NCBI GenBank assembly: GCA_004297765.1
Contig: SCTZ01000023.1
Location: 2,130-66,129 of the forward strand
DNA from: Chloroflexota bacterium
Lineage (GTDB): Bacteria; Chloroflexota; Dehalococcoidia; FW602-bin16
Direction of reading: 5' to 3'
DNA length: 64,000 nt
This document shows positions 1 to 64,000 of this stretch, one piece after another. Positions within the stretch are counted from its first letter, which is position 1. Each line of letters begins with the position of its first letter. The translations under genes and the position numbers were made by a program. The notes beneath the pieces were generated by a model. The model saw only the letters and a program-made list of their open reading frames with translations. It had not been told where the DNA came from and ran no database searches.

Positions 1-1
1 C

Positions 2-1252
2 TTCCGCGGCTTTCACGCGCTCCTGGCGACCCTGTCCGTAGCGTGCCTTGCCCTGATCTGGCAGGGCGATCGAGATGTCGAGGCCCAGACCGTGAGCAGC
101 GTCAGCGGCACCGTCTGGTTCGACGACAATGCCAACGGCATCCTCGATCCTGGCGAGTTGCGTGCGGCCGGTCTGACGGTGACGGCGGCCTACGTTTCGC
201 CGAGCACGACCATGACCCAGGCCGTCACAGACGGGAGCGGCACCTTCACCCTCGCTCTTCCTCCCGGCACCTACACCCTCTCCGCCGGAGCCTCGCAGAA
301 GCCAGGCGCCAGCCTACCAGGCGGAGCCAAGTACCTCGGCACGTCGCAGGTGATGGTCACGACAGGGGGCACGGTAGCGAACCTCGGACTGCAGCCCAAA
401 GGGCAGGACCTAACGGTCAAGATCGAGGTCGTCTGGCCGCATGGACTGGCGGGTGAGCCGCAGCCGGTTAGTCAGGCTCCCCTGGCCAACGTAGCGGCCA
501 TGATCTTCCAGGGAAACAGTCGCCTATCGGTCTCCTGCGAGTTCTCGGCCACCGTGCGGCTCTGGCAGGGACTAAACACGGACGCCGCGCGCGCAGCGGC
601 AGTCGGCACTCGGCGCACCGTGACAGAAGGGGATAAGACATATCCTATCTGGGAGTTTCAGGACGTCGACGTGTCCGCCACGCGTGATCCGCTCAACAAG
701 TACTATTTCTTCGCCACAGTGGAGGGCGGCGGGAGCTTCCCTTATCAGTCATCCACCAACGTCTGGGCCCACGCGGCCGACGCGCGGACCTACTTCCCGA
801 CTGCCGATCGGCCCACCTCTACGAGCGCCACGCCCGGCGCGCTGGACTCGCGCATCCAGGTGGTCTGGCCCCACGACCGGCTGGGGAACAGCGTCCCCAT
901 CACCCAGTCCCAATACGTCAACATCACGGCCAGCTTCTTCCAGCACGGCACGCTTATCTCCATCCCACCCGGCTGGGGACCGAACGTCCACCTTTATCAA
1001 TCCCTCAACAGCGACGCCGGCGTCCTAGTCACCCGGGGCATCAAGCGCACCGTGACAGTGGGCGATCTGACCTATCCCGTGTGGGACTTCAACGACGTCC
1101 CCGTCGACCAGGCTATGAATCCAAACAGCAAGTACTTCTTCGCCGTTCTGGCCGACGGCGTGCCCACCTATCCCGCCATCTGGACCCACGGCGCCGACGG
1201 ACGGACCTACTTTCCAAGCAAGGACGTGCCGGAGAACAGTTGCGGGTCCTGA
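2..1252 (+). CDS. Secreted protein (5'-partial): SdrD-B/carboxypeptidase-regulatory-like domain plus two tandem ~130-aa uncharacterised domains
   Basis: The frame is open from base 2 and reads FRGFHALLATLSVACLALIWQGDRDVEA-QT, which resembles a signal peptide. SGTVWFDDNANGILDPGE is an SdrD-B-like motif. Two repeats share VVWPH...W.F.DV.V...KY.F...W.H.AD.RTYFP. Confidence 0.8.
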   Translation, partial: FRGFHALLATLSVACLALIWQGDRDVEAQTVSSVSGTVWFDDNANGILDPGELRAAGLTVTAAYVSPSTTMTQAVTDGSGTFTLALPPGTYTLSAGASQKPGASLPGGAKYLGTSQVMVTTGGTVANLGLQPKGQDLTVKIEVVWPHGLAGEPQPVSQAPLANVAAMIFQGNSRLSVSCEFSATVRLWQGLNTDAARAAAVGTRRTVTEGDKTYPIWEFQDVDVSATRDPLNKYYFFATVEGGGSFPYQSSTNVWAHAADARTYFPTADRPTSTSATPGALDSRIQVVWPHDRLGNSVPITQSQYVNITASFFQHGTLISIPPGWGPNVHLYQSLNSDAGVLVTRGIKRTVTVGDLTYPVWDFNDVPVDQAMNPNSKYFFAVLADGVPTYPAIWTHGADGRTYFPSKDVPENSCGS

Positions 1253-1311
1253 GAAGCGGACGGTCCCCCGAGAATAGTGTAGCCGCCTGGTAGCATGGCT
1301 TGCGAAGACTA

Positions 1312-1340
1312 TTGACAAACGTCACGCGTTGTGATATATT
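1312..1340 (+). promoter_or_regulatory. Sigma70-type promoter with extended -10
   Basis: TTGACA (1312-1317), 17 bp, then TATATT (1335-1340), with TG at 1332-1333. Confidence 0.7.
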
Positions 1341-1347
1341 GATAATA

Positions 1348-1484
1348 AGCCCCGAGAGGTTGAGCAGCGTACGTCTGACGGCGCCGCGGGAGGGCTCCAG
1401 TTGCGAGGACGCCCGTCCTCGTCGAGCGAGGAGCCACGCAGGACGCCAGGATGCGCAGCAGGATCACTCGGGGCTGTTCCTTTT
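1348..1484 (+). ncRNA. Candidate ~130-nt rod-shaped non-coding RNA (6S-like architecture, family unassigned)
   Basis: It starts ~7 nt after the -10. AGCCCCGAG (1348-1356) pairs with CTCGGGGCT (1467-1475). Nested stems are GGCGCC/GGACGCC, GGCTCC/GGAGCC and CGAGGACG/CGTCCTCG. It ends in CCTTTT, and no plausible + strand CDS follows. Confidence 0.55.
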
Positions 1485-1500
1485 GTCCATCAGATGTCCT

Positions 1501-1710
1501 CTAGGCCGCCACGGCGCGCTTGAAGAAGAGGAAAATAGTCGACGTGACGCCCTGGGCGCCGACTAGCGTTTGGACCGTGATCAACTCCCATCGGCTGCTG
1601 GCGGCATCGCGCAGAACCTCGCGGATGACCTTCTCAATCTCCAGCGGCTTTAGACCACTCATGCCAATGTGAATCGGATAGACGGTATGCTCCCACCTCT
1701 GCTGCTGCAT
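1501..1710 (-). CDS. Small DUF4177-like protein
   Basis: 69 aa with the pattern WEH.V...L...ASSRWELI.V......FLFFKR and a GGAGG RBS upstream of the ATG. Confidence 0.7.
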   Translation of the reverse strand: MQQQRWEHTVYPIHIGMSGLKPLEIEKVIREVLRDAASSRWELITVQTLVGAQGVTSTIFLFFKRAVAA

Positions 1711-1865
1711 CCCAGCCTCCTCTCGATGTCCGACCTCGGGTCAGCCCGCTGAGCGCGGACTTTTGCCTCACTAATACATATCGATCAGAACCCGCTCAGC
1801 GCATAGGGGCCGGGACGATTTCGATAACGCGACCCACCGGTTCATCCACCAAGTCCTTATGTCTT

Positions 1866-1935
1866 CCGTAGGGGCGCAATTCATTGCGCCCGGCGGGGAA
1901 GAGGGACGCTGGGTGTGATAAATCACACCCCTACG
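1866..1935. repeat. GTAG-type REP doublet (REPIN-like)
   Basis: CGTAGGGGCGCAATTCATTGCGCCC ... GGGTGTGATAAATCACACCCCTACG: two GTAG-footed hairpins in inverted orientation. Confidence 0.8.
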
Positions 1936-1964
1936 AAACCGAAGACGATTTGGCGGATGCACCG

Positions 1965-2960
1965 CTACGCTTGCGTGCCGAACTTGGATGGGTTTTCCAG
2001 GTAGCTCTTGATCGTCCGGAGGAACTTCGCGGCCGGGGCACCGTCGACAACGCGATGGTCGAATGACAGGCTCAAATATACGGTTGTCACCTCCCGCACC
2101 TCGCGCTCGACAAGGGCCAATCGCTTGTTCAAGCGGCCTATGCCCAGGATGGCAACCTGAGGAGGGTTCACGATGGGAGTGAAGATATCGATTCCGTACA
2201 TCCCGATGGCCGATATGGTGAAAGTGCCATACGCTACGTCGTCCAGAGTCAGACGGCCGGCGCGTGCACGCTCCACGAGATCAGATGTGGTCCGGGCGAT
2301 CTCGGCCAGGTTCTTCTGGTCCGCGTTCCGCACCACCGGCACCATCAGCGCATCCGGAGTGTCCACGGCCAGACCCACGTTGATCTGGTCCAGAAGGTGG
2401 ATCTCCTGGTCCCGCACCGTCGAGTTCAGCACAGGATGTTCGCGCAGGGCCATGGCCGTGGCTTTCACGATAACGTCGTTGTGGCTGACCCGCACACCGG
2501 CCTGGGCCAGTTCTCCACGCAGGCGAGCCGTCCCCGCCATCTCAACCTCGAGGGTGATTGTCAGCTGAGCCATGCTACACAGGCTCTCCAGCATGCGCTG
2601 GGCCACGACGCCGCGTTTTCCGCGTAGGGGGATGATCCGAGTTGTCCCCGGCCCGCCCTCCGCGCCGGAGCGACGCTGGCGCTCGTCGACGGCGCGCACC
2701 ACCCTGGCTGGCGGCATCTCCTCCCCCTCTTCCAGCAGCCACCCCACCGTTCCGCCTACCGGAATCGCGCTGCCCTCGGGGACCACGCGGCGCAGTCGGC
2801 CGGACTCGGTGGACTGCACCTCGAAGCTGATCTTCTCGGTCTCCACCACGTACAGCGGCTCGCCCGCGGCGACAAGCTCGTCGTCCGCCTTCAGCCACTG
2901 TGCGATCGTCCCAGCCGTCATGATATCGCCCAACAAGGGCAGCAAGATCTCTTTTGCCAT
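1965..2960 (-). CDS. 2-oxoacid/acetoin dehydrogenase E2 (dihydrolipoamide acyltransferase), one lipoyl domain
   Basis: Lipoyl motif ETEKISFEV, then FTPIVNPPQVAIL and catalytic DHRVVDGA. The start was moved to MAKEILLP because the longer ORF runs into a REP. Confidence 0.9.
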   Translation of the reverse strand: MAKEILLPLLGDIMTAGTIAQWLKADDELVAAGEPLYVVETEKISFEVQSTESGRLRRVVPEGSAIPVGGTVGWLLEEGEEMPPARVVRAVDERQRRSGAEGGPGTTRIIPLRGKRGVVAQRMLESLCSMAQLTITLEVEMAGTARLRGELAQAGVRVSHNDVIVKATAMALREHPVLNSTVRDQEIHLLDQINVGLAVDTPDALMVPVVRNADQKNLAEIARTTSDLVERARAGRLTLDDVAYGTFTISAIGMYGIDIFTPIVNPPQVAILGIGRLNKRLALVEREVREVTTVYLSLSFDHRVVDGAPAAKFLRTIKSYLENPSKFGTQA

Positions 2961-3010
2961 CACACCTGTCCCAAAAGGTTTACGGTGCATCCGGCAAGTC
3001 ATCCGCCAAT

Positions 3011-3080
3011 CCGTAGGGGCGTGATTCATCACGCCCAGCGCTCCCTCCCCCAACGGGCGCAATCAATTGCGCCCCTACGG
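3011..3080. repeat. GTAG-type REP doublet, inverted copy of 1866-1935
   Basis: The reverse complement reads CCGTAGGGGCGCAATTGATTGCGCCC...GGGCGTGATGAATCACGCCCCTACGG. Confidence 0.8.
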
Positions 3081-3217
3081 ACCGCGGTGAACCTGGTGGA
3101 TGCACCACTTTGCGTCACAGTCATCCAGGGCATAGAAGCCAGAGGAACCAAGCTCGAAGTGGCAACCATGCTACTATCGCAGCAGAAGGTTGTCAACCGG
3201 ACAAGGCGTCGAACAGG

Positions 3218-3325
3218 GCATCTACATACTTACCCTCACCTTGGGGCAACTCCGCACCCTTGATTTCCGTGCAAGGATACATACTTTCCTGGATGCGCCC
3301 ATCCACGCCATCGGGCTACAATGCA
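3218..3325 (+). promoter_or_regulatory. Putative LuxR/LAL-activated promoter, copy 1
   Basis: TACATACTTACCCTCA (3223), TACATACTTTCCTGGATG (3278) and TACAAT (3317). The same three blocks recur at exactly +4419 bp. Confidence 0.7.
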
Positions 3326-3397
3326 CCCAGCGGGGGCATTCGGGGGTCCCATCGGACCTCCGAAGCTGAAACCAATTCGGCAGGCGGAGACGCTGAC

Positions 3398-4201
3398 ATG
3401 GATCAATTGACGCGCGATGGCGTGACTCTGTTCTATCAGGACGTCGGCAAGGGTGCCCCACCTCTCCTATTGGTCCACGGACTGGGGGGCGACCACACCT
3501 GCCTCGCTCCCCAGTTGGAGCATTTCCGCCGCCACCATCGCGTGGTGGCCGTGGACCTGCGCGGGCACGGTCAGAGCGACAAGCCTCGGCAGGATTACAC
3601 CATCGCCGGCTACGCCGACGATCTGGTCTGGCTCTGCTACGAGCTGGGAGTCTATCGGCCCGTAGTCGTGGGGCACGGATTGGGCGGCATGGTAGCCCTG
3701 GCTACGGCCGCCAGCCATCCCGACCTGCCGGCCGGCGTCGTGATGCTTGACAGTCCGATCCTCCCACCGGGCGGGACAATCACCGTCCGACGATCCCTTT
3801 CCGAAGAGAAGAGGGGCGTGCGGGATTTCTGGGACGCGCTGGCGCAGGACGGAGAGCCATCCAGTCACTCATGCAATGAGTCGACCCAGCAAGAGGCACT
3901 ACCAAGCACACAGGCGCTTTCGCCTGAATACGTGAAGGAATCCGTTCAGCAACAGGTCGCGTTCTGGGACGGCGTCGCGGCCGTGGCGGCTTGCAAGCTA
4001 CCACTGCTCTACATCGATGCCGGGACGCCCAACGCCGACCTATCCCTCCTGCAGTCGATCTGCCCGCGGCTAGTGATCGGTCGAACGGTGTGCACCGGGC
4101 ACTTTCTCCAACTGGAGGCACCTGAGCAAGTCAACGCTATGATCGACCGATTTCTCTCGGTCATGGTGTCACAGGAGGTCAGCGCCGTTTGGAACGCGTG
4201 A
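3398..4201 (+). CDS. Alpha/beta-fold hydrolase homologue with Gly at the nucleophile position
   Basis: LLLVHGLGG, VDLRGHGQS, VVGHGLGG (GHSxGG expected) and GHFLQLEAPEQV. A GGAG RBS precedes ATG 3398. Confidence 0.85.
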   Translation: MDQLTRDGVTLFYQDVGKGAPPLLLVHGLGGDHTCLAPQLEHFRRHHRVVAVDLRGHGQSDKPRQDYTIAGYADDLVWLCYELGVYRPVVVGHGLGGMVALATAASHPDLPAGVVMLDSPILPPGGTITVRRSLSEEKRGVRDFWDALAQDGEPSSHSCNESTQQEALPSTQALSPEYVKESVQQQVAFWDGVAAVAACKLPLLYIDAGTPNADLSLLQSICPRLVIGRTVCTGHFLQLEAPEQVNAMIDRFLSVMVSQEVSAVWNA

Positions 4202-4220
4202 TGCACATTGTGGGAGATTC

Positions 4221-4272
4221 CTCCTGAGAACGCGGGCGTCCTTCCGGGGAAGGACGCCCGCGTTCTCAGGAG
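4221..4272. repeat. Perfect palindrome (25-bp arms), REP-like
   Basis: CTCCTGAGAACGCGGGCGTCCTTCC-GG-GGAAGGACGCCCGCGTTCTCAGGAG. Confidence 0.85.
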
Positions 4273-4354
4273 AGGCTCACGTACGCCATTACAAGGTAAT
4301 GCGCATCACACGTTTGGAGACGGCGGCGGTCGTGCAACCGGCCCGGACGCGCCC

Positions 4355-4387
4355 AGACCGCCGCGGTTTCGGAAACCGCGGCGGTCT
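4355..4387. repeat. AGACCGCCGCGG-stem palindrome
   Basis: AGACCGCCGCGGTTTC-G-GAAACCGCGGCGGTCT. The same stem occurs at 9706 and 39791. Confidence 0.85.
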
Positions 4388-4434
4388 CGCCACGAGAAAG
4401 CCCTACGCGATCCTCCACAGAACCCTCTTTCCTC

Positions 4435-4482
4435 TTGACGCCAGAGCGTACAAGTGCTACCATACTTGTACTCAAGGTACAA
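4435..4482 (+). promoter_or_regulatory. Sigma70-type promoter overlapped by GTACAA operator half-sites
   Basis: TTGACG-N17-TACCAT (4435-4463), overlapped by GTACAAGT-N8-ACTTGTAC (4448-4471) and TTGTAC-N5-GTACAA (4466-4482). Confidence 0.6.
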
Positions 4483-4489
4483 AGCAGCC

Positions 4490-4574
4490 AAATCCCAACT
4501 GGATACCGTTCTGGTCGACACGCTTATGAGAGGCAGTGTTCGGGACGGTGGAAGGGCTTGGGATTTTTTGTTTT
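4490..4574 (+). terminator. Long structured leader/attenuator or sRNA ending in a U-tract
   Basis: Outer stem AAATCCCAA/TTGGGATTT, inner stems ACCGTTCTG/CGGGACGGT and ACAC/GTGT, followed by TTTTTTGTTTT. Confidence 0.5.
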
Positions 4575-4625
4575 CGGGTCACGTGGTCGCTCCGCTTCCT
4601 ATCTTTCCCGAGGGAGCCATAGGCC

Positions 4626-7600
4626 ATGCGAGACGATCTCAGCCCCCATAGTCTGCTCTCGACCTCAAGCGCCGTCTTCGTCGGGCGACAGCGCGAGATG
4701 GCCCTGCTCCAGACCCACCTGGAGTCCGCCTCCTCGGGTCAGGGCTGCCTCGCCATGCTGGTCGGCGAGGCCGGCATCGGCAAGACGCGCGCCGCCCGAG
4801 AGTTCGCGGGATCGGCACGCCAGCAGGGCGTCATGGTGCTCTCCGGCTCCTCCCTCGAAGGCGACTGGCAGCCGCCCTACGGACCCTGGGTTGAAGCCCT
4901 CGGCGAGTACGCCCGCACCACCGATCCCGACCTTCTCCGTCGCCAGATCGGCCCCGGGCTCGCACCGCTGGCCCAGTTGGTCCCCGCCCTCCGCGCGGCT
5001 GTGCCAGACGTGCCTCCGCCCGCATTGCTCAGCCCCGACGAGGAGCGGTTGCGCCTCTTCGACGCCGTGATTCAGTTGCTTCTGACCCTATCCCAGCGCC
5101 AGCCCGTCCTCCTGGTGCTGGACGACCTGCACTGGGCCGACCGCGACTCCCTGCGACTCCTGCGCCATGTGGCCCGCTTCGCCGACCGGGCCCGCCTTTT
5201 GATCCTGGGCGTTTATCGCGAGCCCGAGCCCGGACTCCAGCCGGGGCACCCTCTGGTGGATCTGCTGGGCATGCTCCGGCGGGAGACGGACTACCACCAG
5301 ATGGCGCTGACCGGGCTTTCCTCCGAGGAGATGGCCGAGTATCTTGCCGCATCGGCGGGACAGTCTCTACCCCAGGCTCTGATCCGGACCATGTACAACA
5401 CCACCAACGGCAACCCTTTCTACGTACGTGAGGTCTTCCGCCATCTGGTGGAGGAGGGCAAGCTCCTCTACCGGGACGGACGATGGGCAACGGACGTAAG
5501 CCTGGGCGAGCTGGGCATCCCCGATGGAGTGCGCCATGTCCTGGCCCACCGCCTGGCGCACATCAGCGACCCGACCGGGACTATGCTGCGCGTGGCCGCA
5601 GGCTTCACCGGCCCCTTTGGCTTGTCGATCCTCCAGGCCCTCACCGCGCTCCCAGAAGAAGCGCTGCTCGACTGCATCGACGAGGCCCTTCAGTCCGGGC
5701 TCTTGCGGGTGGCAGACGGCATCTCCCCCAAGTACGAATTCGCCCATGCCATCGTGCGGCAGACGATCTACGAGGAATTGAACCCCGACCGTCGAACACG
5801 GCTGCACCGTCAGATCGCGCGGGCTCTGGTGGAAGTGTACGCCGGGCGTGAGGAGGCGCACGCGGCAGAGCTGGCGGCCCAGTACCATGCCTCGCTCAGC
5901 CTGGCGGAAGCTGGCACGGGCGTGCGCTGGGCCCTGGAGGCGGCAGAGCAGGCGAGTATCCAGTTCGCACACGAGGGGACCGTGCGGTTCCTGCGGATGG
6001 CCCGCGACCTGGCCGGGCAAAGCGAGCCGGGCGTGAAGGCAGATGTCTTGTGCAGGCTGGCTCTGGCCGAGGCAGAGGCGTTGCTCCTGGAGGAGGCCTC
6101 GCGCACGGTCGGCGAGGCGCTGGCCGCACTCTCCACGGCGGACGCCTACCCGCGCCAGCGAGTGGAGTTCCTGACAACCGTCGCCCGACTGCTGAAGGAC
6201 AGCGGCGCCCCCCCGGCGGTCTGGGAGCCGTTGATGGAGGAAGGGCTGAGGTTGGTTCGGGAGCAGCGCGATCTGCCGTGGGCGCGCCTGGAGTTGTTGC
6301 GAGACCGCATCGAGCTGGTACCCAGCGGTCCGATTCGGGTGGCGCGCTGGCTGGGGCTGGACCCGGAGGCGGTGGCTATCGCACGGGCCGAGGGAGACGA
6401 AGAGGACTATGTGCGGACTTTGTACCCATACGCCACGCGGTCGCGGCAGGAGACGGAAGACATTCTCGCCCTGGCGCGAACGTGGCATCAGCCCGCCGCC
6501 ATTCTACGGTCCCTGCAGCTGGCAGGCTGGGATCTGTATACCCAGCACGGGGCCTACCGAGAGTCAGCAGCCTGCTATGACGAGCTGCTGACCCTGAGCG
6601 AGCGCTACGGATCACTCGTCGGTCAGGCGGAGGCACTGTACATTCTGGCCCTGACGCACGTGCAGGCGGGGGAGTTCTCTGCTGCGCAGCAGACCCTACA
6701 GCGCGCACGGGAGAGGATCGCACGCGTCGGACCGGCCCACCCGCTGCTCTCCGTGTATGAGGCTTCATTGGTCATTCCCTTGACCTACTACCTGGACTGG
6801 GACTGGCAGCCAATAGCCGACATGGCGCGCACCGTGATTGGCTCCGACCTGCTGGGACCCAGGCGTGGGCTGTGGATGCTCGCGATGACTGCCTTCATCT
6901 GCGCCCGGGCCGGCAACAGAGAGGAATCCCGTCAGTTCCTGGGCGAGCTGACTCCGCTTGCCGAGCGGGAGAGCCCGACCGCCTTCGACCAGAACTCCCT
7001 CGTGAACATGGCCGCGACGGCGGTCTGGGATCTCCAGGCCGTCGATCTAGCCGCGACCTGTCGCCGCCTGGCCCTGGATCTGATTGCGGTCAATCCAGGC
7101 CCTGGACCGTCGGGACCGATCGAGCTCGACGTCGCCCACATGGCGGCGCTGCTGGGCGACGCGGCCGAGGCCGAAGAGTACTTCGCCCGCGCGCGCGTCG
7201 AGACCGAGCGGATCGGGCAACGGCACGTGCGGGGCATCGTCGACTACGACGAAGCGCTGTTTCTGATTCGCGCCGACTCGCCCGACCACGGCCGTATCGC
7301 GGCCCTTCTGGACGCCGCCCTGGCCCGGTTCCGCGAGCTGGGCATGGAGGGTTGGGCAGCGCGAGCGCAGTCCCTCCAGGAGAAGCTGTCCCCACCACTC
7401 CCCTCCAGTTCCGCCGAGCGGCAGATGTACCCCGATGGTCTGACCGAGCGGCAAGTGGCTATCCTGCGACTGCTGGCCTTCGGCAAGAGCAACCGGGAGA
7501 TCGCCGCCGAGCTGGTCCTCAGCGTGGCCACCGTGGAGCGACACGTCGCCAACATCTACGCCAAGCTCGGCGTCCGAGGACGCGCCGAGGCCACCGCCCA

Positions 7601-7637
7601 CGCCCTGCGCCGCGGACTCGTGGAGCCGACCTCCTAG
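4626..7637 (+). CDS. LAL-type transcriptional regulator (AAA/STAND ATPase, TPR-like region, C-terminal LuxR HTH)
   Basis: FVGRQRE, Walker A GEAGIGKT, Walker B LLVLDDLHWAD, GNPFY, and the HTH LTERQVAILRLLAFGKSNREIA...TVERHVANIYAKLG. Confidence 0.95.
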   Translation: MRDDLSPHSLLSTSSAVFVGRQREMALLQTHLESASSGQGCLAMLVGEAGIGKTRAAREFAGSARQQGVMVLSGSSLEGDWQPPYGPWVEALGEYARTTDPDLLRRQIGPGLAPLAQLVPALRAAVPDVPPPALLSPDEERLRLFDAVIQLLLTLSQRQPVLLVLDDLHWADRDSLRLLRHVARFADRARLLILGVYREPEPGLQPGHPLVDLLGMLRRETDYHQMALTGLSSEEMAEYLAASAGQSLPQALIRTMYNTTNGNPFYVREVFRHLVEEGKLLYRDGRWATDVSLGELGIPDGVRHVLAHRLAHISDPTGTMLRVAAGFTGPFGLSILQALTALPEEALLDCIDEALQSGLLRVADGISPKYEFAHAIVRQTIYEELNPDRRTRLHRQIARALVEVYAGREEAHAAELAAQYHASLSLAEAGTGVRWALEAAEQASIQFAHEGTVRFLRMARDLAGQSEPGVKADVLCRLALAEAEALLLEEASRTVGEALAALSTADAYPRQRVEFLTTVARLLKDSGAPPAVWEPLMEEGLRLVREQRDLPWARLELLRDRIELVPSGPIRVARWLGLDPEAVAIARAEGDEEDYVRTLYPYATRSRQETEDILALARTWHQPAAILRSLQLAGWDLYTQHGAYRESAACYDELLTLSERYGSLVGQAEALYILALTHVQAGEFSAAQQTLQRARERIARVGPAHPLLSVYEASLVIPLTYYLDWDWQPIADMARTVIGSDLLGPRRGLWMLAMTAFICARAGNREESRQFLGELTPLAERESPTAFDQNSLVNMAATAVWDLQAVDLAATCRRLALDLIAVNPGPGPSGPIELDVAHMAALLGDAAEAEEYFARARVETERIGQRHVRGIVDYDEALFLIRADSPDHGRIAALLDAALARFRELGMEGWAARAQSLQEKLSPPLPSSSAERQMYPDGLTERQVAILRLLAFGKSNREIAAELVLSVATVERHVANIYAKLGVRGRAEATAHALRRGLVEPTS

Positions 7638-7744
7638 CATCTACATATTTACCCTCACCTGGGGGCGCTCCCCTATCGTCGTCTCCTCCCACAAGATACA
7701 TACTTTCATGGATGCGCCCAGGGGCACTATCGGCCTACAATGCA
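7637..7744 (+). promoter_or_regulatory. Putative LuxR/LAL-activated promoter, copy 2
   Basis: TACATATTTACCCTCA (7642), TACATACTTTCATGGATG (7697) and TACAAT (7736). It begins immediately after the regulator stop codon. Confidence 0.7.
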
Positions 7745-7828
7745 TACGGTAGCCTTCCGGCACATGCGCGCCGAGTCGCATTGGGGCGCCGTGCGTCGGA
7801 CTGAACCCGAGAACAGGGAGGACAAGCG

Positions 7829-9560
7829 ATGCGCGCTCATGGTCATATCTGGCTACGACCGTTCCTCATTCCATCGTTTCTACCTCTCAGCGGATTCCAC
7901 CCTGGATGCGGGCGATATGCTGGCCGGTAGCCTCACCCATGCCACTGCTCTGGCGTCCGGCGAAAGCTACGCGATCACCCATACACTGCGCATGCCCAGC
8001 GTGGTTCCTGGGACCTACACCCTCTTCCTCGTCACGGACGCCGACAGCCGGCTGCCCGAGGTCGACGAGACCAACAACATCAGAACCATCCCGCTCCAGT
8101 TGCTGGCTCCCGATCTGAGGCCCGTCGCCTTCGACGCCCCAGCCTCGGCAAGCCTGGGGCAGACCATCCCACTCACCTGGACCGTCCGCAACCAGGGCAA
8201 TGGCGCGGCCCTGCCGGTCTGGTATGACCGGGTCTACCTCTCCAGCGATGCCGCCTGGAGCCCCGACGATACCTACCTGGGGAGCTACGCCTCTCCGAGC
8301 GCTCTGGCGATGGGGGACGTCTACACCGCCACGCCCAGCCTGAAGCTGCCCAGTACCCTGACTGTGGGGACCTACACCCTCATCGTACTGGTGGACGCTG
8401 ACGACCGGCTGGCGGAATCCCGCTCGGACAACAACACCCTCACCGCCACCCTCGCGGTGAGCGGTCCCGATCTGGCGCTGAACGGACCGAGCGCATTCTC
8501 CGCCCCGGACGCGGGCACCCTGGGGCAGCCCATCGCCCTGGGTTGGGGCGTGCACAACCAGGGCGATCGCGACGCCCGGCCGAACTGGACGGATCGAGTC
8601 TACCTCTCCACGGACAACAACTGGAGCGTTGACGACACTTACCTGGGCGGCTTGGCCCAGACCTACAGCGTGGCGCCCGGAGGCATCTACACCAGCTCAC
8701 TCAGCGTCAAGCCGCCCACCACCATCGTGACCGGCACCTACTATCTGTTTGTCCGCCTGGACGCCGACGACAAACTGGCCGAGGCGGACGAGGGCAACAA
8801 CACCGCGATGCGCACGATTGTCGTGGGAGCGCCTGACCTGACGATCTCCACCTTCACCGCACCACCCACCGGCCTGCTGGGGCAGTTCCTGCCGGTCACG
8901 TGGGAGGTGCGCAACCAGGGAGATCGCGACGCCCTGCCGGCCTGGACCGACCGGGTCTACCTCTCCGCGGATGCGAGCTGGGACAGCGGGGATACCCTGC
9001 TCACCAACGGCAGTCTGGCCCACTCCACCGCCCTGGCGGCCGGCGCCGGCTACACGGGCAATCTGAGCGTGAAGCTGCCCAGCACTATCGTGACCGGGAC
9101 CCATTACCTGATCCTGCGAGCGGATGCGGACGGACGGCTGGCGGAGTCCAACGAAGGCAACAACACCAGCGCGGCCGTGCCGATCGTCGTCCAGGCTCCG
9201 AACCTGGTGCCGACAGGGCTGACGCCCGGGTCGACATCGGCGAAGGCGGGGCAGTACGTGAGCGTGTCCTGGACGGTGCAGAACCAGGGAGACGGCAGCG
9301 CCACTCCGACCTGGTACGATCGACTGTACTTCTCGACCAGCAGCGTTTGGAGCAGCAGCGCCACCATGGTGGCAGCGCGAGCGCGGGGAACGGCGGTGGA
9401 CGTCGGAGCAAGCTACAGCGTCAGCCTGAGCGGGCGGATACCGACAGGAGTCGCACCGGGAACGTACTACCTGATCCTGCGGACGGACTCCGACAGCCGA
9501 TTGCCGGAGTCCGAGGAACTCGACAACACGCGAGTCGTGGAGGTAACCATCACCCCGTAG
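7829..9560 (+). pseudogene. CARDB-repeat surface protein, apparently broken by an internal deletion/frameshift (4.5 CARDB repeats remain)
   Basis: ATG 7829, which has a GGAGG RBS, reads MRAHGHIWLRPFLIP and is out of frame with the long ORF. The long ORF begins mid-repeat at RFYLSADSTLD and is followed by four full PDL...WTV.NQG...DRVYLS...E..E.NN repeats. Confidence 0.65.
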
Positions 9561-9609
9561 AGCCTGCCCGGCGCGAGCCACAATCGCGGGACGAGACAAC
9601 CACGTGCAC

Positions 9610-9636
9610 GCAGGGGCGGCCATGGATGGCCGCCCC
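9610..9636. repeat. Single REP-like hairpin
   Basis: GCA-GGGGCGGCCAT-GG-ATGGCCGCCCC. Confidence 0.6.
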
Positions 9637-9645
9637 GTATTCTTA

Positions 9646-9781
9646 GCACGTCGTTCCGTGAGTCAGTTCCGCGTTGCGGCGCCAGCGCAATTGGGCCGAC
9701 GCCGGAGACCGCCGCGGTCCTTCCGCGGAAGGACCGCGGCGATCTTGCCCGAGTGGATGCCCCGTTTGAGGAGCGACGCAC
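9646..9781. mobile_element. MITE-like element, copy 1 (136 bp)
   Basis: Colinear with 35087-35219. Imperfect TIRs GCACGTCGTTCC...GGAGCGACGCAC, flanked by TTA/TTG. Confidence 0.7.
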
Positions 9782-9862
9782 TTGGTGCAGTTCACACCAA
9801 GGTCGACTGGGAGCGTGCGGGTGCTCCTTTGCTGGCCATAAACTCCGCGATAGCCTGAATGC

Positions 9863-9891
9863 TTGACTGCTTATGTACGACGTGGTATACT
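9863..9891 (+). promoter_or_regulatory. Sigma70 promoter of the TA operon
   Basis: TTGACT-N17-TATACT with an extended -10 TG. Confidence 0.7.
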
Positions 9892-9919
9892 TTCCTTGTC
9901 CCTGAAGGTGGTGAGAAAG

Positions 9920-10201
9920 ATGAAACGCGAGCTGAGGAAAATAAGAGTGGCTCCGGACAGCGAACTGGCAAGATTGCTGGAGGAGGCAAGAGAAGGTGAT
10001 CTGCTCTTGGAAAAGGATGGAGAGCTTTACCGTTTAAACCGCGGAGGGAAGGAAGATATCTGGGCGGGCTATGATCCGGAGAAGGTGCGGGAAGCTTTGG
10101 CCAAAGCAGCCGGGAGTTGGGCAGACATCGATACTGAGTCCTTGATCGCTGACATCCACCGTGCCCGCGAGGAAGGTTCGCGGCCGGCCGATAGACCATA
10201 G
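9920..10201 (+). CDS. Putative antitoxin for the VapC toxin
   Basis: A 93-aa charged protein whose stop overlaps the toxin start (TAGTG). The C-terminus AAGSWADID..SLIADIHRARE is typical of PIN-neutralising tails. Confidence 0.75.
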   Translation: MKRELRKIRVAPDSELARLLEEAREGDLLLEKDGELYRLNRGGKEDIWAGYDPEKVREALAKAAGSWADIDTESLIADIHRAREEGSRPADRP

Positions 10202-10596
10202 TGCCCTATATCCTCGACACCGATTGGATCATCAACGCCCTCGCGGGCAAGCATCACGCCACAGCGGTCATAGGTCGTTTGGCGCCGCAGGGGCTTGCGG
10301 TGAGTGTGATCACTCTGGGCGAGATCTACGAGGGGGCTTTCAAGTACGCCAATCCTCAGGCACACCTTACCGCATTCCGTCAGTTCCTCGCGCCTTTCCG
10401 CCTTCTCGGTCTTGACGACTCCATCATGGAGCGTTTTGCAGAGATCCGCGCAGATCTCCGCCGCCGGGGACAACTCCTCGCGGATTTTGACATTCTCCTC
10501 GGGGCTACGGCTCTCCAGCACAACCTTACACTCTTGACCCATAACGTCGAGCACTTCAAGCGAATCCCCAATCTTCAACTCTACCAAGCACACTAG
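10201..10596 (+). CDS. vapC: VapC PIN-domain toxin
   Basis: YILDTDWII, SVITLGEIYEG, DFDILLGATAL, LLTHNVEHF. Confidence 0.95.
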   Translation: MPYILDTDWIINALAGKHHATAVIGRLAPQGLAVSVITLGEIYEGAFKYANPQAHLTAFRQFLAPFRLLGLDDSIMERFAEIRADLRRRGQLLADFDILLGATALQHNLTLLTHNVEHFKRIPNLQLYQAH

Positions 10597-10824
10597 ACCT
10601 CTTCCCATTGGCACATGCTGCTGCCGCTGGACCTGACAGAAGCTCACGTACCGAGTACCGACTGGCGAGGGGCATGATTTCAGGCTTACGCCCCACTTTG
10701 CGTCCCGGTCACTGAGAAAACGCCGCCCGCGGGGTCCGCATCTTGCGGCAGATGGCATGTGGATGCCCCCCAAGGACCGGACGTCGAGACGCGTTGAGAA
10801 ACTGGGAGGCCCCGAGGAGAGGAC

Positions 10825-11916
10825 ATGATCGCCCTGGACGACATTAAAGAGCTGCTAAGAGAAGCGGACGACAACACGTTGACGCTGTATCTGGACGTGA
10901 ATCCGGCTGCGCCAGACAACCAGGCGCCAACGCCCCAATGGCGCATCTGGTTACGGAACACTCTGCACGACATCGAGAGCGGACTGCAAAAGGACCAGAT
11001 GGCGATCTGGCATCGCATGCGACCGCGGGTGGAGGAGTTCTTTCAGTCGTATCGGCCGCAAAGCACCTCTCTGGCCGTCTTCTTTGGCTCCGAACTGCTG
11101 CGAGAGTATCCTCTCCAGGTTCCGCTGCAGAACCGCAGCTCCCTGGGACCGCCGCTAATCACGCCGCTGTTGTGGGCCCTGGACCAGCACGAGCCCTACC
11201 TGATCGCGCTCGTGGACCGCGAAGAGGCCCGTCTGCTGACGGCCTCTCTGGGTCGTCCCATCGGACAGGAGGTAGATAGGCTGAAACTGGACACCAGTCA
11301 GTGGCATCAGACGACGGCCAGACAGGCGGCAGCGCATGCCGGTCGGACCGCCCAGGGCAGCAGCCGCCGGGACGATTTCGCGCGTCGAGTGGACGAACAC
11401 GAGCATCACTTCTGGCGCCAGGTGGGCGCGCATCTCGAAACGACGATGAACCGATACCAACTGAGGAAGCTCATCCTCAGCGGCCCGGAGGAGGCCACCA
11501 CCGCCGTGCGCGCGGCCCTGCCGGAGCGTATGGCGCGCTCCGTGGTGGGCATTCTGAGCTTGCCTCCGCGGATGCCCGACGCCGAGGCGCTGGAGCAGGC
11601 CAACAAGCTGGCTGAGAGCGCCGAGCGCCGTGCTGAGTCCAGCCTGGTAGACACCGTGATGGACCAGGCCAAATCGGCTGGGCGCGGAGCTCTGGGCAAG
11701 GAGCCCGTCCTGGACGCACTCCAGAGACGCATGATCGACACCATCGTGGCCGCTTGGCCGGCGCAAGACGAGGCGTTGCTGGAGCAGATGGCACGAGAGG
11801 CAATACGCAGCGGCGTAAGGCTGGAACTGGTGCGCGACGAGGCGGCCGACGCGCTGCGCCGCTACGACGGTCTGGCCGCGCTGCTCCGCTACGTTCCACC
11901 CCCGCCCCTGGAGTGA
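10825..11916 (+). CDS. Bacterial archaeo-eukaryotic release factor (aeRF1/baeRF-like) family protein
   Basis: Three-domain aeRF1-like layout: LTLYLDVNP...WRIWL, then YLIALVDREEARL...LILSGP, then GRGALG..VLDAL...GLAALLRY. GAGGA RBS upstream. Confidence 0.8.
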   Translation: MIALDDIKELLREADDNTLTLYLDVNPAAPDNQAPTPQWRIWLRNTLHDIESGLQKDQMAIWHRMRPRVEEFFQSYRPQSTSLAVFFGSELLREYPLQVPLQNRSSLGPPLITPLLWALDQHEPYLIALVDREEARLLTASLGRPIGQEVDRLKLDTSQWHQTTARQAAAHAGRTAQGSSRRDDFARRVDEHEHHFWRQVGAHLETTMNRYQLRKLILSGPEEATTAVRAALPERMARSVVGILSLPPRMPDAEALEQANKLAESAERRAESSLVDTVMDQAKSAGRGALGKEPVLDALQRRMIDTIVAAWPAQDEALLEQMAREAIRSGVRLELVRDEAADALRRYDGLAALLRYVPPPPLE

Positions 11917-11941
11917 GAAGCGGGAGTGGTCCGAGATCGTC

Positions 11942-12649
11942 CTATTTCAATCTCTCAACGAAGGCGATGATCTGCTTCAGCTCGTCGTCGCTCAATCGAT
12001 CGGGCGGGAAGGATGGCATCTTATCCTTCGGAGTGCGGACCTGCTTAGTCACTTGCTGCCCCGTGTAGCCGGCTAGCTTGGGTCCCACGCCGCCCTCCGC
12101 ATTCGCGCCATGACAACTGGAACACCCCTTGGCGGCAAAGAGAGCCTTCCCGGCCTCCGGTCCCTCAGCCCCGGTTGCGGAGGCCGCGGGGGCAGGTGTG
12201 TTGGGAGCGTGCTCGATAGCCTCTTTCCAGTCCTCTGCCGTGCCGTGCACCAGAAAGGTCATCAACTCGTAGATCTGCTCCTGGTTAAGGGAGCCACCCT
12301 CCTCGTCGCTCCAGGCCGGCATGACCGTGTTCGACCGCCCGCGGGCTATGGTCTTGGTGATGAGAGTTTGGGCCTTCTTTAGATCGTCGGCGTCGCCCTC
12401 TTTGTACTCATGGCGCTTGAGGAGATCCGGCAAGAGGAGAGACGGTCCGACTTGCCCCTTGCCGTCCTTGCCATGGCAGGCGCTACATAGTGACCCGAAG
12501 AGGAGCGCCCCGCGATGCGCGGATTCGGACTCCTGCCTCAGCGCCGCCAGAGCTTGCCGCTCTGGCTCTTGAATGGCGTAGAGTGCCAGAATGTTGAAGG
12601 CGAGCAGCGTCAGTACCAGGGCTACGACGACGCGCTTGTCAATCTTCAT
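11942..12649 (-). CDS. Membrane-anchored diheme class-I cytochrome c (acceptor subunit of the Rieske/b complex)
   Basis: N-terminal TM helix, CSACH...MPAW and CSSCH...MPSF. GAGGAG RBS before ATG 12649. Confidence 0.9.
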   Translation of the reverse strand: MKIDKRVVVALVLTLLAFNILALYAIQEPERQALAALRQESESAHRGALLFGSLCSACHGKDGKGQVGPSLLLPDLLKRHEYKEGDADDLKKAQTLITKTIARGRSNTVMPAWSDEEGGSLNQEQIYELMTFLVHGTAEDWKEAIEHAPNTPAPAASATGAEGPEAGKALFAAKGCSSCHGANAEGGVGPKLAGYTGQQVTKQVRTPKDKMPSFPPDRLSDDELKQIIAFVERLK

Positions 12650-12665
12650 ACGGTCAACGCTCCTC

Positions 12666-13214
12666 TTATGCCTTGACGGCGTGTTTGGGATCCCACGCCG
12701 ACCGTTGAATAGCCTTGTTCGGATCTGTGTCCACCACAACTTTGCCGTCCACGATGCTGACCGGGAAGATGTCCAGGGGCCGCGGCGCAGGGCCGGCCTT
12801 GCGCACTCCATACCGATTGAAGATGGAGCCATGGCACGGACAGTTGAACCGACCCTTATTTGCTAGATCATCCTCGGAGGCATCCTCAGGCTTCCACGGC
12901 ACGGTGCAGCCCAGGTGAGTGCACTTCTGATAGAGAGCGACAAAGCCATCGGGCGTATGTGAGAGGTAGAAGCGTCCTTCCTGGAAGCGGGTCACCGATC
13001 CCACGGGGAAGTCCTCTACGCGCCCAGCCACGATCTTGCCGCCAAACGCGCCCACCTTCTTCGCCTTGAAGAAGAGCAGGAATGCCGCCCCGCCCTCGGT
13101 CGCGACGGCCCCAACCGCGGCCAGAAGTGCGAAGCGCAGGAAGTGTTTCCGCGTGACTCGAATGCTCGAAAGATCGCCAGACGGCGATGTGTGATGGTTG
13201 TTCCGATTCGCCAA
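12666..13214 (-). CDS. qcrA: Rieske [2Fe-2S] subunit (QcrA/PetC-like)
   Basis: CTHLGC and CPCHGS boxes, Tat-like TRKHFL followed by a TM helix, and GPAPRPL. Confidence 0.95.
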   Translation of the reverse strand: MANRNNHHTSPSGDLSSIRVTRKHFLRFALLAAVGAVATEGGAAFLLFFKAKKVGAFGGKIVAGRVEDFPVGSVTRFQEGRFYLSHTPDGFVALYQKCTHLGCTVPWKPEDASEDDLANKGRFNCPCHGSIFNRYGVRKAGPAPRPLDIFPVSIVDGKVVVDTDPNKAIQRSAWDPKHAVKA

Positions 13215-13289
13215 GGCTTACCTCCAGGATCATCGTGACGCGCATGTCCCCAAGACAGCTCAGCGGGCATGCGCGCTACGCAGCATGAT

Positions 13290-14054
13290 TTACTCCGCCG
13301 CGTGTAACTGCCAGGGCCACACGAGGTGCATGCCGGGTCCGCGGAAGGCGGTCCCGATGATGGTCAGTGTCAGAAACGTGGAAACGAAGGCGAAGAACAG
13401 CGCGATCAGGATGTCGCGCGTGTTAGCGCCCTTCCAGATCTTGCGCACAAGCGCCACCTGGATGGCCGGTAGCCCGACCATGAGCCCCATCGGGATGACG
13501 TATTCAATGATGAACGTCGGAACCCCCAGGGGGTCAAGCATACGTCGGACGCCGACGAACTCGTTGAAGAGAACCATCACGACATTCAGCGCCGCGGCGT
13601 ATATCCCAGAGAACAATGCGATCTGCACGCCCCGGGACGAGTCGAAATAGCGCCCCACACCCTGAGGGCTCGTGTCCACGAAAGGGATGGCCATCAGCAA
13701 AAGGACCGCGGCGCCCGGGACGACCACGCCAGCCAGCGTCGGGTGCATGTGCACCAGGAGCTCCTGAAGGTTGAGGAAGTACCAGGGCGCCTTGGCCGGG
13801 TTCGGCGTGAGGCTGGGGTTGGCGTGGTCCACCAGTGGAGCGTTCACCAGCCACGAGACCGCCAGAAGCACGACCAGGAAGACAGCCGCCGCGATGAACT
13901 CCCAGATCACCAGGTGCGGCCACGTCATCTCGGTGTCGTCGACATCCTTCGCCAGCTGAGGGACAACTCCCTCCACCTCCACCAGGGCCAGTAGACGAAG
14001 GCGTTCCTCGTCGCCGTTGAGCGGTGGTCGATCGAGCCGAGTTGATGTTGTCAC
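13290..14054 (-). CDS. Cytochrome b6 subunit IV-like (PetD/QcrC-like)
   Basis: TWPHLV..E, APL..HANP..TPNPAKAPWYF (the PEWY-equivalent), LMAIPFVD, and several TM helices. Confidence 0.9.
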   Translation of the reverse strand: MTTSTRLDRPPLNGDEERLRLLALVEVEGVVPQLAKDVDDTEMTWPHLVIWEFIAAAVFLVVLLAVSWLVNAPLVDHANPSLTPNPAKAPWYFLNLQELLVHMHPTLAGVVVPGAAVLLLMAIPFVDTSPQGVGRYFDSSRGVQIALFSGIYAAALNVVMVLFNEFVGVRRMLDPLGVPTFIIEYVIPMGLMVGLPAIQVALVRKIWKGANTRDILIALFFAFVSTFLTLTIIGTAFRGPGMHLVWPWQLHAAE

Positions 14055-14133
14055 GATACTTTACCCCTAATGTCTGCATTACGAACAAGGCGCATGATCG
14101 CGGGACACCCCGGACCCCACCCCGGTTGATAGG

Positions 14134-14182
14134 GACATCTTGGTTTTGCGGTCGCCTCAGGCGACCGCAAAACCAAGATGTC
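14134..14182. repeat. Perfect 49-bp palindrome inside the b6 operon
   Basis: GACATCTTGGTTTTGCGGTCGCCT-C-AGGCGACCGCAAAACCAAGATGTC. Confidence 0.85.
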
Positions 14183-14240
14183 TTCGGCCTTCAGGGCGGG
14201 GGCTAGCGAGAGTGTCTGAGTCTAACTTCTGGCATCAATA

Positions 14241-14975
14241 TTAGAGCGGTCCGGAGATGCCACCGTCCTTCCGAATGCGCCAGAAATGGATGGCCATGAA
14301 GATCGCGGCCAGTATCGGGAACCCGATTACGTGCAGAGTATAGAAGCGAATCAGCGCATTCGGTCCGACCTCGTAGGCGCCCAACAGCATTAGCTTCACC
14401 TCACTGCCGACGACCGGCACGTAGCTGGCCATATTTGTTCCCACTGTGATCGCCCAGAACGACAGTTGATCCCAGGGAAGCAGATATCCGGTGAAGCTGA
14501 GCAGAAAGGTGAGCGTTAGCAATATCACGCCCACCACCCAGTTGAACTCCCGCGGCGGCTTGTACGAGCCGGTGGCGAAGACCCGAACCATGTGCACAAA
14601 CACCGCCAGCACCATCCCATGGGCGGACCAGCGATGCATGTTGCGCAGCAACATGCCGAAGTTCACAGTCGTCTCCAGGTCCTTCATGTCCGTATAGGCA
14701 AGCTGCACAGCCGGACGGTAATAGAACATGAGGAGAACGCCTGTTATGGACAGAACCAGGAAGAGCAGGAAGGACAACCCTCCCATGCAGAAGGTGTAGC
14801 TGGCCCGCAGCCCATGGCGGCGCACCCGCACAGGATGCAGATGCAGAAACACGTTGCTGGTAACAGCCATGGACTGCGTCCGCAGGTCCTCCGGCCAACC
14901 GTGGCGGAAGATCGATCGCCACGGTCGACTGCGACGTAGCTGTCGACCTAACTGGTTTGCTGCGTTGTATAACAC
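14241..14975 (-). CDS. qcrB: Cytochrome b6-type N-terminal subunit (PetB/QcrB-like) with heme ci cysteine
   Basis: YTFCMGG (ci Cys), [57 protein letters not shown]. Confidence 0.95.
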
Positions 14976-15018
14976 GCCTTCCTCCCCGAAGTACGTCGTT
15001 CCTCAACTGAATGCTCTT

Positions 15019-15120
15019 TTACAGAATACCGATCCAACGCTGGAGCACTAGGATCGTGGCGATAACCACGGTCATCGCCGCGAACACGATAGCCAGCTCG
15101 AGCGCCTCTCCAACTACCAA
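15019..15120 (-). CDS. 33-aa single-TM peptide (not in the ORF track)
   Basis: AAGGAGG, 6 nt, then TTG. It reads MVVGEALELAIVFAAMTVVIATILVLQRWIGIL* and fills the gap between the flavoprotein and cytochrome b6. Confidence 0.7.
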   Translation of the reverse strand: MVVGEALELAIVFAAMTVVIATILVLQRWIGIL

Positions 15121-15163
15121 AGCATGCCTCCTTTACTGGGTCCTTGCGTCCGGATGGTTGACG

Positions 15164-16972
15164 TTATCTCTTTTGCCTTGCCGGCTGTATGGAACCGCGT
15201 GACGCCGCCTGGGATATCATCTGCGGCGCGCTCTCGACCGGCTCTGCCGGCGGGGGCGCCTCCCACTCGAACTGAACCATGCTGATCGCCTTGGTGGGAC
15301 AGCGATTCTCGCAGAGTCCACAGCGAATGCAGAGCTTCTCGTCGATCACCATAGCCGCCCCAGACGTGGGCAGATGTCCTCCTAAGGAGACTGCTGTTTG
15401 GTCATCGGTCGAAAGGGCTTCGATCGCCACCATGCGCAGCACACCCTGAGGGCAGGCGTCGATGCAGAGACCGCATAGGACGCAGCGGGTGGAGTCGATC
15501 ATCACGTTGATCTGGCACTGGAGGCAGCGGGTTGCCTCGGTCCGGGCCGCCGCAAGTGCCAAACCAAGCTCGACCTCTTCCTGCAGACTGGCACGCTCCG
15601 CTGTAGGCAGCGTGGGCATGGGCGCTCTTTGTGTGGTCAGATAATCCCCATCCCGTTGATAGCGCTGCAGCACCGTGAACTTCGCCCTTCGCTGCAGTCG
15701 CTGTCCTCCGTTGAGATAGGCGTCAATAGACGCCGAAACGGCGTGCGCATCGGCGATAACCCCGATAACGTCGCGTGGCCCGGTTATGAAGTCGCCGGCC
15801 GCGAAGACACCCGGCTTGTTGGTCATGAACGTGCGCTTGTCCACCTCCAAGCGATCCCAGCGCGACATCTCCAGCCCGATTTCCGGAGGCAGGAACGTGA
15901 TATCGGGTGACTGGCTCACCGCCGGGATGACCGTATCCACGGGGAGGATGAACTCGGACCCCGGAACAGGAACGGGGCGCCTGCGTCCGCTGGCATCAGG
16001 CTCCCCAAGTGCGTTGCGTACGCAGGCCAGGCCGACGATGCGGCTCTGATCGTCGGAATTGATGGCGGTGGGCGAGACCAAATAGTGGAAAGTGACCCCT
16101 TCCTCTTCGGCCTCCTCGATCTCCTCGGCTCCCACGGCCGCCTCGGCCGCCGTGCGCCGGTAGATAACGTGGACGGACTTGGCACCAAGGCGCACGGCGG
16201 AGCGTGCGCAGTCGATGGCGGTGTGCCCCAGACCAATCACGGCCACTCTCTCGCCCAGTCCCGTCGGCTCCCCCAGGTTCGCCCGGCGCATGAAAGTCAC
16301 CCCATGCAGTACACCGTCAAGGTGCTCGCCAGGAATCCCGAGCTTCTCCGGCTTGTGCGCTCCAGCCGCGATGAGCACAGCATCGAATATGCGGATCAGG
16401 TGATCCAACCCGATATCTTTGCCCACCGGCCTGTTCAAATGGATGTCTACACCCAGAGACTCCAGGTCCTGGATGATGGTATTCTGAATCACGTCGCGCG
16501 GGAGCCGGTAGGGTGGTATGCCGACACGCAACATGCCGCCAACGACCGGCAAGGCCTCGAAGATGGCTACTCGATAGCCCAACTGGGCCAGATCGCTTGC
16601 GGCGGTTAGCCCGGTGGGGCCGGCACCGACGATGCCAACCCGCTGACGCTTGCGTTCGATCGGAGTCCCGGGTCGCGTGCCCAAGCGGCCGAAATCGGCC
16701 GCGGAGCGCTTCAAGTGGCAGATCGAGACCGTCTCATCCAGATCGCGGCGCCGGCAAGCACCCTCACAGAGGCGCACGCACACGCGGCCAAGGATGGCGG
16801 GAATCACGTTGGCCGTGCGGTTCACTTCGTAAGCGTCGGCGAAGCGCCCCTGGGCGATCAGCGAGACGTACCGGGGAACGTCCGTGTGGGCCGGACAGCG
16901 ATCCTGGCACTTGATGTTCTTTGCGAACCATTCGGCGCCGGTCCGCACCAGCCGAAACCTGCCCTTGCTCAT
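15164..16972 (-). CDS. GltD/NfnB(SudA)-like FAD/NAD(P)H oxidoreductase with N-terminal Fe-S domain and C-terminal 2x[4Fe-4S] ferredoxin
   Basis: CQDRCPAH...GRVCVRLCEGAC, GAGPTG, GIPPYRLP, IGLGHTAIDCAR, YRRT, FAAGD, RCLQC, CVLCGLCIDACP, CIRCGLCENRCP. Confidence 0.95.
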   Translation of the reverse strand: MSKGRFRLVRTGAEWFAKNIKCQDRCPAHTDVPRYVSLIAQGRFADAYEVNRTANVIPAILGRVCVRLCEGACRRRDLDETVSICHLKRSAADFGRLGTRPGTPIERKRQRVGIVGAGPTGLTAASDLAQLGYRVAIFEALPVVGGMLRVGIPPYRLPRDVIQNTIIQDLESLGVDIHLNRPVGKDIGLDHLIRIFDAVLIAAGAHKPEKLGIPGEHLDGVLHGVTFMRRANLGEPTGLGERVAVIGLGHTAIDCARSAVRLGAKSVHVIYRRTAAEAAVGAEEIEEAEEEGVTFHYLVSPTAINSDDQSRIVGLACVRNALGEPDASGRRRPVPVPGSEFILPVDTVIPAVSQSPDITFLPPEIGLEMSRWDRLEVDKRTFMTNKPGVFAAGDFITGPRDVIGVIADAHAVSASIDAYLNGGQRLQRRAKFTVLQRYQRDGDYLTTQRAPMPTLPTAERASLQEEVELGLALAAARTEATRCLQCQINVMIDSTRCVLCGLCIDACPQGVLRMVAIEALSTDDQTAVSLGGHLPTSGAAMVIDEKLCIRCGLCENRCPTKAISMVQFEWEAPPPAEPVESAPQMISQAASRGSIQPARQKR

Positions 16973-17000
16973 CTATGCACCTCACCGCATCGTCCTGGCT

Positions 17001-17063
17001 ATGTTACCTGTACAAGGTTACTGCGAAGTAACGGGGTGCCACGAAAAGTAACGACAAGGTTAC
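17001..17063 (-). promoter_or_regulatory. Promoter of the flavoprotein-b6-Rieske operon with tandem OmpR-type boxes
   Basis: On the minus strand: GTAACCTTGTCGTTACTT, then 31 bp further GTTACTTCGCAGTAACCTT, 7 bp, TAACAT. The geometry matches 20095-20157. Confidence 0.7.
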
Positions 17064-17112
17064 AACCATGGCAACTGCACCTAATGAGGATCACTTGACC
17101 GGGTGGAATGTG

Positions 17113-17141
17113 TTGTAAAGGAAGTTAACCGCATTTACAAT
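17113..17141 (+). promoter_or_regulatory. Putative promoter of the two-component operon
   Basis: TTGTAA-N17-TACAAT, 21 bp before ATG 17163. Confidence 0.45.
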
Positions 17142-17162
17142 GGTGGAGAGGCACACTATAAG

Positions 17163-19397
17163 ATGACACGGCTGCTGTCCTGGCTCGACAATCTACCACT
17201 CCAGTCTCGCATCAGCCTACTGGTTTCGCTCGGGCTGATCAGCGTGCTGGCTCTGCTTACCGTTGTCGCTCTGCGAGTCGTGCAGGATACCACCGATCGC
17301 ATCGTGCACGAGCGACTGGTTATCACACAGATGACGGCCACGTATGTCGAAACCCTATTGCAAGAGGCCGTCAACGATCTCTCCAAAGCCACGACCTTCG
17401 CCTCCTTCAACCCGGAGCGAGGCAATCTATCCGAAGAAGAACACCTGATGGCCCATACTTACGGCCAGCTCGGCAACTTCACGCAGGGGTTGATCCTCGT
17501 GGACCGCCATGGCATCGTGGCGCTGGCCCATCCGCGCGAGCTCGCACCGATAGGTCACGACCTCTCCGGCGAGCCCTATATTCGGGATACGCTGGGGAAG
17601 GAGGGTCCCAATGTCTCCAACGCCTTCCGCAACCCCCTGACGGACAGGCCTACCGTGGCCGTGACCATCCCGGTACACAACAGTGACGGAGAGATCGTCT
17701 CCTACCTGACCGGGTTGATCGACCTGACCAGCCCCGCCTTCGCCGGATCGCTTACCTACGCCCAGAATCTCGGGCGAACCGGCCACGCGGACCTCCTCGA
17801 TGCCCGCGGCATCGTTGTGGCCTCCTCAGGGCCAGAGCACGTGCTGCACCCCGGCGAGCACCCTGAGTTCTACCAGCGCATGCTGCGGGAGCAGCGAGAG
17901 AATGTCGAGGCAACACCCTATGTCGAGGACGGACAGGTGGAAGGCGTGCATGTGATGGCCTTCGTACCGCTCAAGCTGGCTCCCTGGGGTATTGGACTGG
18001 GCGGCACAGAAGAAGAGACGTACGCACCGGTGCGCCGCGTGCAGACCGAGGCTAGCGTGGTCGCCGTACTATCCTTGTTGCTGGCACTTGTCTTCGTCTG
18101 GTTCACCACGCGCCGGGTCGTTCGTCCTGTTGAAGCGTTGATAACTGCTTCCGAGCAAATGGCCTCGGGCGATCTCTCCCGCCCGATCTCGATTTCGGGC
18201 GGTGGAGAGATAGGCCGTCTTGCCGGCACTTTTGACACGATGCGACTCAAATTGCAGAGCGCCTACCACGCCCTGAGAATGGAGAAGAGCCAGTATCAGG
18301 GCATCTTCCGCTCGATAGCAGATGCGGTGTTCACCGTCGATACCAAGCTATACATCACGTCGTTCAATCCTGCCGCCGCCCATATGCTAGGCTGGACTGA
18401 GAACGAAGTGCTCGGACGGACCTGCGAGGAGGCCCTAGGCTGTCAGGGCGCGAGCGGCGTCTTCTTATGTAAAACGGACTGGTCATCCACGTCCCACCTG
18501 GAGTCGTTGGAATTTCCAGCCAGCACGCGGCTAGTAGTGCACACGCGCTGTGGGGATCCAGTCACTGTAGGAGCGACCCAGGCGCCCATCTTCGACGACG
18601 ACGGGCACCTGGTCGGTCTGGTGCACGTGTTGCGCGATATCTCCGCCCAGGAGCAACTGGATCGCATGAAGGAGCAGTTCATCTCCAACGTGTCTCACGA
18701 GTTGCGCTCGCCCCTCGGCCACATCAAGGGCTACGCCACGACGCTGCTGCGCCGGGATGCTTCCTGGGACGAAAAGACGCAGCGGCGTTTCATCGGCGAG
18801 ATCGTGCAAGGCAGCGAGCGAATGCAGAAACTGGTGAACGAGCTCCTCGACATGTCACGACTTGAAGCCGGCCGCTTTGCCATCGAGAAACAGCCAATCC
18901 AGGTAGGGCACGTTGCCAGAGCAGCCGTAAAGACAGTGCGGTCGCTGTCCAAGAAGCACAAGTTCGTCGTCAGCATGCCGCAGAGTCTGCCGCGGGCGCA
19001 GGCGGACCCCCATCACATCGAGCAGGTGCTGGTCAATCTGCTGGAGAACGCGGTTAAGTACTCGCCTGAAGGCGGCTGCATCAGCGTCTTAGGCAGCACG
19101 GAGGACGGCACGGTGGTCGTCTCCGTCGCAGACGAGGGCATCGGCATCGCCGAGGATCAGTGGGAGCGCGTCTTCGAGCGATTCCAACGCGTGGACAGCA
19201 GCCTGACTCGTCAAGTGGGCGGCGTGGGACTCGGACTTTCCATCTGTCGTAAGATTATCCAAGCCCATGGCGGACGAATCTGGGTCGAAAGCAAGATAGG
19301 TCAGGGCAGCACGTTCTATTTCAGCCTGCCCATTTTCAGACAAGTAGCTCAGCGCGATCAGGAGTCGCTCGCACACAAGGGAGGTGTTCTGCCATGA
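17163..19397 (+). CDS. Sensor histidine kinase (TM-dCache-TM-HAMP-PAS-HisKA-HATPase)
   Basis: Two TM helices, HAMP EIGRLAGTFDTM, PAS FNPAAAHMLGW, SHELRSPL, NLLENAVKYS, DEGIGI, GVGLGL. Confidence 0.95.
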   Translation: MTRLLSWLDNLPLQSRISLLVSLGLISVLALLTVVALRVVQDTTDRIVHERLVITQMTATYVETLLQEAVNDLSKATTFASFNPERGNLSEEEHLMAHTYGQLGNFTQGLILVDRHGIVALAHPRELAPIGHDLSGEPYIRDTLGKEGPNVSNAFRNPLTDRPTVAVTIPVHNSDGEIVSYLTGLIDLTSPAFAGSLTYAQNLGRTGHADLLDARGIVVASSGPEHVLHPGEHPEFYQRMLREQRENVEATPYVEDGQVEGVHVMAFVPLKLAPWGIGLGGTEEETYAPVRRVQTEASVVAVLSLLLALVFVWFTTRRVVRPVEALITASEQMASGDLSRPISISGGGEIGRLAGTFDTMRLKLQSAYHALRMEKSQYQGIFRSIADAVFTVDTKLYITSFNPAAAHMLGWTENEVLGRTCEEALGCQGASGVFLCKTDWSSTSHLESLEFPASTRLVVHTRCGDPVTVGATQAPIFDDDGHLVGLVHVLRDISAQEQLDRMKEQFISNVSHELRSPLGHIKGYATTLLRRDASWDEKTQRRFIGEIVQGSERMQKLVNELLDMSRLEAGRFAIEKQPIQVGHVARAAVKTVRSLSKKHKFVVSMPQSLPRAQADPHHIEQVLVNLLENAVKYSPEGGCISVLGSTEDGTVVVSVADEGIGIAEDQWERVFERFQRVDSSLTRQVGGVGLGLSICRKIIQAHGGRIWVESKIGQGSTFYFSLPIFRQVAQRDQESLAHKGGVLP

Positions 19398-20098
19398 GGA
19401 AAGCTACGATCCTCGTCGTCGACGATGATCCGCACTACGTTCAGCTCGTACGCGTCAACATGCAGGCAAGTGGCTATCGGGTCTTGACGGCCTCCGACGG
19501 TTTGGGCGGACTCAAGATCCTGGAGACCGAACAGCCCGATCTGGTCATCCTGGACATCATGATGCCGTTTCTCGACGGCTATGAGACCTGCCGCCGGATC
19601 CGCGAGTTCTCACTCGTGCCAATCATCATGCTGACGGCACGCGGCGAGCAGGAACACAAAGTACGAGGACTGCGCGCGGGAGCCGACGACTACGTGACCA
19701 AGCCTTTCGGTGCCGATGAGCTCCTGGCCAGGGTGGAGGCCGTGCTGCGGCGCTCCATGGACTCAAGGAAGCCGCAACGGAAAGGCGACTTCACCTGCGG
19801 TGAGCTGACCATCGACTTCGCCCATCATCGCGCGCTGGTAGCCGGCGCCGACGTCGGCCTCTCCGCAACGGAATTCAAGCTGCTGAGTCAGTTGGTTGCT
19901 AACGCGGGATTCGTTGTCTCGCAAGAGGACCTCCTCAGAAAAGTATGGGGGCAAGAATACAGCGACGACCGCGAGATCCTCAAAGTCTGCATCAGTCGCC
20001 TTCGCCAGAAGATCGAGCAGGACCCGCACCATCCACAGTACATCCGCACCCGACGAGGCATTGGCTACAGCTTCGTCGCTTCTCCCCCACACCCGTAA
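19394..20098 (+). CDS. OmpR/PhoB-family response regulator
   Basis: VVDDD, LDIMMP, GADDYVTKPF, winged helix ISRLRQKIE...IRTRRGIGY. ATGA overlap with the kinase. Confidence 0.95.
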   Translation: MRKATILVVDDDPHYVQLVRVNMQASGYRVLTASDGLGGLKILETEQPDLVILDIMMPFLDGYETCRRIREFSLVPIIMLTARGEQEHKVRGLRAGADDYVTKPFGADELLARVEAVLRRSMDSRKPQRKGDFTCGELTIDFAHHRALVAGADVGLSATEFKLLSQLVANAGFVVSQEDLLRKVWGQEYSDDREILKVCISRLRQKIEQDPHHPQYIRTRRGIGYSFVASPPHP

Positions 20099-20157
20099 CC
20101 TTCCTGCAACCTTGGCGCCCACATCGTTACCTCGCAGTAACCTTGGGCCGCTACCAT
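20095..20157 (+). promoter_or_regulatory. Second promoter with tandem OmpR-type boxes
   Basis: GTAACCTTCCTGCAACCTT (20095), GTTACCTCGCAGTAACCTT (20126), 7 bp, TACCAT (20152). Confidence 0.7.
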
Positions 20158-20194
20158 GACTACCAACGAACTCTGCAAGCAAGGATGGCGCTGC

Positions 20195-20602
20195 GTGCGT
20201 GTTGCAGACAGGTCCAAGGTCCTGGTCGCCGACAGCGACAGCAAGATCCGAGAGCTCATCCGGACCAACCTGACAACTGATGAGTTCGAGGTCTCTGAGG
20301 CTGGCACCGCATGGGACTGCGTTAAGCTGGTCTGGAAAGAGAACCCCGACCTGATCATCCTGGATCTCGGACTGCCGGATCACGACGGATGGGAAGTCCT
20401 GAACCTGATGAGATTGTCCGGGATCCTGAGCGATGCCGGGGTGATCATTACCAGTGAGGACTTCCTAAGCCGCTCCGCGCTCCGCAGATCCCAGGCGACC
20501 GGATTTATCCGTAAGCCGTTCGATGTCCGTCTCCTGGTTCGCAACGTTCAGAGGGCGCTCGCCGAGCGCCAAGGCAAGGCCGCCTACGCACGCCAACATT
20601 AA
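20195..20602 (+). CDS. Stand-alone receiver-domain protein
   Basis: KVLVADSD, PDLIILDLGLP, IITS, FIRKPF. The start is placed at GTG 20195 because ATG 20156 overlaps the predicted -10. Confidence 0.85.
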   Translation: MRVADRSKVLVADSDSKIRELIRTNLTTDEFEVSEAGTAWDCVKLVWKENPDLIILDLGLPDHDGWEVLNLMRLSGILSDAGVIITSEDFLSRSALRRSQATGFIRKPFDVRLLVRNVQRALAERQGKAAYARQH

Positions 20603-20674
20603 TCTCATTGCGGATTCCAGTAGTGCTCTGTGACCAATGAATTGACAGATAGCTGTCTCAAGCAGGCGGTGGAG

Positions 20675-20752
20675 TGTCATCCTGAGTCGCAGCGAAGGAA
20701 TCCCCCGGGGCGAGGGGAGCGGATTCTTCGCGCTGCGGCGCTCAGAATGACA
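20675..20752. repeat. TGTCATYCTGAGCG..GCGAAGAATC-type inverted repeat element
   Basis: TGTCATCCTGAGTCGCAGCGAAGGAATCC ... GGATTCTTCGCGCTGCGGCGCTCAGAATGACA. Confidence 0.75.
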
Positions 20753-20773
20753 GACGAACAGGCGCGACTGCGG

Positions 20774-20812
20774 TTGACGTGTGTCAGTACACCGGTAACA
20801 CCGCAGTAGTCC
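20774..20812 (+). promoter_or_regulatory. Possible FNR/CRP-family site plus a degenerate OmpR box upstream of the cytochrome operon
   Basis: TTGAC-GTGT-GTCAG (20774-20787) and GTAACACCGCAGTAGT (20795). Confidence 0.3.
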
Positions 20813-20847
20813 ACCACAGCTCGCAATTCGTTTCGTGGAGGAGAAGT

Positions 20848-23445
20848 ATGGATAACGGGCAACAATTTGGCTCGGGGCAAGGCGCCGTCGGACCACGTCC
20901 GAGGTGTTGGTGGAAAGCACAGCGTTTTCTCCGCCTGGGCGTGATCGTCGTTGCCGGCGTTCTGATCGCGATGGCTATGGCCTGCGGATCGAACTCGGCT
21001 TTGACCAAAGAGACGGGAGCAGGCTCTAACACCAAGCCCGCCTCCTTGTTGCCGACGGTTTCCGCGGGCAAGCAACTTTACCAGCAGCATTGCAGCACCT
21101 GCCACGGGGCAGAGGGCATTCGCATGCCCATAGCTCCTCTACAGTCCAAGGAGTTTCTGGAATCACGCGGGGATGCTACTCTCATTTTGGTTATCAGCGA
21201 GGGCAAAGGCGCTATGCCGGCCTGGGGCAAGCCGAGAGGAGGACCTCTAACCGACGCCCAGGTCCAGAATGTAGTAGCCTACCTCAACTATGCGGCGAGC
21301 CGCGAGAGCTCCAGCGTCAAGGCCGGGGCTGGCCAGCAACTCTACACGGAGTCATGCGCGCGCTGCCACGGAGACAAGGGCGACCGCATCCCCGTCGCCC
21401 CACTCAATGTGAAAGGCTTCCTTGATAGCCGCTCTAACGATAGTCTGGCCACAACTATTGCCGACGGACGGGGACAAATGCCGGGCAATAGCAAGACCAA
21501 GGGCGGTCGATTGACCGATAGTCAGATCCAGGACACGATCTCCTACCTGCGCAACGTGGTCGAGACTAATGTCGCCGCGGCCGCGGGCCGCGGTCGCGAG
21601 ACATATGTTGCCAGTTGTCTGGGCTGTCACGGCGAGAAAGGTGATCGTGTCTCGGGAGTGGCTCTGGCTTCCCTCGAGTTCCTAACATCGCGAGGCGACG
21701 GCAAGCTCATCGCCTCGATCGGCGAAGGCGCCTCAACCATGCCTGGATTCGGCCGTGCCAAGGGTGGATCCCTTGATCCCAGCGACATCGGAGCCATCCT
21801 TGCCTACCTGAAAGCCTGGTCAGGCACCCGGGCCTCCAGCGCACTACCTCTGGCCGGACCGGCCGGCGAGGCGAAGGAGCTCTACTCCAGAAACTGCGCC
21901 CCGTGCCACGGCGAGACGGGGGACAAAGTCTCAGGTATCCAGCTCCGCTCCAAGGGATTCCTCCAGCAGAAGGGCGACACCCTGCTGAAGCAGACTATTG
22001 CCCGTGGCAACGCAAAGGGCATGCCCGCCTGGGGTAAGGAAAGCGGTGGACCCTTCAGCGATGACCAGATCAACGGACTGGTCGCCTATCTAAGCGCCGC
22101 GGCTGCCGACACCGGATCGTCCCCCAGCGCAGGTGCATCTGCCAGTCCCTCGCCTTCTGCGTCTGGTTCTGCTGGCAGCAACGCAAGCGGCACGTCTGGG
22201 CCCTCCTCTTCCGCGGCCCCGGCCGGTGGCGGAGCGATCAGTGCTGATTTGATAGCCAAGGGCAAGGAAGTCTTCACCAAGAACTGTACGGCTTGCCACG
22301 GTGAGACACGGGACCGCATCCCGACCTGCAAGCTTACGGATAAGAGCTGGGTGGAGGAGAAGGGCGACGCTGGTCTCACCAACAGCGTCACCAACGGCAA
22401 GGGCGGCATGCCCGCCTGGGCCGGAAAGCTCTCCACTGACGAAATCAAGGCTGTGGTCGCCTTCCTGAAAGACGCCGTCGGGATCAAGGGGGGCAGCGGC
22501 AGCACTTCAAGCAGCAGCGCCCCAGCCGGCGCCAGCGTCCTCAGTCCCGAGGCGGTGGCCAAGGGCAAAGAGGTCTTCGCCAAGAACTGCACGGCTTGCC
22601 ACGGCGAGACGCGGGATCGCATCCCGACTTGCAAGCTGGCGGATAAGGACTGGGTGACCCAGAAGGGAGAAGCCGGTCTCACCAATAGCGTCACCAACGG
22701 CAAGGGCGGCATGCCCGCCTGGGCCGGCAAGCTCTCTAACGACGAGATCAAATCTGTCGTCAGCTTCCTCCTCGACGCCGTCGGGGCGGGTGGCGGCAGT
22801 GCGTCCGGAGCCTCGTTTTCCGCGGCCCCGGCCAGCGGCGGAGCGATCAGCGCTGACCTGGTGACCAAGGGCAAGGAGGTCTTCACCAAGAACTGCACCG
22901 CTTGCCACGGCGACACGCGGGACCGCATCCCAACTTGCAAGCTGACGGATAAGAGCTGGGTGGAGGAGAAGGGCGACGCCGGACTCACCAACAGCGTCAC
23001 CAACGGCAAAGGCGGCATGCCCGCCTGGGCCGGAAAGCTCTCCACTGACGAAATCAAGGCTGTGGTCGCCTTCCTGAAAGACGCCGTCGGGGCGGGCGGT
23101 GGTGGAGGTGGTGCAGGCACGGCGGCCGGTGCCGCCTCCGCGAGCCCGGTGGCTGCGACCAGCGCGATCGTGGAGCCCACCAAGATAGACACGGCGACGG
23201 GCAAAGCGCTCTTTACGAAGAACTGTCAGATGTGCCACGGGGCCGACGGCCTGCAGCAGAAGGCCTGCCCGCTCGGCTCGAAGGAATGGGTTCAGAACAC
23301 CAGCGCGGAGGGCCTGCGGGCCCGCATCACCAACGGCAAGCCTGCCGCCGGCATGCCAACATGGGGCAAGTCGAAAGGCGGCTCGCTCAGCGACGACGAC
23401 ATCAGCGCGATCATGTTGTACATCGGGACCGAACTGGCCCGGTAA
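20848..23445 (+). CDS. Lipoprotein of eight concatenated class-I (His/Met) cytochrome c domains
   Basis: GGAGGAG RBS, h-region ending AMAC. Heme motifs CSTCH, CARCH, CLGCH, CAPCH, CTACH x3 and CQMCH, each followed by an MP(A/G/T) axial-Met motif and separated by Ser/Gly/Ala linkers. Confidence 0.95.
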   Translation: MDNGQQFGSGQGAVGPRPRCWWKAQRFLRLGVIVVAGVLIAMAMACGSNSALTKETGAGSNTKPASLLPTVSAGKQLYQQHCSTCHGAEGIRMPIAPLQSKEFLESRGDATLILVISEGKGAMPAWGKPRGGPLTDAQVQNVVAYLNYAASRESSSVKAGAGQQLYTESCARCHGDKGDRIPVAPLNVKGFLDSRSNDSLATTIADGRGQMPGNSKTKGGRLTDSQIQDTISYLRNVVETNVAAAAGRGRETYVASCLGCHGEKGDRVSGVALASLEFLTSRGDGKLIASIGEGASTMPGFGRAKGGSLDPSDIGAILAYLKAWSGTRASSALPLAGPAGEAKELYSRNCAPCHGETGDKVSGIQLRSKGFLQQKGDTLLKQTIARGNAKGMPAWGKESGGPFSDDQINGLVAYLSAAAADTGSSPSAGASASPSPSASGSAGSNASGTSGPSSSAAPAGGGAISADLIAKGKEVFTKNCTACHGETRDRIPTCKLTDKSWVEEKGDAGLTNSVTNGKGGMPAWAGKLSTDEIKAVVAFLKDAVGIKGGSGSTSSSSAPAGASVLSPEAVAKGKEVFAKNCTACHGETRDRIPTCKLADKDWVTQKGEAGLTNSVTNGKGGMPAWAGKLSNDEIKSVVSFLLDAVGAGGGSASGASFSAAPASGGAISADLVTKGKEVFTKNCTACHGDTRDRIPTCKLTDKSWVEEKGDAGLTNSVTNGKGGMPAWAGKLSTDEIKAVVAFLKDAVGAGGGGGGAGTAAGAASASPVAATSAIVEPTKIDTATGKALFTKNCQMCHGADGLQQKACPLGSKEWVQNTSAEGLRARITNGKPAAGMPTWGKSKGGSLSDDDISAIMLYIGTELAR
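22230..23095 (+). repeat. Intragenic triplication of a cytochrome c domain (~300-bp period)
   Basis: Three near-identical KGKEVF.KNCTACHG.TRDRIPTCKL...MPAWAGKLS units, differing mostly at synonymous positions. Confidence 0.9.
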
Positions 23446-23503
23446 GCCGTCGCATGAAATGTCGCGATGGGCCGATGACTGTGCGTGGAGGGACACGGGT
23501 TAC

Positions 23504-24265
23504 ATGATGGAGAGCTTACCCCTGGGTGTTTTTGCCGCATTGGAGAGATCGACGCTCTCCTGGGCCATAGCGGCTACCTTTCTGGTGCTGTTGCCTATCT
23601 GGCTGGTATTGTTTATCCGATCACGCGGAGACAGTAGTCTTCAGCCAGGGCGACTTGTCGTCATGATTGCCGGATTAGGCGCTTTGCTGACCATCCCTCT
23701 CTTGGGGGTCGGGGTCTCTCTGCTCCTGCCCGCGAACCCCACCGCGGGATCCAGCGGTCCGGCCGCCGTGAAGGCCGCGGCTTTGCCGGAGGTCACGACG
23801 GCCTCCGCTCAGGGCGAGCAGGAGAAGCCCGCGGCCACGAAGGTCCCCGCTCAGGGCGAACAGGAGAAGCCCGCGGCCACTGCTACCCGAGCGGCCGCGA
23901 CGCCGACGCTGCCGGCTCCATCGCCGACGCGAGTGCCTCCCACGCCGACACAGACGCCATCCCCCAAGCCGGCTATCTCGGCCAGCACCGAGCCAGCCCC
24001 GGACAAATCGAGGGAGCTAGCCGCGAAGGGTCGAACTGTCTTCGAGCGCGAGAGATGTGTGACCTGCCACAGCATCAACGGCAAGGGTGGCGTGATCGCA
24101 CCCGACCTGGCCGGCGTCGGAGAGCGACACTCCGCGCAGTGGATTCTCGATCACTTCAAGGACCCACAGTCTATCAGCCCGGGGACGCTCATGCCGAGGT
24201 TCAACGTGCCCGATGAGGATTTCGAGGCATTGACAGAGTATCTTCTAACACTCAGGCGTCAATAG
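23504..24265 (+). CDS. Membrane-anchored monoheme cytochrome c on a Pro/Ala/Thr linker
   Basis: Two N-terminal TM helices, a 42-bp-period duplication at 23805-23880 (AQGEQEKPAAT), and CVTCH...APDL...PGTLMP. Confidence 0.9.
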   Translation: MMESLPLGVFAALERSTLSWAIAATFLVLLPIWLVLFIRSRGDSSLQPGRLVVMIAGLGALLTIPLLGVGVSLLLPANPTAGSSGPAAVKAAALPEVTTASAQGEQEKPAATKVPAQGEQEKPAATATRAAATPTLPAPSPTRVPPTPTQTPSPKPAISASTEPAPDKSRELAAKGRTVFERERCVTCHSINGKGGVIAPDLAGVGERHSAQWILDHFKDPQSISPGTLMPRFNVPDEDFEALTEYLLTLRRQ

Positions 24266-24356
24266 CGCGGGGTTCCTGAATCCGGAGTTGCCAGCACAGG
24301 GAAAGAGTGATCGGTGGAAAGAAGGTGAAGGTTCCGTGGAAGCAAAAGGAAAGACG

Positions 24357-25316
24357 ATGAACATTGGTGCGCCACAAGCCCGAACAGCTACAGACGTGAT
24401 TTTGACCTTGGGAATTCGTTTCCTGGCGTCTATCCTGTTTATCGTCCTGGTTGGCTTCAGTCTCTACTACGTCGTCGACCGTGCCAGTCTGGTTGGGCCT
24501 TCTCCAGTCGACAATACCATGCGCGAGCTGGAGGAACTAGTCAAGCAAGAGCCGGACAACGCGAATCTGCGGGTGCAGGTGGCCCAGGCCTATACCGAGC
24601 GAGATATCTACGAGGCGGCCCTGGCCCAGTACAAGAGCGCCCTGGAGATCGAGCCAGACCATCAGGCGGCGCTAATTGGCATGGGCAATATCTACCTGGC
24701 TCAGAACAATGACAAAGAAGCTCTGGCCGCATTTCAGAAAGTGGCGGATCTGAACAAGGATAACCCCTACAAGAAGACCTTGCGCCAACTGGAAGCCGTG
24801 TACTACCGATTGGCTCTCATTCAAGAGCGTATTGGCAACCTCGAGGTCGCCCGGTCAAACCTGTTGCAGGCCCTGGACATCGAACGGACGGACTCCGACG
24901 CCTGGTATCTGCTTGGCGAGGTGCAGCGCAAGCAAAACCGTGGACAGGAGGCCGTCGAATCGTACCGAAAGGCTGTTAGTCTGGACCCGCGCTTTACCGA
25001 TGCCTATCGAGCCATGTCGGCCGTCTACACGCAAATGGGTGACCCGGCCATGGCTGAGTACGCGGACGGCATGGTGGCGGTTGCCAACCGCGACTATCAG
25101 CGCGGCTTGACTCTGCTCCAGCGATCCACATCCGCCGCTCCCGACAACGCCGATGCCCTGTGGGGACTGGGGATGTGCTATGAGAACGAAGGCCGCTACC
25201 AGGAGGCCCTGGATGCATACCTGAGCGCGGTCAATTTGGGACAGAACCACATCCTGGCCGAGATGTCCCTCAAGCGGGTGTACGAAAAAATACCAGCAGG
25301 TGAGGTGCAGAAATGA
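24357..25316 (+). CDS. Membrane-anchored TPR protein
   Basis: N-terminal TM helix followed by multiple TPR motifs (ALEIEPDH, AVSLDPRF, AAPDNADALWGLG). Confidence 0.9.
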   Translation: MNIGAPQARTATDVILTLGIRFLASILFIVLVGFSLYYVVDRASLVGPSPVDNTMRELEELVKQEPDNANLRVQVAQAYTERDIYEAALAQYKSALEIEPDHQAALIGMGNIYLAQNNDKEALAAFQKVADLNKDNPYKKTLRQLEAVYYRLALIQERIGNLEVARSNLLQALDIERTDSDAWYLLGEVQRKQNRGQEAVESYRKAVSLDPRFTDAYRAMSAVYTQMGDPAMAEYADGMVAVANRDYQRGLTLLQRSTSAAPDNADALWGLGMCYENEGRYQEALDAYLSAVNLGQNHILAEMSLKRVYEKIPAGEVQK

Positions 25317-26341
25317 CGGTCGAGCAGAGCACAAAGATCGCCCCTCCCCTGCCGCGCCACAGCAGAAGAACTATTGCCATCGGTACATTCCTATTGCTCC
25401 TAGTCGCAACGGGGCTGATCACCTACATCGCGTTCGGCTACATGCTAACACGCAAGCCAATTGCGGCCCTACTTCCGCTGCCGCGTATCTCAGCACTACA
25501 ACAAACGACCCCTCCAATTTATGCGGGAGTGATCAGCAAGCTGGCCGGACCGATGTCCATTGCCGTCAGCCCGGATGGGGAGCGAGTCTACGTCGCCGAG
25601 AGCGATGGAGAGCGGGTTGTGAAAGTCTTCAACCCGTCCGGCAATCTCCTGCAGACCCTGTCCCCACCCAACACCAGCGCGGGACAGCGCAAGCCCATGT
25701 ACATTGCCGTTGACAAGAATGGACGGGTCTTCGTCAGTGACCGCCAACGCCCGGCGGTACATATGTACGATGACAAAGGGGCCTGGATCGGCGTGTACCA
25801 ACCGGAGGAGGCGGAGAAAGACTGGTCTCCGTTGGGTCTCAACGTGCAATCGGATGGCAGCTTGATAGTGACCAACGTCGAGGGCAATGCCCACAGCGTT
25901 CTCGTGTTCGCCAGGAACGAGCGATTGATCCGGCGGATTACCCACCCATTGACGGGAGACAAGCTGTCCTTCCCCAACGGTGCCGTGCAGGATAGCCTCG
26001 GACGAACCTACGTTAGCGACAGTAACAATGGCCGCCTCCTGACCTTTGACTCCACCGGCGCAGTTGTCGGGCAGATCGAATCCACCGATGCTAAGGCCGG
26101 TCTGGCTATGCCTCGCGGAGTGGCTCTGGATGACGACGGCCGGCTCTATGTGGCCGACGCATCAAGCGACCTCGTCAGAGTTTTCCAGACTGGCGAGAAG
26201 TTAGAGTACCTGTACTCTTTTGGCAGCACGGGTGTCGATAGCGGACAGTTCCGGTTCCCGAATGGGGTAACCGTAGACAGCAAGGGGCGGATCTGGGTAG
26301 CGGACTGGGGCAACAACCGAGTCCAGATGTGGCGGTATTAG
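25313..26341 (+). CDS. Membrane-anchored NHL-repeat beta-propeller protein 1
   Basis: TM helix, then repeats P.GVA.D..GR.YV.D..N.R, and FGSTG...GQFRFPNGV. Confidence 0.9.
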   Translation: MTVEQSTKIAPPLPRHSRRTIAIGTFLLLLVATGLITYIAFGYMLTRKPIAALLPLPRISALQQTTPPIYAGVISKLAGPMSIAVSPDGERVYVAESDGERVVKVFNPSGNLLQTLSPPNTSAGQRKPMYIAVDKNGRVFVSDRQRPAVHMYDDKGAWIGVYQPEEAEKDWSPLGLNVQSDGSLIVTNVEGNAHSVLVFARNERLIRRITHPLTGDKLSFPNGAVQDSLGRTYVSDSNNGRLLTFDSTGAVVGQIESTDAKAGLAMPRGVALDDDGRLYVADASSDLVRVFQTGEKLEYLYSFGSTGVDSGQFRFPNGVTVDSKGRIWVADWGNNRVQMWRY

Positions 26342-26487
26342 GTTCCCCCAGCGCGGCGTAGGCCGTTGGGCAGGCGGGACTGAACCGAATGAGAGGGGGT
26401 GAGGCCTCAACAAATAATAGACAGACCGAAGCAGCTATATTCGGAGATGGAAACATTGGACTACACTAGGAAGGAGGGCTGATCAGT

Positions 26488-28095
26488 ATGAGACGGGGAA
26501 TACTCGTGATCATGGGGCTAGCATTTCTGCTGCTCCTGTCCGTGCCGGCCGTAGCCCTGGCGAACGGCGGTCCCCACGGCGACTACAAGGACGCCACGAA
26601 CCTGACCGACAAATGCGCCGGCTGTCATCGGCTTCACCAGGGTCTCAGCCAAGGCAAGTTGCTGAAAGCTGAGAGCCAGTACGCTCTGTGTCTCACCTGT
26701 CACAACGGCGCCGGATCCGTCCTGAACGTTCTCGACGGCGTGCGCGTGGCGGGCGTGGGCTACGACCCCGCTGCTTCGCTGCTCACTCTCGACAGCGGCG
26801 CGGTACCCCGCGACAACAGCACGACCAACATGTACCTGAGCCTGGCGCCCTACGGCGACCTTTCGACTTCGCCCGGGAAGAATGGCTATATCACTCTTCG
26901 CATCAAGAACAAGACCGGCAGCGGCATCACGGCCAGCCTGGCCGTGACGGACACGCTCCTGCCGGGAGCCATTGCGTCGGACTTCGACGCGTCGGACTTC
27001 GTATCCGCGACCACGAGCACGGCGAGCCCGACCAATGATGCGGAGAACCCGGGCAACCCCACCAGCACGGTGATCAATAGCGTGAGCGTGCTCGCCAACG
27101 ACGTCGCCTACGTTCGTCTGCGGGTCAAGCCGACCGGCACCGCTACGGCGGGCGACAGCATCCTGAGCGCCATCACGGTCAGCGCCGGTGGTGAGAACGC
27201 CGTCGTCAAGGCCCAGACCAGGGTCGGCGATCAGGCGCTGCCCATCCTCAACGGTGGCGGCTTCAACTACGTCGGCACCAAGGTCACCACCTCTCGCCAC
27301 AACGCAAACCCGGCGGACAATACGCTGAGCCCGTGGGGCTTCGGTGGACAGAACCAGTCCCCCAACTACGCGGCCGGCGGCATGGGAAAGGGTGCCAACA
27401 CGGGCGAAAACCCGAACACCCTCTCCGAGCCCCTGCAGTGCACCAGTTGCCACAACCCGCACGGTACCAGCAACTACCGCCTGCTGAAGCAGAGCATCAA
27501 CGGCGTGACCGTCGACGTCAAAGCGTACAACGACACGACCAACGCCATGGTGATCGACGAGGGAGCGCGCGGTCTCGAAGCCGGAGCGCCCGCTGATAAG
27601 TACACCAAGGAGTACTACGCCAGCTACTCCAGCAACAGCCAGGGCTTCGCCAGCTTCTGCGGCGCCTGCCACACGGCCTATCCGTCCGACGGGGCAAGCC
27701 TGGGCGTCGCCAGCAACTCGGCCTTCGGCTCGGTGATGCACTATCGCCACCGCACGGAGATGCCGTATTCAAACTGGACGAACCCGAACACGGGGCCCAC
27801 GCAGAACCCGGAGACCAACCCGATTACGGGCACCGATGGACCCGGCGGCGCTCCTAAGCTCTTCCCGACGCTGCGGCTGGCCAGCAAGGACAGCACCAGC
27901 CTCAACAACCACGTGACCTGTCTGACGTGCCACCGCGTTCACGGCACCAGCGCAGATATGTCCGGCTATGCCCTCAAGAAGCAGTTTGGGGGACTGGCCG
28001 ACAACGACATCACGCCGTCGCAGATCGACGAGAGCCGCACCACGCTGCTCTATACCGACAACCGCGGCATGTGCGAAGCCTGTCACCAGTGGTAG
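26488..28095 (+). CDS. Secreted hexaheme cytochrome c, OmcS/CwcA-like motif layout, with an inserted Ig-like domain
   Basis: Signal peptide VALA-NGGPHG. Heme motifs CAGCHRLH, CLTCH, CTSCHNPHG..NYR, CGACH, CLTCHRVHG and terminal CEACH, with GGGF..H between hemes 2 and 3. Strong AGGAAGGAGG RBS. Confidence 0.85.
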   Translation: MRRGILVIMGLAFLLLLSVPAVALANGGPHGDYKDATNLTDKCAGCHRLHQGLSQGKLLKAESQYALCLTCHNGAGSVLNVLDGVRVAGVGYDPAASLLTLDSGAVPRDNSTTNMYLSLAPYGDLSTSPGKNGYITLRIKNKTGSGITASLAVTDTLLPGAIASDFDASDFVSATTSTASPTNDAENPGNPTSTVINSVSVLANDVAYVRLRVKPTGTATAGDSILSAITVSAGGENAVVKAQTRVGDQALPILNGGGFNYVGTKVTTSRHNANPADNTLSPWGFGGQNQSPNYAAGGMGKGANTGENPNTLSEPLQCTSCHNPHGTSNYRLLKQSINGVTVDVKAYNDTTNAMVIDEGARGLEAGAPADKYTKEYYASYSSNSQGFASFCGACHTAYPSDGASLGVASNSAFGSVMHYRHRTEMPYSNWTNPNTGPTQNPETNPITGTDGPGGAPKLFPTLRLASKDSTSLNNHVTCLTCHRVHGTSADMSGYALKKQFGGLADNDITPSQIDESRTTLLYTDNRGMCEACHQW

Positions 28096-28117
28096 ATCGA
28101 GGAGCGATCTAGACCGC

Positions 28118-28147
28118 GGGAGGGAGAAGTAAATTCTTCTCCCTCCC
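28118..28147 (+). terminator. Stem-loop after the hexaheme gene (partial terminator or mRNA stabiliser)
   Basis: GGGAGGGAGAAG-TAAATT-CTTCTCCCTCCC, with no U-tract. Confidence 0.55.
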
Positions 28148-28356
28148 CACCCGGCTTCCTGTGCGTGGACTTTCCACCGAAGCACGGTGCAAAGCCCGCT
28201 CACGGAGCGGCAAAGAGGGAAGGACAGCCGCATCTTTGCTGCTTTCAGGCGGAAGCCAAACACTATTCTATCACGTAGAGGCGCCTCCTGGCATTGGAGA
28301 CCCGCCGGAGGCGCTATCCGGTTCTACCCAAGACAGAAGGGGGAAACGTCGTTCCA

Positions 28357-29538
28357 ATGAGGGCACCCGGGCAACCCGAATCCACTACGCACGCCGGGAG
28401 ACAGCCGAATCAGCGACCGCGATCGGACCGGGAGGATGCAAACCCCGCTCGCTCGGTCGCGCTCCCCTGGCACACGCGGGCGCTTTGCAGGTCCCTCGTG
28501 CGCGCTCACTGCCCTCTCCTCAGCCAGCTTTTTCCTCCACGGGCCCTGGTGTTCGCGCTGGCGGTGATTCTCGCCATCTCTGTTGTCATACTTGCACAGT
28601 CTCTTGGGTTGGCCTCGGGCAGGGAGACTCATGGACCGAGTTCTCTTCCAACCCCCGGCGAAGGTGGCGAGATGCGCTTCCTCTTCAGCCTCACAGGACG
28701 CATCGATCAGTATCTGGATACCCCTCTGGCCGTCACCGTGAGCCGGCGTGGGCTGGTCTACGTGGCCGATGGGGGTTACCGGTCCGTCCAGGTATTCTCA
28801 CCCGACGGCGTCTGGCAGCGAAGCATAGGTCGCGCGATCGTGGCAGAGCCTCGGCCGGGTGATCTGGTCTATCCGCTCGGCGTGGCCGTGGACGATCAGG
28901 ACAATTGCTATGTCTCAGACAACGTGACCGGGCGCATCTCTGTTTTCGACTCAACCGGTGCTTTCCTTCGCTACTTCGCCGAGGACGAGGCTGGTGCCAA
29001 GCCCTTCGGCTTGCCTGCCGGTCTCTTCTTCCGCAACGGTTTGCTCTACGTGAACGACGTCGGCAACCACCAGGTTATGGCGCTGCGGTCCGACGGCACC
29101 ATAGAGCGCGTGTTCGGACGGGGACGTGGGAGTGAGACCGGGCAGATGCAGTACCCCAATTTCTCCTGGGTGGACGAGTGGGGACGCGTCTACGTGGCCG
29201 ATTCCAACAACAACCGTATCCAGATCTTTGGCTCCGACGGCGCTTTCCAGGGCGTGTTTGCGAGCGGACACGAGGGTCCCGAGACCGGCGTGATGCGCGG
29301 AATCGCCCTGGACTCCCGCGGCGACATGCACGTGGTCGCCACGATGGAGCATCGCGTGTTGGTCTTCGACCAGGACGGACAGTTCATGTATTCGTACGGA
29401 CGTGAGGGAGATGGTCCGGGTCAACTGGGCTTTCCGAACGGATTGGCCGTCGCCGGCGACCAGGTGTACGTGGCGGACCGGGCCAACGGCCGGGTTCAGG
29501 TCTGGTCTCTGGGCGCCAAACTAGAAAATACTCGATAA
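28357..29538 (+). CDS. Membrane-anchored NHL-repeat beta-propeller protein 2
   Basis: TM helix LVFALAVILAISVVILA, then six NHL-like blades (YPLGVAVD, YVADSNNNRIQIF, FPNGLAV...YVADRANGRVQV). The start position is uncertain. Confidence 0.9.
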   Translation: MRAPGQPESTTHAGRQPNQRPRSDREDANPARSVALPWHTRALCRSLVRAHCPLLSQLFPPRALVFALAVILAISVVILAQSLGLASGRETHGPSSLPTPGEGGEMRFLFSLTGRIDQYLDTPLAVTVSRRGLVYVADGGYRSVQVFSPDGVWQRSIGRAIVAEPRPGDLVYPLGVAVDDQDNCYVSDNVTGRISVFDSTGAFLRYFAEDEAGAKPFGLPAGLFFRNGLLYVNDVGNHQVMALRSDGTIERVFGRGRGSETGQMQYPNFSWVDEWGRVYVADSNNNRIQIFGSDGAFQGVFASGHEGPETGVMRGIALDSRGDMHVVATMEHRVLVFDQDGQFMYSYGREGDGPGQLGFPNGLAVAGDQVYVADRANGRVQVWSLGAKLENTR

Positions 29539-29542
29539 TTCG

Positions 29543-32395
29543 GTGACCATGATGGGAAGCCATCGACGCTTGCACGTATTCATCTTTCATTATTTCGCTG
29601 CCATGGTCGCGGTGGCGCTGGGCTTCTTGGTGCCGCTGGCGCCACTCGCGGTTCCGGTCGTCTACGCGGCCGAAACCCATTATCTCCACGCCGCCGCCGT
29701 CACGCTGGGAAGCACCACCTACGGAACGGTCAACACCACCGGCCTCGCGGGCACCTTGACGGAGGCCTCCGCCAACATTAACCAGAGCACCTGGCAGACC
29801 TTCTCCTTCGGCGGAAAGAACATGTGGGTCTCCGACGCAACGCCGTCGGGGGCCACCTGGACCCTAACGGGCAGTTGGAGCTTCACCATCTTCACTCGAC
29901 AGACCCAATCCGAAAGGGCCCAGTTCAACTTTCGCGCCCGCATCTACAAGCTCGACACGAACAACAGCGCCACGCTGCTGGCCACGTCCGGACAGAGCGG
30001 GCAGTTGAAGCCCTTCAACACCTATGGCAGCAGCATCACCTGGTCCCACAACCTGGCTAGCACCGTGCTCAGCGCGGGCGAGCGCTGGGGCGTGCAATTC
30101 CAGGCGCTGGCCGACCGCGACGAAGCCAGTCAGTTCGCCTACCTGGGCTTCGACGTCTCCGCACGAAACAGCTCGGTGACCGTTCCCAACTCCAAGCCCG
30201 TGGCGCCGACATCCACGCCAACGTCCACAGCTACCTCGACTCCGGCGAGCACGGACACCGCAACTGCCACGGCCACCGCTACCGACACCGCGACCGCGAC
30301 CGCGACCGCGACCGACACCGCCACGGCGACCGACACAGCCACCGTCACCGCCACCGCAACCGACACGCCACCAGGTCCCACGGCAACGCCGACCAGCACG
30401 CCTTTGCCCACCTCCACGCCAACCCGCACGGCGACACCCGCGGCCAGCTCCACCTCAGCCGCCACAGCCACGGCAACGTCTACTGCCACTCCGACCTCGA
30501 CCGCCACTGACACGGCAACCGCCACACCGACACTCACCGCCACGTCCACGGCCACAGCTACGTCCACCAGCACACCCATCGTACCGGAGTTGGATTATCT
30601 GCACGCTATGACGATGACAATCGGGAGCAGTACCTTCAGGACGGCCAACACCAGCCTCCCGGCCGGCACGCTAGCCGAGGCCTCGACGTCGGTCAACAAA
30701 GACGCTTGGCAGAACTTCGCGTATGCAGCCACCAACATGTGGATCTCCGACGCCACGCCCGATGGCACGACGTGGGTGCTGACCGGTCAATGGACGTTCC
30801 GGGTCCACGTCCGGCAATCCGTCTCGGGACCCCGTTTCTGGTTCCGTGCCCTCCTTTACAGGATCAGCATCGGCGGCACGGCGACCCTGATGGCCACCAC
30901 CGCCCAGACGAATCGGATCGACACCGTGGGTACCGCCTACGCCGGTACGGTAACCAACCCCATCACGTGGAACTACACGCTGGCCACCCAGGTGCTGAAC
31001 CCTGGCGAATCCTGGGGCGTGCAGATCCAGGTGTTGGCCGACCAGAATACTGGCGGCAGCGTCTACCTGGGTTTCGACTCGACGGACCAGAACAGCAACA
31101 TCACCGTCCCTAGCGGCAGGCCCGCGGCGGTCGGTCCTACGTCAACGGCAACGGCCACCACCACGCCGGGCACGCCCACGGTCACGCCGACACCCACCAC
31201 TACCGGAGTCGGCACGCCCGGCCCGGCCACGCCAACGCCGCAGAATCCCGCCCATAACGGGAACGTTTCCTGGAGAGACGGTTTGCCGAGCATCTGCGCG
31301 GGATGCCACCGCGTGCATACCTCGCCGGCCTCCAAGTCGCTCCAGGCTCGTTGGCCGGAAGAAGCTACCTGCTTCGTCTGCCACGACGGCAGCGGGGCGC
31401 CGAACATCAAGGCCCAGTTCGACAAGACCTACAAGATGCCTATAACCGCCACGGCCGGCATCCACTCCACCGCGGAGTACACGACCAAGGATCCCGCCAG
31501 TTTCTCTGGCACCAGCCGCCACGTGGAATGCACCGACTGCCACAACCCGCACTATGCCGGGAAGGTGACCCATATCAACGGCACCAACTACGCCGCCGGT
31601 CCGCAGCAGGGAGTTTGGGGCGTGGCCGTGAACAACACGGCCGCATGGACGGCTCCCGAGTACTCCACGGTCAACCAGGTGACCCACGAGTACCAGGTAT
31701 GCTTCAAGTGCCATTCTTCGTGGGCCTACGGCACCAACCCGCCCCTTTCGCCCAGCGGCGGCTTCTCCCAGACCAACCAGCCAAAGGAGTTCAACACCCT
31801 CAACCCGGCCTACCATCCGGTGGAGGCGCCGGGCAAGAACCCGTTCACGGGGGCCAACGGCAGCTATGCCAGCTCGCTCATCAACGGCTTCAACCCCGGC
31901 AGTACCATGTTCTGCACCGATTGCCATCGCAGCGAGACTCCAACCGAGCTCAAGGGTCCCCACGGCTCGCAGTCGCCCTTCATTCTGCAGGGTAACTGGG
32001 ACCGCACCACCGGGCAAAACCCCGGCAACCGAGGCATGCCCAGCACATCCAACCATCTGTGCTTCAAGTGCCACGACTACGATCGCTACACGAACTTCGA
32101 CGCCAACCGCAACAACGGCTGGCAGACCGGGTTCTCGCAGAATGGAGGCGAGAACCTGCACGTGCGCCATGTTGGCAACGGGCGCAACAAGCTCAACAAC
32201 GATCAACCGATCGTTTGCATGGATTGCCACGTGGCCGTTCCTCACGGCTGGCAGCGCGAACATCTGCTGGGCTTCGACGGCGACGGCGCGCCCTACATCA
32301 ACCGCATTGGCGGTCTCAGCACCATCGACAGTTGGGCCAGCAGCGGGAACTGGGATCGTCCAAACTGCCAGACGGCCATGGGCAATTGCAGGTAG
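29543..32395 (+). CDS. Secreted heptaheme cytochrome c with two beta-sandwich domains and Thr-rich stalks
   Basis: Signal peptide ending VYA, two HYLHA/DYLHA...YLGFD repeats and (TA/TP)n linkers. Heme motifs CAGCH, CFVCH, CTDCH, CFKCH, CTDCH, CFKCH and CMDCH. Confidence 0.9.
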   Translation: MTMMGSHRRLHVFIFHYFAAMVAVALGFLVPLAPLAVPVVYAAETHYLHAAAVTLGSTTYGTVNTTGLAGTLTEASANINQSTWQTFSFGGKNMWVSDATPSGATWTLTGSWSFTIFTRQTQSERAQFNFRARIYKLDTNNSATLLATSGQSGQLKPFNTYGSSITWSHNLASTVLSAGERWGVQFQALADRDEASQFAYLGFDVSARNSSVTVPNSKPVAPTSTPTSTATSTPASTDTATATATATDTATATATATDTATATDTATVTATATDTPPGPTATPTSTPLPTSTPTRTATPAASSTSAATATATSTATPTSTATDTATATPTLTATSTATATSTSTPIVPELDYLHAMTMTIGSSTFRTANTSLPAGTLAEASTSVNKDAWQNFAYAATNMWISDATPDGTTWVLTGQWTFRVHVRQSVSGPRFWFRALLYRISIGGTATLMATTAQTNRIDTVGTAYAGTVTNPITWNYTLATQVLNPGESWGVQIQVLADQNTGGSVYLGFDSTDQNSNITVPSGRPAAVGPTSTATATTTPGTPTVTPTPTTTGVGTPGPATPTPQNPAHNGNVSWRDGLPSICAGCHRVHTSPASKSLQARWPEEATCFVCHDGSGAPNIKAQFDKTYKMPITATAGIHSTAEYTTKDPASFSGTSRHVECTDCHNPHYAGKVTHINGTNYAAGPQQGVWGVAVNNTAAWTAPEYSTVNQVTHEYQVCFKCHSSWAYGTNPPLSPSGGFSQTNQPKEFNTLNPAYHPVEAPGKNPFTGANGSYASSLINGFNPGSTMFCTDCHRSETPTELKGPHGSQSPFILQGNWDRTTGQNPGNRGMPSTSNHLCFKCHDYDRYTNFDANRNNGWQTGFSQNGGENLHVRHVGNGRNKLNNDQPIVCMDCHVAVPHGWQREHLLGFDGDGAPYINRIGGLSTIDSWASSGNWDRPNCQTAMGNCR

Positions 32396-32450
32396 GTAAT
32401 ACCGATTGTGTTTGTCTTTGTCCTGATTTGCTGATGCAACGCCGAAGAAC

Positions 32451-32571
32451 GCCCAGGGCTGAAGCCACTGGGCTGAGTCAACGAAGCCCGCCGAGGCGGG
32501 CTGACTACCGCGCCCAGCCCCTCGGAAGGGGCTTCGTTGTCTCAGCCCGCTCGCTTTAGCGGCGGACGGGC
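32451..32571. repeat. Composite hairpin element (GGGCTGAAGCC-type REP-like)
   Basis: GGGCTGAGTCAACGAAGCCC...GGGCTTCGTTGTCTCAGCCC inverted arms with nested hairpins. Confidence 0.7.
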
Positions 32572-32584
32572 GGTGGACAACAGG

Positions 32585-34162
32585 ATGCAACCAAGGACAA
32601 TTGGTACAAGAATGCTCAAGGCGGTATCGACGCAAACAGCAATGGCGAACCAACAAGCAACACGGTCGCGGGTCACACACATCGCAGCTCTCCTCCGCCT
32701 GTTGCGCTCGCGCGAGCTGGCGCTGGTATTGCTGGGGGTGATCCTGGTTGGCGCCGTCTCCGGCACCCTGGTGCCGCAGAAGGCTCTGGTCTCACCCGCC
32801 GATTTTCAGAATTGGCAGACGGAGCACGCCCGATGGGCCGAGCTCGCCAACGGCCTCGGTCTCACCCGTGTGTACAACTCCTGGTGGTTCCTCACGCTCC
32901 TGGGACTGCTCTTCCTGAGTCTGCTGGTCTGCACAGTCTCCAACTGCCGGCGGACCTGGCGTATCGATCGGCATCGCCACCGTGAGGAGTGCGACGTTCC
33001 TCGCTCCGTCAGGAGGGACGGAGGGCACCTGACCATCCAGATGAGCGACACGCAACAGCCCCAACCGACTTCAGACGCCCATCCCCTCGTCCACGCCCCC
33101 TTCCAGCGAGCCTCGGTCGTGTTGCGTCAGGTGGGCTACCGCGTGCGTCCGGTCGCCAGCGGAAGCGCCCTCTTTGCCGGAAAGCGCCGCTACGGAATCT
33201 GGGGCTCGGCGATATTTCATCTTGGCCTCATGATCGTCCTACTGGGCGGCGCCTATAGCGGGGGCGGCAAGATGGCCGGCTACTTCGAGCTGGCGGAGGG
33301 TCAGACCTTCACGGAGCAACGCGGTGGCTACCTGCAAATCGATGAGGGACCGCTCTTTCGAGAGCAGCATGCAAGCTTCCGGCTACGCCTGGACCAACTG
33401 CACACGCGCTACTGGGACAACGGCACGCTGCGCGAGATGTCGAGCGCCGTGACCGTGCAAGCTCCTTCGGGCGAGACCAGAACGGCCCTGCTTGGCCCGG
33501 GACGACCGCTGAGCTTCTTGGGCGCGTCTATCTACCAGGCCAACCAGCATGGCTTCGCCGTCCTCCTCTCACTGAAGGATGCCGCGGGCAACACAATCAG
33601 CTCAGGTTTCGTCAATTTCGCAACACCGTCCGAGCCCACCCATCCCGCGACCAACCGCTTTCCTCTCCCCGGGGTCTCCCTCCAAGCCGAGGCGGACTTC
33701 TATCCGGCCCCACAGGCAGAAGCCCTCGACGTGGAGAACTGGTCGCAGGCGCGGCCGGACGAGTCCTGGCTGTATCTGTTCCTGCGTGATGAACAGGAGC
33801 GACTGGTTTTCCAGGGGCCGTTGGCCCTCGGTGACAGCATAACGTTCAATGGATACGCCTTGAGCTTTAAGCAGGTCTCCCGATGGGCAGGTTTCCCCGT
33901 GGTGCGAGATCCGGGTCTACCCATAATCTTCACCGGGTTCGGCCTGTGCATCCTGGGAGCCGCCATTATCTACCTCTGGGTCCCCAGGCGGATCTGGGTC
34001 TGGGTCGAGCGCACGGCAGAGGGGAACCGCGCGCTCTGCATCGGCGGTCGGGCCGACAGGTATCAAGCATCGATGGATGAAGAGGTAGCGGAGCTCGCGA
34101 CACGGATGATACTCTTGCACGATAGTTCCTTCGTGATTGGCCAGACCGAGTCGGTCGCCTGA
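32585..34162 (+). CDS. resB: Cytochrome c biogenesis protein ResB/Ccs1 (system II)
   Basis: LRSRELALVLL..GTLVPQ, LGLTRVYNSWWF..SLLVCT, FHLGL, RDPGLPIIFTG...PRRIW. The start position is uncertain. Confidence 0.9.
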   Translation: MQPRTIGTRMLKAVSTQTAMANQQATRSRVTHIAALLRLLRSRELALVLLGVILVGAVSGTLVPQKALVSPADFQNWQTEHARWAELANGLGLTRVYNSWWFLTLLGLLFLSLLVCTVSNCRRTWRIDRHRHREECDVPRSVRRDGGHLTIQMSDTQQPQPTSDAHPLVHAPFQRASVVLRQVGYRVRPVASGSALFAGKRRYGIWGSAIFHLGLMIVLLGGAYSGGGKMAGYFELAEGQTFTEQRGGYLQIDEGPLFREQHASFRLRLDQLHTRYWDNGTLREMSSAVTVQAPSGETRTALLGPGRPLSFLGASIYQANQHGFAVLLSLKDAAGNTISSGFVNFATPSEPTHPATNRFPLPGVSLQAEADFYPAPQAEALDVENWSQARPDESWLYLFLRDEQERLVFQGPLALGDSITFNGYALSFKQVSRWAGFPVVRDPGLPIIFTGFGLCILGAAIIYLWVPRRIWVWVERTAEGNRALCIGGRADRYQASMDEEVAELATRMILLHDSSFVIGQTESVA

Positions 34163-34179
34163 GGCGACCGACTCGGTCT
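34143..34179. repeat. Perfect palindrome centred on the resB stop codon
   Basis: AGACCGAGTCGGTCGCC-TGA-GGCGACCGACTCGGTCT. Confidence 0.85.
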
Positions 34180-34229
34180 CGTGGTCGCGATCACGAGCTC
34201 CCTGATAGGAAAGAGCATGAGAGGAGATC

Positions 34230-35072
34230 ATGGACCCGCTTAATCTGTCAGCGTATCTCTACTGGGCCGCGGTGACTCTTTACGCGATCGCTACCGCGGC
34301 CTTCATGGTTGGGCTGTTCTGGCGCCGGCACGACGTGATCGTGTGGACGACCTGGCTGGTGGCCGGCGCTCTCCTGCCACATGGCGCGGCCATCTTGCTC
34401 CGCTGGATAATTGTCGGGCATGGGCCGTACATCAACCGCTACGAGGTTCTCTCATCCGACGTGTGGGTGGGTCTGGCGGCCTTCCTCGCGCTTCAGCTCC
34501 GCTTTCCGCGCCTGCGGCTGGTCGGGGCGGCCATCGCGCCCATCGCGCTGTTGCTCATGGGAATCTCCGCCCTGTCGACAGCCGACGTGGAGCCACTCCC
34601 CCCATCCCTGCGAAGCTATTGGCTTGTGATCCACGTGGGGTTCGCCAAGCTAGCCTTCGGCAACATCCTGCTCGCTTTCGGACTTGGCGTGCTCTTCCTG
34701 CTCAAAGAGCGCTCGCAACGCACGAGAGCGAACCATCATTTCTACGAGCGATTGCCAGTACTTGCCCGAATGGACGAGCTGAGCTACCGATTCACGGGAC
34801 TGGGGTTCGTCTTCCTGGCCGTCATGATCATGTCAGGCTCCATCTGGGCCAACGACGCCTGGGGCAATTATTGGAGCTGGGACGCCATCGAGACATGGTC
34901 TCTAGCCACCTGGCTCTTCTACGGCATCAACCTACACCTGCGGGCCACCTATCGCTGGCGCGGTCCACGAGCGGCCTGGCTGACCATTGCGACCTTCGCC
35001 TTCATGGCAATCACCCTGAAGGGCGTGGCGTACATAACTCCAGGCGCACACGTTGAGTACCTGGCGAAGTAA
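34230..35072 (+). CDS. ccsA: Cytochrome c biogenesis protein CcsA/ResC (system II heme lyase)
   Basis: GHGPY.NRYE, LRSYWLVIHV, WWD domain GSIWANDAWGNYWSWDAIETWS, and a terminal H. Confidence 0.95.
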   Translation: MDPLNLSAYLYWAAVTLYAIATAAFMVGLFWRRHDVIVWTTWLVAGALLPHGAAILLRWIIVGHGPYINRYEVLSSDVWVGLAAFLALQLRFPRLRLVGAAIAPIALLLMGISALSTADVEPLPPSLRSYWLVIHVGFAKLAFGNILLAFGLGVLFLLKERSQRTRANHHFYERLPVLARMDELSYRFTGLGFVFLAVMIMSGSIWANDAWGNYWSWDAIETWSLATWLFYGINLHLRATYRWRGPRAAWLTIATFAFMAITLKGVAYITPGAHVEYLAK

Positions 35073-35086
35073 AGAAGAAGCGCTAA

Positions 35087-35219
35087 CTGAGTCGTTCCGT
35101 AAGTCAGTACCACGTTGCGGAGACGGCGCAGTTGGACCGCCGCCGTAGAACTCCGCGGTCGCCTGAGGCGACCGCAGCGGTCTTTTCCGACAGGATGCCG
35201 CACTTGAGGAACGACGCAC
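35087..35219. mobile_element. MITE-like element, copy 2 (133 bp) with TAA target duplication
   Basis: TAA|CTGAGTCGTTCCGTAAG...CTTGAGGAACGACGCAC|TAA, colinear with 9646-9781. Confidence 0.75.
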
Positions 35220-38200
35220 TAACTCTCCGACGAGCCCCACCGCTCCGTCAACTCCTGGACCAGGCTGTAGACCACCGGCACCACCAGCAGAGTCAGCAGG
35301 GTCGAGGTGAGCAGTCCGCCGACGACCACGGTCGCGAGCTCAGAGGCGATGAGGGAGCCCTGCCCGAAGCCCAGCATGAGCGGGGTGAGGGCTAATATAG
35401 TGGCGGCGGCAGTCATCAGGATCGGACGGACGCGGGTGCGGCCGCCCTCGATCAGGGCCTCGCGTACGCCAAAGCCGCGGCGCCGCAGTTGGCCGACCAG
35501 ATCCAGCAAGACCACGGCGTTGGTCACAACGATGCCGACCAGCATCAGCATGCCGATCATGGCGGACATGCCCAGAGATCGGCCGGTCAACAGGAGCGCC
35601 AGCAACGCACCCACGGAGGCCAGCGGCAGACTGGCCAGAATCACCAGCGGCTCGGAGAGTGAGCCCATGGTGGCCACCATCACCAGGTAGACCAACCCCA
35701 CTGCCACCGCCAGGGCGATCCCCAGGTTAGAGAAGCCCTCCATCATCTGCTCGGCCACACCGCCCACCTGTACCCTCACGCCGGCAGGCTTGTCCAAATC
35801 GTTCATCATCTGGCGAGCGGCGCTGCTGACGGCGCCGGTGTCTGCCTTCAGGACGTCGCCGCTGATCGTCGCTGCCCTCGCCTGATTGTGGCGAGTGATG
35901 CGCACGGGACCGTCCACGGAGCGCACGTCGGCGATCTCCGATAGTGGCACCGGGTTGATCGTGCCAACCGTCAGAGCTTTAAGCTTGTCCAGGCTATCTT
36001 TGTCGGCGGCGTTCACCTGGACGTAGACATCGATGGGTTTGCCATCCAGGGTCATCTTGGTAGCCTGCTGTCCTGTGATCATGTCTCTGACGGCCTGAAC
36101 CACCTGAATGGCCGTCAGTCCATGCTGAAGAGCCGCGTCCGGCTTGACTTTGACGGAGACCTCCGGCTTCGACACGGCCAGATCGCTGCGGACGTTGGCC
36201 AGTCCTTCGATCTGCCCAAGGGCCGATACCGCTCGGTTCGCGGTGTCAGAGACCTGTTCATAGTCGTCCCCGACTATCGTCACCTGTAGCTTGCTGGATC
36301 CGCCCTCCATGGTTTCCAGCGGCGAGACCACGATCGACGCGGCGCTGTCGATCGAGCTCAGCGATTGACGCAGGCTCTCGGCCACACCGTGCACGTCGGC
36401 CGAGGAGACCAGACGGACGAAGATATCGGCCGTCGACGCATTGCCCGCGCCTATACCTGTCATGCCCATCAGGGAGCCCGTGTTGCCAATCGTGGTCTGA
36501 AAGACCTCCACCTCCTTCAGATTGGACAACTGATTCTCCACCTGTTCGGCCACGGCCTCCGTGGCGTGCAGATTCGTCCCGGGCGGCATCTCCACCGTCA
36601 CCTGCAGGAGCTTCTCGGAGGAGGATGGCAGGAAAGACGTGCCGATGAACGGCAACGTCCAGAGCGATCCAACGAAGAGCACCGCGGCCACCCCCAGCGT
36701 GGCCCGCCGGTGCCGCAGGGCCCAGGAGACGCCGGGGCTGCAGATGGCGTGGAGGCGAGGGGTGGAAGCTGGGGATTGGGGGCTGCGAGAGCGAGCCCCA
36801 GCCTCTAGCCTCCCACGGCCGGGCCGGACGAGAAAAGTCGCCAGCACCGGGATGATGGTCAGAGCCACGGCTAACGAGGCCAGTAGGGCGAAGGTGACGG
36901 TTAGTGCAAATGGCGTGAAGACCTGTCCGACGATGCCTCCCACGAAACCCAGCGGTAAGAAGACGGCCACCGTCGTGAGGGTAGAGATGGTGATGGCCGC
37001 GGACACCTCCCGGGCGCCCGCCGACGCGGCGCGCATGGGGGACTCGCCCCGCTGAACATGCCGATAGATGTTCTCCAGCACCACGATCGCGTCGTCCACC
37101 ACCCGCCCGAGGGAGACCGTCAAACCGCCCATGGTCATGATGTTCAGGCTAAGATCGCGCCAGCCCATGAGAAGAAAGGCCACCAGGATCGAGACCGGAA
37201 TGGACACGGCGGTCACCATGGTGGAGCGGGCATTGAAGAGAAACAGGAAGATGACGAGAACGGCAAAGAGGCCGCCCAGCAGACCTTCGCGCTCGAGACC
37301 GGAGATGGATTCCCGCACAGCGGTCGATTGATCTTCGATGACGACCACGCCCGCGTCGCCCAGGCCGGATTTGATCTCCGCGATCTTATGATTGACCGCG
37401 TCGGCCACCCGGACAGTGTTGGCGTCCCGCGTTTTGAAGATGAGCACGCCCACGCTGTTCTGACCATTGGTGCGCGTCAGACTGGCGTCCTCGGCCGTGC
37501 CCAGAGCAACCTGCCCCAGATCCCGGATATAGATCTGCGGGATGGACGGCATCTGCGGAATAGCCATGCCGGGTATCTGCCCGCCCGCGGGCAAGCCAGG
37601 TACCTGTCCGGTCCCGGATCCGATGCTGGCCGGCGGGCTCGCGGGAGCCCCCGGAGTGGTGGAAGTGGTCAGCGCCGCGGGGATGATTAACGTCATGCCG
37701 GGACGAATCGAGTTTGGATTGCTAAGCTGGGCCTTGTTGGCATCTACGATGCGCTGGAAGGCCCCGGCGTCCCCATAGAAACGCTGGGCTATGCTGGAGA
37801 GCGTATCCCCCGGCTTGACCTGGTACACCTCGTCGGGCTGCCGAGTTGGCTCGCTGCTGTCCGGGGAAGGCGGTCGCCAGGACTGCGGCACGCCTGAAAG
37901 ACCTCCCGCCCCACCCATAGCTGATGCGCTGGGCAGCACGATCAGGTTCTCTACGTCCTGCAGCGAGAGCAACTGGTTACCGACGCGCACCGGCAGATCC
38001 AGCCCACCCTCAGGGATGCCGCCGGACGGCGCGGCCACGTTGTTGGCCCGCAGCGAGCTCACCACCTGGGAGACCGTAACGTTGCGGGCTTTCAGCTGAT
38101 CCGCCTTCAGCGAAACCACCACACGCCTTGCGGCGCTTCCGGTGATCTGGACGCTGCTGACCCCATCCACCGCTCCCAATTGCGGGACAAGCTGCCGTTC

Positions 38201-38749
38201 TGCCATCTCCGCTAGCGCAGCCGTATCCTGCTTGCCCGTCACGCTCAGGCGCATGATGGGAAAAGCGTTCAGATCCACTTCGGAGACCTTCGGAGCGAGA
38301 GACCCGGCCGGAAGCTGGGCGCTGGCCAGGTTACGATTGATAGTGTCGACGGCTCGCTTGAGATCTGTGCCATACGCGAACTGAGCTACCACGACGGAGA
38401 CGCCCGCTTCAGAGATGGAATCCAGCGACTTGAGTCCAGGCAGACCGGCCACCGCGCTCTCGACGGGAACGGTCACGTCGTTCAAAACGGAGTCGGGATC
38501 AGCGGTGGGGTAGATGGTCATCACGGTGACCACGGGGATATCCATGTTGGGCAGCAACTCGATCTTGAGCTGGCGCGCCGCCCAGATCCCTCCCGCGATG
38601 ACGAGCATCACGACCATCAGCGTGACCGCGCGCTTGGCCAAGGCCAGATCGATAATGGCTCCCAGCATGCGGCTGAGCGCGCCGATCTCCGCCGTGCTAT
38701 ATCCGTGATCGGCGCCCGCGGGCGGAAGATACTGATCCTTGCGCGACAT
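35219..38749 (-). CDS. RND (AcrB/SwrC-like) transporter with an inserted LysM domain
   Basis: ELLPNMDIP, GRVVDDAIVVLENI, STLTTVAVFLP, GIVVTNAVVL, RVRPILMT. LysM YQVKPGDTLSSIAQRFYG...NPNSIRPGMTLIIP at 37680-37828. An alternative start is ATG 38668. Confidence 0.95.
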   Translation of the reverse strand: MSRKDQYLPPAGADHGYSTAEIGALSRMLGAIIDLALAKRAVTLMVVMLVIAGGIWAARQLKIELLPNMDIPVVTVMTIYPTADPDSVLNDVTVPVESAVAGLPGLKSLDSISEAGVSVVVAQFAYGTDLKRAVDTINRNLASAQLPAGSLAPKVSEVDLNAFPIMRLSVTGKQDTAALAEMAERQLVPQLGAVDGVSSVQITGSAARRVVVSLKADQLKARNVTVSQVVSSLRANNVAAPSGGIPEGGLDLPVRVGNQLLSLQDVENLIVLPSASAMGGAGGLSGVPQSWRPPSPDSSEPTRQPDEVYQVKPGDTLSSIAQRFYGDAGAFQRIVDANKAQLSNPNSIRPGMTLIIPAALTTSTTPGAPASPPASIGSGTGQVPGLPAGGQIPGMAIPQMPSIPQIYIRDLGQVALGTAEDASLTRTNGQNSVGVLIFKTRDANTVRVADAVNHKIAEIKSGLGDAGVVVIEDQSTAVRESISGLEREGLLGGLFAVLVIFLFLFNARSTMVTAVSIPVSILVAFLLMGWRDLSLNIMTMGGLTVSLGRVVDDAIVVLENIYRHVQRGESPMRAASAGAREVSAAITISTLTTVAVFLPLGFVGGIVGQVFTPFALTVTFALLASLAVALTIIPVLATFLVRPGRGRLEAGARSRSPQSPASTPRLHAICSPGVSWALRHRRATLGVAAVLFVGSLWTLPFIGTSFLPSSSEKLLQVTVEMPPGTNLHATEAVAEQVENQLSNLKEVEVFQTTIGNTGSLMGMTGIGAGNASTADIFVRLVSSADVHGVAESLRQSLSSIDSAASIVVSPLETMEGGSSKLQVTIVGDDYEQVSDTANRAVSALGQIEGLANVRSDLAVSKPEVSVKVKPDAALQHGLTAIQVVQAVRDMITGQQATKMTLDGKPIDVYVQVNAADKDSLDKLKALTVGTINPVPLSEIADVRSVDGPVRITRHNQARAATISGDVLKADTGAVSSAARQMMNDLDKPAGVRVQVGGVAEQMMEGFSNLGIALAVAVGLVYLVMVATMGSLSEPLVILASLPLASVGALLALLLTGRSLGMSAMIGMLMLVGIVVTNAVVLLDLVGQLRRRGFGVREALIEGGRTRVRPILMTAAATILALTPLMLGFGQGSLIASELATVVVGGLLTSTLLTLLVVPVVYSLVQELTERWGSSES

Positions 38750-38760
38750 GGAACCCGCCG

Positions 38761-38927
38761 GGTCTCAAATAATCGAGACCTAGTCATAAATCACGATTGG
38801 TGCAGTGCGCGGAGGCGGGAACCTGGGAGCGTGGGCATCCTGCCCGCGCGAGCGCTCGCGCGGGCAGGATGCCCGCGCTCCCAAGCAGCATCGTCTCACA
38901 ATTATGACCACGTCTCAAATAATCAGC
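38761..38927. promoter_or_regulatory. Putative repressor operator array upstream of the RND gene
   Basis: GGTCTCAAATAATCGAGACC (38761), GTCTCACAATTATGAC (38893) and GTCTCAAATAATC (38912). Confidence 0.5.
38824..38883. repeat. Near-perfect 60-bp palindrome (GGGAGCG.GGGCATCCTGCCCGC family)
   Basis: TGGGAGCGTGGGCATCCTGCCCGCGCGAGCGCTCGCGCGGGCAGGATGCCCGCGCTCCCA. Confidence 0.85.
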
Positions 38928-39029
38928 TTACGCTTGCTGCCCTACACCCTTCGCGGTTCCAAAGTGGCAATAACCGTGCCTCGACCGTCTGATCGCGGGG
39001 TCGCCGAGTGGTTTTACGGGTAGTCATCG

Positions 39030-39304
39030 CTACGCGAGGCGCGCGACATACTCGGCCGGACTGAAGATGGGGAAGCCGACCGACGTGGCGACGGCCGGCG
39101 TGAAATGCCGTGAATTGCCCGTCACGAGGCAGTCCGCGCCGCTCTCAATGGCAGCGACGAGAATCGGCGCGTCGGTCGGATTGATCACGGACAGGAGACG
39201 ATGCACTGCGCGCGCATTGGGGTCAGGGATAACCTCTGGCGGAGCAGCGGTGAGGAAAGTGTAGAAATAGTGTCGAGGAAAGGGCACGGCTTACCCCTGT
39301 TCAT
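39030..39304 (-). pseudogene. PIN-domain toxin with internal deletion/frameshift
   Basis: ATG 39304 reads MNRGKPCPFLDT (first PIN motif). The C-terminal half DAPILVAAIESGADCLVTGNSRHF is in another frame, and the middle of the domain is missing. Confidence 0.7.
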
Positions 39305-39363
39305 ACCGAGCGGGAGAAAGCTGCCCGCAGATTGTTCGCTCCTCTGACTGAAACCCACCGACG

Positions 39364-39591
39364 CTACGCCGCCACGTCAATCGTGATTATCTGCGGCGGT
39401 AGTCCCTCCTCGGGGATCGGCTCACCGTGCTTCTCAGCGGACCTTATCCAGAGGTCTATGGCATCACGTGCGTTGGCTATGGCTTCCTCAATTGTGTCGC
39501 CCTCCGTGGTCAGACCGGGAAGCGCAGGAACACGCACCGTGAAACCGCCTTCCTCGGGGTCGGGAATCAGCAGCAACGAGTATCGCCTCAT
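39364..39591 (-). CDS. hicB: HicB-family antitoxin
   Basis: YSLLLIPDPEEGGFTVRVPALPGLTTEGDTIEEAIANARDAI...GEPIP. Confidence 0.9.
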   Translation of the reverse strand: MRRYSLLLIPDPEEGGFTVRVPALPGLTTEGDTIEEAIANARDAIDLWIRSAEKHGEPIPEEGLPPQIITIDVAA

Positions 39592-39782
39592 AGCATCCTC
39601 CTGAACTCATCCACGGCAAGTCCAGCATCTTCCAAGATGCTCGCTAGCGTGCCCAGCTTCAGTTCCTTGCCCCTATGCACGGGCACGATCACCTTTCCAA
39701 CCTTCTGAGGGTGACGCAGGTTGAGATGAGCGCCAGATTGCTCCTCGTCATACCACCCGGCACGGTGCAGTGTGGCGTCAGA
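39588..39782 (-). pseudogene. hicA: HicA toxin, 5'-truncated
   Basis: Reads LHRAGWYDEEQSGAHLNLRHP...VIVPVHRGKELKLGTLASILEDAGLAVDEFRRML* with an ATGA overlap into hicB. There is an in-frame TGA at 39785-39783 and no start codon before the conserved region. Confidence 0.8.
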
Positions 39783-39790
39783 TCAAGGCC

Positions 39791-39823
39791 AGACCGCCGC
39801 GGTTTTCGAAACCGCGGCGGTCT
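39791..39823. repeat. AGACCGCCGCGG-stem palindrome
   Basis: AGACCGCCGCGGTTT-TCG-AAACCGCGGCGGTCT. Confidence 0.85.
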
Positions 39824-39945
39824 CCGTTGAAGCGACGCCGTCAAACCGCACAATTCGGCCGGTCATAGCAGGCTTGATGCGGCCTTTTATGGTCGCTGAC
39901 AAAATAACGTGGTACATGGACGGGCGCCAACCCCACCGCCCCACC

Positions 39946-40009
39946 GGGCGTCATGAATGCCGCCCCTACGGCGTGCGGTGCCTCGTAGGGGCGCAATTCT
40001 ATTGCGCCC
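39946..40009. repeat. GTAG-type REP pair (feet facing each other)
   Basis: GGGCGTCATGAATGCCGCCCCTACG ... CGTAGGGGCGCAATTCTATTGCGCCC. Confidence 0.75.
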
Positions 40010-40144
40010 TGCGTGGGGGGAACAAAGGGCGGATGCTGTACCATCTTATTTCGTTAAACACCATCAATATCGCGACCAGACTCTCGCCCTACGACCAGGC
40101 CTATAATGCAGGATTCTGACGCCTGGACGGCGGTGACCGGCGGA

Positions 40145-43100
40145 TTAAGATCCCGCCGTCACCGCGAGCGGCACAGCAGCCGTGTTGTTCGCCTCACTGT
40201 TCTCGAAGAGCACATTGTCCGCATCGCTGCGCAGGATCAGGAAGTAGTTCCCCGCCGCCACGCTCGGCACTGTGATCGTCAGGCTGGCCGTGTAGCTCCC
40301 GCCTGCGCTCACTGCCACGCTGTGGCTGACGCTTCCCACTAGCGTGTCTCCGCTATCCCACGTCCCGTTCGTGGACAGGTACACCTTGTCCGCCCAGTCG
40401 CCAAAGGTCGTCAGCGCGTCCCCGTTGCCCTGGTTCTTTACTGTCCAACTGATCGTCAGCGACTGCCCCACCTTGCCTGTCCCAGCGTACGTCAGGCTTG
40501 TCGGCACCAGGTCAGGAACCCGAATCTCCACCGGCACCACCCGTATGTTGTTCGTCTCGTCTGTCTCGCCAACACTGTTCCCAGTGTCCGTACGCACGAT
40601 CACCCAGTAGCTCCCGGCTGCCACCTTCGGCAGGTACGCCGTACGCTTTACCGTATAGCTGCTGCCAGCCGCCTGCGTCACGCCGCGCGTTACGCTGGTC
40701 ATGAGCCGGTCCGCGCTGTCCCACACCGCGTCCGTCGACAGGTACACCTGGTCGTACCAACTCGGCTCCGCGTCCCCATTCCCCTGGTTCTTCACCGTCC
40801 ACGTCACCGGTATCGTCTGATATGCGATCCCAACGGCAGGCGCCGTCAGCGCCGTCGGCGTCAGGTCAGGAGCCTCTACCACCAGCGATACCACCCGCTC
40901 GTTGTTCGCTTCGTCCGACTCCGCCACTCCGTTGTACATGTCCGTCCGCAGGATCAAGGAGTAGCTGCCCGCCGTCTTCGGGAGCGTCACGCTCTGCGTC
41001 TCGGTGTAGCTGCTGCCAGCCGCGAGCGTGACACCGCGCGTCACCAGCGTCAGGAAGCTATCCCCGCTGTCCCACTTGTCGTCCGTCGAAAGGTAAACCC
41101 GATCCTGCCAGGACGGCGCCGCATCCCCGTTACCCTTGTTCTTGACCGTCCAACTGATCGGCACCATCTGCCCCGGCATAGCCGTGCTCGGCGTTGTGAA
41201 CTCCGTCGGCGCCAGGTCCGGCGCCTGCACCACCAGCGGCACCACCCGCTCGTTGTTGGTCTCGTCCGACTCCTTCACCGCGTCGTACATGTCCGTGCGC
41301 AGGATCAACTGGTAGCTGCCCGGCGCCACCTTGGGCACGCTCACGCTCTGCGTCACCGTGTAGCTGCTGCCAGCCGCCTGAGTGACACCGCGCGAGACCA
41401 ACGTCACGTAGGTATCTCCGCTGTCCAAACTCCCATCCGTGGACAGATAGATTCGATCTTGCCAGGACGCCGCCGCATCCCCATCACCCTGGTTCTTCAC
41501 CGTCCACGTCAGCACGATCGTCTGCCCAGGCAGCGCCGTGCCCGGACTTGTGAGCTCCGTCGGAGTCAGATCCGACCAGCCCAACACGCTGAACGACACC
41601 GCGTTCGAAGTCCCGCCGCCCGGCGTTGGGTTCACCACCGTGATCTGCGCCGTCCGCGCCGTCGTTATCAGACTCGCCGGGACCGTAGCCGCCAGCCGGT
41701 TCTCCATGATGTAGACCGTGGTCAGCGGTGTGCCGTCCCAGCTCACCACAGCGTTCGAAGTAAAGCCCGTGCCAGTCACCACCACGCTCGCCGCAGGCCC
41801 GCCCGCCTTCGCCGACTGCGGACCAATGGTCGTGATGCTCGGTAGCGGGTTGGCCGTGTATCCGATCGCGTAGGTTGTGGTAGCTCCCACACCCCCCTTG
41901 GGCGTGTCCACCACGTACACCTTGTTGCCCTGCGGATCTTTGCCCCGCCACACCAGACCGCTCCCAGTGTACAGCTCCGCGCTGCTCTCGCCCGGATAGC
42001 TGGCCCGCACAGACTTCAAGGCGATCCCAGGCAACGGATCTGGCACCACCGCCAGCACCCAGCCTCCGTTGGCCGCTACCCCGTACGTCGTGGTTGGCAC
42101 AGCCATGGTCGCCAGGGTCGCGTTCGTCACGTACACCGTCGTCAGTGGCGTGGCGATGGCCGTGTTCAGATCCATCAGCACGTCCGGGTCGACGTCCATG
42201 CTCGGGGCCACCACCTGCAGCGACTGACCTCCGCTGGGTACCACGTCCCCTTGCACGATTATGTTGGTGTGCACCCCCACGATCAACGGACTCAACGTGG
42301 CGCCCTTGTAGTCCCGCTGGCTGTACGTGGCCGTGAAGCCCGTCACCTGCCCGTCCACGTCCGTCCCTAGCACCCAGTAACCCCACGTCTGCCCCCCCGC
42401 AGGCAGATCCCCAAAGCTCAAGGTCAAGTTGCTCGCCGGGACACTCGCACCCTTCAGGCTGGCTCCCAGCAAGCCAAACGTAATCAGCAGACCACTCTTA
42501 TTGTCCACGATCTGCGGCTGCCCACTGATAATGGTCAGGTTCTTGGCCGGACCCGCCCCCACGTTGCGCACTACCACCCCTAGCTTCACCGGATGGTTGG
42601 CCTGGATATCGCGCGGCACGTAGTAGTCGATCAACAACTGCGGCATCGGGTAGATCGTGATCTCCACCGCGCTGGTCGTGACACTCTGCGGGGTTCCGAC
42701 CAAGTTGTAGGCGTAGATGGCCGACACCGCGTATTTCTGTCCGGCGGGATCCGTGCCCCCCAGACCCGCCGCAGGGATCAGCGTCCATTCGCTGGTTGCT
42801 GTCTGCCCGTCCAGGATGGAATGGTTGACCCCATAGCCGCTCTCCGTGGGCGGCGTGATGGCGAACAGATCCACGTAGCGCTGCCCCGACGCGTTGGTCT
42901 CCGAGCCCGCCAGGTCTGTCACCTTGATCGTCACCTGGAAGTTCTCCAGCGTGGCCCCGGCAGTGTTGGTCGTCTGCAGCGTGGCCTCGAAGGCCTGCCG
43001 CTCCAGCGTGGCCTTCTGCGGGATGTCCAACTGCACGACCTCGTGGGCCGTCTGCTGTGGCAGCGGCGGCGGCGTGATGTTGGGCGGCACCCCGCCCGAC

Positions 43101-46100
43101 GGATACGTGAACACGACCCCGCCGCCCGGCGTGTAGGTCACCGACGGCACCGAGACCCCACCGCCGCCTCCTCCGCCGCCACCACCACCTCCGCCGGAGC
43201 CCGCCGTCGGACAGGTGTAAACGATCACCGGCACCTTCGTCTGAATATTCCCCGTCGACGCCGCCACGCTCCCGGCCGTGTAGCTCCCCTGGAACGTGAA
43301 GCTGCCGTCCGCGGCGACCACCACCGTCAGCACCAGATGGTTTTCCGGTGTGCTGTTCCCGGCCGTGATCAACAGATCCTCGGTGTACGTCCCCGCCGCT
43401 AGACCTGCCGGAGGATTCACCACGATCGGGAAGGCCGCCGTGTTCCCGATCCCTAGATTCCCCAGCAGATGCGGCACCGTGATCCAGCTTCGGCTCGGCG
43501 CACTCACCGTGACGTCCGTCGCCACGTTGTAGCCCGTGTTGCTCAGCGTCAGGTTCTTGGTCGCCCCAGCACCCGCGGCGACCGCCATGCTCCAGTTGTT
43601 CTCGCTCAGCGACAGAGCCGGCGTGATCTTGAAGTAGGTGTACTCCCCGCTCACCCGGATCTCGCTATTGAGCTGACTGCTCGGACAGTACGCGCTAGTG
43701 TCGTAGTGCACCTGCATACTGCTCTGGGGCGGAATGCTGGGAATCGTGACCTTGTTGGCCGTCACTCCGCCGTATGTCAGCAGCACGCTTACTCCGTTCA
43801 CAAACGACGCGTCCACCACCACGTTGCTCACCGCGATGCGGCTCGGGTTGTAGACCGTCATTTGCCCGGACGTGGCCGAGCTGTTGTTCAACAGCATCGG
43901 TCCCGACGGATTGGCCGGGTCCTTGGTGTAGGCGAACAGGGCCGGATCAACCGCTAGCTGCGGGATCGGCACATCTACCTGATAGGTGATCTGCAGGTTG
44001 ATGTCGTAGACGTCCACGATGGTGGTCGGGACCACCGTCCAGGTGGTCTGCACCGCTTGTACCTGCAGCACCACCGGCACCGTCTCCGCGTAATCCTCCT
44101 GCCCCGTGAAGAAACCCGTGGCGTTGTCGTGGTGCAGGGCCGTGACCTCATAGCTGTATGGCACACCCATGCTCAGGTTGGTGAAGGTCACCACCCCGTG
44201 CACGTCCACCGCCTTCGTCTCGCTGTGGTAGGGCGCCACTGTAGACGTCAGCTTCACCTGCCCATCAGTCACCGCCTGGCCCGTGTTGTCGCTCACCGCG
44301 AATAGCGCGCTGGTATGCAGCATGGTGTCTACGTACACCGTCAGCGGCACCTGCAGGCTCCCACCGTTGTCCGTATCGACCTGCACCGCCGTGTCCTGGT
44401 ACGCGTTCGGCACCACACTCGCCCCCGGCGCGACGTTGACCGTGAAGGCGCTGCTCTGGTTATAGCCCAGATCCGCCAGGCTGCTGGCGCTCAGGCTCAC
44501 CCACGGATAGGGCGTGCCACCCGAGCGCGACACCAGGCGCATGCGAATGCCGGTCAGGATGCTCCCCTGCCCGTTGTTCTTGACCGTGATGCTCTGGCTG
44601 GTCGCGCTCCCGGCCTGAACCGAGAGGGTGGGCGCCAAGGGATTGACGCTCATCCGGGGCTGCGGCGCCACGATGGTGACCGTCCCGCTCACCTGCGTCA
44701 CCGCTCCCTCTGCCTGTCCTGCCGGAAGCTTCGTCAGGCTCACCTGCAGGCTGTGCGACCCCAGGTCCAGCCCCGCCGCACTGAAGCCAAGGTTGTACGT
44801 GTTCAGCGTGCGGGCCGCCGCGCTGGGCTCGAGCGAGGCCAGCAGCACCGGCGATCCGCCGGTGATGTCGGTTAGCTCCAGCCGGGTCAGCTCAGGGACG
44901 TAGGCCTCGTTCCACACGTTCACGGTAACCGTGCCGTTGTCACTCTGTCTGAGAGAGGTCGGAAAGCTCTGGTTGCCCGCGAAGGTCAGCTTGTGCCCCG
45001 TGATGGTTACTCCGACCGTGGCCATGGCCGTCAGCCCATCCGGCGTCCCAGCCGTTAGGTACAGCGTGCCAACGCCCGTCGTGCTGCCCACAGATAGTGC
45101 GCCCGTATACACGTTCCCGGAGCCGCCGTTGCTCAGCGTGATCAATTGCTGGACCCCGTCCGGGGCCACGTAGCGGGCCTGGACGCTGGCGTTGGCGATC
45201 GGGTTCCCGCCCTGCGTGACGGTCCCTGTGACCACCAGTGTGTCGCCGGGGTCGTACAGGCCTTTGTCCGTACTCGCCTGCAGACCTATCGGGATCACCG
45301 GCGGCGGGTTCACCTGCAAGTTGACTGGGATCTGCCGCGGACTCGTGGTAGTCCCTGCTTCTCCCGCGATGGTGAGCATACCCGTGTAGTTGCCCGCGGC
45401 GAGACCGGCTGTGCTCATGTGGACAGTGGCCGTGTTGCTGGTTCCACCGATAGCCGACCCGCTGGTTGGGCTCATCGACAGCCAGCTCCCCCCGTCGGTG
45501 GTGCTGGACGTTGCATTCCAGTTTAGAGTGGTGAGATTGCTGCCGTAGTTGGTGATCTGCAGATTCTGATCGGGCGGATTCGCGCCGCCCTGCGTGGCCA
45601 CGAAGCTGAGCTGCGTCGGCAGCACCTGCAGACCCGGCAGGGGCGGCGGCGTAATGGTCAGGCTGAAGGCTTTGGACACGGTGCTTGCAGCGGCATCGCT
45701 GACTTGAGCCGTGAAGCTGAAAGTACCGGTCGCGCCGGGTGTGCCGTTGATCTGGCCAGTAATGGGATCCAGCGACAGCCCGTCGGGCAATGTCCCCGAG
45801 GCGACAGACCAACTGTACGGCGACATCCCGCCGGAAGCGGCGAGCGTGGCCGAGTAGGAGCTTTCCTGGGTGCCATCGGGTAATGGCGAGCTCGTTGTAA
45901 TCGCGAGCGTAGGCACGGCCGGTGTTATTTGCACCTGCACATTGTCCAGCCCCCAACTCTCATCGGAAATACCTTGGAGCCCCGACCCGGAGAAGTTCAA
46001 CTGGAGGGAGTTGGCCGTGTGCGCAATAGTGTAGCTTAAGTGGTAGACGGTGTCGCCATAGAAAGAATAGCCGAGCGAATTGCTCTCTTCAGCACCGGTG

Positions 46101-46573
46101 CGAGGGCTATAGCTTCCGCCAGGATATGTACCAGGATAAGCCTGTGGGTAACCGGTGTTGGTAAAGGTAGTGTGCAACAGCGTCGGACCGCCGGTCACTC
46201 TCAGATCAAAGACGTCAGGCCCGTAGCCCGTATGGTTGCCATCCCATGACTTCAGGGCGTAAAAGTCCAGCGTCACTGTGACATCCGTATGTGCGGCCAG
46301 ATCGTTCAGGGTTAGCCTCACCATCGTATTGCCGAACTCGCCCAGGAACCGGCGGCCCCCTTTCGGCGTGGTGGACCTCGACGAGCTTGACCACTCGGAC
46401 CCAACCGGTGTCTCGAAACCCGTGCTGTACACGGTAATCGGCTCTGGCCCTGTGGCAACTACTCTCGTTGCAGCCGGCAGCAAAGTTGCCAATCCAAGGA
46501 CCAAACTAACCAGACTCCACAGGGCGAGCCACCTAGTCCGTGCAACTAGTCGCATATAACGTATATCCCCCAC
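40145..46573 (-). CDS. Large secreted surface protein: lectin-like head, He_PIG/BACON Ig domains, shared core, IPT/TIG, four CARDB repeats
   Basis: Signal peptide RWLALWSLVSLVLGLATLLPA, then SWDGN...[56 protein letters not shown] and four CARDB units. The start may be ATG 46555. Confidence 0.9.
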   Translation of the reverse strand: MGDIRYMRLVARTRWLALWSLVSLVLGLATLLPAATRVVATGPEPITVYSTGFETPVGSEWSSSSRSTTPKGGRRFLGEFGNTMVRLTLNDLAAHTDVTVTLDFYALKSWDGNHTGYGPDVFDLRVTGGPTLLHTTFTNTGYPQAYPGTYPGGSYSPRTGAEESNSLGYSFYGDTVYHLSYTIAHTANSLQLNFSGSGLQGISDESWGLDNVQVQITPAVPTLAITTSSPLPDGTQESSYSATLAASGGMSPYSWSVASGTLPDGLSLDPITGQINGTPGATGTFSFTAQVSDAAASTVSKAFSLTITPPPLPGLQVLPTQLSFVATQGGANPPDQNLQITNYGSNLTTLNWNATSSTTDGGSWLSMSPTSGSAIGGTSNTATVHMSTAGLAAGNYTGMLTIAGEAGTTTSPRQIPVNLQVNPPPVIPIGLQASTDKGLYDPGDTLVVTGTVTQGGNPIANASVQARYVAPDGVQQLITLSNGGSGNVYTGALSVGSTTGVGTLYLTAGTPDGLTAMATVGVTITGHKLTFAGNQSFPTSLRQSDNGTVTVNVWNEAYVPELTRLELTDITGGSPVLLASLEPSAAARTLNTYNLGFSAAGLDLGSHSLQVSLTKLPAGQAEGAVTQVSGTVTIVAPQPRMSVNPLAPTLSVQAGSATSQSITVKNNGQGSILTGIRMRLVSRSGGTPYPWVSLSASSLADLGYNQSSAFTVNVAPGASVVPNAYQDTAVQVDTDNGGSLQVPLTVYVDTMLHTSALFAVSDNTGQAVTDGQVKLTSTVAPYHSETKAVDVHGVVTFTNLSMGVPYSYEVTALHHDNATGFFTGQEDYAETVPVVLQVQAVQTTWTVVPTTIVDVYDINLQITYQVDVPIPQLAVDPALFAYTKDPANPSGPMLLNNSSATSGQMTVYNPSRIAVSNVVVDASFVNGVSVLLTYGGVTANKVTIPSIPPQSSMQVHYDTSAYCPSSQLNSEIRVSGEYTYFKITPALSLSENNWSMAVAAGAGATKNLTLSNTGYNVATDVTVSAPSRSWITVPHLLGNLGIGNTAAFPIVVNPPAGLAAGTYTEDLLITAGNSTPENHLVLTVVVAADGSFTFQGSYTAGSVAASTGNIQTKVPVIVYTCPTAGSGGGGGGGGGGGGGVSVPSVTYTPGGGVVFTYPSGGVPPNITPPPLPQQTAHEVVQLDIPQKATLERQAFEATLQTTNTAGATLENFQVTIKVTDLAGSETNASGQRYVDLFAITPPTESGYGVNHSILDGQTATSEWTLIPAAGLGGTDPAGQKYAVSAIYAYNLVGTPQSVTTSAVEITIYPMPQLLIDYYVPRDIQANHPVKLGVVVRNVGAGPAKNLTIISGQPQIVDNKSGLLITFGLLGASLKGASVPASNLTLSFGDLPAGGQTWGYWVLGTDVDGQVTGFTATYSQRDYKGATLSPLIVGVHTNIIVQGDVVPSGGQSLQVVAPSMDVDPDVLMDLNTAIATPLTTVYVTNATLATMAVPTTTYGVAANGGWVLAVVPDPLPGIALKSVRASYPGESSAELYTGSGLVWRGKDPQGNKVYVVDTPKGGVGATTTYAIGYTANPLPSITTIGPQSAKAGGPAASVVVTGTGFTSNAVVSWDGTPLTTVYIMENRLAATVPASLITTARTAQITVVNPTPGGGTSNAVSFSVLGWSDLTPTELTSPGTALPGQTIVLTWTVKNQGDGDAAASWQDRIYLSTDGSLDSGDTYVTLVSRGVTQAAGSSYTVTQSVSVPKVAPGSYQLILRTDMYDAVKESDETNNERVVPLVVQAPDLAPTEFTTPSTAMPGQMVPISWTVKNKGNGDAAPSWQDRVYLSTDDKWDSGDSFLTLVTRGVTLAAGSSYTETQSVTLPKTAGSYSLILRTDMYNGVAESDEANNERVVSLVVEAPDLTPTALTAPAVGIAYQTIPVTWTVKNQGNGDAEPSWYDQVYLSTDAVWDSADRLMTSVTRGVTQAAGSSYTVKRTAYLPKVAAGSYWVIVRTDTGNSVGETDETNNIRVVPVEIRVPDLVPTSLTYAGTGKVGQSLTISWTVKNQGNGDALTTFGDWADKVYLSTNGTWDSGDTLVGSVSHSVAVSAGGSYTASLTITVPSVAAGNYFLILRSDADNVLFENSEANNTAAVPLAVTAGS

Positions 46574-49500
46574 TCATTAGATGTTCCACCACCCCACGCC
46601 AGCTGCAGACAAACAGATTATCCTACTGCTAGCCGTAGCGCGTGCCGCCGGTCGCATCTGCAAGCGCTACGGCATGTTGCCAAGGTGCTTAAGGCGTCAC
46701 CGCGATAGGCACGGCCGAGCTGTTGTTGGTCTCGGCCAACTCCTTGACCCCGTTGAAGTGATCTGTCAGCAGAACCAGATAGTAGTTGCCAGCCGCCACC
46801 TTGGGCAGCGTCACGCTCCGCGTCACCGTGTAGCTGCTCCCCGCCGTCGCCGTCACGCTCTGCGTGACGCTGGTCACGTAGGTATCCCCGCCGTCGTAGC
46901 TGTTATCCGTCGACAGGTACACTCGATCTTGCCAGGACGGGGCCGCATCGCTCGTCCCCTGGTTCGTGATCGTCCAGGTGAGTGTGATCGTCTGCCCCCC
47001 GATCCCCGCGCTAGAGGCTGTGAAGTCAGTCGGCACCAGATCCGGTCCCGGCTTCACCATCAGCGTCAGCGGCACCGCGTAGCTGTTGTTGCTCTCGTCC
47101 GACTCCTTCACCCCGTCGAACACGTCCGTCCGCACGATCAGGTAGTAGCTCCCCGACAGGTTGGGTAGCGTCACCCCTGCCGTCACGCTGTAGCTGCTGC
47201 CCACCGGCAGGGCCACCCCCCGCGTGGCGTTGGCCAGGTAGGTGTCCCCACTGTCGTAGACGTTGTCCGTCGAGAGGTAGACCCGATCCTGCCAGGACGG
47301 CGCGGCATCGCCGTTGCCCTGGTTCTTCACAGTCCAGGTCACGCTGATGGCCTGCCCCGGACTGGCCGTGCCCGGCGCACTCAGAGCCGTCGGCACGAGC
47401 TCCGGCTTCGTCACCAGCGTCAGCGACTCCACCAGGCTGTTGTTGCTCTCGTCCAGCTCCTTGACCCCGTCGTACATGTCCGTCCGGAAGATCAGGTAGT
47501 AGCTCCCCACCGCCACCTTGGGCAGCACCACGTTCTGGTTCACGGTGTAGCTGCCACCCACCGGCACAACCACGCTCCGCGTGACACTCGCCAGGTAGGT
47601 ATCCCCGCTATCGTAGACGTCGTTCGTCGACAGGTAGACCCGATCCTGCCACGAGGAGGACGTGTCCCCGTTGCCCTGGTTCTTCACGGTCCAACTGATG
47701 GGCACCGTCTGCCCAGGTACGGCCGTGCTCGGCGTGCTGAAGTTGGTCGGCACCAGATCCGGCTTGGTGTACAGCGTGATAGGCACGCTCACCGTATTGT
47801 TGTCCTCGTCCAGCTCCTTGACCGTGTTGTACATGTCCGTGCGGAAGAGCAGGTAGTAGCTCCCAGCTCCCACCTTCGGCAGCACTACGTTCTGCGTCAC
47901 GCTGTAGCTGCCGCCCATCGCCACCGTCAGGCTCCGCGTGACGCTCGCCAGGTAGGTATCCCCACTATCGTAGACGGTATCCGTCGATAGGTAGACCCGG
48001 TCCTGCCAGGACGGCGCGGCGTCCTCATTCCCCTGGTTTCTGACGGTCCAGGCCAGCGGCACCGTCTGCCCCGGCATGGCCGTGCTCGGCGCCCCGTAGC
48101 TGGTCAGGACCAGGTCCGGCTTGGTGATCAGGGTAACGGGAATAGCCGAGCTATTGTTGTTCTCGTCCGCCTCGCTCACCCCGCCGTACATGTCGCTGAG
48201 CAAGATAAGATAGTAGTTGCCCGCCACCACCTTAGGCAGCAGCGCGCTCTGCGTCACCGTGTAGCTGTTCCCCGCCGTGAGGGGCGTCTCGCGCGTGAAC
48301 AGCGTCACGTATGCGTCCCCGCTGTCGTAGACGTTGTCTGTCGACAGGTAGACTCGATCCTGCCAGGACGGTGTGGACTCCTGGTTGCCCTGGTTCTTAA
48401 CCGTCCACGTCAGGGGCAGGCTCTGTCCCGGCATGGCCGTGCTCGGTCCACTGAAGGCGGTCGGCGTCAGGTCTGGCGCCTGGATCAGGAGCGGCACCAC
48501 CGAGGTGTTGTTGCTCTCGTCCAGCTCTTTCACCACGTTGTACATGTCGCTGCGGAAGATCAAGTAGTAGCTCCCCAGCACCTTCGGCAGAGACACGTTC
48601 TGGGTCAGCGTGTAGCTGCTGCCCGCCGTGAGCATGGCGCTCTGCGTGGCGCTAGTCAGGAAGCTATCCCCGCTGTCGTAGGTCGTATCCGTGGACAAGT
48701 AGACCCGATCCTGCCAGGAGGGCAAGACGTCCTGGTTGCCCGCGTTCTTGACGGTCCAGCTGAGTGGCACCATCTGCCCCGGCAGGGCCGTGCTCGGCGC
48801 GGTGAAGGTCAGCGGAGTCAGGTCTGGCGCCTGGATCGTGAGCGGCGTCACCCACGTGTTGTTGGTCTCATCCGCCTCGTCCAGCACGTCATACATGTCC
48901 GTGCGCAGGAGCAGGTAGTAGCTCCCCACCACCTTGGGCAGCGTCACGTTCTGGGTCAGTGTGTAGCTGTTGCCAGCCGTGAGGATAACGCTCCGCGTGA
49001 CGCTGGTCAGGTAGGTATCTCCGCTATCGTAGGTCGTATCCGTCGACAGATAGACCCGATCCTGCCAGGACGGGGTCGCGTCTCCGTGACCCTGGTTCTT
49101 CACCGTCCAGGTGAGCGGGACGGTTTGACCTGGCGTGGCCAAGCTCAGCGCCACAAGCTCGGTCGGCACCAGATCGGGTGTGGGCATGGCGCCTGCCCCG
49201 AAGGGCGTGCCCGTCAACTGACTCAGGCTGGGTACCGTGGTATCCGTGATGGTGATGGTCACACACTTGCTGACCGGGTCGTAGATCTGGTTGGAGGCCA
49301 GGACCCAGTTGGACCCATCGTACCAGTAGACCTGCGTGCCACCGTTGAGGTTGCAATCCACGATGGTCAGAGACGTGAAGCTGCTCCCCGGCGCGACGTA
49401 GACGTCGATGTAGCCTCCGGTCGCCGCGAAGCTGGGATCCTGGCCAGGGTTGGTGGCGTAGGTCGCCACCGCGACCGTTCCACTACCCGACGCATCGACC

Positions 49501-52500
49501 GAGACGCTGCCTGGTGTTCCGACACCGGTTCCACCCACGGTCGCGCTGGCCGTACCGCCGGGGTTAGTACTCGTCCCCACGCTGCTGGCGGTCACCACCG
49601 CTCCTGTATCCGTCACGTAGAACGGCAGCATGTTCGAGGTCCCGCCGCCCGGCGCCGGGTTGACCACCGTAATCTGGCCGGTGCCCCAACTGGTGATGTT
49701 AGAGGCCGGCAGCATCGCGGTTAGATGCGTGCTATCAATGTAGGTGGTGGCCAGCGGGATGTTGAGCCACTTCACCACCGAGCTGCTCACGAAACCCGTT
49801 CCCGTCACGGCAAGCGTGATGGCCGGATCACCCGGAGTGGCCGTCTTGGCCGACATAGGGCTGATGCCCATCAGGGTCGGCACCGGGTTGACGTCGTACG
49901 CGATCGCGTAGCAGGTATCACCACCGGCCCTGGGGGTATCCACAACGTAGACCTTCTTGCCCTGTGGATCGCTCCCCCGCCATACCAGTCCGCTGCCGTT
50001 GTAGAGCTCCGCGCTGGTGCCATCCGGGTAATTCGCCAATACCGACTTCAACCCAACGGCCGGCAGTGCATCCGGCACCACCGAGAGCACCCAGCCGCCA
50101 TTGGGCGCCACACACCAGGTCGTGGTTGGCACGCTCGAGGTGGCCGGCGACGAGTTGGTCACATACTCCGTCAAGAGCGGCGTCGAGATGCCGGTGGTCA
50201 GATTCATCAAGGCGTTGGGGTCGACGCCCTGGCTGGGGGAGACAAGCTCCAGCGATTGGCCGCCGCTGGGGACGATATCACCCTGCACTATGATGTTGGT
50301 GTGCACCGCCAGGATCAGCGGACTCAGCGTCGCCCCCTTGTAGTCCTGCTGCGTGTAAGTGGCCGTGAAGGCCGTGACCTGTCCGTCCAGGTCGGTCCCC
50401 AGCACCCAGTAGCCCCAGGTCTGACCGCCGGCCGGCACGTCCCCGAAGCTCAAGGTCAGGCTATTGGCTGGAATACTCGCCCCCTTCAGGCTCGCTCCCA
50501 GCAAGGCGAACGTAATCAACAGCCCGCTCTGGTTTTCCTTGATCTGCGGCTGCCCGCTCACGATAGTCAGGTTCTTGGCCGGTCCTGCCCCCACGTTCCG
50601 CACCACTACCCCGAGCTTCACCGGCTGGTTAGCCTTGATGTCCCGCGGCACGTAGTAGTCGAGCAATAGCTGCGGCATCGGGTAGATCGTGATGTCCACA
50701 GCCTCGGTCGTCACGCGCACGGTGCTCGGGAACTCGCTGCCGCCAGTGAAGATCTCGTAGGAGTACGTGGCCGAAACCTTGTAGTGGGTTCCGTTGGGAT
50801 TCGATCCGCCCAGTCCCTCCGACGGGATCAGCGTCCACTCGCTTGTGGCCGTCTGACCGTCGCCTATAGAATGGCCTGAGCCGTAGCCGCTCTCAGTGGG
50901 TGGCGTGATGGCGAACAGATCCACGTAGCGCTGTCCGGACGAATTGGTCGCTGATCCCTGCTCGTCCATGACGTTGATGGTCACCTGGAAGTTGCCCAGG
51001 GTGGTCCCCGAGGTATTGGTCGTCTGCAGCGCGGCCTCGAAGGCCTGGCGCTCCAGGGTGGCCTTCTGCGGAATCTCCAGCTTTATGATCTCGTGGGCCA
51101 TCGGCGTCGGCGGCGGTGGTGGCGTGATGTTCGGCGGCGTCGTCCCCGAAGGATATGTAAAGATGACTCCGCCGCCAGACGTGAACGAGAGCGTTGGCGC
51201 GCCGCCGCCCGTTGAATACCCGCCCGACCCCGGCAGCGGGTCAGCACAACTGTAGACCCTGACGGGCACGATAGTCTGAATGTGGCCGGTGGAAGGCGGC
51301 ACGCTGCCGGCAGTGTAGGCGCCCTGGAACGTGAAGCTCCCGTCCGTGGCCACTTCCACGGTCAGCACGAGGTGATTGTCCGGCGTGCTGTTGCCGGCCG
51401 TGATCAACAGATCCTCCGAGTAGGTTCCCGCTGGCGTGCCCACCGGCGGATTCACCACGATCGGGAATGGAGCCATCGCTCCGATCCCCAGATCGCCCAG
51501 CAGATGCGGCACCGTGATCCAGTTGTAGCTCGGATTGCTCACCGTAATGCCGGTCGCCACGTTATAGCCCGTGTTGCTGACCGTCATGGGCTTGGTCACA
51601 CCGATGCCCGCGGTACCGGACATGCTCCAGTTGTTCTCGTTGAGCGAGATAGTCGGCGTGATCTTGAAGTAGGTGTAGTCGGCCGACACGTAGATGTTGC
51701 TGCTCAGCGTGCTAACCGGGCAATAGGCGCTGGTATCGTAGCGAAGCGTCACGTTGCTCAGGGGCGGAATGGACGAAATGGTCACCTTGTTGCCCACCTG
51801 GCCGTCATAAGCCAGTGTGACGTTGACCCCGTTCACGAAGGAGGCATCCACCACCACGTTATTGACAGTGATACGGCTCGGGTTGTAGATGGTCATCTGT
51901 CCGGATGTGGACGAGCTGTTATTCAGCAGCATAGGACCGCCTGGATTGGCCGGATCCTTGGTGTAGTTGAACAAGGCTGGATCCACCGCCAGTTGCGGGA
52001 TCGGCACGTCCACCTCATAGGTGATCTGTAGGTTGATGTCGTAGACGTCCTCGATGGTGGTCGGCACCACCGTCCAGGTGGTCTGGATGGCCTGCACCGC
52101 CAGCACCACCGGCACGGTCTTCGTATCCAGGCTATCGGCCGTGACATAGCCGACCGCGTTATCATGATGCGGTGCAGTGGCGTTGTAGCTGTACGGGATG
52201 CCCACGCTGACGTTGTCGAAGAAGGCCAGTCCGTGACCGTCCGGAGTCAAGTTGACCGTTCGGCTCGTGTACGGCGCCACTGTCGAGGTGAGCGTCACTT
52301 TGCCATCAGTCACCGCCTGACCCGTGTCGTCGCTCACCGCGAAGACCACGGTCGTGTGCTGATTGCTATCGACGTACACTGTCAGCGGCAACTGGAGGCT
52401 ACCGCCGTTGTCGGTATTGATCTGGATGGCCGTGTCCTGATAGCCGTTGGGCACGGTGTCCGCCGGCGGGCTGGCAATGACCCTGAACGAGCTGCTGCCA

Positions 52501-53700
52501 CCGTAGCCCAGCGGGCTTATGCTGGTGACGCTGAGGCTGACCCACGGATAGACCGTCCCACCCGTGCGCGACACCAGGCTCATCGTGATCCCGGTCAGTG
52601 AGCTGCCCTGCCCTTTGTTTTCGATGGTGATGGTCTGGCTGACCGATCCGCCGGCCTGCACGGAGACGGTCGGGGCCAGAGGATTGACGCTCATCTGGGG
52701 CCGCGGCTCGACGATGGTGACCGTACGTGTGATCTCGGTCACGGCATCCGGGTCCTGGACTGCCGGCAGCTTCGTGATCGTCGCACGCAGCGTGTGCGGT
52801 CCCAGAGCCAGGCCAGCCGCGCTGAAGCCCAGGTTGTAGCTGTTCAGGCTGCGCGGGAGCGCCGTAACGGGGTCCAGGGTAGCCAGGATCACCGGCGTCG
52901 GGCCCGTGACGTCCGCCAACTCCAACGCAGTCTTCTCTTTAACGTAGGCCTCGTTCCAGACGTTCACGTTGACCGTGCCGTTGTCGCTCTGCCGCAGTGA
53001 GGTCGGGAAGGTCTGGTTCCCCGCGAATTCCAGGGTGTGCGCGCTGATGATAATAGAGACAGTACCCGTGGCGGTCAGACCCTCGGGCGTCCCAGCCGTC
53101 ACGTACACCACGCCAGTCCCCAGCGCGGAGCCGAGTGTGATCGAGCCAGTGTAGACGTTGCTCGCCCCAACCTGGCTCAGAGCCACCAACTGCTGCGTGC
53201 CATCCGGCTCGACCAAGCGCGCCTGGGCGGCAGCGTTGGTGATCGGCGTGCCACCCTGCGTAACGGTGGCTGAGATCACAGCCGTCTCGCCCGGGGCGTA
53301 GGAACTGTCAGGAGGCATCTTATCCGCGCTCACCTGGACGTACAGCGGTATCGGTGGGGCCGGATTCACGTGCAGGCTAACGGGGATCTCCCGCGGACTA
53401 TCGGTCGTTCCCGCCGCACCCGTGATCGTGACTGTTCCGGAGTACACACCGGTCGTCAGACCGGCGATACTCACATGGACGTTGGCCGTATTCTTATTCC
53501 CGCCGACGGCCGAGCCGTGGTCAGGATTGATGGTCAGCCAGTTTCCACCATCGATGGTGCTGACCGTGGCATTCCAGATCAACATCTGGCCACCGCTGTT
53601 GGTGACCTGTAGCTGCTGATCCAGCGGATTAACCCCGCCCTGTGTGGCGACGAAGGTCAGCAAGCTTGGCGAGACCTGCAGCCCGGGCGGTGGCGGCGCA
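41590..53700 (-). repeat. ~4.1-kb direct duplication (41590-45650 and 49620-53700) shared by the two large surface proteins
   Basis: Colinear from [17 protein letters not shown] to PGGGTSN, with long identical peptides such as [13 protein letters not shown] and [16 protein letters not shown]. Confidence 0.9.
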
Positions 53701-56700
53701 CCCATGGTCAGGGTAGCCGTCACGACTTGCGGGCTGTGGAGAGCGTTGGCATCGCTCAGGGTGATGGTAGCCGTGTAGACCCCGGCGAACAGACCAACCG
53801 TGTTCACATTGACCCCAACCACCTGCTTGCCACCTGCCGCGGCCACGTTGCCGCTGGACGGGCTGAGAGTCAGCCATGGCGTGTTGTTGGAGGTCGCGAC
53901 GCTGCTGCTCCAGCTCAGAGCCGTGCCGCCCGTGTTGCTGATCGTTAACGAGGACGACGGGTTGGACGGCACACCTTCTTGCCCGTTGAAGCTAAACGTC
54001 TGCGGCGACACGGCCATGTCTGCCTGGGTCGGCCGCTCGTTGGTGTGCAGTGTCACCTGGATGGTCTTGGGACTGTTTAGCGTGGCCGGGTCGCCGGTCA
54101 CAGTAATCGTGCCGGTATACGTATCGGCCGCCAGACCGGTGCTCGTGATTACCACGCTGACATCTACCTGCCCACCGGCATTCAGCGAGCCGCCAGTGGT
54201 GGACAGATCCAGCCAGTTGCCGCCATCGCTGGTCATAGTGCTTGCGGTCCAGGTCATACCCGTTCCGCCCGTATTGCTCACCCTGAAGCTCTGCGGATCG
54301 GGGTTCGTATCCGTATAGGTCGTGAACGTGAGCTGGCTCTTGTTCAGCGTCAACTGCGCGGCCGGCGAGGCCACGTCCAGACGCACGTTGACGACTTTGT
54401 ACCCGTTGGTCGTGCCGGCCCCGCCGTCGACCACGATCTGTCCCGAGTAGCTGCCGGCGCTCAGACCGGCCGAGTCGGCGCGGACGGTAACAGACGACGC
54501 GCTGTTCCAGGCTGCCGTGCCGCTATTGCTGCTGAGCGACAGCCAGTTGCCACCGATCGTATTGCTCACCGTAGCGGTCCAGCTCAGCGTGGTGCCCTGG
54601 CTGGAGTTGCCGATGGTGAGAGACTGGTCCGCTGGTACGCCCGCGCCCTCGACCGCCCCGAAGGTGAGACTCGACGGGCTCACGCTCATGAACGGCGCGC
54701 CGGGCGCCACGACCTGGAAGTCAGCGCTGTTCTGGTAGCCGCTGGATTGTCCGGTGAACACGACCTGGTATTGGCCGGGCGCCGCGTCGATCCGCGTCGT
54801 CAAGGATGCATACTTGTTTCCATACGCATCGGCCGTGATGGTGGTCGGGTCAAACAGGCCGGTGGGAGACGAGCTCACGGAAATGGTCTCGCCGGACTTG
54901 AAACCGTAGCCATAGGCGTAGAAACCAGTCGCGACAGTCGCCGTGGAAGAGCTCTTGCTCAGCCAAACGTAGGTCTGATAGAGGGTCACCCGCTGGACCA
55001 CCCCGCTTTGCGCACCGGTTAGCGTCAGCGTCCACTGCTGATAGTTGCCGGTGGAGGTCACGCGACGCGTCGTGTTGACCGCGCCGGTCACGTCGGCCAT
55101 GACGGCGAAATCGCCGAACGGTCCTCCGGTAATCGACACCTGTTCCTCGGGCTGGAAGCCCAGGGCGCTGATGGTGAGCGTCGGGCTCTCATAGGTCAGC
55201 CACTGGTTAGGTGTAACGCTGGCACTGCCCACGCCGAGCTGTTTGGACGACGAAGTGTATCCGCTGACGTCGCCGCTGGCCGTGAGAGAGTAGGTGCCGG
55301 CCGTGGCCGAGATGGGCACGGTCAACTGCCAGTCTCCAGCCGATGAGGCGGTCGCGATAGTCTGTCCATTGAGAATGGCCGTATCCCCGCTCAGCGTGAC
55401 GCCCTCGCCCGGCTGGAAGCCCCAGCCTCGTAGGACAACGGTCGTGGTCGTCCCGGCGGGAATCAACGCGACGTGATTGCTGCCGCCGGAATCGTGGAAG
55501 TCGAAGTCGGTCTGAAAGATGCGGGTGTGGAAGTCCATCCCGCTGACACGCCCCTTGGCACGTAGGTCGTAGTCGCCCGACCAGATGTTGGGATTGATCT
55601 GGACCGTCACTCCGAAGTGCCCGAACGCATCGGTGAGAACCGGGAAGTCAGTGAAAGCCGCTCCCCCCCAGTAGTCCAGGTTATTCACGCGCCGCGCCCA
55701 CAGATCTACCCACTCGTTGGGCGCGTAGCCGCTTCCCTCGACGAACAACTGAGGAGTCTGGCCGTTGTTGTAAGACCACTGCAGCGGGTTGACGCTGACC
55801 TGGGACGCGCTGAACTGTCGCTGCAGATCCGACCCCGAGCTCTCGCCCACAGCGTGGACGACGTACGTTCCCACCGGTGCGGTGGCCAGCGTGCTGAACG
55901 TCGCGTGGACGTAGCCAGAACTGTTGGCCGTCGCCGCGAACGGTGTGAAGAGGTCACCGGGTGTGGCCGTAAAGGTGATCGTCTCGCTCGGCGCCATGCC
56001 CCATACGTCCGCCGTGAGGGTTGCGGCCTGTCCGGCCACCGCGGAGGCGGGCGTGAGATCGAAACGCTGCAGCCCGTAGTAGGTGGTTGCGGAGAGTTCG
56101 CTCGACACGCCGGTCAAGGTGACAGACTGTCGACCCGCGTAGCCGGCACTGGAGTAGGTCACGAAGCGCTCGAGCGAGACCTGCCCGCCGGCGTCGGCCG
56201 TGGTCCGGCTGCGATCGAAGATTCCGCTCGTCACGTCCACCGACTCGCCCGGATTAAAGCCAGCGCCGATGATAACCAGCCGCTGGGGCACGTTAATGGA
56301 CCCAAAGGCCGGCGAGACCGCGGCCGTGGGGCCGCCCACCGGCTGGATGCTCAGGCGGACCTCCAGCGACTGCGGAGAAGCGTCAGCGCCCGGCGCGCTC
56401 AAAGTCACGGTTCCGGTGTAGACGCCTACCGTCAATCCGGTTGGGTTGATCCGAGCGTAGTAGTAGCCGCAGGACCCAGCGTTGAGACCGCTGCCGCTAT
56501 CGGCGCTCAGCCAGCTTCCGCCGGAGCCGGTGGAGGACGACGACGTGAAGCTCAACGTTCCGCCGCCCTTGTTGCACACGCGGAATGATTGTGACTGCAA
56601 GCTTGTGCTGCCTACGGTGGCCACGAAGGCGGGCGAGCTAGGATCGACGTTCAAGATCGGATTGCCCGGCGCGGCCAACAGGACATCCATACTGGCACTG

Positions 56701-59700
56701 AAGCTGCTGGCGACATCGGTCGCCACTACCTGGTACATGCCAGCGGGGGACAGGGTATTCAGCGTCACCGGGAAGTCCAGGGCCCCGGTGTCATCGGTGG
56801 CCGAGATGGCCGGGTCGAACAGTCCAGCAGGATTCGAGCTCAGCGTAACCGTCACGCGCGGCCGGAACCCGCGCAGGGAGAAGGTCGGCGTGGCTGTCTG
56901 TCCGGCGATGAGCTGACCGGGAGCAGGACCGGACACCTGGGACACGTACAGCGTCGCGTAGCTGGTGATGCCGCTGACGGTGCCGTACGCGCGCAGCTTG
57001 TGGATGAGAGCCGTCGAGGCCGTCGGCTGGAACGAGGTGGAGTAGACGCCATTGGCATCAGCCACCGTGCCGAACCCCTCGGGGAAGACGCAGCTGGAAC
57101 AGGAATCGTCGTACAACCGCACCAATTCGCCCGGCTGGAAACCCTGCTCGGTGATCGTCAGAAGCGGTGATTCACCCGCCCGGTACTGGTTAGGGCTGAT
57201 AAGCAACGCGCCTACCATGAAAAGGAAGCTCGCGCTAGATCCGCTGGTTTGTCCTATGGCAGTGATGGTGTAGTCGCCGGCCGCGGCGTTGGTGATCTGC
57301 ACGCTCGGGCTGGTGTTGCCGGCGCTATCGGCGACTGGCGAGATCGGGGCAAACAGCCCGGCTGGGCTGGATTGGAAGGTGACGCTCTCCCCCGGCAGGA
57401 AGCCAGCCCCGTTCAACACGACACCGCCCGTGAAACCGATCTGAACGCCCGGCGGGTTGCTCCAAGCGTCGATTTGCGCATAGGTCGCGTAGGCGTCGAT
57501 GCCACTGACGCGACCGCGGGCGTACGGTGTCCAGCGCTGGGCATAATTCGTCGTGCTCTGGACAGTGGTAGTGATGGCGCCGCTGTTGTCGGCCTGCATT
57601 GTGAAGTAGTCGTACGGACCGCTGCCGAAGTCCACGAGCTCGCCCGGGGCGAACCCACGAGCGCTTAGCGTCAGAATAGGATAGCTTCCCGCCGGAGCCA
57701 CGCTCGGCGTGATGGAAAAGCCGGTCGTGCCCTCGACATTGAGCACGGCCTGCGCCTGGCGTCCACTTTGGCTGCCCGTTGCCGTGAGCGTGTGCACGCC
57801 GTTCGGCGTGGTAGGCCGCGATCGGAAGTAAGTATTGCTGAAGTTGCCCGCGCTGTTGGCGTTGAGTGTGAAGTCGTCGATGCCGTCCGATGGCGTAACC
57901 TGGACGTCTATCTGCTCGTAGGGCAAAAAGCCGCCGCCCGATAGGTAGTTGTAATCACCGCCGCTACTCATGTAGCTCCAATGCAATGACACACCGACCA
58001 GGTTGAGAGGAGCAGTGGTGAACGCGCCGCTGGCATTATCCGTAGCTTTCACGGAATACGAGCTAGCGGTGGTGAGATAGACTGGCTCCTGTGCGCTGAT
58101 GGTGCCGGAGCCGCTAGCCGTAACTACGAACGTGCCAAAAGGACCATTGCTGATGGTGACGTCGCCGCCCGGCGTGAAGCCGTACCCGGCAATGGTCAAC
58201 ACGGGATGCTCGCCGGCCTGGATCGTCACCGGCGTGATGCTGAGCTGCATCATATGGAAGGGTACGCTCATCTGCATGCCACTGCTCTGGCCGGTTACCC
58301 TCACGGTGTAGACGCCGGCCGGCGCGCCCAGGTTAGTGGGCAGCGACCAGTTCCAGATGTTGCCGCCGCTGTCGGCGACCCCCACCGTATCGGAGATGAG
58401 CCCTGACGGCGTGACACTAACGCTCACCGCCTCATAGGGCTGCCAGGCGCGCACGTGAAATGTGAGCGGGCTCCCGCTGCCGGCCGTGACTCCTGCCGTC
58501 AACAACTGCAGCCAGGTCAGATTGAACGGAGCGTAGTAGTCAACGCTACTGGAGTTGCCATGGGCCCGAATATTCCAGGCGTTGGAATCCCAATTTGGCA
58601 AGACCTGCTGCGTGGCCATGAAGGCGCCCGTGTCATCGGCCGTGACAGTGAAGTTACTGAACGGGCCGCTCGAGATGGACACCTGCTCGTTGGGCGCGTA
58701 GCCAGCGCCCGCCAGTGTCAGCATGGGCGTCGTGCCGTGTAGCGCCTGGCGCGGGCTGACCGTGAGACCGGTCTGCCCCTGGCTCACCACCATTGCGACG
58801 GCCACCGGCGCCGGGTTGCCCCCTGTGCCGCCCGATGGGCTGATAGTGACCGTGCCGCCGTAAGTGGAAGCATCCAGCTTGAACGGAGTCAGGGTAATCG
58901 TCAAGACCTGGCTGGCGCCAACGTCGAGGGTGCCCGAGGTCGGGCTGACCGACATCCAGCTACCACCATCGTTGGTCGCTTTGCTGGCGGTCCAGGTAAC
59001 CGGCGCCACACCGCTGTTGGTAAAGGTGATCGCCTGGGTGATGGCCGGCGAGGTGTTGGTCGTGTTCACGGAAAGGTCGTCCGGAACGACGCTCACGAAT
59101 GGCGTGGCCGTCCCGCTGCCGATCGAGAACGGTGCGCTGGCCGTGTACCCATCGGACCCCGCGGCCACGATAGTGTAGCTGCTCGTCGGCGCGGACGGAT
59201 CGGTATTGACGTCCACCGACCAAGCGCCGTCGGTGCCCACCAGCACCGTACGTGGGTCGAACAGACCGGCCGGTCCGGCGCTGACAGTGACCAGATCACC
59301 GGACGCATAGCCAGCGCCCGTGATAGTAAGGTTGTTGGCAATGGAAGCCAGCCCACTGCTGGGAGAAACCGTCACTCCGGTCAGATTGAATGGCGTATAC
59401 TTGTCCGTTCCATCGTCATAGCTGTAGGCCCGCAGGTTGTAACGTCCGGCGGCCTTGCTGGGATCGATGGTCAACGTCTGAGTGAACAACCCGTTGGCGT
59501 CTACGGTCGTCGGATTATCTGCCCACGGTCCATTCCAGAAATGCACAGTGCCACCAGGCTTGTAGCCCGAGCCAGTGAGTGTTACTCCGCCCGGCGTTCC
59601 GCGCGTCACGTGGCTGGGCGATGCACTGAACGACCCGATCGCGAAGCCGGTCGAGGCACTGTAGCCGGTGCGCGTGCCGGTCAGAGTGATCGTATAGGAG

Positions 59701-62700
59701 CCCTTGGCCGCGGTAGGATCGATGCTCCCAACCAGGCCCACGTTACCATTGGGATCCGTCTTCGCCGGTAGAGTGGAGGAGAACAGTCCGGCTGGCTGCA
59801 CACTCAGGCTCACCGGCTCGTTTTCGCCGAAGCCGGCGCCGTACACGAACAGGTTGCCATTATAGCCCGTGGTGACCTGCCCCGTGCTCAGCGAGACGCC
59901 GGTCAAGTAGAACGTCGCGCGTCCCATCGCGCCGCTATCGCCCGTGGCCATGACTACGTAGCGGCCGGCCGTGTTAGTGTAGATATCCTGCGTCGTGGAG
60001 ATGACGCCCGAGGCATTGGCTGGAATCCAGAAGTCGTTCCAGGGGCCATCGGTGAGATGGACCCGCTCGTTGGGCGCGTAGCCATTGCCCTGCATCTGGA
60101 CGGCCGGGCGCTGTCCCGCGACAGCCTGCACCGGAGAAACGCTGAACGATCCAACGTGGTAGTTCAGGGTAGTGGCAAAGCCGCTATTCACCCCGCGCAC
60201 GGTCAGGATGTAGCCGCCGGCCGGTGCGGAGGCAAGAGTGGTGATAGCGTACTGGAAGTTGCCGCTCCCGTTAGCATAAAACGAGACTGGGGCAAACAAG
60301 CTCGGGTCATTCGATGAGACCTGAATGGTCTCGTTCTCCATATAGCCATTGCCGTTCACGTTGAAGGTGTTGGCCTGACCCAACGTGCCATTAACGCTAT
60401 CGAGCCAGCTACTGACCTGATAATAGGGGACGGTGCTGATCGCGCCACGATCGTCCCAGACCTGGACGTCGAAGCGCTGAGCACTGCCGTTCGTGGCACG
60501 GCGAGTTACGGTCAGCACGCCGCTCGCGTCCACCGCGCGGTCGAAGTTCTCGAACGGGGCAGTTGTTCCGGTATTGCGCCCAATGTGCACGGTGTCATTG
60601 GCAGCGTAGCCCGACGACTGAATCAACAGTGGGGTCGATCCACCTGCAACTTGCCAAGAGGGCGTGACGGACAGGGTACCGACGTGTAGATCGATAGCGC
60701 CACTGTAGCCGCTGGAGGCGCCCGTGGCCACCACGTGGTAGAAGCCGGCCGGAGCGTTGATAGTCAGGTTCACCGAGAAATTGCCGTTGACATCCGTTGA
60801 CACTGGCGGCGCACTGAACAGTCCAGACGGGCTGGCGGCCAGGTTAATGACCTCGCCTTGATGAAAACCGCTGCCGGACAGCACCACCGAGCTCGGCATG
60901 TTGGCCGGCACGAGAGCCACGTTGAAACCGATACCGGTTTGGAAGAACGAAGCGGTATTCTGCACGCCGCTGCTGTTGCCCTTGGCGTTGGCCACGTACC
61001 AGCCGTTGCCAGCATCCGGCGGCAAGGTCACGGTTGCAGTGAACACGCCGGCACCATCCGCTGCCAGCGTGGTGTCGACCAGCTTGCTATATGGCCAGTA
61101 GGGCAAGGACATCCAGAGATGTACCTGCTCACTGGGCTGATATCCAGACGCGCTTGCCACTAGCTGTATTCCAGGCTGAGCTGTCTGAGCGGGCGTCACG
61201 CTCAGGATGCTCAGATTGAAGGTCGTCTGGGCCGTGTAGCCACTGGCGCCCGTCGCGACGATTAGGTACTGCCCGGTGGGCGCTGAGGCGGGGATGGTGC
61301 CCGCGAAGTTGAAAGCCCCGTTGGCATCGGCCGTGGCCGTCGCAGCGGGAAACAGACCGGACGGGGACGAGCTGAGGGAGACCGTCTCTCCGCCAATGTA
61401 CCCTACGCCGGAGACGCGCAGGACCGTGCTCTGCTGCGCACGCGCACCCGTGGGATTGGCGGTGATGGCGGTGAGTGAGAAGAGAGCAGTGGACTGCAGC
61501 CCCGAGCTGCGCCCCTTGATGGTCACGGTGTATTGGCCAGCGTTGTACGTGCTGACCTGCACATCGCGGGAGAGGTTGCCCGTGGCGTCGGTCTTGTCCA
61601 CGATGCTTGCCCATGGACCGCCCGTGATGTCCACAGTCTCGTTCGGGCCAAAGCCTGTGGCGGTGAGCGTCACCGTGGGATAGCTGCCCGCCGCGACATG
61701 GTTGGGCGACAGCGCCAGTGTCGTCGCGCCCTGGATGCCCAGTGTGACAGTCAAGCTCTGCGGACTGTTGATCGGGGTCACCAAACCGGAGCAGACCGCT
61801 CCGTTTTCGGCGTTGCACAAGCCCTCGACCTCGACAGAGGAAAGCGCATGATCGTAGACCCGTACTTCGTCCATCTGTCCGTTGAAATATCGCCCCCCAC
61901 CACCCCAGCGAGACAGCCGCAGAAACTGCGTGCCATCGTAGTTGATGGGCGAGCCAACCGCACCAGTGCCGACGAGGGCCCCATTGAGGTACACTCTGTT
62001 GACATTATTCGAGTCCCGCGTCAGGACCAGGTGTTGCCACACACCCGGAGTCAGCGTGAAGTTTACACCCGAGCCGGCCGCACCCCAGTTGAAGAGGCTA
62101 CCGCTATTCTGGTACTGAGCTACGAAACTCCGATAGTCTGTATGGTTGTTGTCGATGATGTCGGCCCAGGTGATCTGAGATGCTCCGGGCTTGATCCACA
62201 TCGAGAAGCTGAACGTTTGCAGGTTGAACCAGCTCCCCAGATCGACGTAGCCACTGCTGCCATCGAAGCTGAAAGCCTGGCCAGCCTTGCCCGGAACGAA
62301 GCTGACTCCACCCTGCGTTGTGCCTGGATGACTGCCCACTGCGTCACTAGCGTCGCCATCGGCCGGCCAGTAGTCAAGCAGCCCGATCGGCAAACCGGTC
62401 GCGCCGGTTCCCTGACCACTGACCGTGACCGTTCCGGTGTAAATGCCGGAGGATAGCCCGGTTGGGTTGACGCTGAGCGAGAAGGAGCCACTACCATTGG
62501 GGCTGATCGTCCCGGTGCTGGGGTTCAGGCTGAGCCAGGCGCCACCACTGACGGTCGTTGTGATAGCCTGCCAGTTCAGATTGGCGCCGCCGCCCTGATT
62601 ATCCAGCGCCACGTTGACCGATTGTGTTTGGGTCGACCCCGCATTGGCGTTGAAGAGACGCGGCGTGGTGTCCACGTGTAGCACTGGGTTGCCGGCCGCG

Positions 62701-63998
62701 GACGGCTCGATGGTGAACGTAGCGCTGGCCGAGAAGCCGTTGCCCGTGTCCTGAGCCAGAACCGTGTAGGTGCCGACGGGAGCCGTGGCGAGCAGCGTGG
62801 CGCTCACGTCGGCGTTCCCACTGGAATTCAGAGTGACGTCCTTCTCCGTGAACAGTCCCGGCGGCGAGCTGGACAAGTGCACAGAGCCCGACTGAGCGAA
62901 GGCACGCACGTAGAATGTCACCGCCGAAGTCGAGCCGGCGACCGCACGAGAAAGATTAGCGGATAGGCTCAACGGATGAATCTGCTGATCCTGCTGAATG
63001 CCACTCACGCGACCTTTCGCGTGCACCCAAGTCCAACCGTTATTCCATCCGTTTCCGCTGGTACTGCGAGTGGCACTGAAGGCGCCGTTGCTATCCGCCG
63101 TGACCGAGAAGTCGGCGAACACGTTTCCATGCTGATCGTTCCATAGGTCGATCGGCTCGTTGGGAGTAAAGCCTGCGCCGCTGAACGTGACGCTCGATGG
63201 GCTCCCCGCGGGCACGGCATTCGGGCTGAGAGCGAAGCTGCCGACATAATACAACGCCGTCCCGACGTACCCACTGGTCTGCCCAGTGGCGATGATCTGG
63301 TAGTCACCGCCCGCTACGGCGGCGATGGGAGCCGTATATGTGAAATTGCCATAACTGTTCACGGTGACAGTGGCGGTCGGGAAAAGCCCCGCCGGATTCG
63401 AGGACAACTGGACAGTCTCGCCAGCCCAGAAGCCATAGCCCTCGAAATACTGGGACTTGGCGGTGTTCGCCTTGGCCAGGTTGCCCCAGCCAAGGTTCAG
63501 CCCAGTGAGGTAGACCGACACGCTGTTGTCGACCCCACTCGAACGCCCATTAGCACGAATAGTCTGCCTACCCGCACCCCCATTGCTCTGCAGCGTGGCC
63601 GTAATGACTCCACTGCCATCCGCTTGGAGCGTGAGGTCCAGGGCGTTGCCACTGCTAAAGCCATTGCTGTAGAACGGATCCCAGTAGTAGTTCGAATTGG
63701 TCACGTCGACATACTCGCCGGGAGCGAAACCCATTCCCGACAGAGTGAACTGCTGGCCGACGGCAGGTGCGGCGACCTGCTGGGGCGTCGCGCCCAGACC
63801 GGTTCCGGTGACACTCAGTTGGTCAGTTGACGTCCAGCCGCTGGTCAATCCAGTGGCCGTGAAGGTGTATTGCCCGGCCGGTACGCCGTTGATGGCCGAG
63901 TAGTATGCCGGTGTGGCGCCGACGCTATTGGCCGTGACGTCGAAGTGATCCGACCCGCTAAACTGGAAATAGCCGGGAGGCGAAACGGTGAACCGAAC
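46689..63998 (-). CDS. Giant surface protein (>5769 aa, 5'-partial): tandem Ig-like repeats, LamG, BACON, shared core, IPT/TIG, seven CARDB repeats
   Basis: The frame stays open to the window end ([13 protein letters not shown]...). It contains repeats G.GF.P.E.V......AD..G......G.Y...A.G..SG, a LamG domain at ~61815-62385 ([25 protein letters not shown]) and seven [17 protein letters not shown] units. Confidence 0.95.
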
Positions 63999-64000
63999 CA

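Follow-up and report, generated by a model that had tools for sequence, protein, structure and literature searches.

A 64,000-nucleotide stretch of DNA from a groundwater Chloroflexota genome (hereafter the window) raises the question of whether a Rieske/b6 complex and a neighbouring set of multiheme cytochromes can form one electron pathway between the cytoplasm and the exterior of a cell lacking an outer membrane. A preliminary description had presented the region at positions 11942-35072 as a candidate for such a pathway. Our analysis supports this interpretation only in part, because the region consists of two modules, each conserved separately.

Gene content of the locus and envelope of its host

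Using ORF and domain analysis, we confirmed 17 genes at 11942-35072, in two divergent halves. All the genes claimed previously are present, in a divergent layout around a histidine kinase/response regulator pair, as are the 24 CxxCH motifs, which a motif count distributed over five cytochromes (2 + 8 + 1 + 6 + 7), the other 12 genes having none. The domain calls are not due to chance, since Pfam E-values reach 2e-107. The five cytochromes fall into two classes, i.e. a class-I His/Met type (the diheme, octaheme and monoheme proteins) and a paired-CXXCH multiheme type (the hexaheme and heptaheme proteins).

The left half, on the reverse strand, is an operon for cytochrome b6, subunit IV, a Rieske protein and a diheme cytochrome c, preceded by the gene for an NfnB/GltD-like Fe-S flavoprotein. 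The class-I diheme c subunit (11942..12649; PF13442, E 2.1e-24; PF00034, E 6.7e-21; 2 CxxCH) would be anchored in the membrane by a single N-terminal hydrophobic segment (residues 8-26). Its ORF runs over 11942-12832, and 12649 is the likely start because the 5' extension of this ORF overlaps the Rieske gene; its synteny is kept in four related loci (L177, L108, L109 and L110). The Rieske 2Fe-2S protein (12666..13214) has CTHLGC and CPCHGS motifs and one transmembrane segment, and matches the NCBIfam b6-f Fe-S subunit with 65.9 bits (E 2.8e-18), below the curated cut-off of 154. Cytochrome b is split into a PetD-like subunit IV (13290..14054; PF00032, E 5e-10), whose six hydropathy windows, two of which overlap, mark five distinct peaks, and cytochrome b6 (14241..14975; PF00033, E 2.4e-46), whose orthologues in other Chloroflexota are 63-71% identical. 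The Cys of the FCMGG motif sits at what we take to be the heme c_n Cys position of the heliobacterial/Firmicutes-type b6c complex. The NAD(P)-linked flavoprotein (15164..16972; PF14691 (Fer4_20), PF07992 (Pyr_redox_2) and PF00037) joins its NfnB/GltD-like part to a C-terminal 2x[4Fe-4S] domain. It scores 432.8 bits against NF009410, for which the cut-off of 516 is not reached, and hydropathy revealed no hydrophobic segment in this predicted cytoplasmic protein.

In at least 23 further Chloroflexota genomes, the flavoprotein gene lies directly upstream of cytochrome b6 (20 from the matched coordinates of the flavoprotein and b6 matches listed, and 3 from a further b6 set, where the pairing occurs in 10 of 29 b6 loci). 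Among the best 29 flavoprotein orthologues, 28 stand alone, and their neighbours are unrelated genes in the six loci checked.

The right half, on the forward strand, begins with a sensor histidine kinase (17103..19397) having an extracytoplasmic dCache domain followed by HAMP, PAS, HisKA and HATPase domains; two membrane-spanning regions, visible as three overlapping hydropathy windows, flank the dCache domain. An OmpR-type response regulator follows (19394..20098; PF00072 and PF00486). A stand-alone receiver-domain protein (20156..20602; PF00072, E 1.1e-15) is also encoded, and was missing from the earlier gene list. All the structural proteins of this half have one or two N-terminal hydrophobic segments, in keeping with a location outside the cytoplasm. 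The octaheme protein (20779..23445) comprises eight class-I cytochrome c domains (8 CxxCH; PF13442 over 8 stretches, E 2.1e-107), each with an MP motif, separated by Ser/Ala/Gly-rich linkers behind a lipoprotein-like N-terminus (…AMAC). The membrane-anchored monoheme class-I cytochrome c (23459..24265; 1 CxxCH; PF00034 and PF02433) has two N-terminal transmembrane segments and a Pro/Thr/Ala-rich linker. Then come a TPR protein (24288..25316; TPR families) and a first NHL beta-propeller (25313..26341; PF01436, E 5.4e-31), a secreted hexaheme cytochrome assigned by its family profile (26488..28095; 6 CxxCH) and a second NHL beta-propeller (28294..29538; PF01436, E 7.3e-22), the TPR and both NHL proteins being membrane-anchored by one transmembrane segment each. 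The large secreted heptaheme protein (29543..32395; 7 CxxCH) is made of two N-terminal repeat domains, 45% identical to each other, Thr/Ala/Pro-rich linkers and a C-terminal heptaheme domain with its CxxCH motifs at residues 585-892. This domain belongs to a family of at least 3975 members, sharing with the hexaheme family only the paired-CXXCH start. The half ends with genes for System II cytochrome c maturation, ResB (32537..34162; PF05140, E 4.1e-63) and CcsA (34230..35072; PF01578, E 2.2e-41); further ResB copies are found elsewhere in the same genome.

A domain search detected no porin-like domain in any ORF of the island, in agreement with the earlier observation that no porin/MtrB-type gene is present. 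In addition, Omp85 and LpxC had no match in this 99.89%-complete genome, although diderm control genomes were positive, and homologues of the right module occur in monoderm phyla. These sequence data support the proposed host, a cell without an outer membrane. The same genome contains at least three heme-copper oxidase (COX1) genes. RuBisCO was not found in it, so there is no sign of Calvin-cycle lithoautotrophy.

The hexaheme cytochrome and its kinship with OmcS

The hexaheme had been described as OmcS-like, and at the family level this assignment holds. With a profile built from 53 family sequences, the best solved match is OmcS (6ef8_A; E 9.2e-9, 38.1 bits), profile positions 252-471 aligning with OmcS residues 128-405 across heme motifs 3-6. 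The six heme motifs are all colinear with those of OmcS, the stretch of motifs 1-2 being insignificant alone (2.1 bits). Other solved cytochromes match with E 0.001 or worse. On the basis of its sequence, we thus place the hexaheme in an OmcS-related family.

Twelve His residues are invariant in the 53 sequences, six within CxxCH and six outside, a number sufficient to make six hemes bis-His. This bears on whether the multihemes could instead be enzymes that convert a soluble compound (nitrite, hydroxylamine or sulfite, for instance). A weak Pfam/NCBIfam likeness to NrfB/NrfH-type motifs points that way; however, six bis-His hemes would leave no open site, no CxxCK or other unusual heme motif is present, and the best solved relative is OmcS and not NrfA (E 0.13). 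We consider an enzymatic role very improbable.

Whether the hexaheme polymerises is a separate matter. In OmcS, heme 5 is reportedly ligated by His332 and by His16 of the adjacent monomer. His50 of the window hexaheme, invariant in the family, aligns with OmcS His16, within the motif 1-2 stretch that is insignificant alone. The supply of the distal His of heme 5 by the adjacent monomer is described for OmcS (PMC7096707). Self-association was modelled with two copies of a homologue, P0045 (396 aa, residues 25-396, four hemes included), which has no Ig-like insert, unlike the window hexaheme. In this structure prediction, the pair scored 0.47, against 0.00 for the best of three controls; 20 of 30 proteins solved as same-chain pairs passed the mark used, as did 1 of 23 solved as single chains, counts that are only approximate because a custom alignment and a ligand were used. 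The runs share at least 91% of contacts, the pLDDT of the partner is at least 90, and the two copies are predicted to meet head to tail, residues 255-396 of the first facing residues 28-79 of the second. The score may reflect memory, since a like complex, the OmcS filament, has already been solved, and the model supports self-binding but falls short of demonstrating it.

The hexaheme and heptaheme could otherwise act as single multihemes, embedded in the wall or attached to the surface as in Thermincola, with the NHL and TPR proteins as scaffolds. Indeed, no structure model confirmed an OmcS-like fold or filament formation. Moreover, hemes 2 and 3 of the window hexaheme are separated by an Ig-like beta-sandwich insert of about 140 residues (about residues 112-251), which matches Ig-like domains in structure comparison (Z up to 10.8) and resembles the kind found in surface and S-layer proteins, and the long linkers of the heptaheme might span the wall alone. 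The profile kinship with OmcS, the invariant His and the head-to-tail prediction argue against this non-polymeric arrangement, to which we give somewhat less than an even chance. Under the favoured polymer model, the hexaheme would stack head to tail like OmcS, the conserved His three residues past the first CxxCH ligating heme 5 of the next subunit.

Conservation and possible coupling of the two halves

The right-half set (TPR, NHL, hexaheme, NHL and large multiheme cytochrome) recurs in Chloroflexota, Coriobacteriia and other Actinomycetota. An NHL gene was found in 65 of 79 related loci, TPR and NHL genes together in 56 of them, and an NHL gene in 39 of the 40 loci of at least 15 kb. TPR and NHL genes come after the octaheme gene in all eight relatives with downstream DNA.

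The preliminary description had treated the island as self-contained, which does not agree with this distribution: the right core was found without any left-half gene in all 40 loci of at least 15 kb. Among the 79 loci, the sole left-half match is a cytochrome b6-like gene in a short locus (L068), and only 1 of 11 octaheme loci carries the left half. In the loci examined, the window shares the adjoining halves with a single close relative, the metagenome contig L177, which is the nearest one found. There, the genes for cytochrome c, Rieske, subunit IV, b6 and flavoprotein lie on one strand, and those for histidine kinase, response regulator, receiver and octaheme on the opposite strand, as in the window. 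The junction of the halves, with its regulatory pair, is kept in L177, but it is not general.

Two unrelated systems might simply adjoin, the b6 complex, whether or not joined by the flavoprotein, being an ordinary complex III for the heme-copper oxidases and the cytochrome module using another membrane component. Besides the absence of the left half from the long loci, the b6 operon stands among housekeeping genes and without the flavoprotein in two other genomes (G043 and G045); in G043, this operon and the cytochrome module are on separate contigs. Two further genomes (G041 and G042) carry the module, with best cytochrome b matches merely 37-41% identical. In addition, four more TPR-NHL-hexaheme modules in the host genome have no adjoining b6 complex, and in other lineages the module is found with a Mo-oxidoreductase (16), a NiFe hydrogenase small subunit (14) or a cytochrome b561 (11) among 54 loci. 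With at least three oxidase genes, the b6 complex may simply serve aerobic respiration. Conversely, the junction and the intervening kinase, regulator and receiver genes are kept in L177 despite amino-acid identities of 57-78% (57% for the kinase and 66% for the OmpR regulator), with the receiver at 47%. Module loci elsewhere often bear a membrane or redox partner gene, and the window revealed no candidate for this role other than the b6 complex. Class-I c-type domains are common to the octaheme and monoheme proteins and to the diheme subunit of this complex. A chance neighbourhood seems to us possible but less probable than coupling, which we judge evenly balanced: the right module would act as a wall-spanning cytochrome chain coupled to the left b6 complex.

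Under this coupled arrangement, the right module (17103-35072) would arrange c-type cytochromes into a chain outside the cytoplasm, in a cell that lacks an outer membrane. The anchored TPR protein and the two anchored NHL proteins would form its core together with the secreted hexaheme of the OmcS family, whose hemes would all be bis-His; the TPR and NHL proteins may help in assembly or in anchoring. This core would be extended, in the lineage of the window, on its inner side by the octaheme lipoprotein, with His/Met domains on flexible linkers, and the anchored monoheme, and on its outer side by the large heptaheme protein with its Thr/Ala/Pro linkers. The module would have its own ResB/CcsA, dCache histidine kinase and OmpR regulator. 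The left module (11942-16972) would be a menaquinol-oxidising complex of b6, subunit IV, Rieske and diheme c. The flavoprotein may dock on its cytoplasmic face and connect NAD(P)(H) with the b/c_n hemes, a role already suggested for the anammox complexes. Electrons would be exchanged between the diheme c and the octaheme or monoheme, and the hexaheme and heptaheme would carry them across the wall, a redox partner outside the cell being either their acceptor or their source.

This flow is slightly more likely than not to be outward; inward flow appears less probable, and flow both ways improbable. His/Met class-I cytochromes usually have potentials above those of bis-His multihemes, so an outward step from octaheme to hexaheme may be uphill. 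This order, with bis-His hemes outside and His/Met hemes near the membrane, would on general redox grounds suit electron uptake, the donor being Fe(II), a reduced mineral or a partner cell. Electrons would enter at the low-potential bis-His cytochromes and drop to the His/Met ones, from which the oxidases lie downhill, whereas a b6 complex running in reverse would drive electrons uphill to the flavoprotein and NAD(P)H. Iron oxidisers have such an uphill branch (Acidithiobacillus petI/rus), the logic of which fits a bc-type complex beside an NAD(P)-linked flavoprotein, and the groundwater source and the oxidases are consistent with uptake. The absence of RuBisCO and the fact that OmcS itself operates in reduction argue against it, and we regard uptake of this kind as rather unlikely. 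In either direction, an OmcS-related module adjoining a Rieske/b6 complex constitutes a testable candidate electron route across a single-membrane envelope.

Comparison with known systems

The statement that no characterised system shows this combination is not supported, since the published descriptions drawn on here offer a precedent for each half (PMC12954380, PMC9070056, PMC10376724, PMC7399161). For the hexaheme, the closest is OmcS of Geobacter sulfurreducens, which shares with it the order of the six CxxCH motifs, the CxxCHxxH form at hemes 1, 3 and 5, and a final CxxCH at the extreme C-terminus. The neighbouring genes of omcS include that of the NHL protein GSU2505 and the 'osc' operon and, as in the window, an NHL propeller and a two-component system accompany the cytochrome gene (PMC9070056, PMC10599522). 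A role in folding, secreting and shaping the filament has been proposed for its accessory genes (PMC13194489, citing Shen et al. 2025). The window differs in that its host has no outer membrane, its hexaheme carries the Ig-like insert and its likeness to OmcS is undetectable in a single-sequence search, its TPR and NHL proteins are membrane-anchored, and the island has no prolyl isomerase or ATP-dependent channel gene.

In monoderms, Dethiobacter alkaliphilus is described as encoding multihemes with NHL/TPR proteins, flavoproteins and regulators, the repeat proteins having a proposed role in cytochrome secretion and orientation (PMC10376724, in part). Judging by such descriptions, the iron reducers Dethiobacter, Thermincola and Carboxydothermus share with the window the association of multihemes and NHL/TPR proteins in a monoderm. 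However, their clusters contain octa- to decaheme OmhA/OcwA/MtoA-like proteins, and these accounts report no OmcS-family subunit, class-I octaheme or Rieske/b6 complex for them. A Coriobacteriales genome from a bioanode community has an OmcS homologue, 28% identical, with all six CxxCH (PMC7399161, in part), in line with the many Coriobacteriia loci in the window hexaheme family; that account concerns a single gene and, in the part available, leaves its TPR/NHL context undescribed.

For the left half, the anammox Rieske/b complexes (Kuste4569-4574 and Kustd1480-1485) include an NAD(P) reductase subunit (PMC12954380, in part). Compared by description, they share with the window a split b6-type cytochrome b with subunit IV and Rieske protein, and an NfnB-like poly-[4Fe-4S] flavoprotein in the cluster, the window flavoprotein having GltD/NfnB-like and FwdF/HdrA-like ferredoxin parts. 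Unlike these complexes as described, the window has a class-I diheme as in-operon cytochrome instead of a hexa- or octaheme; it has no HAO-like partner, and its host is an aerobic or facultatively aerobic Chloroflexota. Finally, the heliobacterial/Firmicutes-type b6c complex shares the split b6 and subunit IV, the Rieske protein, the diheme c and a menaquinone-type monoderm host, whereas the window has a flavoprotein gene directly upstream and the order b6-subunit IV-Rieske-c.

Gene content of the island and its host

All the elements named in the preliminary description were recovered from the ORF listing, the Pfam and NCBIfam searches and the motif counts. On the minus strand, the left half (11942-16972) encodes an Fe-S flavoprotein of 602 aa (Fer4_20 and Pyr_redox_2 domains, two 4Fe-4S motifs), a cytochrome b6 (PF00033), a subunit IV/PetD-like protein (PF00032), a Rieske protein (12666-13214; motifs CTHLGC and CPCHGS) whose ORF overlaps the following one within the latter's 5' extension, and a diheme class-I cytochrome c. 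The right half (17103-35072) comprises twelve plus-strand genes. It opens with a dCache-HAMP-PAS histidine kinase, an OmpR-type regulator and a stand-alone receiver, the last of which was absent from that description. These are followed by an octaheme cytochrome made of eight class-I domains, a monoheme cytochrome, a TPR protein, a hexaheme cytochrome (26488-28095; CxxCH at residues 43, 68, 318, 391, 478 and 529) with an NHL propeller gene on each side, a heptaheme cytochrome of 950 aa (29543-32395) and, as the last two genes, ResB and CcsA. A motif count over the 17 ORFs gave 2 + 8 + 1 + 6 + 7 = 24 CxxCH in the five cytochromes and none in the remaining 12 genes.

All the structural proteins of the right half carry one or two N-terminal hydrophobic segments. 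In the octaheme, this segment ends in a lipobox-like AMAC, and direct reading finds the Met-Pro motif of His/Met cytochromes in each of the eight domains. The heptaheme shares with the hexaheme family only a 41-column paired-CXXCH start, and its search against the PDB matched nothing except the low-complexity linker. Its N-terminal part also contains two domains, each about 175 residues long (44-219 and 349-526) and 45% identical to each other, which belong to no Pfam family and have Thr/Ala/Pro-rich stretches between them.

The borders first drawn for the island are sound since the flanking genes are unrelated to it, with baeRF-like and CARDB proteins on one side, and an RND transporter and giant proteins on the other. 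The GC content is even over the region, and a promoter and terminator scan of 11800-21000 found sites no more numerous than in shuffled sequence. The gene directly adjoining that of the diheme cytochrome (10825-11916, plus strand) encodes a baeRF family 10 (bacterial eRF1-like) protein. On the other side, the gene next to CcsA (35219-38749, minus strand) encodes an AcrB-type RND transporter (PF00873, E = 1.6e-223). Residues 309-357 of this transporter form an inserted LysM domain of the peptidoglycan-binding kind, a fusion that is unusual for a genome without outer-membrane markers. Further downstream, two giant minus-strand ORFs, one of 2142 aa (40145-46573) and one of more than 5769 aa that runs off the window (46689-63998), carry BACON_2, Laminin_G_3, MG2, HYDIN-like Ig, CARDB and He_PIG domains and are probably huge surface or adhesin proteins.

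The contig is 106 kb long and belongs to a genome of 5.6 Mb (completeness 99.89%, contamination 8.95%). The named homologues are from Chloroflexi/Chloroflexota and Dehalococcoidia MAGs, and the only sequencing run containing the stretch, which may be its source, is a groundwater DNA metagenome. Omp85 and LpxC had no match in this genome, while both were matched in diderm control genomes; this fits a host cell without outer membrane. Likewise, no porin-like domain was found in the island ORFs, in agreement with the earlier remark that no porin or MtrB-type gene is present. At least three heme-copper oxidase genes were identified in the genome, in which neither cytochrome bd nor, as a check for autotrophy, RuBisCO was found. 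From these genes, the host is most likely a heterotroph, either aerobic or facultative. Two small and similar contigs of the same genome, C252 and C253, each carry Rieske, cytochrome b and class-I cytochrome c genes, together with ResB/CcsA in C252 and a COX1-like gene in C253. They may represent a second complex or, given the reported contamination, come from another organism.

The hexaheme cytochrome and its conserved neighbours

The hexaheme had been described as OmcS-like, and we read it as a remote relative of OmcS. A family profile built from 53 sequences placed OmcS (6ef8_A) at the top of 19 matches (E = 9.2e-9, 38.1 bits), the remaining cytochromes in the same search having E = 0.001 or worse. 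This kinship is remote because the window hexaheme alone found no match in the PDB with phmmer. Heme motifs 3-6 are colinear with those of OmcS in the significant stretch, where the flanking signatures CxSCHxPHG and CLxCHRxHG and the terminal CxxCH align as well; motifs 1-2 are colinear in a separate stretch that is weak (2.1 bits). Throughout the family twelve His never vary, six in the CxxCH motifs and six others, a number that would allow bis-His ligation of all six hemes. Among these invariant residues, His50 of the window protein aligns within the 2.1-bit stretch with OmcS His16, which we take to be the cross-subunit distal ligand of heme 5, paired with His332. In the profile alignment, OmcS His332 lands on the heme-5 motif. 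That the distal ligand of heme 5 is supplied in OmcS by the neighbouring monomer is stated in PMC7096707.

Structure prediction gave little help with the fold of the hexaheme. The AF2 model (pLDDT 69.2) is confident solely in an Ig-like beta-sandwich located between hemes 2 and 3. When this model was searched with Foldseek against the PDB and with VIA-align (48,161 chains), only the Ig-like insert (112-251) was matched; OmcS was absent from the rows listed in this search, which barely tested the heme core and thus carries no weight for or against an OmcS fold. The AF2 model of a homologue without the insert was too poor for use (pLDDT 52.9), and the ESM Atlas returned just unnamed paired-CXXCH clusters with scores of at most 0.76.

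Self-association was predicted for this insert-free homologue, P0045 (396 aa; residues 25-396, two copies and four hemes). Its score was 0.47, against 0.00 for the best of three controls, and passed a mark attained by 20 of 30 proteins solved as one-chain pairs vs. 1 of 23 solved as single chains, these counts being only a rough calibration for a run with its own alignment and ligand. Contact agreement was at least 91% and partner pLDDT at least 90. The predicted interface is head to tail, with the C-terminal half of one copy against the N-terminal heme-1 region of the other, a geometry that an open-ended polymer would need. The model supports binding rather than demonstrating it, and because the OmcS filament has already been solved, the pass may only mirror likeness or memory.

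The hexaheme belongs to what reads, from its distribution, as a conserved and portable gene set. With one genome per species, a hexaheme relative is encoded in at least 445 of at least 595 pattern-matched stretches. The best 79 loci come from Chloroflexota (Anaerolineae, Thermoflexia, Dehalococcoidia and unclassified), from Coriobacteriia and other Actinomycetota, and from a few bins labelled Eubacteriales. An NHL gene was found in 65 of these 79 loci, TPR plus NHL in 56 and a heptaheme-like gene in 30. Among the 40 loci of at least 15 kb, 39 contain NHL and 35 contain TPR. Both genes lie upstream on the same strand in 31 of the 63 loci with at least 3 kb of upstream sequence, mostly Chloroflexota loci. 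All these synteny counts, like those given below, come from samples of mutually related genomes and are therefore not independent.

The neighbours of this core vary by lineage. Over 54 loci of at least 12 kb, a TAT-type molybdopterin oxidoreductase (16/54) and NiFe hydrogenase subunits (14/54 and 12/54) were found exclusively in Actinomycetota-type loci, and cytochrome b561 (11/54) in Anaerolineae-type loci. In the Coriobacteriia and Actinomycetota loci L032-L089, the OmcS-like module often adjoins a TAT-exported molybdopterin oxidoreductase with its Fe-S subunit, or a NiFe hydrogenase; such neighbours suggest that hydrogen or another substrate may be coupled to extracellular electron transfer (EET) in these monoderms. 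Also conserved in these loci are two neighbouring genes whose products (548 aa and 345 aa) have no Pfam family. The class-I multi-domain cytochrome and ResB/CcsA were observed only in the nearest group of the window (octaheme 5/79, ResB 4/79, CcsA 6/79). TPR and NHL genes come after the octaheme gene in each of the eight metagenome relatives whose sequence continues downstream.

Four further TPR-NHL-hexaheme sets are present in the window's own genome, on contigs C58 (40.8-47.4 kb), C79 (5.1-8.2 kb), C126 (26.4-30.7 kb) and C199 (4.0-17.2 kb). Three tandem hexaheme-like genes were observed on C58, and a class-I multi-domain cytochrome on C199. The partner genes of other lineages (b561, molybdopterin oxidoreductase, hydrogenase and others) were not found beside these four modules.

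The flavoprotein-b6 operon and its possible link with the cytochrome module

In the left half, cytochrome b6, subunit IV, the Rieske 2Fe-2S protein and a c-type cytochrome are encoded in one operon, a gene order repeated in at least 20 other loci. Orthologous operons are common in Chloroflexota (63-71% identity for b6), and with an E cut-off of 1e-50, b6 is matched in 172 of 401 sampled genomes. The flavoprotein gene lies on the same strand, with 188 bp between its stop codon and the start of b6. This flavoprotein family is common too. Its best-scoring loci adjoin b6 only once, 28 of 29 lacking this neighbour, and the neighbours inspected in six of the latter are unrelated genes. The resulting view of a flavoprotein without linkage to b6 (1/29 flavoprotein loci) was dropped after a search from the b6 side: in 10 of 29 b6 loci, the flavoprotein gene immediately precedes b6 on its strand, and subunit IV and Rieske come after. 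Without the loci from genomes G082 (flavoprotein set) and G266 (b6 set), both flagged as unpublished, the counts are 27/28 and 10/28, respectively. Coordinate matching identified the pair, 100-120 bp apart, in 20 genomes, and the b6-side search added three. Flavoprotein-b6 adjacency therefore concerns, among the matches listed, at least 23 of 400 other genomes from at least five families, and it is also found in L177, the nearest relative of the window that was identified, a metagenome contig. In another Chloroflexota locus (L112; G393:C6:62195-65775), a lone cytochrome b6 gene comes after that of the flavoprotein, and next to it a response regulator, with no subunit IV or Rieske gene, an arrangement hinting that the functional partner of the flavoprotein may be the b6 subunit itself.

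The preliminary description presented both halves as one self-contained EET pathway, and their co-occurrence gave a mixed result. In its favour, the whole junction is repeated in L177, with cytochrome c (61% identity), Rieske (78%), subunit IV (70%), b6 (78%) and flavoprotein (74%) on one strand. The opposite strand has histidine kinase (57%), response regulator (66%), receiver (47%) and, at the end of the contig, octaheme (59%). This junction excludes a chimeric join in the window's assembly, and an order kept at such divergence across a divergent promoter region speaks for either selection or recent common ancestry. Against it, none of the 40 right-module loci of at least 15 kb contains left-half genes. 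In genome G043, the b6 operon is on another contig than the module, 1.78 Mb into it and amid housekeeping genes; in G045 the operon likewise has housekeeping genes around it. In two genomes with the module (G041 and G042), the best cytochrome b matches are only 37-41% identical. Left-half genes were found in 1 of 11 octaheme loci (1 of 5 among those with at least 5 kb upstream), and the more distant octaheme loci have ResB/CcsA or a different dCache-type kinase/regulator pair upstream instead. In our reading, the two-component system is part of the cytochrome module; given this mixed synteny, the two halves are about as likely as not to be functionally coupled.

Putative electron path and comparison with known systems

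Gene content, homology and synteny are observed, as is the lack of envelope markers; the path that follows is the most economical one we infer from them. Menaquinol would be oxidised at the b6 complex, one electron passing via Rieske and the membrane-anchored diheme cytochrome c to the lipid-anchored octaheme and/or the anchored monoheme cytochrome. From there it would reach the hexaheme, a secreted bis-His protein that may form polymers and that the anchored NHL and TPR proteins would assemble or keep in place. The path would end at the heptaheme, whose Thr/Ala/Pro linkers and two repeat domains would suit a wall-spanning or surface position. The flavoprotein could either pass the second electron to NAD(P)+, as proposed in anammox bacteria, or feed in NAD(P)H electrons at the cytoplasmic face. 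On general redox grounds, His/Met hemes near the membrane and bis-His hemes outside would favour inward flow; the apparent heterotrophy of the host (no RuBisCO) and the role of OmcS favour outward flow.

In its most complete form, this proposal describes an OmcS-type filament for a single-membrane envelope that would be hard-wired to a Rieske/b6 complex bearing the flavoprotein, the connection being eight cytochrome c domains strung together on a lipid anchor. Menaquinol electrons would be split between an extracellular acceptor and NAD(P)+, or follow the reverse path in uptake, so that EET would directly set the NAD(P)H pool under one envelope-sensing two-component system. We consider this full version unlikely.

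The passage of electrons through the thick wall of cells without outer membrane is poorly understood, and the cytochrome nanowires described so far are, to our knowledge, those of diderm bacteria and archaea. A compact OmcS-related TPR-NHL-hexaheme set, recurring over Chloroflexota and Actinomycetota beside b561, molybdopterin oxidoreductase, hydrogenase or, here, class-I cytochromes, provides specific genes to study by cryo-EM and genetics in organisms that abound in the subsurface and in digesters. In addition, the recurrence in Chloroflexota of the anammox-resembling flavoprotein and Rieske/b6 arrangement enlarges the range of organisms suited to a test of the proposed NAD(P)-linked bifurcation.

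Unlike porin-cytochrome conduits of the MtrCAB/Pcc type, the island has no outer-membrane beta-barrel sheath among its ORFs. In the Geobacter osc cluster (an operon cited under this name in PMC13194489), an NHL/beta-propeller gene lies beside the OmcS-type gene, as in the window. According to PMC9070056, GSU2505 beside omcS is such an NHL protein, and this source and PMC10599522 place a two-component system near omcS as well. However, the osc cluster also encodes the prolyl-isomerase chaperone OscH and the channel-like OscEFG, whereas the domain search found no PPIase, ABC or ATPase domain in the 17 island ORFs. An OmcS homologue in a Coriobacteriales genome and NHL/TPR/multiheme clusters in Dethiobacter are mentioned in PMC7399161 and PMC10376724, respectively.

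The left half has a parallel in anammox bacteria. Two of their Rieske/b6 complexes, described in PMC12954380, have an NAD(P) reductase that resembles NfnB and polyferredoxins; according to the proposal made there, this subunit takes up the low-potential electron from quinol oxidation. The likeness to the Kuenenia genes is one of arrangement, the window having an NfnB-like Fe-S flavoprotein encoded with the b6 genes. Here, too, the flavoprotein may be bound to the membrane complex. In the anammox complex, a hexa- or octaheme c subunit replaces cytochrome f or c1, whereas the operon cytochrome of the window has only two hemes; its octaheme is a string of class-I domains encoded on the opposite strand beyond the regulators.

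Each part thus has a precedent in Geobacter, Coriobacteriales, Dethiobacter or anammox bacteria, and the initial statement that no characterised system has this combination is not supported. Among survey-type papers on OmcS with Chloroflexi or Chloroflexota, those consulted do not describe this gene set. What appears to be new is a monoderm-type core with membrane-anchored TPR and NHL proteins whose partners differ by lineage, the class-I eight-domain cytochrome, the recurrence of the flavoprotein-b6 arrangement across Chloroflexota and, in one lineage, the joining of the two modules.

Follow-up and report, generated by a model that had tools for sequence, protein, structure and literature searches.

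The window analysed here, a 64,000-nucleotide stretch of a contig from a Chloroflexota bacterium, holds a minus-strand cluster of six genes for a flavoprotein-bearing Rieske/cytochrome b complex which, to judge from its sequences, is an orthologue of the Kustd1480-1485 type of anammox bacteria. It adds a further member, from an organism not in culture, to a design known from anammox bacteria, and is best regarded as a putative NADP(H) port on complex III, with quinol-bifurcating, near-equilibrium reduction of NADP+ as the most likely mechanism, at a little less than an even chance. The genes encode, in order, a flavoprotein, a 33-aa peptide, cytochrome b6, subunit IV, a Rieske protein and a diheme cytochrome c, with successive intergenic gaps of 43, 43, 186, 75 and 16 nt. 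An initial annotation had read the same six open reading frames in this order and called it non-canonical, which holds by comparison with bc1 and b6f complexes but not among relatives, where b6-IV-Rieske is usual (71 of the 80 best-matching loci).

The iron-sulfur flavoprotein (602 aa; 15164..16972, minus strand; Pfam Fer4_20, Pyr_redox_2 and 2x[4Fe-4S]) combines FAD and NADP(H) Rossmann folds with two clusters in an N-terminal domain and a C-terminal 2x[4Fe-4S] ferredoxin domain. Its key residues are YRR at 271-273, K88, R550 and R557, and one of the N-terminal-domain clusters is probably a [3Fe-4S] cluster, with Lys88 replacing the fourth ligand. The best PDB matches, both by sequence and by the fold of a structure model (pLDDT 83.6), were NfnA of Nfn-Bfu (9n5u/9bov) and StnC (8oh5). 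Like NfnA (9n5u, 9bov/9bp5) and the StnC of Sporomusa, it carries YRR and has the R-C-L-x-C cluster motif permuted to a position after the Rossmann domains, but it differs from them in standing alone, in ending with 2x[4Fe-4S], and in an operon without NuoE/NuoF-like partners. The earlier label 'NfnB/GltD-like' therefore needs correction, as the place of the R-C-L-x-C motif shows that this is not NfnB proper. A bifurcating NfnAB (NfnSL) was rejected: the gene for the small NfnA/NfnS partner is absent from the operon, Lys88 occupies the Glu-ligand position, and the N-terminal CxxC has moved to 483-486. GltD was likewise rejected on scores below the cut-offs (TIGR01318, 298.7 vs 482.95; TIGR01317, 185.1 vs 447.7), and gltB was absent among the scanned neighbour genes. 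DsrL has its domains in the same order, from an N-terminal Fe-S domain through the FAD/NAD(P) folds and a linker to a C-terminal ferredoxin, and YRR, a motif that in DsrL-2 and NfnB indicates the use of NADP(H) (PMC7596348), is found in the flavoprotein as in the NADP(H)-specific DsrL-2; unlike DsrL, however, its neighbour is a membrane cytochrome b6, and dsr genes were absent from the operon and from the scanned neighbour genes. Because of the YRR motif the cofactor, given as NAD(P) in the initial annotation, is probably NADP(H) rather than NAD(H). In close relatives of the window a receiver domain is fused to the flavoprotein.

The membrane core begins with a four-helix cytochrome b6 (244 aa; 14241..14975, minus strand; PF00033), in which the haem b ligands H114, H128, H215 and H230, together with the haem ci cysteine in F-C63-M-G-G, are present; the four histidines and the C63-M-G-G motif are invariant across 35 sequences. 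Subunit IV (254 aa; 13290..14054, minus strand; PF00032) has five predicted helices, seen as five hydrophobic segments in hydropathy, and a Qo motif K-A-P-W-Y-F, that is, APWY instead of PEWY. Its E52, A89, W91 and Y92 are invariant in 27 sequences, and Glu52, which aligns with the anammox KEF Glu near haem cN, is a candidate ligand of haem ci. The b6 residues His45 and Arg235/Lys236 occupy positions modelled in anammox to hold an extra haem at the b6 dimer interface, an AlphaFold3 prediction (PMC12954380): His62/His43 of that study correspond to His45, Arg266/Lys267 to Arg235/Lys236, and Arg247 is also matched. In the flavoprotein, Arg550 of Kustd1483 corresponds to Arg557 and the buried Lys to Lys88, while Arg511 of Kuste4570 has no counterpart. 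An interface haem is accordingly predicted here too.

The Rieske [2Fe-2S] protein (182 aa; 12666..13214, minus strand; PF00355) has an RK-type twin-arginine-like anchor and, as first noted, box II is followed by S-I-F (CPCHG-S-I-F, an S-F signature); the two entries that match it best in the PDB are Rieske proteins of anammox bacteria, 9rk4 and 9rk3. The last gene encodes a membrane-anchored diheme class I cytochrome c (235 aa; 11942..12649, minus strand; PF13442/PF00034) with two CxxCH motifs (CSACH, CSSCH), one N-terminal helix and a ribosome-binding site before the ATG at 12649, and this is presumed to be the high-potential exit of the complex. A perfect 23-bp hairpin in the gap between b6 and subunit IV (14134..14182; arms 14136-14156 and 14160-14180) was rejected as a dedicated part of the system, being a copy of a dispersed palindromic repeat whose core is present at 14 sites of the genome when up to 2 mismatches are allowed. 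The divergent intergenic region upstream (16973..17102) contains five GTAAC/GTTAC boxes and a 10-bp direct repeat, and is a candidate regulator site. Five boxes arose in 0/5000 shuffles of the region, for a motif chosen after it had been seen, and the repeat in 24/5000; neither was found upstream in the relatives L146, L175 and L176. Across this region lie multiheme cytochrome genes with 8, 1, 6 and 7 CxxCH, an island not found beside the operon in the same three relatives.

Between the flavoprotein and b6 lies the 33-aa peptide (15019..15120, minus strand), with a single transmembrane segment and a TTG start behind AAAGGAGG. Its profile matches 35 loci at 29.5-55.7 bits, against a best score of 9.2 bits for reversed sequences, and all 35 matches lie on the b6 strand adjoining genes of the complex, with Glu8 invariant. 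The peptide is thus a conserved gene, beyond chance, and likely serves the membrane core as a small structural subunit. It had no match in a PDB search and none near cut-off in Pfam (best E-value 0.041 among 19 members), and a description of such a gene was not found in the literature searched.

Kinship with the flavoprotein-bearing complexes of anammox bacteria, suggested at the outset, is upheld by identities, trees and shared residues. Identity to the anammox complexes L158 and L159, whose Rieske proteins match 9rk3/9rk4, was 61% and 56% for b6, and 46% and 41% for the flavoprotein. In a quick tree of 67 rows, b6 grouped with anammox b6 and Ilumatobacter-type sequences, apart from PEWY paralogues (47-row clade, SH-aLRT 97). 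The flavoprotein fell in one clade with the Kustd1483 type (support 97, with sister support of just 88-94) and is, on this evidence, orthologous to Kustd1483. NAD(P)-oxidoreductase-bearing Rieske/cytochrome b complexes are known from anammox bacteria as Kustd1480-1485 and Kuste4569-4574 (PMC12954380, there citing Kartal 2013 and de Almeida 2016). The Kuenenia complexes and that of the window have in common a split b6, five-helix subunit IV, CMGG, APWY, a Ser-type Rieske and an orthologous flavoprotein, with four Fe-S sites and the buried Lys at the FAD-proximal cluster, together with the His and the Arg/Lys of the modelled interface. Between its b6 and flavoprotein genes the Kustd type likewise carries a short ORF with one helix, which the window peptide profile did not match. 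Other differences are that the anammox order places Rieske first, that the exit cytochrome is a hexa/octaheme c in Kuenenia rather than a diheme c (it varies across the clade), and that the system described here has no HAO-like octaheme, with a host that, unlike the anammox system, has oxygen and NO reductase-like genes.

More broadly, the complex shows the traits of the APWY clade of Kao and Hunte 2014 (PMC4122944), which is subfamily G of Dibrova et al. (PMC5600118): KAPWYF, a split four-helix b with CxGG, CPCHGSIF and a matching tree placement. In these papers, an S-F or S-Y Rieske signature defines the clade, Chloroflexi are already listed, b6, IV and Rieske of Ktedonobacter have consecutive accessions in the window's order, and oxidoreductase genes are placed near cytochrome b 'in many other cases' (Dibrova et al.). 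The Qo motif, the Rieske signature and the order of the genes, which stood out at first, are all family traits already known. The parts of the two papers available to us described no biochemically characterised member, and reported neither the peptide, nor an unlinked flavoprotein, nor a Dehalococcoidia member. The b6 narrowly exceeded the cut-off for Geobacter ExtP (NF040969, 294.4 vs 290), while subunit IV was far under that for ExtQ (NF040970, 50.9 vs 150); the ExtP label reflects clade kinship, not selenite reduction.

In the proposed mechanism, menaquinol would be oxidised at Qo, with one electron leaving via Rieske and diheme c, and the second passing through haems bL and bH to the predicted interface haem, then through four Fe-S clusters and FAD to NADP+. 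The ferredoxin domain probably docks on the complex, and the direction is most likely toward NADP+ reduction. Since haem ci and the Qi site are kept, the port would probably be a branch beside the normal Q-cycle rather than a replacement; retention of haem ci and of the Glu also counts against bifurcation, as quinone reduction at Qi would compete, a problem raised in PMC12954380. A rough energy sum gave +155 to -120 mV and was negative in 6 of the 8 cases with membrane potential, which weighs against bifurcation; the reaction would thus lie near equilibrium and proceed forward with a reduced quinone pool and an oxidised cytochrome c side. Counting for this direction, the host is already equipped with a complex I that looks complete (NuoE/F/G-type genes) and with two PEWY complexes of canonical type, whose Rieske proteins are Gly-type (low-potential signature), and an anammox homologue of the S-F Rieske was measured at +335 mV; the only Ser-type Rieske of the genome is that of the window complex. 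The genome also encodes a futalosine menaquinone pathway, an A-type-looking oxidase and an NO-reductase-like gene. In the literature searched, no activity, binding or expression of the complex was reported, the interface haem being a model there, and no direct measurement was found of a Rieske/cytochrome b complex reducing NAD(P)+ with quinol.

A separate, unlikely reading is that the flavoprotein is a soluble ferredoxin:NADP+ reductase-like enzyme, co-regulated with an ordinary Q-cycling complex but no fixed subunit of it. Linkage to b6 is conserved, as the initial annotation had supposed, in that the flavoprotein lies directly upstream in 42 of 80 loci (≤30 nt from the b6 match in 37 of these), and it recurs in anammox bacteria, other Planctomycetota and further metagenome contigs, in four different gene orders; such near-abutting, recurrent linkage argues against a soluble enzyme, as does the co-migration of the anammox subunits (cited in PMC12954380). 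Yet among 251 Chloroflexota genomes, 82 had a window-type b6, with the flavoprotein linked in 22, elsewhere in 47 (13 divergent) and without a match in 13. The counts in this analysis draw on 18 families and a small number of large clades, whose members, as kin, are not independent. The flavoprotein is therefore not an obligate operon member; it is unlinked even in single-contig genomes (G141, G167, G190), which favours the soluble enzyme, counts against bifurcation, and partly bears out the absence of conserved linkage that had been named as refuting the original proposal. The b6 core is unaltered where the flavoprotein is missing: loci without an adjacent flavoprotein, including lineages with none found in the genome (the 13 of 82; G286, G287), keep His45 in 59/59 and the Rieske Ser in 47 of 48 scored. 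Neither residue therefore proves coupling, and this too counts against bifurcation. A related paralogue group adjoins 2-oxoacid:ferredoxin oxidoreductase genes (L128), so the fold serves other partners. In favour of the port reading, a flavoprotein match occurred in 69 of the 82 genomes with this b6 but in only 11 of 169 without it. Of the 11, two that were checked lie on a b6 operon of divergent type, another genome has its b6 split in two, and three more that were checked fall in or next to a separate paralogue group. Among those checked, no member of the window's flavoprotein clade was found without this b6, which also tells against a soluble enzyme. Five Actinomycetota loci retain the ferredoxin domain alone upstream of b6, which indicates it as the contact. 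The Chloroflexota linkage pattern and the receiver-domain fusion were not found in the literature searched.

Of the two directions first proposed, quinol bifurcation is rated above NAD(P)H feed-in, which is rather unlikely. In the latter, the same docked complex would oxidise NADPH and reduce menaquinone at Qi with electrons that enter on the cytoplasmic side, through haem ci, bH or the interface haem; surplus NADPH would thereby be respired. Mitchell's original Q-cycle and the FNR-linked cyclic flow at b6f are parallels. Transfer from NADPH to menaquinone is about 250 mV downhill, and b6 retains Cys63, as subunit IV does Glu52 and His47. Complex I does not normally accept NADPH, which fits such a route; that the genome's complex I looks complete weighs against it. 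Co-purification of FNR with b6f, cited in PMC5600118, also fits, but the 250 mV would be dissipated without extra proton pumping (an argument of PMC12954380). Docking near haem ci, as originally envisaged, is weakened: among the 115 loci with a linked flavoprotein, 61 have no such Cys, so haem ci entry cannot be a general route, while His45 is retained in 113 of these (178 of 180 loci overall) and R557 in 109; two linked loci, L116 and L117, have neither His45 nor the Cys. Quite improbable is a reverse Q-cycle, in which menaquinone would be reduced at Qo by confurcation of one electron each from NADPH and periplasmic cytochrome c, with the proton-motive force as the drive. For the APWY clade, operation in reverse has been proposed by Kao and Hunte (PMC4122944), the energy sum is near zero or favours it under membrane potential, and the multiheme genes beyond the divergent region would suit it; however, NADPH and proton-motive force would both be spent on a lower-value carrier, the multiheme island is not shared by L146, L175 and L176, and the operon has no gene for a periplasmic donor enzyme.

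The idea that quinol drives NAD(P)+ reduction at a Rieske/cytochrome b complex comes from anammox genomics and has so far stayed a proposal. In Chloroflexota this complex, with the residues modelled there, is common. More tentatively, and on the doubtful side of even, complex III of many Chloroflexota, oxygen-respiring ones included, may be fitted with an NADP(H) port that is reversible and makes NADPH by quinone-based bifurcation via the interface haem rather than haem ci; its flavoprotein would often be supplied in trans and be receiver-domain-switched in the window's closest relatives, and its core would contain an undescribed 33-aa subunit. The window adds this small subunit, and a genome where the complex coexists with two ordinary ones. 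Since the complex occurs naturally in linked, unlinked, ferredoxin-only and flavoprotein-less forms, and also lacking haem ci, the bifurcation proposal can be tested in easier hosts and a haem ci route told apart from an interface haem route. If the port is real, the complexes of anammox bacteria would exemplify a widespread design.

The six genes of the operon were confirmed in tandem on the minus strand, and encode a flavoprotein (16972-15164), a 33-aa peptide (15120-15019), cytochrome b6 (14975-14241), subunit IV (14054-13290), a Rieske protein (13214-12666), and a diheme cytochrome c (12649-11942). The motifs listed in the initial annotation, FCMGG (haem ci), KAPWYF (Qo) and CPCHGSIF (Rieske), were all present, as was the gene order, but what had been called non-canonical is characteristic of a family rather than an oddity. 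The unusual features of the operon are traits of a known family. The available sections of Kao and Hunte (PMC4122944) describe an APWY clade that includes Chloroflexi, whose split cytochromes b carry CxGG and whose Rieske proteins are of the S-F or S-Y type, and a table there places Ktedonobacter b6, subunit IV and Rieske on consecutive accessions, the same order as in the window. The same clade is subfamily G of Dibrova et al. (PMC5600118), in the part consulted, where NAD(P) oxidoreductase genes are reported near its cytochromes b 'in many other cases'. Among the best 80 b6 matches, most of them labelled Chloroflexota, the b6-IV-Rieske order was found at 71 loci, while the Rieske gene came first at one and no downstream match was seen at eight, five of these being short or ending contigs. 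At three loci (L053, L062, L069), a b6 gene of this clade had neither a subunit IV nor a Rieske match in the 7 kb to each side. A promoter and terminator scan within the operon gave no signal above shuffle levels. The hairpin between b6 and subunit IV was dropped as a candidate terminator or processing site, and was not counted as evidence, because it belongs to a palindromic repeat whose core is dispersed through the genome in 14 copies; this repeat occurs in the window at 14134-14182 and about 35155-35176, both directly behind stop codons.

The proposed kinship with anammox complexes was supported by sequence identities, by the b6 and flavoprotein trees and by residues in common. The two best PDB matches to the Rieske protein were the Kuenenia proteins 9rk4 and 9rk3; by eye, the Rieske proteins of two anammox loci, L158 and L159, match 9rk3 and 9rk4, and the residue numbers quoted in the accessible text of the anammox complexes paper (PMC12954380) land on the correct letters. 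Identities to L158 and L159 were 61% and 56% for b6, and 46% and 41% for the flavoprotein, which shared 42% with a Limnocylindria flavoprotein. In a b6 tree of 67 rows the window shared a clade with sequences from anammox bacteria, Acidimicrobiia and other Chloroflexota (SH-aLRT 97), and in the flavoprotein trees it fell in a clade with the Kustd1483 type (support 98 and 97), the position as its sister being less well supported (94 and 88). All were quick trees with SH-aLRT values and no bootstrap, and nothing is claimed from them about the direction of transfer. A genome search found the C-terminal module of the flavoprotein in 38 of 301 Planctomycetota genomes; among 20 such places examined, four genomes with hydrazine-synthase-sized matches had two copies each, in Rieske/b operons. 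On these comparisons the window complex is considered orthologous to the anammox complexes. The NAD(P)-port design is already published for anammox and the APWY clade already named. The design in Chloroflexota, the peptide, and an unlinked flavoprotein were not described in the literature searched. Part of this may be covered by Dibrova 2013, ten Brink 2013, Kartal 2013 or de Almeida 2016, and the neighbourhood drawings of PMC5600118 may already show the operon. The passages of PMC6037941 consulted contained nothing on complexes of this kind.

The flavoprotein had been described as NfnB/GltD-like, but it is neither. The R-C-L-x-C motif that starts NfnB lies behind its Rossmann domains, at 482-486. 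Its best matches in both sequence and fold, Nfn-Bfu NfnA and StnC, have the motif in the same late position. Of 38 sequences, 36-38 keep the seven cysteines at 22, 26, 65, 69, 73, 483 and 486, in the N-terminal domain and linker, as well as the eight in the ferredoxin domain, the exceptions being frameshifted or cut. Lys88 occupies the position of a Glu ligand, and matches the buried Lys at the [3Fe-4S] site of the anammox model (PMC12954380, in the part available). All 38 sequences carry YRR, which according to the accessible part of the DsrL study (PMC7596348) is a marker of NADP(H) as the cofactor of DsrL-2 and NfnB. YRR is replaced by CLE or SLE in a second group (56 of 110 scored), comprising non-anammox Planctomycetota and many metagenome contigs. 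Many of these contigs (L198-L253) are ordered flavoprotein-Rieske-b6-IV-cytochrome c, with CLE and without the ci Cys, which suggests an NAD(H) version. A protein homologue search with the flavoprotein returned 17 matches, few of them named. Members of a separate paralogue group have the same architecture (L118, L119, L122, L127, L128, L172), the one at L128 lying beside 2-oxoacid:ferredoxin oxidoreductase genes. Elsewhere in the genome, a NuoE/NuoF-type cluster (G000:C209:46676-55528) includes a 1010-aa NuoF-GltD-like fusion and resembles a Bfu-family bifurcating enzyme.

The gene for the 33-aa peptide is conserved. With a profile made from eight seeds it was detected at 35 loci (29.5-55.7 bits) among 56,668 segments, the best reversed control scoring 9.2, and at all 35 it was on the b6 strand and adjoined genes of the complex. 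It sat in one of four places: in the gap from flavoprotein to b6, ahead of the flavoprotein, ahead of b6 where the operon lacks a flavoprotein, or behind cytochrome c. The peptide tracks the membrane core, not the flavoprotein. The profile did not detect it at 166 other b6 loci, some of which are too short to show it. It had no Pfam family and no PDB match, and a reading as a PetG/L/M/N homologue was rejected because neither database gave such a match; the resemblance is confined to size and charge pattern.

Flavoproteins with an in-frame N-terminal response-regulator receiver domain were found at L175 (620-2878) and L176 (6536-8749) and in the protein homologues P0005 and P0006, while that of the window lacks one. 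This fusion in close relatives suggests that the proposed NADP(H) port, the flavoprotein together with a predicted extra haem at the b6 dimer interface, may be under two-component control. In the window, a dCache-HAMP-PAS kinase, an OmpR-type regulator and a stand-alone receiver (17103-20602) diverge from the operon, and the divergent region facing kinase and regulator has repeated GTAAC/GTTAC boxes, although three close relatives showed neither the boxes nor the arrangement. Beyond lies a cytochrome c island (20779-35072), possibly for extracellular electron transfer, with 8-haem and 1-haem class I cytochromes, TPR and NHL proteins, 6- and 7-haem paired-CXXCH proteins, ResB and CcsA. The divergent two-component system and multiheme island were rejected as conserved parts of the system, since L176 showed only generic similarity (kinase 29%) in a different arrangement. 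Two very large minus-strand ORFs (40145-63848) specify 2142 aa with CARDB/Ig-like domains and at least 5719 aa, and a 131-aa ORF with the small ORF in front of it (9863-10596) looks by eye like a PIN-domain (VapC-type) toxin-antitoxin pair.

It had been proposed that the ferredoxin domain docks near haem ci. This cannot be the general dock, because the ci Cys is missing in 61 of 115 flavoprotein-linked loci, in at least four lineages (about 46 from one metagenome-contig clade). In AlphaFold3 models of the anammox complexes, as presented in the available part of PMC12954380, an extra b haem sits between two b6 His, with arginines of b6 and the ferredoxin domain at its propionates. The window has His45, Arg235/Lys236 and Arg557 at these positions, and this interface haem, rather than haem ci, is the proposed electron route. 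In a survey of 180 loci, from which seven duplicates and twelve PEWY-type or distant paralogues had been removed, His45 was present in 178, including all 59 without an adjacent flavoprotein; L116 and L117 have a flavoprotein and lack both His45 and the ci Cys. These two loci (family f57) are very divergent flavoprotein-b6-IV-Rieske-monoheme c operons, also without YRR or Lys88, and with VPWF/VPWL at Qo. His45 and the Rieske Ser were rejected as markers of flavoprotein dependence, as they did not discriminate between loci with and without the flavoprotein. Prediction of a complex of two b6, two subunit IV and the ferredoxin domain scored 0.07 against a mark of 0.32, and was given no weight either way. 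In a sister group from the class of the window (L147-L150, L095, L097, L098), GLG replaces CxGG, with loss of the ci Cys, and most members have a linked flavoprotein.

Linkage of flavoprotein and b6 is conserved in part, and bears on whether the flavoprotein is simply a loose soluble protein. Among the best 80 b6 matches it lies directly upstream in 42, with a gap of no more than 30 nt to the b6 match in 37 of these; in five Actinomycetota loci the ferredoxin domain stands alone, and 33 have neither adjoining. This short b6 is present in 82 of the 251 Chloroflexota genomes surveyed (completeness 85% or more), and in these the flavoprotein is linked in 22, elsewhere in 47 and undetected in 13, where misses are possible since at most 16 profile candidates per genome were scored. 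Of 18 families, four are linked, seven unlinked and five have none, and two (13 genomes) have a divergent long-branch flavoprotein of uncertain orthology. In one unlinked case (G153) a contig break is the probable cause, while in G141, G167 and G190, which are single contigs, probably of Ktedonobacteria, the two genes are truly apart. The nine unlinked flavoproteins placed in the tree, from the seven unlinked families, fall inside the b6-linked clade. Of the 169 genomes without this b6 (cut-off E 1e-60), 11 have a flavoprotein match: four belong to f57, where two checked were linked to a divergent b6; one has b6 in two pieces; and six are from f51/f61, with two in a separate clade, one by 2-oxoacid:ferredoxin oxidoreductase genes, and three unchecked. 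In nine genomes whose b is long and fused, no flavoprotein was found. In a class sample of 41 genomes, 18 have this b6 and seven of these a linked flavoprotein. A loose soluble flavoprotein is considered unlikely. A large Dehalococcoidia-like clade (L005, L013, L067, L083-L091 and similar) keeps the peptide, has no flavoprotein, and shows subunit IV His47 changed to Asp.

The direction of electron flow was considered against the other respiratory genes of the genome, whose names rest partly on reading of sequences; the assembly is 99.9% complete and 9% contaminated, so statements about its other contigs call for caution. There is a complex I with NuoE/F/G-type genes, along with futalosine-pathway genes, an A-type-looking oxidase and a NO-reductase-like gene; NrfA, as terminal acceptor, was not found by a PF02335 search. 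Two PEWY complexes of canonical order have Gly-type Rieske proteins, one (G000:C253:4648-9395) divergent from an NO-reductase-like gene, the other (C252:630-8763) behind cytochrome c maturation genes. With complex I and these two complexes, ordinary NADH and menaquinol oxidation are therefore covered. Among these complexes, the one described here alone has a Ser-type Rieske protein, and an anammox S-F homologue was measured at +335 mV (PMC12954380, in the part available), but this argument is limited because loci that lack the flavoprotein have the Ser equally often. An energy sum for electrons passing from quinol to the Rieske and NADP+ was made with menaquinone at -70 mV, NADP set to -320 or -370 mV and the Rieske to +260 or +335 mV, for membrane potentials from 0 to 150 mV. 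It came to +155 to -120 mV and was negative in six of eight cases with a potential, which places the port near equilibrium. The operon has no gene for a bifurcating flavoprotein partner, so any bifurcation would be that of the quinone. NADPH oxidation by the flavoprotein is regarded as rather unlikely, and reverse confurcation as quite improbable. Reduction of NADP+ by quinol at the proposed port is tentatively preferred, at a little under an even chance, as what this complex may do for its host.

Follow-up and report, generated by a model that had tools for sequence, protein, structure and literature searches.

The window (the whole stretch of 64,000 nucleotides that was analysed) carries a gene coding for a hexaheme c-type cytochrome, which sits in an extracellular-electron-transfer cluster (Table 1). 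The open frame, its length and its ATG start are exactly those given by an earlier reading of this DNA made from the letters alone (the sequence-only reading). The cluster is ordered as TPR, NHL propeller, hexaheme, NHL propeller, second OmcS-related cytochrome and ResB/CcsA. The second OmcS-related cytochrome, a 950-aa multiheme protein, has two repeated beta-rich domains at its N-terminus and a cytochrome domain related to the OmcS family at its C-terminus; its linkers are rich in Thr, Ala and Pro. No porin-cytochrome gene was found among the 13 ORFs scanned.

Table 1. Positions in the window of the hexaheme gene, its motifs and signals, and the surrounding genes.
Feature	Position	Strand	Remarks
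Two cytochromes	20779..24265	+	888-aa protein with eight class-I cytochrome c domains; membrane-anchored monoheme with Pro/Thr-rich linker
TPR protein, membrane-anchored	24288..25316	+	Pfam TPR families; upstream in 43/78 homologous loci
NHL-repeat beta-propeller, N-terminal hydrophobic anchor	25313..26341	+	Pfam NHL 5e-31; directly upstream
Shine-Dalgarno site AAGGAGGG	26471..26478	+	10 nt between GGAGG and ATG
CDS, OmcS-family hexaheme c-type cytochrome	26488..28095	+	535 aa, stop codon included, ATG start
Predicted Sec-type signal peptide	26488..26562	+	Residues 1-25, MRRGILVIMGLAFLLLLSVPAVALA, NGGPHG next; read from sequence
H30 in GGPHG, putative distal heme ligand	26575..26577	+	N-terminal His, 145/145 relatives
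Heme 1 CAGCHRLH	26614..26637	+	H50 at +3, 145/145; aligned with OmcS His16
Heme 2 CLTCH	26689..26703	+	Paired_CXXCH_1 Pfam match, residues 41-74
Inserted region	26749..27243	+	Residues 88-252; beta-sandwich core about residues 110-250
GGGF	27253..27264	+	Residues 256-259; aligned with OmcS GGDF
H271, invariant non-motif His	27298..27300	+	Aligned with His of OmcS KGHN
Heme 3 CTSCHNPHGTSNYR	27439..27480	+	H325 = +3 His
Heme 4 CGACH	27658..27672	+	
YRH, H421 nearly invariant non-motif His	27742..27750	+	143/145 relatives
Heme 5 CLTCHRVH	27919..27942	+	H485 = +3 His
Heme 6 CEACH	28072..28086	+	
Hairpin, perfect 12-bp GC-rich stem	28118..28147	+	22 nt past stop codon, no T tract
Second NHL-repeat propeller	28294..29538	+	Downstream; Pfam NHL 7e-22; ATG at 28357 may be the true start
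950-aa multiheme protein	29543..32395	+	hhalign against profile A3: probability 99.2%, E 2.9e-19
ResB and CcsA, system II cytochrome c maturation	32537..35072	+	Pfam ResB 4e-63, Cytochrom_C_asm 2e-41

The linkage to NHL-repeat genes extended to most of the homologous loci. By any match, an NHL gene was linked in 65 of 78 loci. It was located upstream on the same strand in 61 of the 78, and within 1000 nt, together with a TPR gene, in 35. A downstream position on the same strand was observed in six loci, including L001, L002, L003 and L005, four of the six best-scoring ones. In Geobacter, the NHL-repeat gene GSU2505 lies just downstream of omcS and is proposed to be necessary for OmcS assembly or expression (PMC9070056). 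The hexaheme gene is adjoined by an NHL-repeat gene just as omcS is; the likeness to the Geobacter locus is one of gene type and does not imply orthology with GSU2505.

The hexaheme gene is flanked by long spacers, while the other cluster genes inspected are 4-22 nt apart or overlapping. The strong ribosome-binding site described by the sequence-only reading was recovered as the best Shine-Dalgarno site of the nine cluster starts inspected, CcsA (also good) aside. The downstream stem-loop noted by the same reading was also present. The 80-nt stretch containing it had a minimum free energy of -32.9 kcal/mol (z -2.67), and equal folding was obtained in 1 of 200 shuffles. A comparable hairpin was found 3' of the gene in 46 of 55 assessable homologous loci, compared to 47 of 165 control windows (p = 6e-16, a value that is overstated, as the control windows were mostly coding and the loci are mutually related). 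The terminator scan did not flag the hairpin. A sigma-70-like site at 26389-26418, matching at 9 of 12 positions, was set aside, the region containing five such sites for 2.4 expected.

At its N-terminus, the protein shows a basic n-region, a hydrophobic core and an A-L-A cleavage site, as read from the sequence. Residues A25, G28, P29, H30 and G31, around the cleavage site, were invariant in all 67 sequences. The hexaheme is thus predicted to be exported via Sec; the ResB/CcsA maturation genes are present within the cluster. The six CxxCH motifs start at C43, C68, C318, C391, C478 and C529, and all were invariant or nearly so in 145 six-heme relatives. The protein possesses 14 histidines, eight of them outside the motifs (H30, H50, H271, H325, H418, H421, H475 and H485), the number previously counted. 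Six of these eight were invariant or nearly so: H30, H50, H271 and H485 in all 145 relatives, H325 in 144 and H421 in 143. H418 and H475 were poorly conserved (50 and 1 of 145, respectively). The motif order that had been claimed was present in full, from the GGPHG histidine through CAGCHRLH, CLTCH, GGGF, H271, CTSCHNPHGTSNYR, CGACH, YRH421 and CLTCHRVH to CEACH. This order goes beyond chance, since the motifs and six non-motif histidines are conserved throughout the 145 relatives. Six conserved non-motif histidines would also be a sufficient number for bis-His ligation at every heme. A +3 histidine follows hemes 1, 3 and 5; such a residue is known also from non-filament cytochromes with a paired CXXCH domain.

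The OmcS family is the source of the hexaheme nanowire subunit of Geobacter sulfurreducens. The resemblance to OmcS, first noticed from the motifs, corresponded to a real homology over nearly the full length of OmcS. A profile built from 108 insert-less relatives (A3) had OmcS (6EF8) as its top match in the PDB (E 1.8e-21, 79.9 bits), with a single aligned stretch joining positions 41-322 of the 328 in the profile to residues 7-406 of the 407 in OmcS. Within these limits the six CxxCH motifs were collinear, and the alignment brought together CxxCHxxH, GGGF/GGDF, CHxPHG..YR(I)L, CLxCHRxH and the terminal CxxCH. CAGCHRLH was paired with CEGCHTMH (OmcS chain residues 9-16), and H50 with residue 16. 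We take this residue, His16, to be the one that bridges OmcS subunits by reaching heme 5 of the neighbour. A second profile, limited to the clade of the hexaheme (A2, 67 sequences), also had OmcS as its top PDB match (6ef8_A, E 4.2e-9). A single-sequence phmmer search of the PDB with the hexaheme did not find OmcS, the best match being unrelated (E 0.42). In NCBIfam no specific family was found, and all 11 weak matches, the paired-CXXCH domain aside, were far under their cut-offs. Membership in the MtrC/OmcA/MtrF decahemes was rejected (six hemes and not ten; TIGR03507 18.9 versus 209 bits).

The full model of the hexaheme was of middling confidence (mean pLDDT 71.5, falling below 50 over residues 34-60, the heme-1 segment with H50). 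With the insert-less model, Foldseek returned 6ef8_A as the first of two matches, weakly (E 5.9e-3). With the full model, only beta-sandwiches were found among the matches listed. The structural alignment to OmcS covered the whole chain including both ends, at about 22% identity. The absence of a structural match to OmcS had been designated as what would speak against the sequence-only reading; the OmcS fold was found, and on this point the reading was not refuted. In both sequence profile and fold, the heme-binding core shows homology to OmcS, and the hexaheme is a secreted member of the OmcS family. It shares with OmcS (GSU2504; PDB 6EF8/6NEF) the six collinear CxxCH motifs, the CxxCHxxH form of the first one, the fold and the secretion. 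The differences are also clear. OmcS is devoid of the beta-sandwich of about 150 aa that the hexaheme has in the loop between heme 2 and GGGF, and a single-sequence search with the hexaheme does not reach OmcS. Its host does not belong to the Desulfuromonadota, and its cluster contains TPR, class-I cytochrome and system II maturation genes. Finally, OmcS forms filaments, whereas filaments of the hexaheme are putative. According to PMC7096707, every heme of OmcS has bis-His ligation, and the adjacent monomer supplies the histidine for heme 5.

In the hexaheme, 183 aa separate the heme-2 motif from GGGF. Among the 167 relatives possessing both motifs (221 proteins collected), 96 had fewer than 40 aa there. 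P0003 was wrongly scored as short by the motif regular expression. The comparison indicates an extra piece of about 150 aa, close to the beta-rich insert of some 170 aa that had been announced. The announced Ig-like nature also held, as the model and the fold matches both showed a beta-sandwich. Strands extended over residues 109-246, with block-mean pLDDT values mostly of 85-95, lower at 121-130 and 171-190. The insert is confidently modelled as an Ig-like beta-sandwich of the CARDB/NEW3/FixG_C type. To CARDB, NEW3 (NPCBM_assoc) and FixG_C E-set domains it is alike in fold only, and this likeness names no function. Its fold matches include S-layer (SbsC, Sap), WxL-interacting, RbmA and intimin/invasin domains. 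When residues 88-252 were searched alone, Pfam returned no family even at E <= 10, and an Atlas feature search with the insert returned only unnamed clusters, with scores (0.77 and 0.75) under the useful range. The alignment of homologues showed neither a conserved Cys pair nor a cofactor motif within the insert.

The check on homologues proposed together with the sequence-only reading showed that the insert is absent in many of them, present in others, and doubled or tripled in some. The loop between heme 2 and GGGF accommodates from zero to about 400 extra residues across the relatives. In relatives 40-54% identical overall, the insert was 16-31% identical to that of the hexaheme, compared to 53-68% for the C-terminal core. 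The heme core thus changes far more slowly than the insert. In the tree, which was not resolved, the insert-bearing proteins fell in a 57-tip clade (support 0.80) with 12 insert-less members nested inside. Either a single gain followed by losses or several gains would account for this distribution.

Among 90 homologues were full-length proteins 74% and 66% identical, which carry the same insert and come from other assemblies. The genome itself encodes at least seven other paralogues that lack the insert. Relatives with the OmcS fold are widespread in genomes of Chloroflexota, Actinomycetota and 'Eubacteriales', and many of the loci belong to Coriobacteriia and Actinomycetota. Our literature search, supplements aside, found no paper on OmcS homologues in Chloroflexota and no description of an OmcS homologue with an inserted domain. 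One earlier paper (Front Microbiol 2020, PMC7399161) reports a distant OmcS homologue, with 28% identity and all six CxxCH, from a genome of the Coriobacteriales. Like the hexaheme, it is an OmcS homologue outside the Desulfuromonadota. The difference is that the paper mentions no inserted domain, and its protein may or may not be of the same subfamily. The length cut-off used there, 500 aa, would have left out proteins such as the 535-aa hexaheme.

The best explanation overall, which we hold with modest confidence, is that the gene codes for an OmcS-type filament subunit decorated with an Ig-like domain. Polymerisation, an inter-subunit His-heme bond, an outward-facing insert and a sticky or bundling role are what we infer from these data. 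In this model, hemes would be attached outside the cytoplasmic membrane, after which the subunits would line up head to tail in the manner of OmcS. H50, the +3 histidine of heme 1, would act as the remaining ligand of heme 5 in the next subunit, so that the hemes would form an uninterrupted chain. The Ig-like domain, which evolves fast, would project sideways as a decoration and might attach to the cell wall, minerals, partner cells or other filaments; its adhesive role is conjectural. The TPR and NHL proteins would act in assembly or anchoring, and the strong ribosome-binding site together with the 3' hairpin would raise the yield of the subunit above that of its operon neighbours. A two-copy complex prediction (insert-less P0019 of A3, residues 23-384, with four hemes) gave values of 0.04 and 0.26, below the mark of 0.42, which speaks neither for nor against this arrangement.

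It is also possible, if somewhat doubtful in our view, that the hexaheme does not polymerise and acts in electron transfer as a monomer or small oligomer at the cell surface. The Ig-like insert would then dock it to the cell wall, an S-layer or the NHL/TPR neighbours. The membrane-anchored cytochromes of the cluster would hand on electrons destined for an external acceptor, or the electrons would come from an external donor. The homology to OmcS and the cluster context serve this explanation equally. The six conserved distal histidines may fit a closed monomer just as well, as they can close six hemes in one chain. The matches of the insert to S-layer, WxL-interacting, RbmA and intimin/invasin folds agree with docking, and the beta-sandwich could serve to retain at the surface a hexaheme that is itself unanchored. 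The number of insert-less paralogues in the genome adds to this, such redundancy being typical of diversified redox carriers, and no close Geobacter paralogue of OmcS is known to form filaments. Three observations are, however, better explained by a filament. H50 is invariant and aligned with the OmcS histidine taken to be the subunit bridge. The match to the OmcS fold spans the whole chain with both its ends. The strong ribosome-binding site and the conserved hairpin befit a major structural subunit.

It is improbable that the insert is a module binding a ligand or substrate (flavins, humics or mineral surfaces near the hemes) instead of an adhesin. It would then resemble the beta-barrel domains I and III of MtrC/OmcA, and the hexaheme would be a terminal reductase or oxidase, with the variable domain determining what it acts on. 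Its location between hemes 2 and 3 would suit such a role, and a specificity module is expected to be swapped or multiplied and to evolve fast, as the insert does. The C-terminal stretch gave a match to the Pfam family of MtrC/MtrF domains II/IV (PF22113), which was only weak (34.1 bits for a cut-off of 30). Against this, the NCBIfam OmcA/MtrC model reached 18.9 bits for a cut-off of 209, the insert resembles generic E-set sandwiches and not MtrC beta-barrels, and the alignment shows no conserved Cys pair or cofactor motif in it. A non-functional frame (a chance ORF, a pseudogene or an assembly chimera creating the insert) is very improbable: the contamination of the genome bin is estimated at 8.95%, but the reading frame is uninterrupted and comes with both a Shine-Dalgarno site and a signal peptide, the insert folds confidently in the model, and this explanation is already contradicted by the 90 homologues, among them the two close full-length proteins sharing the insert in other assemblies.

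Returning to the decorated filament, we propose more tentatively a wider version of it. In this proposal, which we consider conceivable but short of probable, every subunit of the wire would expose an outward-facing, rapidly diversifying Ig-like domain (two or three in relatives), assembly or anchoring would depend on TPR and NHL proteins as a feature shared with the omcS locus, and the maker would be a bacterium with relatives in lineages described as single-membraned. If this is true, the NHL propeller would be an ancient and general factor of nanowire assembly, and the loop between heme 2 and GGGF a natural display site on conductive wires.

Cytochrome nanowire structures have so far been obtained from a handful of organisms, mainly Geobacter and its relatives. 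The present data show the OmcS fold travelling with TPR and NHL-propeller genes across Chloroflexota, Actinomycetota and 'Eubacteriales', and one loop of the family accepting whole folded domains. If these proteins polymerise, the loop could be used to engineer functionalised nanowires by domain display, the NHL and TPR partners would become candidates for the assembly or anchoring machinery of OmcS-type filaments, and long-range electron transfer along cytochrome wires would extend to lineages unstudied in this respect. If they do not, the family would represent unstudied surface redox proteins for extracellular electron exchange.

A further parallel is provided by the OmcE-type nanowires. 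These are made of secreted tetraheme subunits joined by an inter-subunit His-heme bond (PDB 7TFS, PMC9473688). In Desulfuromonas soudanensis, OmcE filaments are bundled, and variable surface loops mediate the bundling (PMC13712944). The hexaheme is likewise a secreted multiheme protein, with a variable loop that may face outward. The A3 profile also matched OmcE-type structures, weakly (7tfs_A, E 7.2e-9; 9yuq_N, E 2.4e-5).

The hexaheme gene is an ATG-initiated open reading frame encoding 535 aa, exactly as the sequence-only reading had delimited it. Its product contains the six CxxCH motifs announced there (C43, C68, C318, C391, C478 and C529) and 14 histidines, eight of them outside the motifs, again as announced. 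By eye, the N-terminus corresponded to a Sec signal peptide, MRRGILVIMGLAFLLLLSVPAVALA, with NGGPHG directly after it. Pfam returned only generic multiheme signatures, including Paired_CXXCH_1 at residues 41–74 (8e-16) and a weak match to MtrC/MtrF domain II/IV (34.1 bits), and the paired-CXXCH domain was the sole NCBIfam match above the cut-off.

The core of this protein is OmcS-like according to three lines of evidence: sequence profiles, fold and ligands. A PDB search with the single sequence yielded nothing meaningful. The profile of its clade (67 sequences) had OmcS, the Geobacter nanowire subunit (6ef8_A), as its top PDB match (E 4.2e-9), and the profile of 108 insert-less relatives matched OmcS in one stretch, positions 41–322 of 328 against OmcS 7–406 of 407 (E 1.8e-21), followed by MtrA (7.9e-12) and OmcE (7.2e-9). 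In this alignment, CAgCHRaH paired with CEGCHTMH, GGGF with GGDF, “skH” with KGH, CtsCHdPHG...YRiL with CSSCHDPHG...YRIL, CltCHvaHG with CLSCHRAHA, and the last CxxCH with CNKCH. The structural match to OmcS, suggested earlier as a check, was found with a model lacking the insert, 6ef8_A being the first of two Foldseek matches, although weakly (E 5.9e-3). It is well supported that the protein is a hexaheme of the OmcS family bearing an Ig-like insertion and is encoded in an extracellular-electron-transfer cluster. OmcS homologues beyond Geobacter were the subject of a RefSeq BLAST survey (PMC10954620), whose text contains none of the words “Chloroflex”, “NHL” or “insertion”. Two other articles mention a Coriobacteriales homologue with 28% identity and all six motifs (PMC7399161) and homologues in diverse bacteria and archaea (PMC12954529, a review). 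Text searches of the literature found neither an OmcS homologue with an inserted domain nor a TPR-NHL-hexaheme module.

The insert, between the heme-2 motif and GGGF, was modelled as a beta-sandwich from approximately residue 110 to 250, in agreement with the beta-rich, Ig-like fold initially proposed. Block-mean pLDDT was mostly 85–95, and lower at residues 121–130 and 171–190. The fold matches were generic Ig-like or E-set domains, among them the GH123 N-terminal domain, PapD/ASH/MSP domains and the Vpr fibril, together with Atlas clusters containing NPCBM_assoc/NEW3, CARDB and FixG_C (TM 0.61–0.68); Pfam matched no family to the insert alone even at E ≤ 10. Homologues with and without the insert both exist. 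In a 20-sequence alignment, three proteins (P0010, P0013 and P0027) showed a block larger than that of the query. The spacing from the second CxxCH to GGGF, measured in the 167 of 221 proteins having both motifs, a sample enriched for close relatives of the query, was under 40 aa in 96 proteins, 40–79 aa in 20, 80–139 aa in 4, 140–219 aa in 40 (183 in the query) and 220 aa or more in 7 (maximum 437). Among relatives 40–54% identical to the query overall, identity was 16–31% in the insert, compared to 63–77% in the N-terminal core and 53–68% in the C-terminal core. A fast-evolving site able to accommodate between 0 and about 400 additional residues would most simply be a surface-exposed loop. 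An adhesive or bundling role would be plausible for the inserted domain. In a tree of the core columns, the insert-bearing proteins fell within a clade of 57 tips (support 0.80) in which 12 members lacking the insert were also nested, a pattern that fits a single gain with later losses as well as several gains. The same kind of beta-sandwich is present in a giant surface protein of the window, a 2142-aa open reading frame with four CARDB domains plus He_PIG, BACON_2 and MG2 Ig-like domains.

Six of the non-motif histidines were conserved among 145 six-heme relatives: H30, H50, H271 and H485 in all of them, H325 in 144 and H421 in 143. H418 (50/145) and H475 (1/145) were poorly kept. This corresponds to one conserved distal histidine per heme. 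According to a review, all six hemes of OmcS are bis-His ligated and the adjacent monomer supplies the histidine of heme 5 (PMC7096707). In the query, the heme 1, 3 and 5 motifs are each followed by a +3 histidine, and the heme 2, 4 and 6 motifs are not. Residue 16 of the 6EF8 chain is the +3 histidine of the heme-1 motif and aligns, in the insert-less profile, with the invariant H50. We take this His16 to be the residue donated to the neighbour's heme 5 in OmcS. If the ligation topology is conserved with OmcS, H50 would have no heme to bind in its own chain and heme 5 would need the histidine of a neighbour, which would imply head-to-tail association. H50 would then bind heme 5 of the neighbouring subunit and the subunits would stack head to tail, as in OmcS. 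We lean slightly towards polymerisation of the hexaheme into a filament. The same six conserved histidines could equally serve a closed monomer, and a surface cytochrome that does not polymerise is a possible, if less probable, reading. The heme-1 segment had a pLDDT below 50 in both monomer models.

The neighbouring genes were annotated from domain matches, the hydrophobic anchors and linkers being read from the sequence.

Features of the window and insert-less hexaheme paralogues on other contigs (C-numbers) of the same genome
Feature	Contig	Position	Strand
Histidine kinase and response regulator	window	17103-20098	+
888-aa protein, eight class-I (cbb3/FixP-type) cytochrome c domains	window	20779-23445	+
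Monoheme cytochrome c, membrane-anchored, hydrophobic segments, long Pro/Thr/Ala-rich linker	window	23459-24265	+
TPR protein, N-terminal anchor	window	24288-25316	+
NHL propeller, N-terminal anchor	window	25313-26341	+
Hexaheme	window	26488-28095	+
Perfect 12-bp hairpin	window	28118-28147	
Second NHL propeller (alternative start ATG 28357)	window	28294-29538	+
950-aa multiheme protein	window	29543-32395	+
ResB	window	32537-34162	+
CcsA	window	34230-35072	+
RND transporter	window	35219-38749	-
2142-aa ORF	window	40145-46573	-
Paralogue	C79	7221-8237	
Paralogue	C199	4083-5240	
Paralogue	C199	8580-9782	
Paralogue	C126	26452-27729	
Paralogues	C58	40928-44573	

The N-terminal part of the 950-aa protein has two repeats of a beta-rich domain, each about 170 aa long, with Thr/Ala/Pro-rich linkers between them, and its C-terminal 390 residues are related to the OmcS-like family (hhalign against the insert-less profile, probability 99.2%, E 2.9e-19, hemes 1–5 covered). 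This makes it a second OmcS-type cytochrome of the cluster, decorated at its N-terminus. Class-I cytochrome c domains are usually high-potential carriers, so the cluster might take part in electron uptake or in a chain linked to oxygen or nitrate, instead of or besides metal reduction. The RND (AcrB-type) transporter has a LysM domain inserted at residues 308–356. When the best 78 homologous loci were searched by tblastn with the window neighbours, NHL was present in 65 loci, TPR in 43 loci, and a relative of the 950-aa protein in 23. NHL lay upstream on the same strand in 61 loci, within 1000 nt in 35, and in all 35 of the latter TPR was located farther upstream. Downstream NHL on the same strand was seen in 6 loci, among them four of the six best-scoring, and 14, several with short flanks, had no same-strand NHL. 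In Geobacter, the NHL-repeat protein GSU2505 is encoded directly downstream of omcS and has been proposed to be necessary for OmcS assembly or expression (PMC9070056).

The strong ribosome-binding site and downstream stem-loop expected from the sequence-only reading were both seen. The Shine-Dalgarno sequence AAGGAGGG precedes the gene, with 10 nt from GGAGG to ATG, and the hairpin begins 22 nt past the stop codon (MFE -32.9 kcal/mol over 80 nt, z -2.67). It has no T tract, and a terminator scan of the region did not flag it. The hexaheme gene is flanked by spacers of 146 nt upstream and 198 nt downstream (261 nt from the alternative NHL start); the remaining cluster genes inspected overlap or are 4–22 nt apart. 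Hairpins were then sought at 67 of the 78 loci, 11 having been dropped by eye as their matches ended close to the locus end, and 55 of the 67, with a stop codon and 120 nt downstream, were assessable. In 46 of these 55, the most stable 50-nt hairpin in the 120 nt after the stop reached -22 kcal/mol or lower, versus 47 of 165 random windows of the same loci. Median MFE was -33.4 versus -19.9 kcal/mol, with a Mann-Whitney p of 6e-16 that overstates the case because the loci are interrelated and the control windows mostly coding. At Chloroflexota, Actinomycetota and “Eubacteriales” loci alike, the post-gene hairpins were long and GC-rich (down to -43 kcal/mol per 50 nt), with unrelated sequences from locus to locus. 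Within a same-strand cluster, a strong ribosome-binding site combined with a 3' hairpin is the pattern expected of a subunit needed in excess, and we infer from these signals that the hexaheme may be needed in excess of its neighbours.

A word-indexed search yielded 90 relatives, the two closest being full-length (74% and 66% identity); only a few bore a name, “cytochrome c3 family protein”, and these came from metagenome bins of Chloroflexi or Dehalococcoidia. At E ≤ 1e-3 the exhaustive search gave 791 cluster representatives, of which 335 remained at E ≤ 1e-10. The majority of the matches listed were 300–450 aa long and aligned in two pieces, approximately residues 1–89 and 253–534, because the query and its near relatives hold a block between the heme-2 motif and the invariant GGGF that is missing from the 384–415-aa members. 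Of 659 pattern matches, 470 were confirmed as relatives. Record titles of the best 78 loci corresponded to bins of Chloroflexota (Anaerolineae, Dehalococcoidia, Thermoflexia, Ardenticatenaceae, Caldilineales), Actinomycetota (Coriobacteriia, Thermoleophilia, Anaerosomatales) and “Eubacteriales”. In a phylum sample of 301 genomes, 13 had a match at E ≤ 1e-10, representing 12 of 172 genera, the query's genome included, and only the latter spanned the profile in one piece. This genome (G000) contains at least seven further hexaheme paralogues (L080–L086), all lacking the insert, with open frames 331–456 aa long. One paralogue lies within a 1490-aa open frame on contig C58, which carries three copies in tandem. 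Two homologues, P0154 (1509 aa, 32 CxxCH motifs) and P0164 (1880 aa, 42 motifs), are giant cytochromes. For much of their length, in long stretches, CxxCHxxH alternates regularly with plain CxxCH in a repeating unit of six hemes and about 255 aa, the same alternation as in hemes 1–6 of the query, and both proteins resemble chains in which OmcS-like modules are covalently joined.
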